DNA of 50,113 nucleotides from positions 2,043-52,155 of the forward strand of contig BCKQ01000033.1 of NCBI GenBank assembly GCA_001600695.1, written 5' to 3'. This document shows, one piece after another, positions 1 to 50,113 of the stretch. The position numbers were made by a program, and so were the translations under genes. Source of the DNA: Ascoidea asiatica JCM 7603 (taxonomy: Eukaryota > Fungi > Ascomycota). The stretch's first letter is position 1, and each line of letters starts with the position of its first letter. The notes beneath the pieces were generated by a model, which was not told where the DNA came from, ran no database searches, and saw only the letters and a program-made list of their open reading frames with translations.

Positions 1-19
1 CCAGGATTAACTTAGATTT

Positions 20-226
20 TTACTCTTTTTTAACTAAAACTTATCTAATGTTTCCTAATTGGGAATTTTCTATTCAAACACTAATTGTTTCCAAATTCAA
101 CGAGAGAACAAATTGGTTATGGATACTTTTGGAAACATTAGAGTATTCCAGTAAATCTTCAATAACTGAAAGGAGTATGCAAAGCATTCGAGCTAGCCGA
201 AGAGGGGTTTGAATTTCACTTAAATT
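20..226 (-). pseudogene. Decayed 5' fragment similar to the N-terminus of the 934-aa orphan ORF (27472-30276)
   Basis: Minus-strand frame reads NLSEIQTPLRLARMLCILLSVIEDLLEYSNVSKSIHNQFVLSLNLETISV*IENSQLGNIR*VLVKKE*. The orphan reads IERLLFILIAVLEDI...PSIHN...IETI...IENKFLNNLDYL. Manual alignment only. Confidence 0.55.
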
Positions 227-379
227 TTAACTGGAAGTATTATTAGAGATACATTATTAACTAACATGCAGCCTCAAAAACTCAGAGTAGTTGATATTCA
301 ATAGAATTTAATAAAGTCTTATGAAATCATCTAAAAGGTTATCAAAATAAACAGAAAACTTGACATAAAATCATCTCAA
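161..379. repeat. Inverted repeat, left copy (partner 49895-50113); may extend through 1-160
   Basis: Position x pairs with 50274-x with no indels. 161-312 is identical to the reverse complement of 49962-50113; five mismatches (313, 341, 359, 366, 376) lie in the inner part. Confidence 0.97.
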
Positions 380-795
380 GATTTTGTTTAAACTGATTTT
401 ACTACATTTAACTGTTATTTTAGCAAACCATTGATTTATAGATAACAATTTATGTCTATAATAAAAGGTACAATTTATAATTTTGAAAATAATGTAACAA
501 AATTCATTCTGATTTCATAATATAACAAATAAAGAAATTAAAGTAAGGAAATAAAAATAATGCAAAAAGTTTAATGATTAACAAAAAAACAACCGAAAAA
601 AATAAGATTTATATCATTTTGAAAGTCTTCTCAAGAATTCAATGAATAATAGGCTTCTATGATATGTAATTAAAAAATAATTCAATAAATTAAGAAAAAA
701 AGCAAAAGATAAATAAAAAAACACCGGAAAAAATTGAATAATAGAATTGTAAAATAGTTAAGGAAAAAAAAATACTGTTGTTATTTACAGGGATA

Positions 796-3700
796 TTATA
801 ATAATGTTCTTGGGTTAACAGGATCCATATCCAAAAAATTAGTGTTTATGGGTGTTAGATTACTCGGGCCTCGCTTCATTCCTAAATGTGAAAACTCAGG
901 TTGATGGATTTCGTTACTGATATTCGGATTCTGATACTGATGACCTCTGTAGTTGTTTTTATTTTCAGAATCCATAACCAGATTGTCAGTTATAAAGTTT
1001 TTCAAATGGTTTTTATAAGACCATCTTTGTTTGAACATAAGAATTGTAGCACGAATTCTCTTTTCTCTGATGGATTTGTCTACTTTTCTCATTAAAATAA
1101 CTCTTTCTAAAAAATCATCTAATATCAAACATTTGTTAGGCTGGAATAGTGTATAAAGCGGAATCTGAGTTAAAACCTTTTGAAATGAAATGCCTTTATG
1201 TTGTTTTTCTTTCATAAACATAACAGCTTCTTCAACAAATCTTTCAAAATCGAGTTTCTTTTTTTTGATTTCAGATACATTTATTGAACTTAAAGATTTT
1301 TCCATTTCCTTCAAACTTAACTCGAACTCATATTTTCTCCATCCAATCTCTTGACTGAACCATCTTTCCTTTAATCTAGGAATTTCATATCTACCATGAT
1401 AAATTTTGAAAGACAATACCCCATCCAATGATCTCAAAAATTTATAAAGATCATTCACTGCAATAAATCCAGTTGCTTCTTTGTCAAACTGTAACCAAAC
1501 TTCTTTGAATTTTCTAATTTCTTGTCTGGTAATTGATGCAGATGCTCCGTTTTCTTGATATACATAACTAAAATTGTCAACGATCAATGAAATGAATAAA
1601 TTTAAAAAAATAAACATTGAAACAATATTCCAACTCATAAAAAGAACTTGGGCATATACTCTACCACCACAATCAGAATATATGGAATCATTGATTGATT
1701 TACAATAAGGTTCTTCGATATAAAAATCTGACATAGTATCATTCCATCCTTCTCCAAAACTCATTTTAAATAAAAGAATTAAAGATTTAATTACAGTTCT
1801 AAAATTTTGATTAGCACTACCATTTGGCCCAATCTTTGTTAGACCAAAAAGTTGATTCATAGCAATTGCATACGTTAAAAATAAAATCATCCAAACATAA
1901 AGTAAGGATGCTAGAGATGGTATACTGGCCGAGGCAAATTTTAGAAGCTCACTTAATCTATTACTCTTTGGAATCACAAATGTAAGAATAGCTAATAAGA
2001 AAGCTTTGGTAATATTAGAATAAGGTGAAGAATCTCTATTAATGAAATAGGATATAAGGCAAAGAACGAAAGCACCAAGTGAAATAATCAATGAAAATAT
2101 GTCCCAATGATTCCTATTTTTAGAATGAATATATGCTGATGGTCCTTTTGCATATAGAATCATTAAGTTATGAAGAAGGAAAAATGAAGAAAAAGCCATA
2201 AAAAAACCATATCGAAGTTCGTCTAAAGCACTATTGGAAGGGTATGTTTCCATTACTAAAATAACAATATGTAACCCTAAAATCATATCATATATAAGGT
2301 TCCAGATCCGAAACTGTATTATATTTCTTTCTACAACCAAGTTATAACAAAATTTTTTTAATTTTCCAATACGTTCTAAATCCGGTCTCACAGAAGGTTG
2401 AACTTGCTTCAATAGTTTAGCAACCTCATACCATGATCGCTGTTCATCTGTTAAATATGCACTTCCCTTTGTTTCTGCATAATTATTAATAATGACAGAT
2501 ATAAACAAATTTAAAATTAAAACAATAGCCACAAACATATATATTATAGGAAAAATAGCATTGTATGGTTGAGCAAACTTTTCTGGTATAGTTCCCACTC
2601 CAGTGCTATCTACCATATTCTGAAACATATTAACCCACCCTTCTAAGGAAGTTATTTGAAATAAAGTTGAAAAAGAGTACCAAAAATTATCAAAAAATAG
2701 ATTAGGATTCTGATACACCCTAGGAGCCAATATGTCCCAATTATAAACAGTGGATTGATATTCATTGTAACATTCTGATTTTGAAACTGAACTATCATTA
2801 CAAACTCCAAGTCTTCCATTAAAAATATTGAGGCCCCATATAGAGAACGGAAATAGCAAATTCAAAGAAATGAAAGAAGCACCCAAAATTTTTCCTAACC
2901 CAGCAATAACAATCTTATGAAATGTATCTTGGGCAGTAAAACTTATATTTAGTAATCTCAAAGCTCTTAAGGCTTTAAAACCTTTAACAACTCGAGAAAT
3001 ATACCCGTCCCCTTTTATAGTGGTAATGAAATTGACCCACAAACTAATCAAAACGATAAAGTCAATTACATTCCACGAAGATTGCATCATACCATTAGGT
3101 GTAAAAAAAAAACCATCAGCTATGAGTTTGACTAAAAATTCAGTTGTAAAAATAACAACAAAAACAAAATCAGTCCAAAAAGCCCAATTCCAGATATTTG
3201 CATCAAAATTATTTGTTTTAGAATATATAGGCGTAACATAACAAGCAATACACACTAATGCCAAAGTTCCAAAAAAAAGTATAATGTTGAATACTCCATG
3301 CAAAATCTTATTTTCTGGCCGTCCGTTAATACGATGACCTCCCTCTGGTTTTACAAACAATTGACAAAAGTTTCTTAAAGGGCTATTAGGCTTAAAGATA
3401 TAAAGCACAGTATTAAAGCTAGGATTCTTTTTCAAATAGTCCTTTTTTTTTGCTTGCAAAATAAGGTTCTCCATTTCAATATTTTTGGCTAGTTTATCGG
3501 CATCAATTGTGTTCTCAATTTCAGTTTTGTGACCTTCAAAGAAAGGGTTTTTGAATAGATTGAATGCTTGGGGTAAGAAGCGTTCTATTAACCTTTTAAT
3601 TTTGTCCATCCATCCATTTTGGTTATAAACCTCATTATTGGTCTGTCCAGTAGGAATTTGACTTTCGTTCAAAAAATCTTTAATTGTACTTTTTTCTTTC

Positions 3701-6581
3701 ATCATTCGAAGAAACTTAGTAGTTTTCAGGGAAAGTCCCTCCGATACATCTCCGTTATTAATTCCATTTCCCTTTTTTTTAGCCCAAACATCCCATAGCT
3801 TTTTTTCATTTTTATCATTCCCAGAAAGGTTTTCATTGAGCTTTCTAATATACTGACGTGCTTGTAACTTTTTTTTTTCTTCTTTAGAAATTTCTAAATT
3901 CTCTGCTATTGCTGCAATGAAAATATTTATAACAAAACTATTAGAAAAAATAAACCAAACTATAATAATTATAGAACCTATCGCACCTACAACCCTGTTA
4001 TTTGCATATTCTTGAAATGTGTATAAGATTTCAGTCCAATTTTCAGTTGTTGTAATTACATATAAAGAAACAAAAGTATTAGGCAATGTCCTTAAAGAAA
4101 AATAGATATCATTGTCGTTTTCTTCTTCATGAGAGATAAATCCTTCAAAAAATCTAGCACAAAATAAAGAACAAAAAAATAAAATTAAGAAATAAAATAA
4201 AGTTAAATGAATCAATGTTTTGAAATTACCAATAATTTTAAACCATAGATTTCTCAATAAAGGAAAAAATATAACAACTCGATAAAACCTAGCGAGTTGC
4301 ATGATTGTTAACCAATCATATACATGCCCAAGACTATTTTTTACTGGGGAAATAATAATAATACTTGTGAAGACAGCTAAAAAAAGGTCAAATATATTTC
4401 TTTTTTTTCTAAAAAAGTTTTTGTAATAACCCCAAGCTGCGTAAACAATAAATCTTAAAAAAATTTCAATATCAAGAAATACTGTAACAGCGACTTCCAT
4501 CCAATAGATTAATATATGTATCTTTTCTGAAGAATCATTCTGACGAAGACACTGAATTATAAGATCTCCCATTATCAATCCAATCCAAACTAAATCAAAA
4601 TGCTTATAGAAGTTCCATTTCTTTTTGAAGTCGTTGGCTTTTATATTTTCACTTTCTTCTTTTTCTTCTTCTTTTGGACCATTTTCTGCTTCTAATGTTC
4701 TTGTTATTTTGAAAGAAGCTACAATGACGGCAATAAATATATTAAGTAACCAAATAGACAAAACTAGAATTGCAACTATATAAAATAGAGCAGCAGCCTT
4801 ATTATCAGAGTCCATAGTCATATACATAAGATCAGAAAATGTGTTCATTGAAATTACCACGTAAACTAGTTCAAAAGCTTGAATAAAATTATCAAAACTA
4901 ACTGTATTACCATAAGGATTTTCACCGACAACACATTTAGAATACATAGGGCATGTAAATCCTTTTACATAGGAACTTGAAGAGTTATCAGAAAGTAAAT
5001 AAGGTCTAGTGATATTGTCAGTGTCAATATAACTTCCACACCATTGCTCGGTATTTAAATAGGTGTCAGATGAATCATCAGGATTTTCCCATAGACAATT
5101 TCTTCTAAGAGAAGATTTAAAACTTTGAAGACCTGCAATTGCAAAAAGAACCCAAAAATATAAAACAAAAATTAAAACATTAAAAAGTTGAGGCAAAGCA
5201 CGATTGAAAGAAGTTATGATTATAGAAATTTCATGGGTCAAATTAACAAGTTCAAATAATTTCAAAGTTGTTAAAGCTCTGAATAAAAAAAAATCATGGG
5301 TTCTATCAAAACCACCAATTGATAAAAATAAAGAAACCCAATATGATGCAATAGCAATAAAATCTAATCTATTTATATGATCATGAAAGAAAGCCCTTTT
5401 AAACTTAAACTCTTTTACATTTTTTAAATCTTCTAAAAATGTTGTTGGATGATTTAAATTTGGTTTACCTGCAAAAGTTCCTATTGGAGCACCATTATCA
5501 CTAAATAAAGTAGGATTTTCTCTTAATTGTGCTTTATTTATCGCCACATAATTAAATTTTTTATAATAATCATAATCATCTACTAATCCAAATGCTATTA
5601 TTTTAAGAATCATTTCTATTGTATAAATTGAAAAAATAAACATTAATATATAATCAGGCCATGTAGAAGAATTTGAATAATAATAACCACTTGTTATTGG
5701 AGGGTTCCATTGTTGATAAGAAACAATAATAGCTTGTAAAATAAGTAAAATAAATAAAGCAAAATCTGTACTTCTTTTATGCTTAGTGAATAATTTTGAA
5801 GCTTTTATACGAATTTTAGATTTTGGAGAAAATATACATAAAGAATCACCATATAATAAATTTTCATTTAATTGTGGTTTTTTAGATAATCTTATATTAC
5901 TATAATCTAAATCATTATAACCGAAATTTATTCTTGATTTTTTTAACCCTGGTTTTATTCTTTCAGATTCAATGGGATTATAAAAATCTATTCTTAAATA
6001 CTCTCTTTGTTTTTTAATTTGAAAATTATTTTCTATAATTTCTGGATTCGTAATATTTCTTTTTGGAGGATTAACAGTAATTTCAGGTATTAAAAGATTT
6101 GTTTTTGTTTTATCACTTAAATGTGTTAAAGAATTTGTTCTTGAACTAATTGATTCACCAGTATGAGATTCAATATCTGAATCTAAATCAGTTTCCATTT
6201 CAGTTTCACTTGAATCATTTGATGAATTATAATCTTCATTACCATGAACAACTCTTGAAGAGATTTTTTGAACAACAGATGAAAATTTTCTTGTAAGATT
6301 AGATTTTCTTGTTGATTGTCTTGAACTTTGAATAGAATTTGTTTCTAAATCTAATGAAAATGGATTTTTTTGATTATTACTTTTAATTGGACTTAAATAT
6401 TGAGAATTTATACTTTTATTTTGATTATCATTGGAAAATGAATCTTGAGAAACTTTAATTATTGGAGAAGGTAAATTAGAACCTAAATTATTTGGAGAAT
6501 TCAAAAATTGATCATCATTTTTTAAACTTGACATTCTATTTGATGATATTGAAGAAGTATTCAAATTATTATTATTATTAA

Positions 6582-6612
<31 letters not shown>

Positions 6613-7962
6613 ATTATAAGATTGAGAAAATTGATAAGGATTTTGATTAATATTTGAAACTGAAGGAGAAACTAAAATTGAGGTTGTAGAATCTCTTGAA
6701 TTTTGTCTTGAATGATTTGAATTATAAGAAGATTTTGATTTTGATCTTGATCTTGATCTTGATTTACTTCTACTTCTACTTCTACTTCTTGATTTTGATC
6801 TTGTTCTTGAATTTGGTTTTAAAGAATTTGAATTTAATTTATCAGTTGAATTTCCAGAAGGTAACCAATGACCTAAAGGACTTTGTAAATCTAATGGATC
6901 ATCATTATTGTTATCATTTGTATTACTATTGTTATTGGTATTGTTATTGGTATTGTTATTGGTATTGTTATTGGTATTGTTATTGGTATTGAAGTTGTTA
7001 TTATTATAGCTAGTACTTTGTTCATTATAATCATTATTATTGTAATTATTATTATTATGAATAAGATTATTATTAATATTATCATTAGATGATTCAAGAA
7101 TTCCAGCAGAAGTTAAACTTGAAGCAAGAGCAGATAAATCACCATCAGCAGCACGAATTGATTTCATTGTAATTCTTTGATTTGAATTTAAATTATTATT
7201 ATTTGATAAATTATCAGTACTTAAATTATCAGTACTTAAATTGTTGTTATTATTATTATTATTATTATTATTAATTGAAGAATTTAAAGGCAGAAATAAT
7301 ATTTTTTCATCATCGTTTTCATTATTTTTATTATTTTTATTATTGTTTATATTTTTTATATTTTCATCAGTTTCATCATCATTTTCAAATTCATATTTAT
7401 TTATAAAAGAAGTAACTCTTGAATTTGGATATGGAGTTTCATCAATATCTAAATTTGAATATCTATAAGAATTTGAATTTAATGGAGTTATTGGATTATT
7501 TATATTTAATCTATTTATATCTAAATTATTATTTAAATTATTATTTAAATTATTATTTAAATTATTATTATTTAAATGATTAATAATATCATTATTATTT
7601 GAATTTGATAAAGAAGAATATTGACTTCTTCTTCTATTTGTAAAAGCATGTTTAATTGGATCAGTTATTGATTGATATGAATTTCTATTATTTTTTTTAA
7701 TTTCATCAATTGGATCATTAATTGAATTTGATTGATTATTTAATTGATTATTTAATTGATTATTTAAATTTGAAGTATTTAAAGATAATATTGGAGTAAT
7801 TTTATTTGAATTTAAATTATTTATTGAAATATTTGAATAATTATTTGATAAAGAATCAAATGGATTTTTATTTTCATTTTTATCTAAAGATTCTGAATCT
7901 GAATCTGAGTCTGAATTTGAGTTTGAGTTTGACTTTGAATTTGATTCAGAATTTCTATTCAT
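796..7962 (-). CDS. CCH1: Voltage-gated-like Ca2+ channel subunit Cch1
   Basis: 2388 aa with four 6-TM repeats. Pore loops VISMNTFSD, TTTENWTE, TSLEGWVN and SFGEGWND give the N-E-E-E filter of fungal Cch1. S4 segments such as FKALRALRLL. Long N/S-rich N-terminus. Confidence 0.96.
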
Positions 7963-8524
7963 TTTTGAATTATTATATTATTTTATATTATATTATGTTA
8001 TATTATATTATATTATATTATATTATGTTATATTAGTAAAGAATTGGGTATTATTAGAAGCATTTATCAATTAGTTATAAGAAACGAGAAGTGAGAATTG
8101 AGAATTAAGAAGTGAAGTGAAAAGAATCTAAGATAATGAAATTTATTAGTTTAATTTAATTAATGATATGAAAAAGTAAATATAATGAATGGCTTTGAAA
8201 TAATAGATAAATAGATGAATAGATGAATAGATGAATAGATAAAAAGATAAAAAGATAAATAGATTTAATAATAAATTTGAGAATATTTTCACGGTAAATA
8301 ATAAATAAAGAGGTACAGTACCGTAGAGTAGTAACTTAGTGTAAGTACTAAGCGAGTACTACGTACCTTAGAAATGTATGAGATAGTGAAAAGCAACGGT
8401 ATAAAAAGAAAGAAATATTAAACAGAGTAATATTTACAGAAGTATATAAGATAATTATATAAGATAATTATATATGGTAATTATATATGGTAATTATATA
8501 ATTTATAAAGAATATGTGATGTGA

Positions 8525-9127
8525 TTAGTAAAGAACATTGTCATATTTTATATTATCATAGATATTACCATTCATAGTTGAATTAACAATGGATTGAAAA
8601 TGAGATTTATTATTTATTAAAATATCAGCAGCAAATTTATTTAAAGGATCATTTGGATTTGGATCTTCAAATAATAAAATTAAACCATATAAAATTGAAT
8701 TTAAATTTAAAGCTGGAGACCAATCTTGTCTTAAAATATTTAAACATATATTACCATTTAAATTAATATTTGGATGAAAAATTTTATTTAAAATTTTAAT
8801 TTTTGGTGGATCAATTGGATAATTATTATTAAAAATTATATTAAATTTGAATATACCATTTTTATAAAATCCATTAATTGGTTTTAAAATTATATTAAAA
8901 TTCATTTTATTATTATTATTTGGAAATATTAAATTAATTGAATTAATTTTATTTAAATCAGATAAATCAGATAATAATCTAATTTCTGCTGGAGAAATTT
9001 TACCATTTTTTTTAGCTAAAGCTTCTTTTTTTTTTTGTAATTGTTTTTTTTTAATTCCTAACTTTAATAATATTAGTAAGATTATTTAGATTATTGATAA
9101 TATTGAAAAATTCTTATTACATACCAT
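8525..9127 (-). CDS. UBC12: NEDD8/Rub1-conjugating E2 enzyme; exon 1 9125-9127 (ATG only), intron 9062-9124, exon 2 8525-9061 (179 aa)
   Basis: UBC core FHPNINLNGNICLNILRQDWSPALNL...FEDPNPNDPLNK. ATG is followed directly by GTATGT. Branch-like TACTAAT at 9072-9078. The AAG acceptor gives in-frame M|LGIKKKQLQKKKE...AEIRL, resembling the Ubc12 N-terminus. Confidence 0.93.
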
Positions 9128-9395
9128 TTGAGTTCTTTCAATATAGAATATTTTGATTAATATATGAATTTATAATAATAAATTGATTGAGTAAGTAACT
9201 TTATTGATATTGATATTGATATTGATATTGATATTTGATCGTAAGAGTATTAATAATAGGCCTGTAAATATACCTCAGTGAACATTATCACATAATAAAT
9301 AGATAAATAAATAAATAAATAAATAAGGGTTTTATCTAAAAGGTAATAAACAGTGACAATAAGATTTAATAATAGAAGTAATAGACAAAAAAGAA

Positions 9396-9509
9396 TGTGA
9401 GCTACGAGGTTCGAACTCGTGCATCCGAAGATATCAGGAAGTTCGTTAAGAAGGACCCAAAAGGGTTTCCCACCTAAACCTGACGCCTTAACCACTCGGC
9501 CAAACTCAC
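9396..9509 (-). tRNA. tRNA-Leu(UAG) with 33-nt intron (9440-9472)
   Basis: GTGAGTT/AGCTCAC acceptor stem; A box TGGCCGAGTGG; anticodon stem TCAGG/CCTGA with TT-TAG-G; long variable arm ATCTTCGGAT; B box GTTCGAACC; T6 terminator downstream. Confidence 0.96.
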
Positions 9510-9691
9510 ACCCGGTTGTACAGACACAGGGAAGGTAACTAGTGGTATTAGTGGGGGTGGTAGTATTAGTAATAGGGGCTGTCATTAGTAATGCATTATG
9601 TAATCAGTCGTGAGACCAAATCCCTGCTACTTCTCTGACCCTTTCATTGCCACTTGGCCCCGAAGGCTGTGGACAGGTGGCCGTGTTGGGT

Positions 9692-9700
9692 GGTGGCAAA
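9692..9700 (+). promoter_or_regulatory. Rpn4 PACE-type element in the UBC12/PCL5-like divergent promoter
   Basis: Exact GGTGGCAAA in a GC-rich intergenic island upstream of a ubiquitin-like pathway gene. Confidence 0.45.
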
Positions 9701-10575
9701 AGCAGCACCAGTTTTGGGTGGTCTGCCGCAGGGGTCTGGAGCTGTGCCCTGTTTTGGGCCGGTAACTCACTGCTTGGCCTCGACAGCGACAATTCCTAAG
9801 AATCTTACTAAGAAACTTGTTAATAAACTTGTTAAGAATCTTACAGTAATTTAATAGATCTCATTTCTTTTACCTGCTTAATCTCTTTTACCGGCAAATA
9901 AAGAAACTATTAACTTTTAACTACTAATTATTAACTATTAAATCTTTAATGGTTTTAATGGCTTTAATGGCTTTAATGACTTTATTCACTTTATTCACTT
10001 TTTAAGGATGGTTTTTAATCATCCTCAAATTCTTTATTGATTTCAAAATCCTATTTATTTAAAGCCTTTGATTTCCATATTATTCATATATTTCATCATT
10101 TATTTCATCATTTATTTATCTATTAATCCATTCATTCATTCTATTCTCTTTATTATATTCATCATCACTTTGAAATATTATCCTCAAGTCAAAAAGAATA
10201 ATTCAAAAATATAATTCAGAAATATAATTAATAATATATTATTAATCGGCGAATTAATATTAATGAAATCATCTTTATTATATTATCCTTATTATCCATA
10301 TAATATATAATATAATCATTTTAAATTACTTATTTTACTCATTACTAATTATCATTTTATTTTTCATTAACACATATTACATATTACATATCAATTTCAT
10401 TTCATATCATTTTATTCTACTTCATTTCATTTCATTTCAATTCAATTCAATTCATTTCATTTCATTCGGATCATTTAATTTCACTTTAATTTCATTTCAA
10501 ATTTTATTTCTATTTCTATTTTAATATTATTTTAATATCAAATATTCTTTACAACTTTTATAAATAAGATTAAAA

Positions 10576-10590
10576 ATGTCTTACAATTAA
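10576..10590 (+). promoter_or_regulatory. Short uORF (MSYN*) upstream of the PCL5-like cyclin
   Basis: AAAA-ATG-TCT-TAC-AAT-TAA with strong yeast start context, ATG 135 nt upstream of the main ATG. Confidence 0.45.
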
Positions 10591-10710
10591 ATTTAATTAT
10601 CTTTAATCTATTACCTATTAATTATTACCTACTTAATATATTCAATCTATTCATTATTCATATCATATCATATCATATCTTATCATATCTTATCATATAT
10701 AATAATTAAT

Positions 10711-10957
10711 ATGAGTGTAAATATACCCATTAATAAATCCATTAATAAATCCACTAATCAATCCATTAATCAATCCATTAATAAATCCACTAATCAATCC
10801 ATTAATCAATCCATTAATCAATCAAATAATGATTTAATTAAAACTCCATCCTCCAATTCAAATTCAAATACAAATTCAAATACAAATTCTATATTCTCTT
10901 CTTTTAATTCAATCAATACTCAATCAACTAATGATATTATTGATTCTAAAACTATAG

Positions 10958-11004
<47 letters not shown>

Positions 11005-11711
11005 TTTAATGAAATTATTGAAAAAAATTGTTTAAATATTCAAAATATTTCAATAAATAATGAAATTTTTAAAAAAAATTTATTAGCAGATTCTTTAATT
11101 ACAACAACTGCAATTTTATTAGAAACTTTATATTCAAAAATATCTTCAACAAATAATATATCCAATACCAATAATATAAATAATATAAATAATATAAATA
11201 ATAATGAAAAAAAATTAAAAAATTTAATTGATTTAATAAATTTTATAAAAATTATTTTAAAAAGATCAAAATGTTCTCATACAACTTTACAATTATCTTT
11301 ATATTATTTAATTAAATTAAATAATATTATAAATTTACAAATTTTAAATTTAAATAATTTTATTTTAAATTTAAAAAAAAATAATTCAAATTCTTCAAAT
11401 AATGATAATTTTTTAAAAATTTCAAATTATTTAAAAAAAAATCCATTATTATGTAAAAAAAAAACATTTTTAATTTGTTTAATTTTATCAAATAAATTTA
11501 TTCAAGATAAAAATTATAATTTAAAATCTTGGTCTTTTATTTCTGGTATTAAAGATTTAAATTATTTAAAAAAAATTGAAATTTTAATATTTAAAAATTT
11601 AAATTTTAATTTATTTATAAAAAATTTAAATTTTTTAAATTGGTCAAAAATTTTAATTTTTTTTAATTCTTTAATTTTATCAACTAATTTTAATTCAAAT
11701 TTATTAAATTT

Positions 11712-11743
<32 letters not shown>

Positions 11744-12132
11744 CCACCAGCAAAGATAATTTAAATATAAATATAATTGCGACAAAACTTGAAGCCATAA
11801 AGGCTCGTTGGGCGCTAATTATAAAAAATTTAAATCCAGATGATAATTATAATTTATTTACAAATTTTGATTATTTTTATATTTTATTAAAAGATCAAAA
11901 TGATTTAAAAGAAAAAAAAATGGAAGAAAATTTAATTAAATTAAAAAATATTAATTTAAATAATAAATCTATTTTACCTTTAACAATTAATAATTTAAAT
12001 GTTTTTAATAATCTTAATAATATTAATGATCATATTAATATAAATAAAAAAAGAAAATTTTCAAATCTTAATAAAGATATCAAAACTATTGCAAGTAGTA
12101 AAGATATAAATAAAAAACTAAAAATTAAATAA
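10711..12132 (+). CDS. PCL5: Pho85 cyclin (Pcl family), most like Pcl5
   Basis: Cyclin box FIKIILKRSKCSHTTLQLSLYYLIKL...LLCKKKTFLICLILSNKFIQDKNYNLKSWSFISG...LNFNLFI. Orthology assigned by motif recall. Confidence 0.75.
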
Positions 12133-14173
12133 CTTAATAACTCAATAAACAATAAACAATTTATTCATTTCATTTCATTTATTCATTTCATTTGATTCAA
12201 TTATTTCATTTCAATTAATATTCATTTGATTAAATTTGTATTTGTGATAAAACATTTATTCTATTTTTTCTCTATTTCTTCTTACTTTCATCTTTTCTTA
12301 TTTTCTCTTTTTTGATTTATAATCATTAATGCTTATTTTTTCACATATTTTCTCAAAAAGTTCTTTTCTATAATCATATTCTCTCATATTTTATTCTTAG
12401 ATTTCTTTTTCTCTCTTGTCTTCTCTTCTTATTTTTTTTTTTTTCAATATCAGAAAGAAAATAAATTCAAATTACAATTTATATAATCAATAAAAGTCTT
12501 AATTACATTTCATATACTTTTCCTAATTAGGTAATTAGCGATGTAGCTAATTTTATATTCACAATTTATAAGTTCCACAAAATTGGTCTCTGATTTATTT
12601 TTAGGTTACCATGCGGCATTGCGGAACAGCTCTTTCCGTTCCTGTTTAGGAAACTTCAGTCAGAAAAAAATTGAGTTTACAAGTCACGAGATACCCCTTC
12701 AAGCGCCCAGGCCCCGGTTTCAGGGCCGTGGAATATTTTAATTTGCTTCGATTTAATTTAAGATTTAATTTTCAAGTTTCCATTTCAATTTTCGATATTC
12801 GATATTCGATTTTGAATCATGTAAGAAAATAAATATTTTTAATGAGAAGTCATTTGATTTTTCCAGAGAGACCGAGAAATATTTCCTATTTCGGAACTCC
12901 CGCCAGATCAAACTTGGCTATTATTATTGGTAATAGAAAAATAAAAATAAAAAATGAAAATAGATGATTTTATAATTAAAAGAGCAATTCAATTTAAATA
13001 TTTAAAAATCTCAACAAAGAGTAAATAAAAGATTTGTCTCCTCTTTTAATTCTTACTGGTCCTTTTTTAAAATATATAAAATATTCAATTGTAGAAGTAT
13101 TCAAAGACTCAGACATATATTCAATAGAACTTCAAAAAGCATTTCTTTAAAAAAGGCCCTTTTTAAAAAAAAGACTGAGTGAAAAAGTGTCGGATAATAT
13201 TTAGTCATCTTTATAATATTTATTTTGGTGTTTGATCTCCTTCGGAACTCACTTATTTTCTTCTATTTTTTCAAATATTCTCATAGTGATAATTATCAAT
13301 TCTTTGAAATCTCCATTTTGTCTTTTGTCTTTTGTCTTTTGTCTTTTGTCTCTTTACTTTACTTACTTTCCTTTTCTCTCTGATTTCAGAGAATTAAAGA
13401 AGCAGAGGACGCAGAAATAGCTGAAGAAACAGATCCAGCATCCAGCATCCACTCTTTGCGGAGATGTCTCTGGTTTACCCCGTTTTTGCATGGTCTGGTT
13501 AACAGTTACCACCCAAACCAGCGACCAAAGCTCTGATCCACTTCTTCCTCACTAATCTCGAGCTTCTCGGTATCAGAACCAATTAGAAAATAGACTCCAC
13601 CATTTACAAATATACTAATTTACTAATCGAGTCATATAATAACAGTAATAATAACAATTATTATAGTTGTTATTTATAATGTAGTCATATAATGTATTAA
13701 TAACAACAATGCATTAATATAATAATGCTATTCTTATAAAAAGAAAGAATGATATGCTTCAAGTAATAATATTTCGCTTCTTCTAATGGTAATAGTAATA
13801 GTAATGGTAATGGTAATGGTAATGGTATGGTTCTCTATTATTGGTACTAGCCGCCAGCGCAATCTAAATTATATATTTTATTCAATCTACAACAAAAATC
13901 TCAATTTATATTAAATTTAAAAATTATCGATTTAATATATTTAAATGAGTAAATTATTAAAGACAATATTAATTAGTTTATTATTATAAATATCTTCAAA
14001 AATCCTTTAATTTCTCTTCCTAACTTTTATTAATTATAGATTATCAATTATTAATCATTAATTATTTAATCAATATTGAAAATTAAATAATTTCTTATCA
14101 TTATCTATTTAATCAATTATATTATATTATATTATATTATATTAAATCATATTATATCATATTATTTTTTAAA

Positions 14174-15598
14174 ATGACTGCTTCAACTACAATTGCTGAA
14201 TTATATTATCCAAATGAACCAACTTCTCCAATTATAAAAACAAAACAAATTCCAGGTCCTGCTTCAAAAAAAGGTATTGAAGAATTATCTGAAGTTTTTG
14301 ATACAAGACCAGTTTATTTTATTGTTGATTATGAAAAATCTTTAGGTAATTATATTACTGATATTGATGGTAATACTTATTTAGATTTATATGCACAAAT
14401 TGCTTCAATTGCTTTAGGTTATAATAATCCTGCTTTAATTAAAGCTGCTCAAAGTCCAGAAATGATTAAAGCTTTAGTTGAAAGACCTGCTTTAGGTAAT
14501 TATCCAGGTAAAGATTTCTCAAAAATTTTAAAACATTTAACATCTTTTGCTCCAAAAGGTCAATCAAAAGTTTGGTCTGCTTTATCTGGTGCTGATGCAA
14601 ATGAATTAGCTTTTAAAGCTGCTTTTATGTTTTATCAAGCTAAAAAAAGAAATTTCAGAGATTTCACACAAGAAGAAGAAGATTCTTGTATGATTAATCA
14701 AGCTCCTGGTTCTCCAGATTTAGCTGTTTTATCTTTTCAAAATGCTTTTCATGGTAGATTATTTGCAACTGCTTCTGTAACAAGATCAAAACCTGTTCAT
14801 AAAATTGATTTACCTTCTTTTAAATGGCCAAAAGCTGAATATCCTCATTATAAATATCCTTTAGAAAATTTTGAAAAAGAAAATAAATTAGAAGATGATA
14901 GATGTTTAAATATTGTTAAAAATTTAATAAAAACTTGGTCTGTACCAATTGCTGCTTTAATTATTGAACCTGTTCAATCTGAAGGTGGTGATAATCATGG
15001 TTCTTCATATTTCTTTCAAGGTTTAAGAAATATAACTTTAGAAAATGATGTTGTAATGATTGTTGATGAAGTTCAAACTGGTGTTGGAGCTACTGGTAAA
15101 TTTTGGGCTCATGAACATTTTAATTTATCTCCTGCTCCAGATTTAGTTACATTTTCAAAAAAATTTCAATCTGCAGGTTATTGGTTTCATGATGAAAATT
15201 TTATACCAAATAAAGCTTATAGACAATTTAATACTTGGTGTGGAGATTTAGCTCATATGATAATAGCAAATGCAATTGGTGATGAAATTATTAAAAATAA
15301 TTTAATTCAAAATGTTATAAATGTTGGTGAATATTTAATTAATGGTTTAGCTCTTTTACAAAAAAAATATCCAAAAGATATTCAAAGATTAAGAGGTAAA
15401 GGTACTTTTATTGCTTTTGATTTAGAATCTCAAAATGATAGAGATCAATTTATTTCAAATTTAAAAATAAATGGTGTAAATTGTGGTGGTTGTTCAGATA
15501 AATCAATTCGTTTAAGACCAACTTTAACTTTTGGTACTAAACATTGTGATATATTCTTATCAACAGTTGATAAAGTTTTATCTGAAAAATATAATTAA
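14174..15598 (+). CDS. UGA1: 4-aminobutyrate (GABA) aminotransferase
   Basis: Class-III PLP aminotransferase motifs DLYAQIASIALGYNNP, IIEPVQSEGGD, IVDEVQTGVGATGKFWAHEH, VTFSKKFQ, YRQFNTWCGD. Confidence 0.97.
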   Translation: MTASTTIAELYYPNEPTSPIIKTKQIPGPASKKGIEELSEVFDTRPVYFIVDYEKSLGNYITDIDGNTYLDLYAQIASIALGYNNPALIKAAQSPEMIKALVERPALGNYPGKDFSKILKHLTSFAPKGQSKVWSALSGADANELAFKAAFMFYQAKKRNFRDFTQEEEDSCMINQAPGSPDLAVLSFQNAFHGRLFATASVTRSKPVHKIDLPSFKWPKAEYPHYKYPLENFEKENKLEDDRCLNIVKNLIKTWSVPIAALIIEPVQSEGGDNHGSSYFFQGLRNITLENDVVMIVDEVQTGVGATGKFWAHEHFNLSPAPDLVTFSKKFQSAGYWFHDENFIPNKAYRQFNTWCGDLAHMIIANAIGDEIIKNNLIQNVINVGEYLINGLALLQKKYPKDIQRLRGKGTFIAFDLESQNDRDQFISNLKINGVNCGGCSDKSIRLRPTLTFGTKHCDIFLSTVDKVLSEKYN

Positions 15599-17141
15599 TT
15601 TTTCAAATCATTTTATGTTTCAATTTTTTAATGCCTTTATATTTTAAAACAAAAAAACTCTTAATCATATTTTATTTCACTTTTAATACATATAACTTAA
15701 TTTTCCCTATTCAATTAAATGTAGAACAAAAAGTAATTTTTTTATTTTTTTTTCTTTTCAAATCTCAAATCTCAAATCTCAAATCTCAAATCTCAAATTT
15801 CTTATCTTAAATTATCTTATCTGAGAATCTTATCTGAGAATCTTATCTGATTTCCTAAATAAATCATAACTTTTTTAAAATGACTCATTCACTATGTAAT
15901 TGATTTTGAAATCAATAAATCGATATGAATACATGTACAGTACCAATTATAAAAATTATTCGGTTATAATTTAATGAATTTTTGAAGTATGAATACATTT
16001 CAAAAAAAAAAGAGCATGGGTAAATTCTTAAGGTTTATTATTTTATCCGGAATTATCCATATCCTTTTATCGACTCAGGAATATAATCTTAAATATTCCC
16101 TACTTAAAGAATGAAACCAAGCAACTACTTTTACTGAAATTTAATTAAAAAGAATGATCAAAAATATTTTCCATGAAATTAATTTACATTTGATTAAATT
16201 AAAAAGTAAAGTCTATTTTTGCATTGGATGTAATTCAAGCGTTATTTGGACCCTTTTTTAAATAAAACAGGGCTCAAATCGTTTTCTTGTTTTATCAAAG
16301 TAATCAATATCTAGTTTGTATTACAAAATATTATGAACAAGTTGTGTTTCAAGAGTTTCCTTTTATAAAAAATATGTACATATTTTCTTTCAAACATATC
16401 CCAATTAAATTTAAAGAGTTTGAATAAACAACGATAAAATCAATAAAAATCCCTTATTCCAAAAGTTGAGTATTTCGAATTCCCGTTGAATTTGGTATTA
16501 GAAAAACTATCAAAGTACGAAGAAATTCTGAAATAAAACTTGAACTGTTCCCATTATATTTGTTCTTTTCATAGAGAACTTGAGCTCTATTAATTCTAAT
16601 CTATAAACTTTTAATTATTGCTTAACACAGTCATTTTAATTGAACTGTTGTTTTAGTGTTGTAGAGTCAAATTAATATTTGTGTGCAAAAGCCCTATTAG
16701 GAGTAAATCTAATATTTGAAAGCCCTATCATTAAACACATGATTAAACTTGTAAACAAGTATTTCTGAACGCAGTCACCGTACTCTAATAAAAGGCACAT
16801 ATCTTGCTCACTGGAGATAGCACCAAGGAAAAAAAAGTCATGTGATAAATAGTTGCTCTAACAAAACTAAGCATGTACCCCCAACATCCAGTGTGAGTAT
16901 CTAGAAGTAGTTGCAATTTCCCGTTTTCTCCTTGAACCAACCAAGCTTCAGCGTGCCGTTTTCCGTGGCGAGTATTCCTTTTGCTCCTTGGATGATTAGT
17001 AAGTCAGTTTCATACAACCACTGGAAAATTCAAAATGTTATATACTAATATTAAAAATCAAATATATTAAAAGAATATATAGAAAAGTGTTTCTAATCTT
17101 TATTTCAAAGTAGTCAAAATCATCAAGAAAATATATTAAAA

Positions 17142-18023
17142 ATGGCAAGAAGAGTATGTTTAAATCATTAGAAGACTTTAATCAGTTTCATTATAATTCA
17201 GATTTGAATTCAAATGCGTGAATGAATGAATGAATGAATGATTGATTGATTGATTGTCTGAACTTAAGAATCTATGAGAAAGAAAAAAAGCAAATAAATC
17301 TTCACAGGAAATAATCAAATACTAACTATATATCTTTAAAATTTATTTTATTAATTCTGTACTAAATTATAGCCAGCTAGATGTTACAGATACTGTAAAA
17401 ACAAACCATACCCAAAATCCAGATATAATCGTGGTGTTCCAGATGCTAAGATTAGAATTTATGATTTAGGTAAAAAGAAAGCAACAGTTGATGAATTTCC
17501 ATTATGTATTCATTTAGTTTCTAATGAATTAGAACAATTATCATCTGAAGCTTTAGAAGCTGCTCGTATTTGTGCCAATAAATATGTTACAACTGTATCT
17601 GGTAGAGATTCATTCCATTTAAGAGTTAGAGTTCATCCATTCCATGTTTTAAGAATTAATAAAATGTTGTCATGTGCAGGTGCTGATAGATTACAACAAG
17701 GTATGAGAGGTGCTTGGGGTAAACCACATGGTTTAGCTGCAAGAGTTAATATTGGTCAAGTTATTATGTCTGTTAGAACTAAAGATAATAATAAAAATCA
17801 ATGTATTGAAGGTTTAAGAAGAGCAAGATATAAGTTTCCAGGTCAACAAAAAATTATTATCTCTAAAAAATGGGGTTTTACTAGTTTAAATAGAGAAGAT
17901 TATTTAGTTAAACGTAATGCTGGTGAAGTTAAAGATGATGGTGCTTATGTTAAATTCTTATCTAAAAAAGGTAAATTAGATAATAACTTAACTCAATTCC
18001 CAGAATATTTCCTTAAAGCTTAA
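17142..18023 (+). CDS. RPL10: 60S ribosomal protein L10 (uL16); exon 1 17142-17153, intron 17154-17372, exon 2 17373-18023
   Basis: MARR|[17 protein letters not shown]... GTATGT donor, TACTAAC at 17320-17326, TAG acceptor at 17370-17372. Continues in frame into [21 protein letters not shown]. Confidence 0.98.
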
Positions 18024-18806
18024 GTTAATTGAATGTTAATCAAAAGAACAAATAAATATCAGTCTTTCAAAATTTTTGTATTTTTCTCAATTTGTAGTTC
18101 CTTTATAAAATGAAAAAAAAGTTAGAAATTTGAATCTATCAATAATTACTATCATATGAAAGAAGAATTTAGGTTCTAACAAAGATTACTATCCTACTGA
18201 ATATCTTTTTAAATATATTCTCTACATTTGATCTCAACCATTATTTTAATAAAACTTTCTATAAAATACTTTGGATATTAATTTATACTGTTTTTAAAAA
18301 TACACCGTTGAGTAAAGTAAACCCCGTTTTCAATTTTTACAAATGAATGATCTTTAAGATAACTGAAAAAGAAAAAAACGTTTTTTAAATGTTGTTCAAT
18401 TATTTTGTTGAAATAATATTTAAAATTATAAACTCAATTTGAATTAAAATTGAATAAATTGAAATAAGTTTCAATAGAAGTTGAATAAAAATTGAGTAAA
18501 GGTTGAATAAATTGAAATTAGCGTAGTTCAGATCGGAACCAAGACCCTGGTTGAAGATTCCGTGTGTGAGTACCGGCAGTTGAGGCCATGGATACAGCGG
18601 TTCAATTCACTTTAAGTGGTGAATAAGCCAAATTGCAGTTCAAATGAACTAAAGTAAAGACAAAATGGGCTCAGATTGATGATAATGAGAAGGATTATAA
18701 TAATGATGGTGATAATAATTATGATGATCTCTTTAAGAAGTTGAATAAGAATTATTTGAATGATTTACAAATTAAAGAATTTAAAAATTTATAAAAACAA
18801 ATTAAT

Positions 18807-19457
18807 ATGTATCATTTAGTTAAAGGTTTATATGAAAAATATACTGAAAAAAAAGAATATTCAGTTTTAATATTAGGACTTGATAATGCTGGAAAAACAA
18901 CATTTCTTGAAAAATTAAAAGAGATATATGCAGGTATAAATAAAGAAAATTATAAAAAAATACCAAGAGAAAGAATTTTACCAACAGTTGGACAAAATGT
19001 TGGTTATATAAAAGTTAGAAAAGATATAATTTTAAAACTTTGGGATGTTGGTGGTCAACATGAATTAAGACAAATGTGGCCAAATTATTTTCAATTAGCA
19101 AATGCAATAATTTTTATTGTTGATAGTTGTGATGGTGATAGAATTGAAGAATGTCAAAAAGAATTATTAAAAATTTTAAATCCAGAATTAATGGAAAGTA
19201 ATTATGAATCAGATTTAAATTTAAATGATAATCAAAATTCAAATTATATTGATAAAAGTATACCTATATTAATGCTTGCTAATAAACAAGATAGACCAGA
19301 ACATTTAGAAGTTCAAGATATAAAAGAAATTTTTAATAAAATTGCTGAACATATAGGTGCAAGAGAATCAAGAGTTTTATCAATCAGCGCGTTAAATGGT
19401 GATGGAGTAAAAGAAGCAGCAGATTATTTAATATCTAGATTAATATTGAATTCTTGA
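18807..19457 (+). CDS. ARL3: ARF-like GTPase Arl3 (ARFRP1 orthologue)
   Basis: MYHLVKGLY N-terminus (acetylation type, no Gly2), ILGLDNAGKTTFLE, PTVGQN, WDVGGQ, LANKQD. Confidence 0.95.
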   Translation: MYHLVKGLYEKYTEKKEYSVLILGLDNAGKTTFLEKLKEIYAGINKENYKKIPRERILPTVGQNVGYIKVRKDIILKLWDVGGQHELRQMWPNYFQLANAIIFIVDSCDGDRIEECQKELLKILNPELMESNYESDLNLNDNQNSNYIDKSIPILMLANKQDRPEHLEVQDIKEIFNKIAEHIGARESRVLSISALNGDGVKEAADYLISRLILNS

Positions 19458-19966
19458 TTATTCAATACAGTATATTCCTCTTTCTCATTATTCATCATAA
19501 ATATAGAGAGAACTTTTATATCATTAAAGATAGTACTCAGTACATTCAAAAATATCTCGAATATTTTTTATTCTTCTTTTTTTTGTTTTATTGTTTTTTT
19601 TTTTTTATTTTTTCAGAAAGGGATTGTTAATTGTCATATATTATTTATGATAACTCATTTTAATGAACTATGAATATATTATTTGTTGTAATAGAATGAT
19701 CTTTTTTTCTTTATTGATATTTTTGTTTTTTGTCTTCTAGAATGCTTGACTAACACTAAAAAATAATTTAAACTCTCGACTAGATTAATTCGGGTATTTG
19801 AATAAGTGTTTCCTCGAATGAATTGAAAATAAACAGATGAATTATCTCTCAAATAATACTGTTTCTTCACTTCATTTCACTTCACTTCTTTTCAATTATT
19901 TGATGTTATGTTATTTCCTTCTGGCTTGGTTAAAGTTCTTGTAGCATTAGCTTGTTTTGTTCTGTA

Positions 19967-19977
19967 ACCATCAAGGT
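19967..19977. promoter_or_regulatory. Zap1 zinc-responsive-element-like site upstream of ZRT3
   Basis: ACCATCAAGGT, one mismatch to ACCTTNAAGGT, about 540 nt upstream of a ZIP transporter whose S. cerevisiae orthologue is a Zap1 target. Confidence 0.5.
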
Positions 19978-20514
19978 TCTCTTCGCTTCCTGCGCAGTTC
20001 CTGGCAAGAGTGACATTAACGGTGGTAGTTAAATAACATAATCATAAGCTACAGTATTTAACTAGGCAATTCAGGTTCCGGAACCCTTCTTCCTTTGCAT
20101 CTTCGGTAAACAAATTATTATATTCGCTATATCAACAAAGATAGGAACTTATATCATTATTTCTTTATTAAATTAGTTCATTACTTTATTATTTCATTAA
20201 TTTTTTTGTAAATTTCTATAATTTTTTGTAATTTTTATTTATTTTTGGTAATTTCTATTCTTTTATTATAGAATATATATCTTAATTATAAGCCAAGACT
20301 TTTTTAATTCCATATTGCTTATTCTCCGTATTTCATTTGAATTTTATATATAAATACAATATAAAACACAATATAAAATAAAATATAATTTAGTTACTTT
20401 TTATTAAAATCAAAGAAGTCCAAAACTAAAAAAAACAAAGAACTTTTTTTTTTACTTTTTCGAATTTTATATATATATATACAATACAAATATAATACTT
20501 TTTTTTTAATAAAA

Positions 20515-21681
20515 ATGTCAACTTTTCTCATAGATAATCAAGGTTGGATATTGACGGGGTTATCATCATTGATGTGCCTTTTTGGTTCATCATTAATTTC
20601 AATAGATTCAATTTCAAAAACAAAATCAATTTTAGTTGCAACTTTATCATTATCTGGTGGTTCTTTAATTTTTACAAGTTTTCATGAAATTTTAATTGCT
20701 TCTGAACCAAATTATATGTTTGCTTTAGGTATATTAATATGTTTTTTATTGAATTTTTTAATTGAAGCTTTAGGTCATTCTCATTCTCATGATCATGATG
20801 GTGATCATCATCATCATATTGAAAACTCCAATAGCAATAACAATAACAATACAAACAATAGTGATAATAATGATGATTCTGAAGTAAATCATCATAGTCA
20901 TAATCATGATCATGCTTATACAATTGTTGATGAAGAACTTGGAATTAATCATGATTCAAATTCAATTCATAGTCAAAATGCTCATGTTCATTTATCATCT
21001 TGTAAAAGTAATTATTCTTCAACTAATTTAAACTCAGATGAACCTGTGACATCAGTGACGCCATTATTATCATCATCATCATCATCATCTGTATTTGAAT
21101 CAAATAATTTAAATATTCATGATCATAGTCATAATAATCCTCATGGTCATGTTCATACTCATGTTCATGTACATTCATCAGAAAATGAAATAACTCCAAC
21201 ACAACATGATGAATTATTATCAATTGCATTTCAAACACTTTTAGCAGTTTGTTTACATAAATTTCCTGAAGGTTTTATATATTATGTTACATCAAAAGTT
21301 GATGATTCAACAAGTAGAAATATATTTTATTCATTAGCTATACATAATATTGCTGAAGGTTTTTCAATTACTTTACCATTATATTTTTCATTAAATTCAA
21401 AATTTTTATCAATTTTAATTGCAGGTGGTTTAGGTTCAATATCTCAACCTTTAGGTGCAATTTTAGGATTTATTTTTATAAAATTAAATGGTGAACCTGA
21501 TAAAGAAGCAATGGAAGTTTTATTTAATAATATAATGAATTTATCTGCTGGATTTTTATCAAATGTTGGTTTTCAAATGATTATAAATGCAAGTAAATCT
21601 TATAAAAGTGAAATGAATTTTATATTATTTTGGATATTTATAGGTATTGGTATAATTACTATAACTAGTTCATTTGAATAA
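20515..21681 (+). CDS. ZRT3: ZIP-family vacuolar zinc transporter
   Basis: His-rich loop; QTLLAVCLHKFPEGF and SLAIHNIAEGFSITLPLY ZIP signatures of the Zrt3 type. Confidence 0.88.
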   Translation: MSTFLIDNQGWILTGLSSLMCLFGSSLISIDSISKTKSILVATLSLSGGSLIFTSFHEILIASEPNYMFALGILICFLLNFLIEALGHSHSHDHDGDHHHHIENSNSNNNNNTNNSDNNDDSEVNHHSHNHDHAYTIVDEELGINHDSNSIHSQNAHVHLSSCKSNYSSTNLNSDEPVTSVTPLLSSSSSSSVFESNNLNIHDHSHNNPHGHVHTHVHVHSSENEITPTQHDELLSIAFQTLLAVCLHKFPEGFIYYVTSKVDDSTSRNIFYSLAIHNIAEGFSITLPLYFSLNSKFLSILIAGGLGSISQPLGAILGFIFIKLNGEPDKEAMEVLFNNIMNLSAGFLSNVGFQMIINASKSYKSEMNFILFWIFIGIGIITITSSFE

Positions 21682-22559
21682 ATATTTTATGTTAAATATA
21701 GTCTTTATATTAAAAAAGTTATAAAATTTTAGAAAAAAAATAGTTTTAATTATCTTCATAATCTGTCAAAAATCAATTCATTTTTTCAACTTTTGATTAA
21801 TAGTAGAATTTTAAATTTTTTCAATTGAATTCTCAATCAATGAATTCGATTTCTTCAAATTGATCAGTTTCCTTAAATAAATTTTTAATTTCAAAGATAT
21901 AAGTTTGTACTTTCATTATTTTTGGAGTCATTTTATTATCCATTTTCCCCATTTCTTTCATTTCTCTTCTTATACCTAATTTCAACTGACTGTCAATAAC
22001 CCTCTCATTATTTTTTTTTTGCTACTCTGACTTGAGAAACTGACTGACATCTATTAAATAGACTATTAGATACAAACTCCGAATGGGAATTGAAAGCATT
22101 TTTTTCTTCTGATATATTTTTGTTATTATTTCATTATCGTTATCACATTTTCAAACTCCGTTCCGTTTTTTAGTGATAACAAGTCGAAACTCGTGTTTGT
22201 TTGCTTACAATAAGAGCGCCACGCCGCTACAGTTCAGGAAATAGAATGTGGCAAAACAATAGTGGCGTACTTATTTTATTTGCCGAGGTTTTTGGCGTCT
22301 GTGATTAAAAAAAGGTTTCTGGTTGCAGGAAGGCTTTTGATTAGCCAGAAACCGATGTTTTCAGGTGCTTGATATATTCTGTATATGCTGTACTCGAATA
22401 AGCATAACCATTCTTTGCTTTCATATTATAATGAAAATGATTTCTGGAAAGTTGATACATATAAAAAGAGATGACAAATAACTACTTATAAAAAATCACC
22501 TAAAGAATATATTTATTCATAAAAAAATATTATACAATTACAATACATTAAATTCAAAA

Positions 22560-25500
22560 CTAGCTATTGTTATATATTACTGCGTCCAATCTCTTAGATA
22601 AAGTATCTAGCTTAATGACTTCAATACTAATTTCAGCATCTACTGGATTTCTTAAAACTGATACAAGTCTTTCAGTTTCAATTGAAAGATGTGGAACGTA
22701 TAATAATTCCTTTAATTCATCTATTTTATCATTCGCTTCTCCATATTCAATTGCCTTTTGAAATAAAATATTTATCAATCCTATAGCTTTACTGGAAACC
22801 ATAGCATAATTATTTTTAGAATCTGGTGAGGAATCCATTAAATGAAATCCAAATTTAAGAATAATTTCTGATAACCAATCATCTTTTGTTAACCAACTCA
22901 AAGCTAAATTATTATTTAAGAGTTTTGATTCAATTGGTATTATATTTCCAATGATTTGTGCACATAAAAGAGATTGTAAAACTGCTGGAACTAATTCTTG
23001 TGATAAAGTTCCAGGTTCAAAAGGAATTATTGAAAGAATATTAATAAATACTTTTTCTAATAATTTACCTGATAATAAATCCTCATTATTCAAAAATAAT
23101 TTCGTTAATTTTATTGAATCAAAAATTGAATCCCTAAAAGCTTGAATTGTTGAATTGAAATATATATCAGTTTCATCTGCCTCATTTGGTGTATAAATAC
23201 ATGTCAATACAGCTCTTAAAACACTTTTATTGGGCGGATCTGTAACTAATAATTTTGCTAATAAATCAACTCCATATGCTTGATATTTTTGAACAGAAGG
23301 AAAATATTTAGGAAGAAATGTTCTAAAAAATCCAGAATCATTTTTTTTTTCAATATTATGCCCACCAAATGATAAAATTAAGAAAACAACTAATATTCCA
23401 TCTTTAAAACTTCTTAATTTTAACCAAAATGATACATTATTCAATAAAATTAAAGAATCTTTTAAAAATGCTAATTTTTTTCTCTCAAAAATAAAATTAT
23501 CTGGATAACGAAAAACACTGTAAATCAATTTAAATAAAAAATTTTTAAAAGATTCATTTACAGCCATTACTCTTTGATTTTCTTCAGTGAATGATATATT
23601 TCTTAAAAACATTGAAACTGTAGTTAATTGATCTAAAAGTAAAACTTTGGGATTTTCAGCTGATTTGGTATGTATTTTACTGAAAATTTCTTCACTTTCT
23701 TCACGACAAGCTAAAAGTCTTTCAACATATGTAGGAGTAATTATTGGTGAATTATCATTAACTTTAATTTCAGAATCATATTCTTTAATATAATTATCAA
23801 GATTTGAAGAAGAATTTAATGAAACTGAAGAATCATCAATCTCAAAATCATCTTCATTTTCAATACAATCATATATTTGATTGGCATCAAAGGCTTCAAC
23901 TTCTAATACTATATCTGGACGTTTTGGGAGATTCTTAGTATATTTTTGAAAAACAGAATCAATAGTAGAACCATATGAATTATAACCATGCAATGCATCT
24001 AAATCAAATTCCATATTTTCTATATTTGGAAAACTATTATCATCATTATTATCATCATTATCATTTTCCATCATTATTTCGCTTTCGAAATTGATTAATT
24101 TATTAATAGTTTTAAGTCCAAAATTACAGACAGTATCTAAGAATTCTTCACATTGGCCTAATGGAATATAAATACTAGCATCAGCAGAAGACACTAATAA
24201 AGTATTCAAAGCACAATTAATTTCAGATAGAGAATTTGATTGTAATGACATTGTTAAAGCCTGAATTGAAACAGAACCTAATTCAGGAGCAAATAAAAAA
24301 ACAGGTTTTGCATTTTCAATTTTTTCTCCAATATGAGTAATAGTTTTAATAGGATATCCACCAACATATTGAGGATCTAGTCTTCTTGAAATTGGTTCAT
24401 AATTTCTAATAAATAAAGGATCTAAAGGTGAATGATCAATTGTTGCAGTCGAAGAAGTAGTTGTTGTATTTGCAGCTGTGATTGTAGTTCCAGATGATGA
24501 TGGTGGATTGAAAGAATTAATTGGAGCCCTTGTAGGAGGAATAAGACCTGGATGAATTTGATGAGGTAATAAATGAGCAAAATTACCAGTAGGTGGAGGA
24601 GGAGATTGATTGGAAATAGTTTTTGATTGCATCAAAGGAGTTGGCTGATTTGATGAAGCTCTTGAAGCAGATCTTGCAGAGATTATACTACGAGCGGGAC
24701 TATTTCTAATAGATTGATTCATTTGTGGAAGTTGTTGTTGAACTAATGCTGGAATAGAGGTTTGAGGTGTTGGTGGAACATTTTGATTCGTAATTTGAGA
24801 GTCAGACATTGTTTGAGGAGTTGAAGGAATGGAACTATTAACAAAAGATTGTGGGGTTGCATCCGGATGAATTTTCTTTTGTTGATTTGGTTTTTGATTC
24901 TGTTGTTGTTGTTGTTGTTGTTGATTTGCTTGCTGTTGTTGTAAACGTAAAGCTCTTTCTTGTAAATATTTAGCTTTTCTAATTTTTAAATCATTTGCAC
25001 CTTCAGGAGATTGAGAATATTTTTCAAAATCTTGAACGTAAGTTCTATAAATATTTAAAATTTCTTGAGATTTATTTGGAAAACCTATAGTTCTTGAAAT
25101 ATTTTCCCAAATTTTATTTTGTTGATCAATATCAGGATTTTGAGAAATTCTACTAAGACCACCAGCTTTTAATACGCAAAGAAATAATATAAAAATATTT
25201 AAAGGTTTATTATCAATTGAAGGAGCTTGCATAAGTGGAGTACCTCTAGATCTCATGAATTCTGTATAGGTTTTCATAAATAATTCATATTGAATTTTTT
25301 TGTTAGCAAGTTGTTGTTGTAGAAGTAAAGCTTGTTGAGCTGGAGTTCTAAATTGCTGATTATTTAGAGATTGCATAGGCGGCTTTAGAGCTCCAAATGA
25401 TTGAGGATTTGTAGTTAAATTCGATAATCTATTTTGATTCATTGATTGAATTTCGGACTGAGATTGAGGCTGACTTTGAGATTGGGATTGTGATTGAATT

Positions 25501-26594
25501 TGAGTTTGAGTTTGAGTTTGAGCTTGAGCTTGAGTTTGTGGTTGAGGTTGAGGTTGAGGTTGAGAATTAGTAGTTTGATTCAAAGTAGAAGAATTTTGAA
25601 AATTTCGGTTTTGAGGATTTAAATTTGAACTTGAAGGAGTATTTGGTATGTTCACTGGCAGCTGGTTCTGTGATGAATTATTTAAAGCTATTGTCGGACT
25701 GTTAGATAGAATTTGTTGTTTCTTTTGTTGTTGTTGCTGCTGTTGTTGTTGTTGTTGCTGTTGAATAAGAGGATTCTGAGCTAGCGGATTCTGCGCTAAA
25801 GGAGACTGGGCGGAAGCTTGGACATTTGCAGGTGTTGAGGCTTGTGAGTGATTAGAATGAGGAGCAGGAGAGGAGTTGGAAATTTGACCCTGAGGCTGTA
25901 GTTGGGACTGAGAACCGGGTCTTGATAAAATTTGAGAGTCAAGTTGTTGTTTTTGTTGTTGTTGCTGCTGTTGCTGCTGTTGCTGCTGTTGCTGCTGTTG
26001 CTGCTGTTGCTGCTGTTGCTGCTGTTGCTGATGCTGTTGTTGTTGTTGAAATCTCAAAGCTTGTCTCATTTGAATTTGTGGAAGTAATTGAGGATTTTGC
26101 TGAAGTTGTTGAAGTATTTGAGGGTTCTGTTGAAGTTGTTGAAGTAATTGTGGATTCTGCTGAAGCAGTTGTAATAGTTGAGGACTTTGTTGAACGTGTT
26201 GAAGAAGTTGAGGATTTTGCTGTAATTGTTGAAGTAACTGAGGATTTTGTTGAAGTTGCATCATTCTTCTTTGCCTTTGAAAATAATATTGCTGTTGCTG
26301 TTGAGGAGTCATTCGAGCTAAAGGATTTATTTGAGCCATTGGATTTCCTGGATTCATTTGAGTCATAGGATTCATTGAATTCATAGGATTCATTGGGTTC
26401 ATTCCATTAATTGGATTTGGATTTTGAGGAATTTGTTGTGGATTAATATTAGAATTTGAGTTATTAGATTGTGATTGATTAATATTCATATTAAGGCCCA
26501 TTCCAATTGGAATTTGACCCTGAGGTTGAGGTTGAGGTTGAGGTTGATTCGTACTCGAATTTGAGTTAACACCATTATTATTATCAAAATTCAT
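22560..26594 (-). CDS. SWI1: SWI/SNF subunit Swi1 (ARID domain, Q/N-rich N-terminus)
   Basis: ARID YELFMKTYTEFMRSRGTPL...LNIFILFLCVLKAGG...WENISRTIGF; BAF250-C-like ELGSVSIQALTMSLQS...EINCALNTLLVSS and SMFLRNISF. First ATG is at 26594 (the ORF track starts at a TTG). Confidence 0.92.
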   Translation of the reverse strand: MNFDNNNGVNSNSSTNQPQPQPQPQGQIPIGMGLNMNINQSQSNNSNSNINPQQIPQNPNPINGMNPMNPMNSMNPMTQMNPGNPMAQINPLARMTPQQQQQYYFQRQRRMMQLQQNPQLLQQLQQNPQLLQHVQQSPQLLQLLQQNPQLLQQLQQNPQILQQLQQNPQLLPQIQMRQALRFQQQQQHQQQQQQQQQQQQQQQQQQQQQQQQQQKQQLDSQILSRPGSQSQLQPQGQISNSSPAPHSNHSQASTPANVQASAQSPLAQNPLAQNPLIQQQQQQQQQQQQQKKQQILSNSPTIALNNSSQNQLPVNIPNTPSSSNLNPQNRNFQNSSTLNQTTNSQPQPQPQPQTQAQAQTQTQTQIQSQSQSQSQPQSQSEIQSMNQNRLSNLTTNPQSFGALKPPMQSLNNQQFRTPAQQALLLQQQLANKKIQYELFMKTYTEFMRSRGTPLMQAPSIDNKPLNIFILFLCVLKAGGLSRISQNPDIDQQNKIWENISRTIGFPNKSQEILNIYRTYVQDFEKYSQSPEGANDLKIRKAKYLQERALRLQQQQANQQQQQQQQNQKPNQQKKIHPDATPQSFVNSSIPSTPQTMSDSQITNQNVPPTPQTSIPALVQQQLPQMNQSIRNSPARSIISARSASRASSNQPTPLMQSKTISNQSPPPPTGNFAHLLPHQIHPGLIPPTRAPINSFNPPSSSGTTITAANTTTTSSTATIDHSPLDPLFIRNYEPISRRLDPQYVGGYPIKTITHIGEKIENAKPVFLFAPELGSVSIQALTMSLQSNSLSEINCALNTLLVSSADASIYIPLGQCEEFLDTVCNFGLKTINKLINFESEIMMENDNDDNNDDNSFPNIENMEFDLDALHGYNSYGSTIDSVFQKYTKNLPKRPDIVLEVEAFDANQIYDCIENEDDFEIDDSSVSLNSSSNLDNYIKEYDSEIKVNDNSPIITPTYVERLLACREESEEIFSKIHTKSAENPKVLLLDQLTTVSMFLRNISFTEENQRVMAVNESFKNFLFKLIYSVFRYPDNFIFERKKLAFLKDSLILLNNVSFWLKLRSFKDGILVVFLILSFGGHNIEKKNDSGFFRTFLPKYFPSVQKYQAYGVDLLAKLLVTDPPNKSVLRAVLTCIYTPNEADETDIYFNSTIQAFRDSIFDSIKLTKLFLNNEDLLSGKLLEKVFINILSIIPFEPGTLSQELVPAVLQSLLCAQIIGNIIPIESKLLNNNLALSWLTKDDWLSEIILKFGFHLMDSSPDSKNNYAMVSSKAIGLINILFQKAIEYGEANDKIDELKELLYVPHLSIETERLVSVLRNPVDAEISIEVIKLDTLSKRLDAVIYNNS
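26081..26260 (-). repeat. Coding minisatellite, 6 x 30 bp (QQLQQNPQLL), next to a CAA/CAG poly-Gln tract (~25950-26050)
   Basis: 30-nt period visible at 26081, 26111, 26141, 26171, 26201 and 26231. Confidence 0.9.
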
Positions 26595-27471
26595 TTGCAA
26601 ATATTGTTAAATTATCATAATAGCTGTTTGTGATAAAATAAATATCTTATCTGAATTGCTATAAAGTATTTATCTTTAAATATGGTGAAATATTTATTTT
26701 TCGTGATTTAAACAATCGCCAGAACTATTTTCTTGAACGGATATCCGAGCTTAAATAATAAAGACCACTGTGCTGGGTCTTTATTTCATATGAAAAGCAA
26801 GAAAGTTACAAATTTTTAGCAAGTGAAATCTCACGTGCTATGTGAAAAACCCATATTTGTGGTGACAATGCATTTATTCTCAATTAAAAAATATTACTAC
26901 ATAAAGTGAGAGATTGTTACAGAAACGTGCCTTCCGAAACATTTTTACAACCGCTGGGCGGATTTTCTTACCGTGTAGCGGATGTTTTAATTCTTTGCTA
27001 TATTCAGGGTCTTTTAACTATAAAATGTGTACAAACAATAAAAAATAACATAGAATACAAATGGAAAACATTTTACAAAATATTTTATATTGATAGAATA
27101 CTTTGTTTTGAGCAAACCTGTTTATTTCAATGACCACTATTCTGATTTAAAAGTGAATTTTATGTTTTAAATGTTTGATAGTTTTATTTTAAATTGACCT
27201 TTACACATATAAAAATTGGTTTCTTGATGTATAATTATGATTTATTCATCTATTAATATTCTGATTTCTGAACTTTTTTCATTTCTTCATCAAACTTTTA
27301 TGTTCTCTTGATTTTTCTTAATTCTTTCATTTTTTCATATATATATTAAGTGTAATCTTTAAAAAAAATAAAGTCCTTTGATTATATACTTTTAATCACT
27401 TAATTCAAAGATAATATAATTATAATATTAATTAAAAAAATATTTATTAAAGCCCAAGTTATAATTTTATT

Positions 27472-30276
27472 ATGACATCTTTAAGAAAAATAACTTTTTC
27501 AATAACAAAATTTGAGAAAAATTTAAATCAAATCTCAAATACAAATAAAATTTCTAATGAAAATTATAATAAAAATGAAAAAATTGAAAATTCTTTTAAT
27601 AAATTAAAAAAGAAAACAAATATTGAAAGATTATTATTCATATTAATAGCAGTTCTTGAAGATATAGATGATAAAGATGATGAAAAATCCTATCCAATTA
27701 ATAATACGGAACCTTCAATTCATAATTTTTATAAGATATTAGTATATTCAAATAAAAATAATAAAATTGAATCAATAGAAACAATCAAGGAATTTTTAAA
27801 GCCAATTGAAAATAAATTTTTAAATAATTTAGATTATTTAAAATTCATTAAATTATTTAAAGAAATCCTAGAAATTTTAGAAAAATTATCACTTTTTTTA
27901 ATTTCATATCAAGAAATAATATTAAAAAAATTTTATCCAATACATTATTATTTTATTAAAGATATATTATCATTAAGATTTTTTAAATCTTTAAAAAAAT
28001 TAAATTTTGAATTAAAAGCATTAATATATGAAATTTTTAATGAAGCATATTATAATATAACTAATGGAAAAAATGTGTATAATAATTATGAAAATAATGA
28101 TTATGAATGTGAAGATAATAAAAATATAAATTATCATTATATTAATATAAATCAATTTCAACAATCAATTTTATCAATTTTAAATTGTTTTAATAATTCA
28201 ATACCAGATTTTGAGAAAAATTTTAATAATTTATATCTTTCAAAAGATAATATTTCTATTCAAATTTGCCTTAAATTTTTAATTTCTAATGAAAAAAAAA
28301 ATTTATATCCATTTAATATAAATTTTTTTGAATTTTTCAAATTTCTTTATAAAAAAATAATGATAATTAATGAGAATTATATTTTTGAACATAAAATTAA
28401 ATATAAAATTGAATTAAGAAATTTTGAAATTTTAATAGATTGTTTAAATTTTTCAAACAATGATGAAAATGAAAATGATGAATATTATAAGAAATTTTTT
28501 TTAAATGATAAGTTAATGGGATATATATATTCATATAAGAATAATGAAGATAAAATATTGAAATATCCAACATTAATTGTAATTTATCCATTATATATTA
28601 CATTTTATCCATTTAATAAAAATTTTAATAAAAATATTAAGGTGAATGAAGGAATGAGAATTTTAAAAATATATGATGAAAATGAAAAAAATAAAATTCC
28701 AAATGAATATTTTAATTTTAATAAACTTTCATATTTAATTAATGATATTGAATTAAATAAAAGTAAAAAAATTCATTTAACTAAAGATTTTTATATGCCA
28801 TTTAAAGATGAACTTAATAATATTAATAATAGAAAAGATTTAAATTTTGAAATTGAATCTAATTTTAATAAAAAGTTATGTAAACTTTCAATTTGTGATG
28901 GAATTAATTTAATTAATGAAAGTTATATTGAAGAAGATTATTATGATAAAATATTTAAGTTAGTTTTTAATAAAAGTAAAGAAATTTGTAATGAAATTAA
29001 ATTATATCAAATGTTATCTAATAATAGTGAAAAAGAAAAAGATTTAATTGGAATTAATCATTTTGATAGTGAGGAAATATATGAAGAAGAAAGAGAAAGA
29101 GAAAGAGAAAGTGATAAAAAAATAATATATCATTATAATAATTCAATAATTTTAAAAGATAATAAAGGAGATATTCTTAAGAATATTAAAATTCAAAGAA
29201 TTTGTAAGAATAGATTATTAAATAATATTTATGGAATTATAAAAATTGGAAATTTTATATTTTATTTACAAATTAATGAATTATTAATTTCTAAAATTGA
29301 TATAAATATAGGAGATTTGAAATCAAAAGATAAAAAAAATTTTGGAATTTATTTATTATGGAATTCAATTAAAATTTATAAGAATTTTGAAGAAAAAGAT
29401 ATTTTAATTAAAGGTAAAGATAAAGTTGAATTAAATTCAAATTTATTTAATTATGAATTTTTTTTAATTTTAATTAGAAATAATAATAGTAATGATGATA
29501 GATTTGAGAAATATTTTAAAATTATGAAATATTTTATGAATGAATTAAAAATAGTTAAAGAATTAAAAGAATATATTAAAAGTAATGAATTTGAATATCA
29601 AATAAATTTTGAATTAAGAAATTGTTTAATAAATAAAAAGAATTATTTTGAATTTTGGGAAATTGAAAGACTTTGTATTGTTAATTATAATGATAAAAAT
29701 AATGATAAAGATAATGAGAATGATAATGATAATGAGAATGAAGAAGATAGAAAGAAACTGAAAGAGATTGAAGAATTAAAGATACAAAGATTTGATTTAA
29801 TTAAGATTATTAGTTTAATTGATACTAATATTTATAATGGAGATTATAATGATGGTAATGATATGATTAAAAAGATTAAAGAATGGATTAATGATAAATT
29901 TATAAAAGATATAATTATAAATTTATTAAGATATAATGAAGATATAATTTTAAGTGAAATAATTAAAAGAATATTTAATAATTATACAAAATATGATGAT
30001 AATGATAATGATAATGATAATATTTATGATATTAATGAATTGAATAAAATAAATTCAATTGAAGAATTAAGATATTTAAATAAATTAAATTTGAATATAA
30101 TTAAGAATTGTTTAATTATACCAAATAAATTTCAAAATAAAGATTATGAATTATTAATTAAATATTTAAAAGAAGTTAATAAAATAATTTTAAAAAGGAT
30201 TAAAAGGATAAAATTCAATAAAACAAAAAGATATTTTATTTCAAATGGTGATCGTTCTTTATTTTCTTGGCTGTGA
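27472..30276 (+). CDS. Hypothetical protein, 934 aa, no recognised domain
   Basis: 2.8 kb open frame in very AT-rich DNA; K/N/I/E/F-rich; N-terminus resembles the decayed terminal repeats. Confidence 0.8.
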   Translation: MTSLRKITFSITKFEKNLNQISNTNKISNENYNKNEKIENSFNKLKKKTNIERLLFILIAVLEDIDDKDDEKSYPINNTEPSIHNFYKILVYSNKNNKIESIETIKEFLKPIENKFLNNLDYLKFIKLFKEILEILEKLSLFLISYQEIILKKFYPIHYYFIKDILSLRFFKSLKKLNFELKALIYEIFNEAYYNITNGKNVYNNYENNDYECEDNKNINYHYININQFQQSILSILNCFNNSIPDFEKNFNNLYLSKDNISIQICLKFLISNEKKNLYPFNINFFEFFKFLYKKIMIINENYIFEHKIKYKIELRNFEILIDCLNFSNNDENENDEYYKKFFLNDKLMGYIYSYKNNEDKILKYPTLIVIYPLYITFYPFNKNFNKNIKVNEGMRILKIYDENEKNKIPNEYFNFNKLSYLINDIELNKSKKIHLTKDFYMPFKDELNNINNRKDLNFEIESNFNKKLCKLSICDGINLINESYIEEDYYDKIFKLVFNKSKEICNEIKLYQMLSNNSEKEKDLIGINHFDSEEIYEEERERERESDKKIIYHYNNSIILKDNKGDILKNIKIQRICKNRLLNNIYGIIKIGNFIFYLQINELLISKIDINIGDLKSKDKKNFGIYLLWNSIKIYKNFEEKDILIKGKDKVELNSNLFNYEFFLILIRNNNSNDDRFEKYFKIMKYFMNELKIVKELKEYIKSNEFEYQINFELRNCLINKKNYFEFWEIERLCIVNYNDKNNDKDNENDNDNENEEDRKKLKEIEELKIQRFDLIKIISLIDTNIYNGDYNDGNDMIKKIKEWINDKFIKDIIINLLRYNEDIILSEIIKRIFNNYTKYDDNDNDNDNIYDINELNKINSIEELRYLNKLNLNIIKNCLIIPNKFQNKDYELLIKYLKEVNKIILKRIKRIKFNKTKRYFISNGDRSLFSWL

Positions 30277-30330
30277 TTGTGATTGTGATTGTGATTGTGA
30301 TTGTGATTGTGGTTGTGGTTGTGGTTGTGT
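30272..30330. repeat. (TGTGAT)n grading into (TGTGGT)n hexamer microsatellite at the orphan's stop codon
   Basis: Directly visible tandem hexamers. Confidence 0.85.
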
Positions 30331-30619
30331 TGGCGGTTAGTGAAGATTATGAGGAAGAAGAAGATGATGGTGATGGGGATAATGATTAAGCGCCGAAGAA
30401 ATATAGTGATAGTTAGATGATTGAAGTTTGTGGATAAATTGTATTATATATCTGATATATATCTGATATATATATCATTGAGATTGAGTGAAGATATTGT
30501 AATTGAGTGAAATGGTAATCTAATCATATTGCTAGATAATAATAACATAACAATAATATAATAATATAATATAATAATATAATATAATAGATAATATAGG
30601 ATAATATAGGATAATAAAT

Positions 30620-31114
30620 ATGAGATCAATACCGCCACCAAGATATTCTAGATTAAGAAATTTAAAAAGACTTTTAAGATCAATAAAGATCTATTTAACC
30701 AAAGGACATGTAACAGATATAGAAATATTTAATAAATATAATAATATTGAAAATTATGATAATTATGATGAAGAAATTAAATATATTTGGAGAATTAAAA
30801 GAATTAAAAGAAGAATTTTTAAAAATTTTTTAAATCATGTACCAATGATTAATGAAAATTTAAATTTTATTTCTAATTTTTTTAAAATTAGTTTAATTTT
30901 ATTTAAACCAATTAATGAATTTAATAATTTAATAAAATTAATAAATAATTTTAAATTCAATTTTAATAAAATTTTAAAATATTTTATTGGAGAAAGTGAA
31001 GAAGTTAAAGAAAAAAGACAAATTAAGAAAATGAAGAAATATAAAATTCAATCAGGAAGAAGAAGATCGAAAAGAAGCAGAAGAAGTGGATTGAAATTGA
31101 GCATGGCCTTTTGA
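30620..31114 (+). CDS. Hypothetical basic protein, 164 aa
   Basis: 495-nt ORF in AT-rich DNA with an A-rich ATG context; R/K-rich ends; no recognised motif. Confidence 0.45.
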   Translation: MRSIPPPRYSRLRNLKRLLRSIKIYLTKGHVTDIEIFNKYNNIENYDNYDEEIKYIWRIKRIKRRIFKNFLNHVPMINENLNFISNFFKISLILFKPINEFNNLIKLINNFKFNFNKILKYFIGESEEVKEKRQIKKMKKYKIQSGRRRSKRSRRSGLKLSMAF

Positions 31115-31282
31115 ACAAAGAGTGAAGGAAAAGATTATGAAAAAAAGAAGGTGTAAATGAAGAAGAAGGTGAAAAAGAAGGTGGAAAAGGTGGTAGTAAT
31201 AAGGATAAGACAACGGAGAGCCGAGGAGCGAGTCGGTTAAATACAACCAATAAGCAATAATAAATATTATTAAGCACTGATA

Positions 31283-31370
31283 GTCAATACTGAAGTCAAT
31301 ACTGAAGTCAATACTGAAGTTGATACTGTAGTTAACACTGTAGTTAACACTGTAGTTAACACTGTAGTTG
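31283..31370. repeat. 12-bp minisatellite (TACTGAAGTCAA x3 grading into CACTGTAGTTAA x3)
   Basis: Directly visible. Confidence 0.85.
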
Positions 31371-31514
31371 ATAGCAATGGAGCAGTTGACCTGGCACAAG
31401 TCACGCCAGAAGCCAGTGATAAGAGAAGAAGAAGACAAGAAGAAGACAAAAGAAGAGAGAAGAGAAAGAAGAGAAAGAAGGAAGTGGTTAACCGTAGCAG
31501 TGGTAGCTGAGACC

Positions 31515-31618
31515 ACACGTGAACCGGGGCTCCGCAGCGCCACGTGACTTATGCCAGCCTGACTATCTCTTAAGTACTGCGAAGCACCATTTTATCACTT
31601 TTGTTCAGATAAGATAAG
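31515..31618 (+). promoter_or_regulatory. Uricase promoter with two CACGTG E-boxes and tandem GATAAG sites
   Basis: CACGTG at ~31516 and ~31540; GATAAGATAAG at 31608-31618. GATA sites are typical of nitrogen-catabolite-repressed genes. Confidence 0.45.
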
Positions 31619-32000
31619 ACATTCAACGTTAGCGATACTGCTTTATTTACTGCTCTATTTACTGCTCTATTTACTTCTTGCTTCTTTTCTTTTCACCAAA
31701 CACTAGATCTAGCTGGTAATAGTCGAACCACTCGACTCTTCAACTATTCGAGTATGGAGTATTCCTCTAAGGCTTCTCACAATTCGAATATAAATTCATC
31801 AACATTTTCCCAATTAATTTCAATTCAATTCTATTCAATTCATCACTAGAAATATAATCATAATCATAATCATAATCATAATCATAATCATAATCATAAT
31901 ATTAATATTAATATTAATATCAATCAGATAATAATACTATTTCTTAAATTCTTTAAAACTTAAATACTTAAATACTTAAAAACTTAAAAACTTATTCAAA

Positions 32001-32915
32001 ATGTCATTTTCAAAATTAATTGATTCAACTTATGGTAAAGATAATGTAAAATTTTTAAAAATTAAAAAAGATCCAAAAAATCCAGATATTCAAAATGTTA
32101 TAGAAATGACTGTAAAAATTTTATTAAAAGGTAAATTTGATATATCTTATACAGAATCAAATAATTCTCCAATTATACCAACTGATACTATTAAAAATAT
32201 AATTTTAGTTAAAGCAAAATTAGATGATCCATTTAAAATTGAAAATTTTGCAAATAATTTATCAATTCAATTCTTATCAAATTATAAACAAATTAATTCA
32301 ATTAATATTGAAATTTTAACAAAAAAATGGGATAAATATATTATTAATAATAAAATTTTACATAATCATTCATTTATTAATAATGGTAATGAAAAAAGAT
32401 TTGTAAATTTATATTCAAATAAAAATGGTGATTTTAAATTAATTTCTGGTTTAAAAGATTTAACTTTATTAAAATCAACAGGTTCAATGTTTTATGGTTA
32501 TAATAAATGTCAATTTACAACCTTAAAACCAACAAAAGATAGAATTTTATCAACTGATATTGATTCAACTTGGGAATATGATTCAAATTTTGTTAATTCA
32601 AATTCAATTAATTCTTTAACTTTAAATAATTTCTTTGATAATATTTTTAAAAAAATTAGAAATATTACTTTAAATTTATTTGCTTTACAAAATTCACCTT
32701 CTGTACAATCAACAATGTATGATATGGCAAGTGAAATTTTAAAAATTGATAAAAAAATTAAAATTGTTAATTATTCTTTACCAAATAAACATTATTTTGA
32801 AATTGATTTATCTTTTTATAATAATTTAAAAAATAATGGTGAATTATTTTATCCTTCTCCACATCCAAATGGTTTAATTAAATGTTCAGTTTCAAGAAAT
32901 AATTCAAAATTATAA
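32001..32915 (+). CDS. Urate oxidase (uricase), peroxisomal
   Basis: YGKDNVKF, IIPTDTIKN, LLKSTGSMFYGY, FTTL...DRILST, SPSVQSTMY, LPNKHYF, PNGLI; C-terminal SKL (PTS1). Confidence 0.96.
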   Translation: MSFSKLIDSTYGKDNVKFLKIKKDPKNPDIQNVIEMTVKILLKGKFDISYTESNNSPIIPTDTIKNIILVKAKLDDPFKIENFANNLSIQFLSNYKQINSINIEILTKKWDKYIINNKILHNHSFINNGNEKRFVNLYSNKNGDFKLISGLKDLTLLKSTGSMFYGYNKCQFTTLKPTKDRILSTDIDSTWEYDSNFVNSNSINSLTLNNFFDNIFKKIRNITLNLFALQNSPSVQSTMYDMASEILKIDKKIKIVNYSLPNKHYFEIDLSFYNNLKNNGELFYPSPHPNGLIKCSVSRNNSKL

Positions 32916-32996
32916 TCTCTTCATTTTTTTTATCTCATATATAAATATCTATATCCTTAATACATAATCTTATTCATTACTTACCTACTTACTTAC

Positions 32997-34106
32997 TTAT
33001 TCACTTGAATCACTTGAATCATATCCAGATAAAATATTACCTAGTTTATTCTCTTTAACTTTCGTTATCTCTTTTTTAATCTTATTCTTTTTAATATATT
33101 CCAATTTCCTTATCTTCTGTCTTTTAGCTTTAACTTTAATTTTCATATCTCTTTGATATTCATTATCATTATCATGATCATTATCATTATCATTGGTATC
33201 ATTATTAAAATTATTTAAAATCTCTTTAACTACATCAATTGCATTTTCTTTTAAATAATTCTCATTTCTTCTTTTTGCAACTGGATTTGGATCTGAATTT
33301 GCCCATCTTATATTTAAACTTTCTATACTATTATCATTATAATTAAAATCATTATTATTATTATTATTATTTGTTAATAAAATTTGATTTGACATTGATT
33401 CTTTACAAAATTGTGCATTAATTTCATATTTAAAAGTTACAAAACAACAATTTTTATCATTAATTATATTAATTCTTTCAATTTCACCAAATTCTTTAAA
33501 ATTTTTAAAAATTAATTCATTTAAATTTAAATTTAAATTTAAATTTTTATAAAATTCTAATTTATTTATATATAATGTTCTATTTTTTATTAAAAAATTT
33601 CCAATTCCATTCATATCTTCTTTATAATTATTAAATTTTTCTCTACCAAAACAATCTTTTGAAATTAAATTATTTAAATTAAAATTAATTTTTTTTAAAA
33701 ATAAATTTTCAAAATTTAAATTATAATTAAAATTTGGTAAAAAATGTAAAAATTTACAATTTTTACCTTTAAAACAACATCCTCTTGCAAAATATAAACA
33801 AATAAATGGTTTTTGAAAATTTGTTATTCCAGAATCTTTTAATATTGAACATCTAAATGGTGATATTTTATTATGAAAATTCTTATTTTTTAAATTTTCT
33901 CCCCAATTATAATACCATATATTAAATATATTACCATTTTGTTCTGGAATATTTTTTGCTTCAATTATTGATTGTTCAATTTGAACTCTTGCTGGTTTTT
34001 TAGTTATATCTTCTTTTTCATCCTTTTTTATTATAATTTGATTCTCAGATACTTCATTTTGGTGTCTTTTCTTCTCAAGACCATTCTCATGTATCTCTAA
34101 CTCCAT
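32997..34106 (-). CDS. CWC2: Pre-mRNA splicing factor Cwc2 (Torus/CCCH zinc finger + RRM)
   Basis: KPARVQ, FNIWYYNW, FRCSILKDSGIT, CLYFARGCCFKGKNCKFLH, DCFGREKF..YKEDMNGIG.F, NAQFCKESMSNQ, LNIRWANSDPNP. Confidence 0.93.
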   Translation of the reverse strand: MELEIHENGLEKKRHQNEVSENQIIIKKDEKEDITKKPARVQIEQSIIEAKNIPEQNGNIFNIWYYNWGENLKNKNFHNKISPFRCSILKDSGITNFQKPFICLYFARGCCFKGKNCKFLHFLPNFNYNLNFENLFLKKINFNLNNLISKDCFGREKFNNYKEDMNGIGNFLIKNRTLYINKLEFYKNLNLNLNLNELIFKNFKEFGEIERINIINDKNCCFVTFKYEINAQFCKESMSNQILLTNNNNNNNDFNYNDNSIESLNIRWANSDPNPVAKRRNENYLKENAIDVVKEILNNFNNDTNDNDNDHDNDNEYQRDMKIKVKAKRQKIRKLEYIKKNKIKKEITKVKENKLGNILSGYDSSDSSE

Positions 34107-34702
34107 TATTGTCTATCAATTAGTATCTCTTTGATTATCTCTTCTTCTCTGTCTCCATCATCACCACTTTCATCACTTTCACCATCTTCTTCTTCTTCTT
34201 CTTCTTCTTCTTCCTCTTGTTTTTGTTTTATTCCCGAAAGAAATAATTTTTTTAAATTCAAAACAAGAAAGTCACCTGATATAATGGTATCCATCTTTTT
34301 GGTTGTTGTACCAGCCTTACTAAGCCACGTTTACAAATTCACCATCCACACTCGCGTATTTCAGTATTACGTAACTGCACCTGACCAAAACCATTCAACA
34401 TTCTGCTTCTTCTCTGCTCGCTTCTTCATTATCGCCTTTATCACCTTTTATCTTTATTGTCTCTTGTTTATTCTTCCACTTTCAAATAAACATTAACATT
34501 AACATTAACATTACAATAAAAATATTAAACTTCTCCTGAAGCTAGCTAATCATTATCAATAAATATAAATATAAATATAAACATAATAACAATAATAACA
34601 ATACTATATCTATCACTCTTTTAATCAAATAATACTACTGGATAATAAATATCCAAGAATAATTATATTATCATATCTTAATAGTTATTCCAATCTATAG
34701 TA

Positions 34703-37700
34703 ATGAATCAATCTGATCTAGTTCATTTAAATACAAATTTATCTCTTTTAAATCTACAAAATAATAATCAAATCAGTAATGGAAATAACCTAAATATTAA
34801 AAATAATTCAAAATTTATAAATATAAATGATAATATATCTCAAATTAATACACCTAATCATATAATTAATCATATAAATTCCAATGTCAATAATAATATC
34901 AATAATCAAAATCATATTCAGGATATAAATCAAAATTCAAATATTAATATTGATTCTATTAGCGCCTCATCAGATGATTCAAATAATTCAATCAATTCAA
35001 TAAATTCATTTAATTCAAAAAATAATATAATAAAAGATCAAAATAAAGAAAATATTGAAAATGGTCAAAATTATATTAAAATCTTATCAAAATTATCTGA
35101 ACAAAGATTTATAACTTGGGAATTATATTGGAATTTAGATTCAAATTTTTTAAAAAATTCAAATAATTATATCATTAATCAAAATCATGATTTATTTAAA
35201 TTAATTGTAAATCAAATACCATTTTTAAATAATATAAATTCATTTATTTTAAAAGCTGGTAATAATTTCCTTTTACAAAATGATGATATAATTTATCCAT
35301 ATAATAAACAAATTTTTTATAATAAATTTTTTTTATCTTTTAAACAAATTATTAAATTTCATAAAAATCATATAATTATACCTTTTATAAATTTAATTCA
35401 TAATTCAATTCCAAATATTAAACCATTTATGAATATTAATGAAATTTTAACTTATTTTTTAATAAATTCAAATCAATCTTTAAAATATTGGATAATATTA
35501 ATTAATAATTTTATAGAAATTAAATTTTTTATAAAATTATATAATTTAATTCCAAATTTTCCTGAATTTAAAATTTTTAATAATCGTTTTGAAAAATTTT
35601 ATAATTGGATTAATAATTTATCAATAAATTCAAATGAAATAATTTTTTCAACAGAAATTTTTTTAAAAATTTTAGATAATCCAATTGAAATTTTATATGA
35701 AAATCTTTTAATTTTAAAAAATTTAACTTTAAATTATATTAATGAATCAATTTATTTAAAATCTTTTAATATTTATTTAAATTTTTTAAATTCAATTGAA
35801 AAAAATTTAAAATTTTCAAATACTTTTGCAATGTTAAAATTTTTAGATTATAATTTTAATAATTTAATTTTAAATAATTTTAAAAATTTTAATCATTATT
35901 ATATAACTATAATTCCAGTATTATCAACAAATCAATCAAATCAAACAAAAAATTTACCTCCACAAAGTTTAAGTAGAAAACCTTCATTTAGTACAAATTA
36001 TTTTATAATTTTATTCTCAAATTTCTTATTCATTGCAAGTTTTAATCAATCAAGTTATAAATTTAAACCAATTCATGATCCAATACCTTTAGAAAATCTT
36101 TTAATTAAAAAATATTTTGAACAAGATCAATGTTTTACAAAAATTGGTTTTATTAATGATTTTGATAATAAAATTTATAATAATATGATTAATATTAATA
36201 ATAAGAATGACAATACATCTAATACTACTACCTCCAATACTACTACTAATACTCCTAATAATACTCCTAATAATATAATCAATGTACATGATATAAATAA
36301 AATACATTTAAATTCAAGTAAAATTAAAACTAAAAATGAATTCATATGTTTTATAAAAGATTTTAATTTTGAATTTCAAGAACATTTTCTTTCAATTAAT
36401 TATAATTATGCTGATAAAATATTTTATCCATATGGAATTATTAATGATGATGATGATGATGATGATAATGAAGAAACTTTACAAAATGAAAATTTAATTA
36501 TTGAAAAAATTATTAATAATAATTGGAGATCATATTATTATTCATCTTTAGAAAATGATACTGAAGTTAAATATTTTCAAAAATTAGATATTAATATTAG
36601 AACTCAACAATCTATAATTTACGATATTATTAAACGTCAACTTTCTTATTATTCTTTTCTAAAAACTTTTATTGAAGATGGTTCTTTAGAAGAAGAAGAA
36701 GAAGATAATAATCAATCTATTTTCTCTCCATATCCAAATGATTTAGTTTCTTATCAATTATTTAATAATTTAGATGATAATATTTTTACAAAATTTAAAT
36801 ATGAATTAATAATTCCATTAATTGATTTAATTTTAAAATCAAAAGGTTCATTAATTAATATACAAAAATTTTTCATTTATTTTAATAATTGGTATTCAAA
36901 TTCATTAAATTATTGGAAAAAATTTTTAATAAAATTTTCTGATATAAGTTTTTTATTAAAATTTTCAAAATTTATTAAAAATTCAAGTATTGAAAATAAT
37001 TCCAAAAATTTTCTATCATTATTATTTCAATTTTTAAATGAAGTTAAAGAATATATGATTAGTATTTTTGTTATTACTCCAAATTATATTAATGAAGATT
37101 GTTTAATGAATGAAATCGAATTTAATAATTTTTTAATTAAACCATATTATTCTATTAATGATAATATAAAATTATTTTCAAAATTATTAAATGGAAATTT
37201 ATCACAAATTTCAAAACAAATAATTTTATCAATAAAAAAATTAAATTTAGATTTAGATTTATTTTATCTAAAATTTGAAACTGAAACAATTTTTAAAATT
37301 TTAGGTTTAAAATTACCAATTAAAGAAATTTCAAATATTAAAAAACCATATTTAGAAAAAATTTATAAAGGTAGAATTTCAAGTAAAAAATATCCTGAAG
37401 ATTTTAAAGATTCTGAAATTATTTATTGTTTAAAAGATAATATAATAACATTAAAAAATCAAATTGTATTTTTTATAATTTTTGAAAAATTTATTATAAC
37501 AGAAATTGATTTAGAAAATTATCATTTTACAACACTTGAAATAATTGAATTAAAAAATTTAAAAATTAAACAATATTCAAGTTTTTTATTTGAATCAAAA
37601 ATTTTAACAAATATAAGTATAATTGATAAAGAAAAAATAGATATTCATAATAATGAAATTTATAATAATGATTTAGATAATAATTTATATACAATAATTG

Positions 37701-37735
37701 ATTGTGGTAAAGAATTTTTAGAAACTTATTGTTAA
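34703..37735 (+). CDS. Hypothetical protein, 1010 aa; apparent internal duplication of a degenerate Rom/Tus1-like DH-PH module
   Basis: 3 kb ORF. QQSIIYDII resembles DH conserved region 1, FNNFLIKP resembles region 3, and ILFSNFLFIAS...YKFKPIHDPIPLENLLI resembles the Rom-type PH. The ORF is well supported; the domain call is tentative. Confidence 0.65.
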   Translation: MNQSDLVHLNTNLSLLNLQNNNQISNGNNLNIKNNSKFININDNISQINTPNHIINHINSNVNNNINNQNHIQDINQNSNINIDSISASSDDSNNSINSINSFNSKNNIIKDQNKENIENGQNYIKILSKLSEQRFITWELYWNLDSNFLKNSNNYIINQNHDLFKLIVNQIPFLNNINSFILKAGNNFLLQNDDIIYPYNKQIFYNKFFLSFKQIIKFHKNHIIIPFINLIHNSIPNIKPFMNINEILTYFLINSNQSLKYWIILINNFIEIKFFIKLYNLIPNFPEFKIFNNRFEKFYNWINNLSINSNEIIFSTEIFLKILDNPIEILYENLLILKNLTLNYINESIYLKSFNIYLNFLNSIEKNLKFSNTFAMLKFLDYNFNNLILNNFKNFNHYYITIIPVLSTNQSNQTKNLPPQSLSRKPSFSTNYFIILFSNFLFIASFNQSSYKFKPIHDPIPLENLLIKKYFEQDQCFTKIGFINDFDNKIYNNMININNKNDNTSNTTTSNTTTNTPNNTPNNIINVHDINKIHLNSSKIKTKNEFICFIKDFNFEFQEHFLSINYNYADKIFYPYGIINDDDDDDDNEETLQNENLIIEKIINNNWRSYYYSSLENDTEVKYFQKLDINIRTQQSIIYDIIKRQLSYYSFLKTFIEDGSLEEEEEDNNQSIFSPYPNDLVSYQLFNNLDDNIFTKFKYELIIPLIDLILKSKGSLINIQKFFIYFNNWYSNSLNYWKKFLIKFSDISFLLKFSKFIKNSSIENNSKNFLSLLFQFLNEVKEYMISIFVITPNYINEDCLMNEIEFNNFLIKPYYSINDNIKLFSKLLNGNLSQISKQIILSIKKLNLDLDLFYLKFETETIFKILGLKLPIKEISNIKKPYLEKIYKGRISSKKYPEDFKDSEIIYCLKDNIITLKNQIVFFIIFEKFIITEIDLENYHFTTLEIIELKNLKIKQYSSFLFESKILTNISIIDKEKIDIHNNEIYNNDLDNNLYTIIDCGKEFLETYC

Positions 37736-37904
37736 ATTTTAGATATATAAATTATGTAATTATTAAAAATGTATATTAATTAACTTGTAATTAATATTGT
37801 AGATTAATAATAATTGAATAATATTAATAGGTTTAATATAAATAGGTTTAATATAAAAATGAAATAATTAATTTTTTTTTTAAAACGGAAAAACAAAAAA
37901 AATA

Positions 37905-37998
37905 GGCCCGACGCGGGGCTCGAACCCGCAACCTTCTGATAACTTTTCTAATACTTTAGTTTAAGAGTCAAATGCACTACCGATTATGCTAGCCAGGC
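37905..37998 (-). tRNA. tRNA-Lys(CUU) with 21-nt intron (37941-37961)
   Basis: GCCTGGC/GTCGGGC acceptor; D arm TAGCATAATCGGTAGTGC; anticodon stem TTTGA/TCAGA with CT-CTT-A; T arm GCGGG-TTCGAGC-CCCGC; T-run terminator. Confidence 0.95.
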
Positions 37999-38262
37999 GA
38001 AAGACGATTATTTTTGCAAATTCGATTGATACAGGAAAATAGGATAAAAAGAATTTAGTATGACGGAACATCAAGAAGCTACGAATTAGAATGATAATAT
38101 ATTTTAATTTATAAATTAGTTATATATTTTAGAAATAACATAGATAATAGATAGTAGATAAAAGATAAGAAAAACGAGATAAATTAAATAAGAAGTGAAG
38201 ATTGAGATAAATATATTAAATTAAATTAAATTAAATTGGATTAAATTGGATTAAATTGGATT

Positions 38263-39492
<1,230 letters not shown>

Positions 39493-40451
39493 TTATTTTA
39501 TTTGATATAGAGATTGATTGATTAGGATAAAGATAAGATAAGATAACTAATCTATTATTATTTTATTATTTTATTTATATGGGAAATTGCAAATATAATA
39601 CAATATAATTATAATTACGATACAATTACAATTACAATTAGTGTTATATTTGTGTTAAAAAGGATGGTTTTAAAGAAGATGAAAGAGAAAAAGGCGATGG
39701 ATGTGAGAGATAATGATAGATAATGAGGAAATGAGCACTATTTATACCAAGAGTAATGGCAGTGATGGGAGTGTAATTAATAAAGAGCACCCATTGGCCC
39801 TGGAGTGGCGCCAGTGGCGATTATCGTTATCAGCGCAGCTTCAGCAGTAGCAGCAGTAGTTAAGAGCGTGTTGGTTAATGGTCAATGGAGTAATACAGCA
39901 ACAGAGAAATAATAATAGTAAGAAAGCAGTGATGTGATTGCAGTGCTGGGGGGCAAATCGCAAAAACAGGTTTAATTGAAAAACAGTCAGGTGACAAACA
40001 GGTCGGGATTAACTTACTATCAGGATTACTTAAAACGGATACCTTTATAATCAGGATTGCTTACACCAGGATATATCACGTGTATTTTTAATCACGAGGT
40101 ATAAACGGTCACCTGACACATATACGAGATTTTGCTGTGATTGGCCATCTCCGGGAGCAGTTTCCGATGAGAAATGACCCGCTGGACTGGCTTCGCTTCG
40201 AACCTAAACCTCGAGATTCATATATTTATTGAAAATTTATCACTTTTACTCATACTCTTTTTTTTTTTTATTGAATTTCTACCCATTATTTATTTATTAC
40301 TTTTATTATTTTATATTTAAAGTATCAAAAAAACTTTCGAAGATATTTTCTTTTTAAAAGAATTGGATTGAAATTATCCAGAATATAATATATAATCTTC
40401 ATTATATATAATCTCCAATATATATATATTGTCTCCAATAATATATTAATA

Positions 40452-43400
40452 ATGTCTTCATCTCAATCTTCTGATTCAAAAACTGATATCTTAATATTAC
40501 CAGGTCCACAAGCTTTATCATCTTTTAGAATTAATAATTTAATAAAAGTAATAAGTAGCAATATAGCCAAAGATTCAAATAATAATAATAATAATGATTT
40601 AAAATTAACTAAAATTCAATCATCTTTTATTCATTATATTTCTTTAAATATCAAAAAAGAAAAAATTTCAAATTCAGATTTAATTAAAGTTAAAAATTTA
40701 TTAAATTATGATAATTTTGATTTAAATTTTAATAATTATTTATCAAATAATATTTTCAATCAATATCAATCAACTGAAATAGATCAATTAAATTTAGATA
40801 AAAATCAAATTTCAATTACAATCTTACCAAGATCTGGTACTATTTCTCCATGGTCTTCAAAAGCAACTAATATTTCAAATGTTTGTGGGTTTAATTCAAT
40901 AATTAATAGAATTGAAAGAGGTTTAACTCTTCTTTTAACATTTAATAAAAATATTAATAATTCAACTATTTCTACAATTCATTCAAATTTAATCTCAAAT
41001 AATTCAATTTTTGATAAAATGACTCAAACTTTATCTATTAATAATTTACCAAATTTTAAAGAAATTTTATTTAAATTTAATAATCCAAAAAATTTTAATG
41101 AAATTGATTTAAAAAATTTAAAATTTCAAAATATTAATTTAGGTTTATCATTAAATGATTTTGAAATTAATTATATAATTAAAAATTTTAAAAATTTTTT
41201 AAAAAGAAATACTATAAATGATATTGAATTATTTATGTTTGCTCAAGTTAATTCAGAACATTGTAGACATAAAATTTTTAATGCAAATTGGTTTATTAAT
41301 AATATTAAAAAAAATAATTCATTATTTAAAATGATTAAAAATACTCATAATTTAAATAATTTTAATAATAATACTTTAAGTGCATATTCTGATAATGCTG
41401 CTGTTTTTAAAGGTAATAAAGCTTATTTTTATTCTCCTGATTTAAATAATAATAATATTTGGTCTTCAAATTTAGAATTAATTAATACTTTAATTAAAGT
41501 TGAAACTCATAATCATCCAACTGCAGTAAGTCCATTTCCTGGTGCTGCAACTGGTTCTGGTGGTGAAATTAGAGATGAAGCTGCTGTTGGTAAAGGTTCA
41601 AAAACTAAAGCAGGTTTATCTGGTTTTAATGTTTCTGATTTAAATATTCCTGGTTTTATACAACCTTGGGAATTAAATTTAGGTAAACCAAATCATATTG
41701 CATCTTCTTTAAATATAATGATTGAAGCTCCTTTAGGTTCTGCAGCTTTTAATAATGAATTTGGTAGACCTTGTATTAATGGTTATTTTAGAACTTTAAC
41801 AACAAAAGTTTTAAATAATGATAATGTTTTAGAATATAGAGGTTATCATAAACCAATTATGATTGCTGGTGGTTTAGGTGCAATTAGATCTAATTTAACT
41901 TTAAAAGATAAAAGTATTAAACCAGATGATTTAATTATTGTACTTGGTGGTGAATGTATGTTAATTGGTTTAGGTGGTGGTGCAGCATCTTCAAAATCTT
42001 CTGATGAAAAATCTGCTGATTTAGATTTTGCTTCTGTTCAAAGAGGTAATCCTGAAATGCAAAGACGTTGTCAACAAGTTATAGATTCTTGTGTTTCATT
42101 AGATTTAAAAAATCCAATAAAAAGTATTCATGATGTTGGTGCAGGAGGTTTATCAAATGCTTTACCTGAATTAGTTTATGATAATGATTTAGGTGCAATT
42201 TTTGAATTAAGAAATATTTTATCTTTAGAACCTGGAATGTCACCAATGGAAATTTGGTGTAATGAATCTCAAGAAAGATATGTTTTAGGTATAGATCCAA
42301 AAGATTTAAAATTTTTTGAAAATTTATGTAAAAGAGAAAGAGCACCATTTGCAGTTGTTGGTAAAGCAACTTTAGAAAAAAAATTAATTTTAAAAGATAG
42401 TTTATTCAATACAACACCAATTGACTTAGAAATGTCATTTTTATTTGGTAAAGCACCAAAATTAGAAATTAATACAAAAATTGAACCATTAAATTTAAGT
42501 AAAGAAAATTATAATATTTTTAATAATGATATTAATGAAGCTTTAAGAAGAGTTTTAAAATTACCTTCAGTTGGTTCAAAATCTTTTTTAATTACAATTG
42601 GTGATAGATCAGTTACAGGTTTAATTGATAGAGATCAATTTGTTGGACCATGGCAAACACCAGTTTCAAATGTTGGTGTAACTGGAACATCATTAAGTCC
42701 TGAAGGTATTGTAATAAAAACTGGAGAAGCTTTAGCTATGGGAGAAAAACCAACTTTAGCAATGATTTCAGCTTCGGCATCAGCAAAAATGGCAGTTGCA
42801 GAATCTTTATTAAATATTTTTAGTTCAAATATTACAGATATTAGAAATGTTAAATTATCAGCAAATTGGATGGCAGCAGCATCACATAAAGGTGAAGGAG
42901 CTAAATTATATGAAGCAGTTGAAGCTATTGGATTAGATTTATGTCCAGCATTAGGAATTTCAATACCAGTTGGTAAAGATTCAATGTCAATGAAAATGAA
43001 ATGGGATAATAAAGAAGTTGTATCACCATTATCAGTTGTTATAACAGCATTTGGACCAGTTGAAGATACATCATTAACATGGACTCCAGAATTAAAAAAT
43101 AAAGAAGATACATTATTAATTTTAGTTGATTTATCAATTGATTATAAAAAAAAATTAGGTGGATCAGCATTATTACAAGTTTATGGAGAAATTGGTAATG
43201 AAGTACCAGATATTCATGATTCAAGAATTTTAAAAAATTTTATTAATAGTTTAATTGATTTACATAAAGAAAAAGATTTAATTTTAGCATATCATGATAG
43301 ATCAGATGGTGGATTAATTATTACATTATTAGAAATGGCATTTGCAGGTAGAGTTGGATTAGATATTAATATATTTAATGAAAATAAAGAAAATAAATTT

Positions 43401-44582
43401 GAAATTTTATTTAATGAAGAATTAGGAGCAGTATTTCAAATTAAATTAAATGATTATGAAATTTTTGAAAAAATTTTAAATAATAATGGAATTGGATCAG
43501 ATTTTATTCAAATTATTGGTAAACCAAATTTAAATAGAGTTTCTAAACAAAATATTTTAATTTCAATTAATAATGAATTAATTATTGAAGAAAATAGAGG
43601 AGAATTACAACAAATTTGGTCAAAAACATCATATGAAATTCAAAAAATTAGAGATAATCCAAAAAGTGCAAAAGAAGAATTTGAAAATATTTTAGATGAT
43701 AAAGATCCTGGATTATTTTTTGATTTAAAATATGATTTTAAAAATAATTTAAATTCATTTACAAGTAAACCAAAAGTTGCAATTTTAAGAGAACAAGGAG
43801 TTAATGGACAACAAGAAATGGCATGGTGTTTTGAACAAGCTGGATTTATTTCAATTGATGTTCATATGACAGATTTATTAAATAAAAATATTAATTTAGA
43901 TGAATTTGTTGGAATTGCAGCATGTGGAGGATTTAGTTATGGAGATGTTTTAGGAGCTGGAAATGGATGGGCAAGTTCAGTTTTATATCATGAAGAAATT
44001 AAAAAAGAATTTAAGAAATTTTTTAAAGAAAGAAAAGATACATTTGCATTTGGAGCATGTAATGGATGTCAATTTTTAAGTAATATTGCAAATAATGGAG
44101 AAATTATTCCAGGTACAGAAAATTGGCCATTATTTAAAAGAAATGAATCTGAACAATATGAAGCAAGAGTTTGTATGGTTAAAATTGAAGAATGTTCAAA
44201 GATTAATAAAGATGTTAAAGAGAGTATATTTTTAAATGGAATGGAAGGATCTAAATTACCAATTGCAGTTGCACATGGAGAAGGTAAAGTAACATTTAAA
44301 AATAAAGAAGAATTTAAAAATTTTGAAAATGAAGGATTAGTTGCAATTAGATTTATTAATAATTATGGAAAAGTTACAGAAAGATATCCATTTAATCCAA
44401 ATGGATCACCAAATGGTATAACTGGTATTAAAACACCAAATGGTAGAGTTTTAGCCATGATGCCACATCCTGAAAGAGTTTGTAGAAAAGAAGCAAATTC
44501 TTGGTATCCAAGTGAGGAAGATTGGGGAGATTATGGACCTTGGATTGAATTATTTAGATCTGCAAGAAGATGGGTTAATTAG
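40452..44582 (+). CDS. ADE6: Phosphoribosylformylglycinamidine synthase (large PurL)
   Basis: [70 protein letters not shown]. Confidence 0.98.
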
Positions 44583-44914
44583 CCAATATAATATTGTGAG
44601 TAATATTGGATTTTGTTTATGACTGTATATATTTTTATTATTTTATATTCTTTTTTTACTTTTTTATTATCTTTATTATCTTTATTATACTTTTATTCCA
44701 TTAGTTTATTCATATTCATATTCTTTAATCTTTAATCTTTATTTTGTATTTTGTATTCTGATTCTTCTAATTCACCTTCTTCGGTAACTCGGTAACTCGG
44801 TAACTCAATAGTTTACAGTGGTCAGGTGACTGTACTTTCACGTGCTCTATTATACAGCATATTATCTTATATCCTCACTAAATCCGATGATAACAATCAA
44901 TTGCTTTTATTTGT

Positions 44915-44980
44915 AATTGTTAGGCAATTGTTAGGCAATTGTTAGGCAATTGTTAGCCAAATGTTAGCCAAATGTTAGTA
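44915..44980. repeat. 11-bp minisatellite (AATTGTTAGGC / AAATGTTAGCC)
   Basis: About six degenerate tandem units are visible. Confidence 0.8.
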
Positions 44981-45391
44981 ATGATTGAGTAATGTTTAGT
45001 AATAACCATGCAAAGAGTACCACATATCTAGTCTTTCTTTTATTTATACTGTATTATCCAATTAGCGCACTGCATCGCCTGCTTACAACCCTTTTTTATC
45101 ACCAGTTCACTAAATATCTATGGTTAAATTAAAGGTTTTAATACAATTTCATCGGAAATGGCTTACGAATAATTATCAAATTATTATTAAAGCATTATTA
45201 AAGGATTAATATTAATAATGATTATTATTTTATTAGTAAATGATGATTGTAATTGAATTAAATTAATCATTATATTATTCAATTCAAAAATCAATTGGTA
45301 TTTATTCATCAATATATCTTTGTTTTTTAATCTCAATATATTATGATCAATCTATAAATATAAATATTTAATATAAAAAAATAATCTTTAG

Positions 45392-46510
45392 ATGAGATTA
45401 TCAACATTTATAATATCTTCATTAGTTATAATTTTAGCATTGTTTTCAAATAAATTTTCAAAATTTTTTAATCTTATTATTAAAAATAATAAAATTGTTA
45501 ATAATAGTAATAAAAATAATTCAATTAATAAAAATAATAATCTAATTAATAAAAGCTTAGATTTCAATATGACAATACCTCCAGTTTATTTTTTTTCTCA
45601 TGGTGGTCCAACTTTTATGTATGGTAATGATGAATATGGTGCAGATAAAGGTGCATATAAAACAACTCAAAAAATTGGTTTAAATATTTTTAATAAAATT
45701 AAACCAGATTATATAATTGTAATTTCTGCACATTGGGAATCAAATTCAAATGATCAATTTAATATTCAAATACCTGAAGATACTTTAAATAAAGATCCTT
45801 TAGAAAATTCATTAATTTATGATTTTTATGGATTTCCTGATTATATGTATAAAGAAAAATTTAAATCTTTTAATAATTTAAATTTTGCTAAAAAAATTAA
45901 TAATTTATTAATTTCAAATAATTTAAATTCAAAAATTGTTAAAAGAGGTATTGATCATGGTACTTGGGTACCATTAAAAGTTGCTTTTGATTCAAATAAT
46001 TTAAATTTAGATAAAAATATACCTTTAATTCAAATATCTTTAGTTAATTCAAATTCTTTATCTTTTGATATTCATTATAAATTTGGTAAAATTTTATCAA
46101 ATTTAAGAATCTCTGATAATGTTTTAATTTTATGTAGTGGAATGTCAACTCATAATTTAAGAGATATGAGTAAATCAATATATTCTGGTAAGAAATATTT
46201 AGATTATGTACCAAAATTTAATTCTTTAGTTTCAAATATTTTAATTAATAATAAAGGTTCAGATAGATTAAAAGGTTTTAAAGAAATGGTTGAAAATGAT
46301 AATACTAGAAGTTTATTATATAATGCTCATCCTACTTTAGAACATTTTATGCCAATAATTGTTGCTGCAGGTGCTGGTGAAAATGATAATGTTAAAGAAT
46401 TATATACAAGTTCTACTGGTTCTCTTGGATGGAATATATATGAATTCTCCAGAACTTCTGAAGAAATCAATAAAGATGCTAAAGATGATTCCACTTCTAG
46501 TAACTTATAA
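45392..46510 (+). CDS. LigB-family (class III, 4,5-DOPA-dioxygenase-like) extradiol ring-cleavage dioxygenase
   Basis: FFSHGGP, VISAHWE, IYDFYGFP, RGIDHGTWVPL, SGMSTHNLRD, AHPTLEHFMP. Confidence 0.92.
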   Translation: MRLSTFIISSLVIILALFSNKFSKFFNLIIKNNKIVNNSNKNNSINKNNNLINKSLDFNMTIPPVYFFSHGGPTFMYGNDEYGADKGAYKTTQKIGLNIFNKIKPDYIIVISAHWESNSNDQFNIQIPEDTLNKDPLENSLIYDFYGFPDYMYKEKFKSFNNLNFAKKINNLLISNNLNSKIVKRGIDHGTWVPLKVAFDSNNLNLDKNIPLIQISLVNSNSLSFDIHYKFGKILSNLRISDNVLILCSGMSTHNLRDMSKSIYSGKKYLDYVPKFNSLVSNILINNKGSDRLKGFKEMVENDNTRSLLYNAHPTLEHFMPIIVAAGAGENDNVKELYTSSTGSLGWNIYEFSRTSEEINKDAKDDSTSSNL

Positions 46511-47148
46511 TTATATTTATAATTATAAATAGCTAGATACCTATATAAAAAAGTATTAAATATTAGATATCAGATAGAATATATTATCAAATCACTAATA
46601 AACAAATTCGTGTCTTGAATCGACGTGCTTTCTGCCTGATTTCCGTGGGAAATTCACTTACCGCCGAATAGTAACAATCATTGCTCTCTATCTCTGATAC
46701 GTTTATTTATTCTTTTATTCCTTTATTGGGATTATCTCGATTATATCTCAAATATATTTCATCAATTGATTGATTCTTCATCTTTATATCTTTATCCTTA
46801 TCCTAACTTTTATCTTTATCTTTACTTCCAATGGATCATTCTTCATCTATTCAATTCACTTCTTATTTTGTCTCTTAATCAATCCTCTAATTGGCTGCTT
46901 ATCATATTCTATTCATATTCTCTGTACCTTTTTTAAACTTTCAAATAATCCTATTTAAACGTGCCTTCAAATTTTTGCTTATTCAAAATATGTTAAATAA
47001 TAATATATATATAATCTATATAATGAAATAATTTAAATAATCTCAATTCAATTGAAAAATTTCACTCATATTTCAATATCCATTACATATCTTTATATTT
47101 TATATTATACATAATTCAAAATTGAAGTTTTTTTTTTTAAAACAAAAA

Positions 47149-49836
47149 ATGGCTAAACAAAATTCAAACTCAATACCTGATTCAATTAAAGAATCAACTC
47201 CATTATTAAAAAATATTAGAAGAAATTCTCAAAATTTTCAATTAAAATCTCCTCCAAAATTAAAAAGAAATTCATCAAATAATTCAATAATTCCAATAAT
47301 TTCTCCAATTTCAAAAAATTTAACATTTAGAAATTTAGATTTATCTTTAGATTCAAATACAATTATTAGATCGATTTCTCCTGCAAGATCCATGAAAAGA
47401 TCTCATTCTTTACAATCAAGTAATTTAAATAATCATCAAAATTCAAAAAAATTCATCAATCAATCTCAATCTCAATCTCAGTCTCAATCTCAACAAATTC
47501 ATTCAAATCAAAATTTAATTTCTTCAGCTTCAATTAATAATGATAATTTTATATCCAATAATTCTTTAAAATTCTTTTATAAAGATAACAATAACAATGA
47601 CAATGACATAAATGATGATAAAAACAATGATAATGACAATCATAATAAAATTAGTAACGAAAATAATCAAATAAATAATCAAATAAATAATCAAAATAAT
47701 GATGAAAATTTTGATAATAATAATATAAGTATTTTTTCTCAAGCAAGACTGTATTCTCCAATACATATTGAATTAAATGATTATTATACAATTAAAACAA
47801 AATTACCCTTTAAACAATTATTACCATATTATTTACCTTGTGCTTCTTGGATTCCAGAATATAATTTTTCAAATTTCTTAAAAGATTTTATTTCTGGTTT
47901 AACTTTAGCTTCTTTTCAAATTCCATTATCAATATCTTATTCAAATACAATTGCTCATACTCCAACAATTTCTGGTTTATATGGTTTAATAATTCCTCCA
48001 TTTATATATACAATCTTAGGCTCTGTACCACAAATGATTGTTGGTCCAGAAGCTGCAATCTCTTTAGTTATTGGTCAAACTGTTGATAGAATGAAAATTC
48101 ATCATGATGAATTAATTAATCCAGTTGATATTTCCGTAATTTTATCGATGATTTCTGGTTTAATATTATTATTATCAGGTTTATTTAGATTTGGTTATAT
48201 TGAAAATGTTTTATCAAAATCTTTATTAAATGGTTTTATTTGTGCTGTTGGTATAATAATGATAATAAATTCTTTAATTGGTGAATTAAAATTAGATATT
48301 AATAATTCAAATGAAATTTTAGATTCTCCTTTTGATAAAGTTAAATTTATTATTATTCAATTAAATCAATTAAATTATCATTTACCAACTTTTTTTTTAA
48401 GTTTAGTATCTTTAATAATAATTTTATTAATTAGAAATATTAAAAAAAAAGATAAATTTTTTAATATAAAATTTTCAAATTCTTTTAAAACTATTTTAGC
48501 TTGTTTTCCAGAAATTTTAACAATTGTGATAATTACAACTACTTTATCATATATTTTTAAATTTCAAGAAAATTATGGTATCGCTCATCTAGGTTCAAAA
48601 GGTACTAAAAGTAATCATAATATTTTATTAAATTTTCCATTTTCAAAAAAAAAATTACAATATTATAGAGATTTATTATATCCTTCATTAACAATTGCAA
48701 TTCTTGGGTTTTTAGAATCTACAACAGCTTCTCAAACTTTAGGTTCCGTTTATAATTTACCAATTTCTTCAAATAGAGAATTAGTTGCTTTAGGTATGAT
48801 GAATATTGTTGGATCAAATTTTACTGCATTAGCTTCATTTGGTGGTTATGGTAGATCAAAAATTAATGCATTATCAGGTGCTGTTACTACAATGTCTGGT
48901 TTTATAATGGGTTTTATGACTTTATTAACTGTATTATATTTATTAAAATATTTTCATTATTTACCTGTTTGTATATTATCAGTTATAACTACAGTTGTTG
49001 GAATATCATTACTTAGTGAAATCCCTAAAAATATATATTTTCATTGGAAAGATAAAGGATGGAGTGAATTAACTACATTTTTTCTAACCTTAATTATATC
49101 CTTTTTTTATGGTGTTGATACTGGAATCATTTTTGGATCAGGATTTTCTATTCTTAGAGTTGTAAAACATTCATCGAAATCTAGAATTCAAATTTTAGGT
49201 AGAATTCCTAATACAAACAAATTTATGAATGCTGATGAAGAAATTCCAGAAGAACTTACAATTGATGATGTACCATATATTATAACAAGTAATAAAAAAG
49301 CCTGTTCAAATTTAGAAGAAATTGAAGGATGCTTAATTGTTAAAATTCCTGAACCACTAACATTTACAAATACAGCAGATTTGAAATTAAGGTTAAATAG
49401 ATTAGAAAAATATGGATCTTCAAGAAGTCATCCAGCTATGAATAGAGTAAGGAAGCAATCCATGACCAGATATGTTTTGTTTGATTTACATGGAATGACG
49501 GAAATTGATTCATCTGCTGCTCAAATTATAAGAGATATAATCTTAAGATATAAAGAGAGAAATATTTTGGTTTTTTTCTGTAGAGTCTCAAATAACAGTT
49601 TAATTAGAGATAGACTAGTTAATTCAGGTATAAGGGAAATAATTTATAAAAAAAAGGATTTTCTTAATTCTTTTGCTAATGGAAATTGTAATATCAATGA
49701 AAGATTTACAAATTTATCATTTAATCAACGTAAACTGATTTATTATCTTGATATTAACGAAGCATTAGAAGCTGTCGACGTTATTGAAAGACAAAATAAC
49801 AATGTCGGAGATAATTATTATACTTGTATGACTTAA
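47149..49836 (+). CDS. SLC26/SulP anion (sulfate-type) permease with STAS domain, YPR003C-like
   Basis: PYYLPCASWIPEY, DFISGLTLASFQIPLSISY, MIVGPEAAISL, SSNRELVALG, FGGYGRSKIN; STAS LIVKIPEPLTFTN...FDLHGMTEIDSSA. First ATG is at 47149. Confidence 0.93.
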   Translation: MAKQNSNSIPDSIKESTPLLKNIRRNSQNFQLKSPPKLKRNSSNNSIIPIISPISKNLTFRNLDLSLDSNTIIRSISPARSMKRSHSLQSSNLNNHQNSKKFINQSQSQSQSQSQQIHSNQNLISSASINNDNFISNNSLKFFYKDNNNNDNDINDDKNNDNDNHNKISNENNQINNQINNQNNDENFDNNNISIFSQARLYSPIHIELNDYYTIKTKLPFKQLLPYYLPCASWIPEYNFSNFLKDFISGLTLASFQIPLSISYSNTIAHTPTISGLYGLIIPPFIYTILGSVPQMIVGPEAAISLVIGQTVDRMKIHHDELINPVDISVILSMISGLILLLSGLFRFGYIENVLSKSLLNGFICAVGIIMIINSLIGELKLDINNSNEILDSPFDKVKFIIIQLNQLNYHLPTFFLSLVSLIIILLIRNIKKKDKFFNIKFSNSFKTILACFPEILTIVIITTTLSYIFKFQENYGIAHLGSKGTKSNHNILLNFPFSKKKLQYYRDLLYPSLTIAILGFLESTTASQTLGSVYNLPISSNRELVALGMMNIVGSNFTALASFGGYGRSKINALSGAVTTMSGFIMGFMTLLTVLYLLKYFHYLPVCILSVITTVVGISLLSEIPKNIYFHWKDKGWSELTTFFLTLIISFFYGVDTGIIFGSGFSILRVVKHSSKSRIQILGRIPNTNKFMNADEEIPEELTIDDVPYIITSNKKACSNLEEIEGCLIVKIPEPLTFTNTADLKLRLNRLEKYGSSRSHPAMNRVRKQSMTRYVLFDLHGMTEIDSSAAQIIRDIILRYKERNILVFFCRVSNNSLIRDRLVNSGIREIIYKKKDFLNSFANGNCNINERFTNLSFNQRKLIYYLDINEALEAVDVIERQNNNVGDNYYTCMT

Positions 49837-49894
49837 AGTACTGGAAATAAAACCTGTCTATTATCTTTCTATATTCAAAATTTAAAACTTTTTT

Positions 49895-50113
49895 TTGGGA
49901 TGATTTTTTGTCAATTTTTCTGTTTATTTTGACAACCTTTTAGATGATTTCATAAGACTTCATTAAATTCTATTGAATATCAACTACTCTGAGTTTTTGA
50001 GGCTGCATGTTAGTTAATAATGTATCTCTAATAATACTTCCAGTTAAAATTTAAGTGAAATTCAAACCCCTCTTCGGCTAGCTCGAATGCTTTGCATACT
50101 CCTTTCAGTTATT
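49895..50113. repeat. Inverted repeat, right copy (partner 161-379), truncated by the window end
   Basis: Reverse complement matches 161-379 at 214/219 positions. 50048-50113 (+) encodes NLSEIQTPLRLARMLCILLSVI. Confidence 0.97.

Follow-up and report, generated by a model that had tools for sequence, protein, structure and literature searches.

The window, meaning the whole stretch of 50,113 bases analysed here, corresponds to C33:2043-52155 of the Ascoidea asiatica assembly, and the genome searched comprised 71 contigs and 20.3 Mb. In it, two near-identical inverted copies of one sequence, hereafter R and R', bracket a 49.5-kb single-copy block of genes, hereafter U. The features of the locus are given below in window coordinates, or in contig coordinates where C33 is named.

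1-379: left arm of the inverted repeat, its inner 379 bp; the arm (C33:1-2421 as assembled) continues leftwards to the contig start, and weak similarity reaches window 392
380-49894: single-copy block U, about 49.5 kb, with about 16 protein genes and a tRNA-Lys and without any N
796-7962, minus strand: CCH1-type calcium channel gene of 2,388 codons (Ion_trans 1.6e-121, GPHH)
47122-49836, plus strand: YPR003C-type SLC26 sulfate permease gene (Sulfate_transp 3e-84, STAS)
49895-50113: right arm of the inverted repeat, its inner 219 bp; weak similarity begins at 49882, and the arm is assembled on to C33:54357
up to C33:58386: right arm beyond the window, probably as far as the contig end
C33:52452-53084 and 53084-53980, plus strand: Hsp70-like pieces of a broken gene, in the arm
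C33:54153-55046, minus strand: unnamed ORF of 297 codons, in the arm
C33:55835-56596, plus strand: unnamed ORF of 253 codons, in the arm
C33:56857-56940, plus strand: tRNA-Ser(AGA), in the arm
C33:57208-57957, plus strand: RMI1-like gene, in the arm
about C33:57990-58386, minus strand: 3' tail of MAF1, in the arm

Genes of the block, the arms and the flanks

Pfam scans covered every ORF of 120 codons or more in the window and its flanks. Within U they matched a CCH1-type channel, a UBC enzyme, a class-III aminotransferase, an Arf-family GTPase, a ZIP transporter, an ARID protein, uricase, a CWC2-type protein (Torus+RRM), an aspartyl protease, FGAM synthase (ADE6-type), a LigB-family protein and the SLC26 sulfate permease, while four further ORFs of U had no Pfam match. 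The best match of the permease was in Ascoidea rubescens (70% identity), with YPR003C among the named matches. Because the CCH1-type stop codon lies 417 bp inside U from the left arm, the left arm boundary falls in the 3' intergenic DNA of this gene, and because about 46-59 bp separate the SLC26 stop codon from the right arm, the right boundary is 3' intergenic as well. The two arm copies share the same disruption of the Hsp70-like gene. The 6 kb outside each arm hold MAF1/TRS23/MNN10 and IGO/INSIG-type genes, and both outer flanks run into large contigs with ordinary genes. At the level of gene content, neither arm showed a neighbouring telomere, centromere or other silencing element. Window 20-226 was also considered as a degenerate duplicate of the N-terminal part of a 934-codon ORF, but this was rejected, as the best tblastn result was no better than E = 3.

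The earlier note had seen no MAT gene inside the block, and the Pfam scan of the window ORFs agrees with it. Six-frame genome scans likewise gave no match to MATalpha_HMGbox, HMG_box or Homeodomain on C33 or on the two contigs that continue its flanks, C17 and C21. The proposal that switched MAT loci lie just outside the repeat has to be abandoned, because the flanks are without MAT, MATalpha1 is found on C50, with an AGE1-like gene on one side and a STE20-like gene on the other, and the MATa allele is found on C26. MATa and MATalpha genes at the segment ends, the hallmark of a flip/flop system, were absent in both the Pfam and the six-frame scans. The placement on C50 and C26 agrees with the published description of A. 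asiatica as a heterothallic diploid (PMC6692504).

Extent, copy number and outer junctions of the repeat

The inverted pair reported for window 161-379 and 49895-50113 was confirmed as a reverse complement with 5 mismatches and 0 indels. Pairwise comparison of the arms places the true mismatches at window 313, 341, 359, 366 and 376, and the arm alignment bears out both that the outer 152 bp are identical and that mismatches occur on the inner side only. In the repeat search of the window the pair reached 232 nt at 95% (161-392 / 49882-50113), and it stands far beyond chance, because the other inverted pairs in the window are merely low-complexity AT/Asn-codon repeats. The repeat is also longer than the window, as had been claimed, since window 1-160 pairs with the DNA immediately past the window end. 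As assembled, C33:1-2421 and C33:51937-54357 are inverted copies of each other, with 0 gaps and 5 true mismatches, so that an arm of 2,421 bp, an inverted repeat on the kb scale, is assembled twice. The match had seemed to end at the window end because the window cut falls between Ns at C33:2042 and C33:52156. Within the 2,421-bp pair, N bases occur 8 times at matching positions in both arms and twice in a single arm, where the other arm has C.

Checking the copy number by a search of the whole assembly returned exactly 2 copies of the arm, both on C33, so the two-copy inverted repeat holds. The option of a dispersed repeat that broke the assembly can thus be kept in part: the assembly does break here, at a contig end and a fork, but the repeat is not dispersed, and the remaining matches to the arm are paralogues, tRNA-Ser copies and low-complexity DNA (the Hsp70 paralogues match at 66-74% and those of the 297-codon ORF at 68-69%). 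An assembly search found the ends of U on no other contig, and therefore both of them join the inner end of R.

Each arm is certainly at least 2.4 kb long and probably about 6.45 kb (C33:51937-58386). The greater length is suggested by the way the left arm ends, by the confinement of the Ns and by a fork at the right end of the contig. The left arm stops at the contig start, and the base expected before C33:1 is an N (C33:54358). All 20 single-base Ns of C33 past base 50,000 lie within C33:52156-58191, whereas the 50,113-base window and the 12.6 kb of flank on C17 and C21 have 0 each, and further internal loci totalling about 79 kb have 1, which amounts to a 400-fold enrichment (p = 8e-26); these Ns could instead reflect allelic differences in the diploid strain. 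At its right end C33 forks into C17 (309 kb) and C21 (190 kb), as its last 95 bp are identical to C17:1-95 and its last 655 bp are the reverse complement of the C21 end, where C21 carries a definite G opposite the N at C33:58191. The continuations part at the very first base past the fork; about 50 bp at roughly 90% identity plus a 33-bp in-frame indel follow, and then all similarity is lost. For C33:54358-57731, which is assembled once, the presence of two copies is deduced from the Ns, from the fork and by parsimony. As part of the whole reading set out below, the layout would then probably be C21 - R - U - R' - C17, with distinct outer junctions, one on C17 with a complete MAF1 and one on C21 with the MAF1 tail only.

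The two junctions also bear on the origin of the duplicate. On the C17 side MAF1 is complete across the fork (Pfam Maf1, 1e-32), and on the C21 side its frame stays open for just 101 bp past the fork. In A. rubescens the gene order is MAF1 - MNN10 - TRS23 - RMI1, and its genes from MAF1 to RMI1 match C17:158-4006 and C33:57322-57501. Because MAF1 is complete only at C17 and because of this A. rubescens order, the arm on the C17 side is read as parental and that on the C21 side as a derived inverted duplicate, which has the 3' tail of MAF1 only. The A. rubescens loci examined lack the duplicate, and so the duplication appears to have arisen after the split of A. asiatica and A. rubescens. The 10 kb on either side of the A. 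rubescens SLC26 ortholog have no further gene in common with C33, C17 or C21, and so synteny around SLC26 is silent on which end of U originally neighboured R. A single event, namely an inversion with staggered breaks flanking R, could have produced the whole arrangement.

Probable homogenisation of the arms and alternative explanations

We give a probability of about 0.7 to the reading that this is an inverted segmental duplication, homogenised by conversion and prone to inversion, similar to the flip/flop region of Saccharomyces cerevisiae chromosome XIV. The homogenisation is suggested by the distribution of differences along the arms. At the inner edge 5 of 67 positions differ (7.5%), against at most 10 of 2354 elsewhere (Fisher p = 3e-5), the arm core is 99.6-100% identical, and the putative outer edge shows a matching decay of identity, so the earlier view that the identity gradient fits a homogenised inverted repeat is upheld. 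The core being far more alike than the edges is indirect evidence, from which we infer that gene conversion may have kept the arms near-identical since the duplication and that only the extreme inner edge and the presumed outer edge would have drifted apart. The same gradient could also arise without ongoing conversion if an older, short duplication had been overlain by a very recent one.

The competing reading that survives best is a static young duplicate, too recent to have diverged and without appreciable conversion or inversion, which we consider unlikely. It would explain the near-identity of the core, it agrees with a post-split origin, as the duplicate is missing from the A. rubescens loci examined, and it would account for the Hsp70-like gene being broken in the same way in both arms. 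However, a young duplicate should match to its ends, whereas the innermost 67 bp differ at 7.5%, and about 50 bp at roughly 90% identity plus a 33-bp indel follow the outer fork, a pattern that fits an older duplication with a homogenised core. The N differences are also patchy, numbering 11 in C33:1157-2202 and 0 in C33:1-1156, as in a conversion mosaic.

Less probable again is an assembly artefact, in which a single R had been written twice by a path folded back on itself or a shorter true repeat had been lengthened. The left arm does reach the contig end, the Ns coincide between the arms, as though a single collapsed consensus had been copied into both, and other yeast assemblies contain inverted repeats that were artificially extended as far as contig ends (PMC6692504). 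Nevertheless, the locus has independent junctions and independent differences. The inner junctions differ, with 5 mismatches in the last 67 bp followed by unrelated unique DNA, the outer junctions differ and lie on two large contigs, the two N/C sites distinguish the arms, and no alternative junction for either end of U exists elsewhere in the assembly. A single R leaves no way of fitting all four adjacencies onto a chromosome, and a one-copy R is therefore disfavoured.

A mating-type flip/flop or another programmed switch moving genes between expressed and silenced positions is very improbable, for although the geometry resembles that of A. rubescens FF1, where 2-kb inverted repeats enclose 44 kb (PMC6692504), and MAF1 in A. 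rubescens is 2.6 kb away from an AGE1-like gene, which marks the ancestral MAT region of Ascoidea, no alpha1, HMG-box or homeodomain match occurs on C33, C17 or C21, MATalpha (AGE1-like - alpha1 - STE20-like) and MATa are on C50 and C26, the block consists of housekeeping genes, and its 3' intergenic boundaries mean that inversion leaves genes and promoters unchanged. The region is not a mating-type system and very probably not a programmed switch. A centromere was set aside too, as U is 50 kb of housekeeping genes and the known inverted-repeat centromeres of yeasts have gene-free cores of 1-10 kb (PMC5010909).

Potential for inversion and comparison with other yeasts

Among the options raised earlier, a non-MAT invertible region is the best reading of the sequence, with inversion as a potential only. 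Homologous recombination between inverted repeats can invert the intervening DNA. With R in opposite orientation on either side of U, a crossover between the arms would invert the block, a potential that follows from known recombination. Such an inversion would break no gene and alter no local context, because the boundaries are 3' intergenic and the arms are alike for kilobases. The expected outcome would be a silent, recurrent inversion polymorphism that suppresses meiotic recombination in heterozygotes.

Such structures have precedents in S. cerevisiae chromosome XIV (PMC9731477) and in the macro-palindromes of Saccharomycopsis schoenii (PMC13148404). The flip/flop region of chromosome XIV spans 24 kb with 15 genes and a 4-kb inverted repeat (Salzberg et al. 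2022, PMC9731477). Like the A. asiatica locus, it is a gene block of tens of kb within a near-identical, gene-containing inverted repeat on the kb scale, with homogenised arms and without a link to MAT. The two differ in that strains and species with either orientation are on record for chromosome XIV, whereas the A. asiatica analysis covered a single assembly, and the A. rubescens loci examined lack the duplicate. The repeat of chromosome XIV carries sporulation-specific Centroid genes near the centromere, unlike the A. asiatica arms with their broken Hsp70-like gene, RMI1, tRNA-Ser and two unnamed ORFs, which are not known to be linked to a centromere.

The FF1 flip/flop is known from Ogataea polymorpha and from A. 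rubescens (PMC6692504, PMC5720833). It shares with our locus a single pair of kb-scale inverted repeats, a similar segment size, in A. rubescens the same genus, and recombination between the arms as the expected mechanism. However, the MATa and MATalpha genes that mark its segment ends are missing here and lie on other contigs, and the FF1 interval of A. rubescens is non-coding, whereas that of A. asiatica is full of housekeeping genes. Several large inverted repeats have been reported in S. schoenii, for example one with 8.5-kb arms at 99.98% identity (PMC13148404). This species belongs to the same order, Ascoideales, and its arms are comparable to those of C33 and of C40, but its example has a 2-kb spacer and MAT cassettes, compared with the 49.5-kb spacer without MAT genes in A. 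asiatica. Inverted repeats that DISCOVAR lengthened artificially, around regions that really are invertible, have been described in Cyberlindnera saturnus and Starmera quercuum (PMC6692504). They resemble our case in being near-identical, in reaching a contig end and in coming from a short-read assembly, but their arms are over 100 kb long, extend to both ends of the contig and enclose MAT genes, whereas in A. asiatica one arm is cut short and both outer junctions are distinct on other contigs.

C40 holds a second such structure in A. asiatica, with 8.14-kb arms of 99.95% identity and 16.8 kb between them; its ends consist of dispersed low-complexity sequence, and no clean overlap or fork like that of C33 was found there. 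We speculate, as a tentative view that is doubtful when all its parts are taken together, that U is a recurrently flipping non-MAT flip/flop, which would follow S. cerevisiae chromosome XIV as a second case in budding yeasts, and that with C40 and S. schoenii it reflects a lineage-wide tendency in Ascoideales to form and keep large gene-bearing inverted duplications. If this were true, that tendency could have supplied the raw material for the MAT flip/flop of A. rubescens.

As it stands, the locus is an ordinary structural feature and involves no new mechanism. It is of interest because, in the sister of a MAT-switching yeast with the same geometry, housekeeping genes are enclosed by a large inverted duplication that conversion has apparently kept uniform. 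If both orientations of U occur, it would be a natural case of flip/flop architecture arising before any use, with local recombination suppressed in heterozygotes. The inverted duplication also explains why the public assembly of A. asiatica breaks here. The proposed join C21 - R - U - R' - C17 would cover about 560 kb, and the assembled orientation of the 49.5-kb block is to be taken as arbitrary.

The inverted pair and its copy number

The 49.5-kb single-copy gene block U, which ends in a CCH1-type calcium channel gene on the left and a YPR003C-type SLC26 sulfate permease gene on the right (best homologue from Ascoidea rubescens, 70% identity), lies between two inverted arms, R and R', and this is a genuine two-copy, gene-bearing inverted duplication flanking 49.5 kb of housekeeping genes that is not related to the mating-type locus. 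As the earlier note claimed, window positions 49895-50113 are the reverse complement of 161-379 with 0 indels and 5 mismatches (window 313, 341, 359, 366 and 376); all remaining inverted pairs found by repeat search within the window were low-complexity AT/Asn-codon repeats at 71-94%. The note was also right that the repeat runs beyond the window: when the flanks were aligned, positions 51937-54357 of the 58,386-bp contig C33 proved to be the reverse complement of positions 1-2421, a gapless match of 2,421 bp, and the outer 2,354 bp of the assembled arms contain 0 true mismatches, apart from 8 Ns at positions shared by the two arms and 2 that only the right arm has. The window itself (C33:2043-52155) contains 0 N and is bordered on its two sides by the Ns C33:2042 and 52156; the match appeared to end at the window edge because the window is cut exactly between Ns. 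The assembly searched comprised 71 contigs (20.3 Mb), and the publicly deposited sequence of A. asiatica NRRL Y-17576 carries the accessions BCKQ01000001-71 (PMC6041473). A search of the whole assembly found exactly two copies of the repeat, both on C33, which disposes of the dispersed repeat that had been offered as an option.

Arm length, gene content and layout

Features of the arms and of the adjoining contigs. The fork is the right end of C33, where the sequence continues into both C17 and C21; L006 is a locus in the right-hand part of C33.
C33:52452-53980 (L006:2453-3981), mirrored at C33:378-1906: Hsp70-like gene, two abutting ORFs of 210 + 298 codons, strong Pfam HSP70 score for both pieces
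C33:54153-55046 (L006:4154-5047), minus strand: 297-codon ORF without Pfam match
In R: 253-codon ORF without Pfam match
In R: tRNA-Ser(AGA)
In R: RMI1-like gene
In R, across the fork, minus strand: MAF1 3' tail
Outside the arm, C17 side: MAF1, TRS23-like and MNN10-like genes
Outside the arm, C21 side: endosulfine-type and INSIG-type genes

When the Hsp70-like gene is compared with a C12 paralogue, residues 9-199 and 309-603 align in different frames, which means that the two arms share one internal deletion of ~110 codons and one frameshift. Paralogues of the 297-codon ORF, 68-69% identical at the DNA level, occur on C4 (two copies), C8 and C9, and the ORF looks like part of a small gene family peculiar to the lineage.

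Several features point to an arm length of ~6.45 kb (C33:51937-58386), with the left arm simply truncated by the assembler. The left arm terminates at contig base 1, where the next expected base, C33:54358, is an N, and the 297-codon ORF is severed by this contig end and intact in the right arm. In the assembly search, no other contig overlapped the 2.4-kb arm towards its outer end, so the left flank would be absent from the assembly if the repeat stopped at 2.4 kb. In addition, all 20 single-base Ns in C33:50000-58386 lie between 52156 and 58191, compared with 0 in the 50-kb window, 0 in C17:1-6000 and C21:184000-190581, and 1 in ~79 kb of internal loci on other contigs (400-fold enrichment in the arm stretch, p = 8e-26). 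Elsewhere in the assembly, Ns cluster near contig ends, and single-base Ns are grouped within 80-280 bp of the starts of many small contigs (first 300 bases of C34, C36, C37, C39, C41, C43 and C45). Ns seem to mark read disagreement, from repeat or allele differences, not gaps, and we infer that those in the arm are differences between the two R copies, the alternative being allelic differences.

At the fork, the final 95 bp of C33 equal C17:1-95, its final 655 bp equal the C21 end in reverse complement, and C33:58191 is an N where C21 reads a definite G. The two continuations diverge at the first base past the fork, with ~50 bp at ~90% identity and a 33-bp in-frame indel before becoming unrelated. 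The assembly search found the CCH1 and SLC26 ends of U on no other contig. Four adjacencies follow: at its outer end R joins C17 and C21, and at its inner end it joins U on both the CCH1 and the SLC26 side. Inverted repeats artificially lengthened by an assembler are a known artefact (PMC6692504), but such an origin is unlikely here, as all four junctions are present as distinct sequences. With two copies of R and four adjacencies, the sole fitting layout of the duplication is C21 - R - U - R' - C17, in which the assembly does not fix the orientation of U.

The frame crossing the fork stays open for ~522 codons on the C17 side and encodes MAF1 (Pfam Maf1, 1e-32), with the Maf1 domain entirely outside R; towards C21, the same MAF1-tail frame stops 101 bp beyond the fork. 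In A. rubescens (KV454476.1:1159112-1180611), the gene order is MAF1 - MNN10 - TRS23 - RMI1, and these genes match C17:158-4006 and C33:57322-57501 by tblastx. Because of the completeness of MAF1 and the A. rubescens order, the C17-side arm occupies the ancestral site, and the C21-side arm is the derived, inverted copy, which cut through MAF1. In A. rubescens the SLC26 ortholog is found ~650 kb off on the same scaffold, without MAF1-cluster genes nearby; the duplication therefore arose after the split of A. asiatica and A. rubescens.

The mating-type question

The mating-type link raised earlier did not hold up, as scanning the entire genome in six frames placed MATalpha1 on C50 alone, where ArfGAP/PH (AGE1-like), MATalpha1 and kinase (STE20-like) genes are consecutive (C50:1-11819). 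This row is the published A. asiatica allele AGE1alpha-MATalpha1-STE20alpha, from a species classed as a heterothallic diploid (PMC6692504). C26:38471-38801 matches the start of C50 at 76%, and a homeodomain frame, probably MATa1, lies at C26:52615-52758, which fits the published MATa allele and two MAT alleles assembled separately. Six-frame genome scans for HMG-box, homeodomain and alpha1 gave 0 matches on C33, C17 and C21, and the MAT genes suggested to lie just outside the arms gave way to the ordinary genes listed, with 0 MAT-domain matches.

A. rubescens has an AGE1-like BAR/PH gene 2.6 kb away from MAF1, beside the MNN10-TRS23-RMI1 cluster; the ancestral MAT-region marker and the parental repeat site are therefore neighbours in that species. 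This proximity was not found in the A. asiatica stretches read (C17:1-26000, C21:164000-190581 and C33), and as a MAT lead it proved empty, A. asiatica AGE1 sitting inside MAT on C50 and C26.

Probable homogenisation, possible inversion and similar structures

The identity gradient that the earlier note took to fit homogenisation was borne out: the arm core is 99.6-100% identical, whereas the innermost 67 bp differ by 7.5% (Fisher p = 3e-5 versus the rest, every N scored as a difference), and the inferred outer end decays likewise. Differences within the arms are patchily spread. This pattern is what one would expect from an older duplication whose core has been repeatedly homogenised by gene conversion, which would keep the core alike while the inner and outer ends drift. 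The same recombination, resolved as a crossover, would invert U. A crossover between inverted repeats inverts the intervening DNA. Such an inversion is documented for a 24-kb region with 4-kb inverted repeats on S. cerevisiae chromosome XIV (PMC9731477), and we consider the ability of U to invert plausible. Both inner boundaries are 3' intergenic (417 bp beyond the CCH1 stop and ~50 bp beyond the SLC26 stop), so inversion would disrupt no gene, and because it would break nothing, a silent structural polymorphism is expected rather than a switch.

Gene-bearing inverted duplications around gene blocks are a kind already known, to which the A. asiatica case adds one. The same architecture occurs on C40 (33,048 bp; L046, L048, L047 and L049), with 8.14-kb inverted arms at 99.95% identity that extend to both contig ends and 16.8 kb between them with 0 N; an overlap check gave no assignment of flanking contigs, the contig ends being dispersed low-complexity sequence. 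For Saccharomycopsis schoenii, of the same order, inverted repeats of large size have been reported, among them 8.5-kb arms at 99.98% identity (PMC13148404), which are comparable to the arms of C33 and C40.
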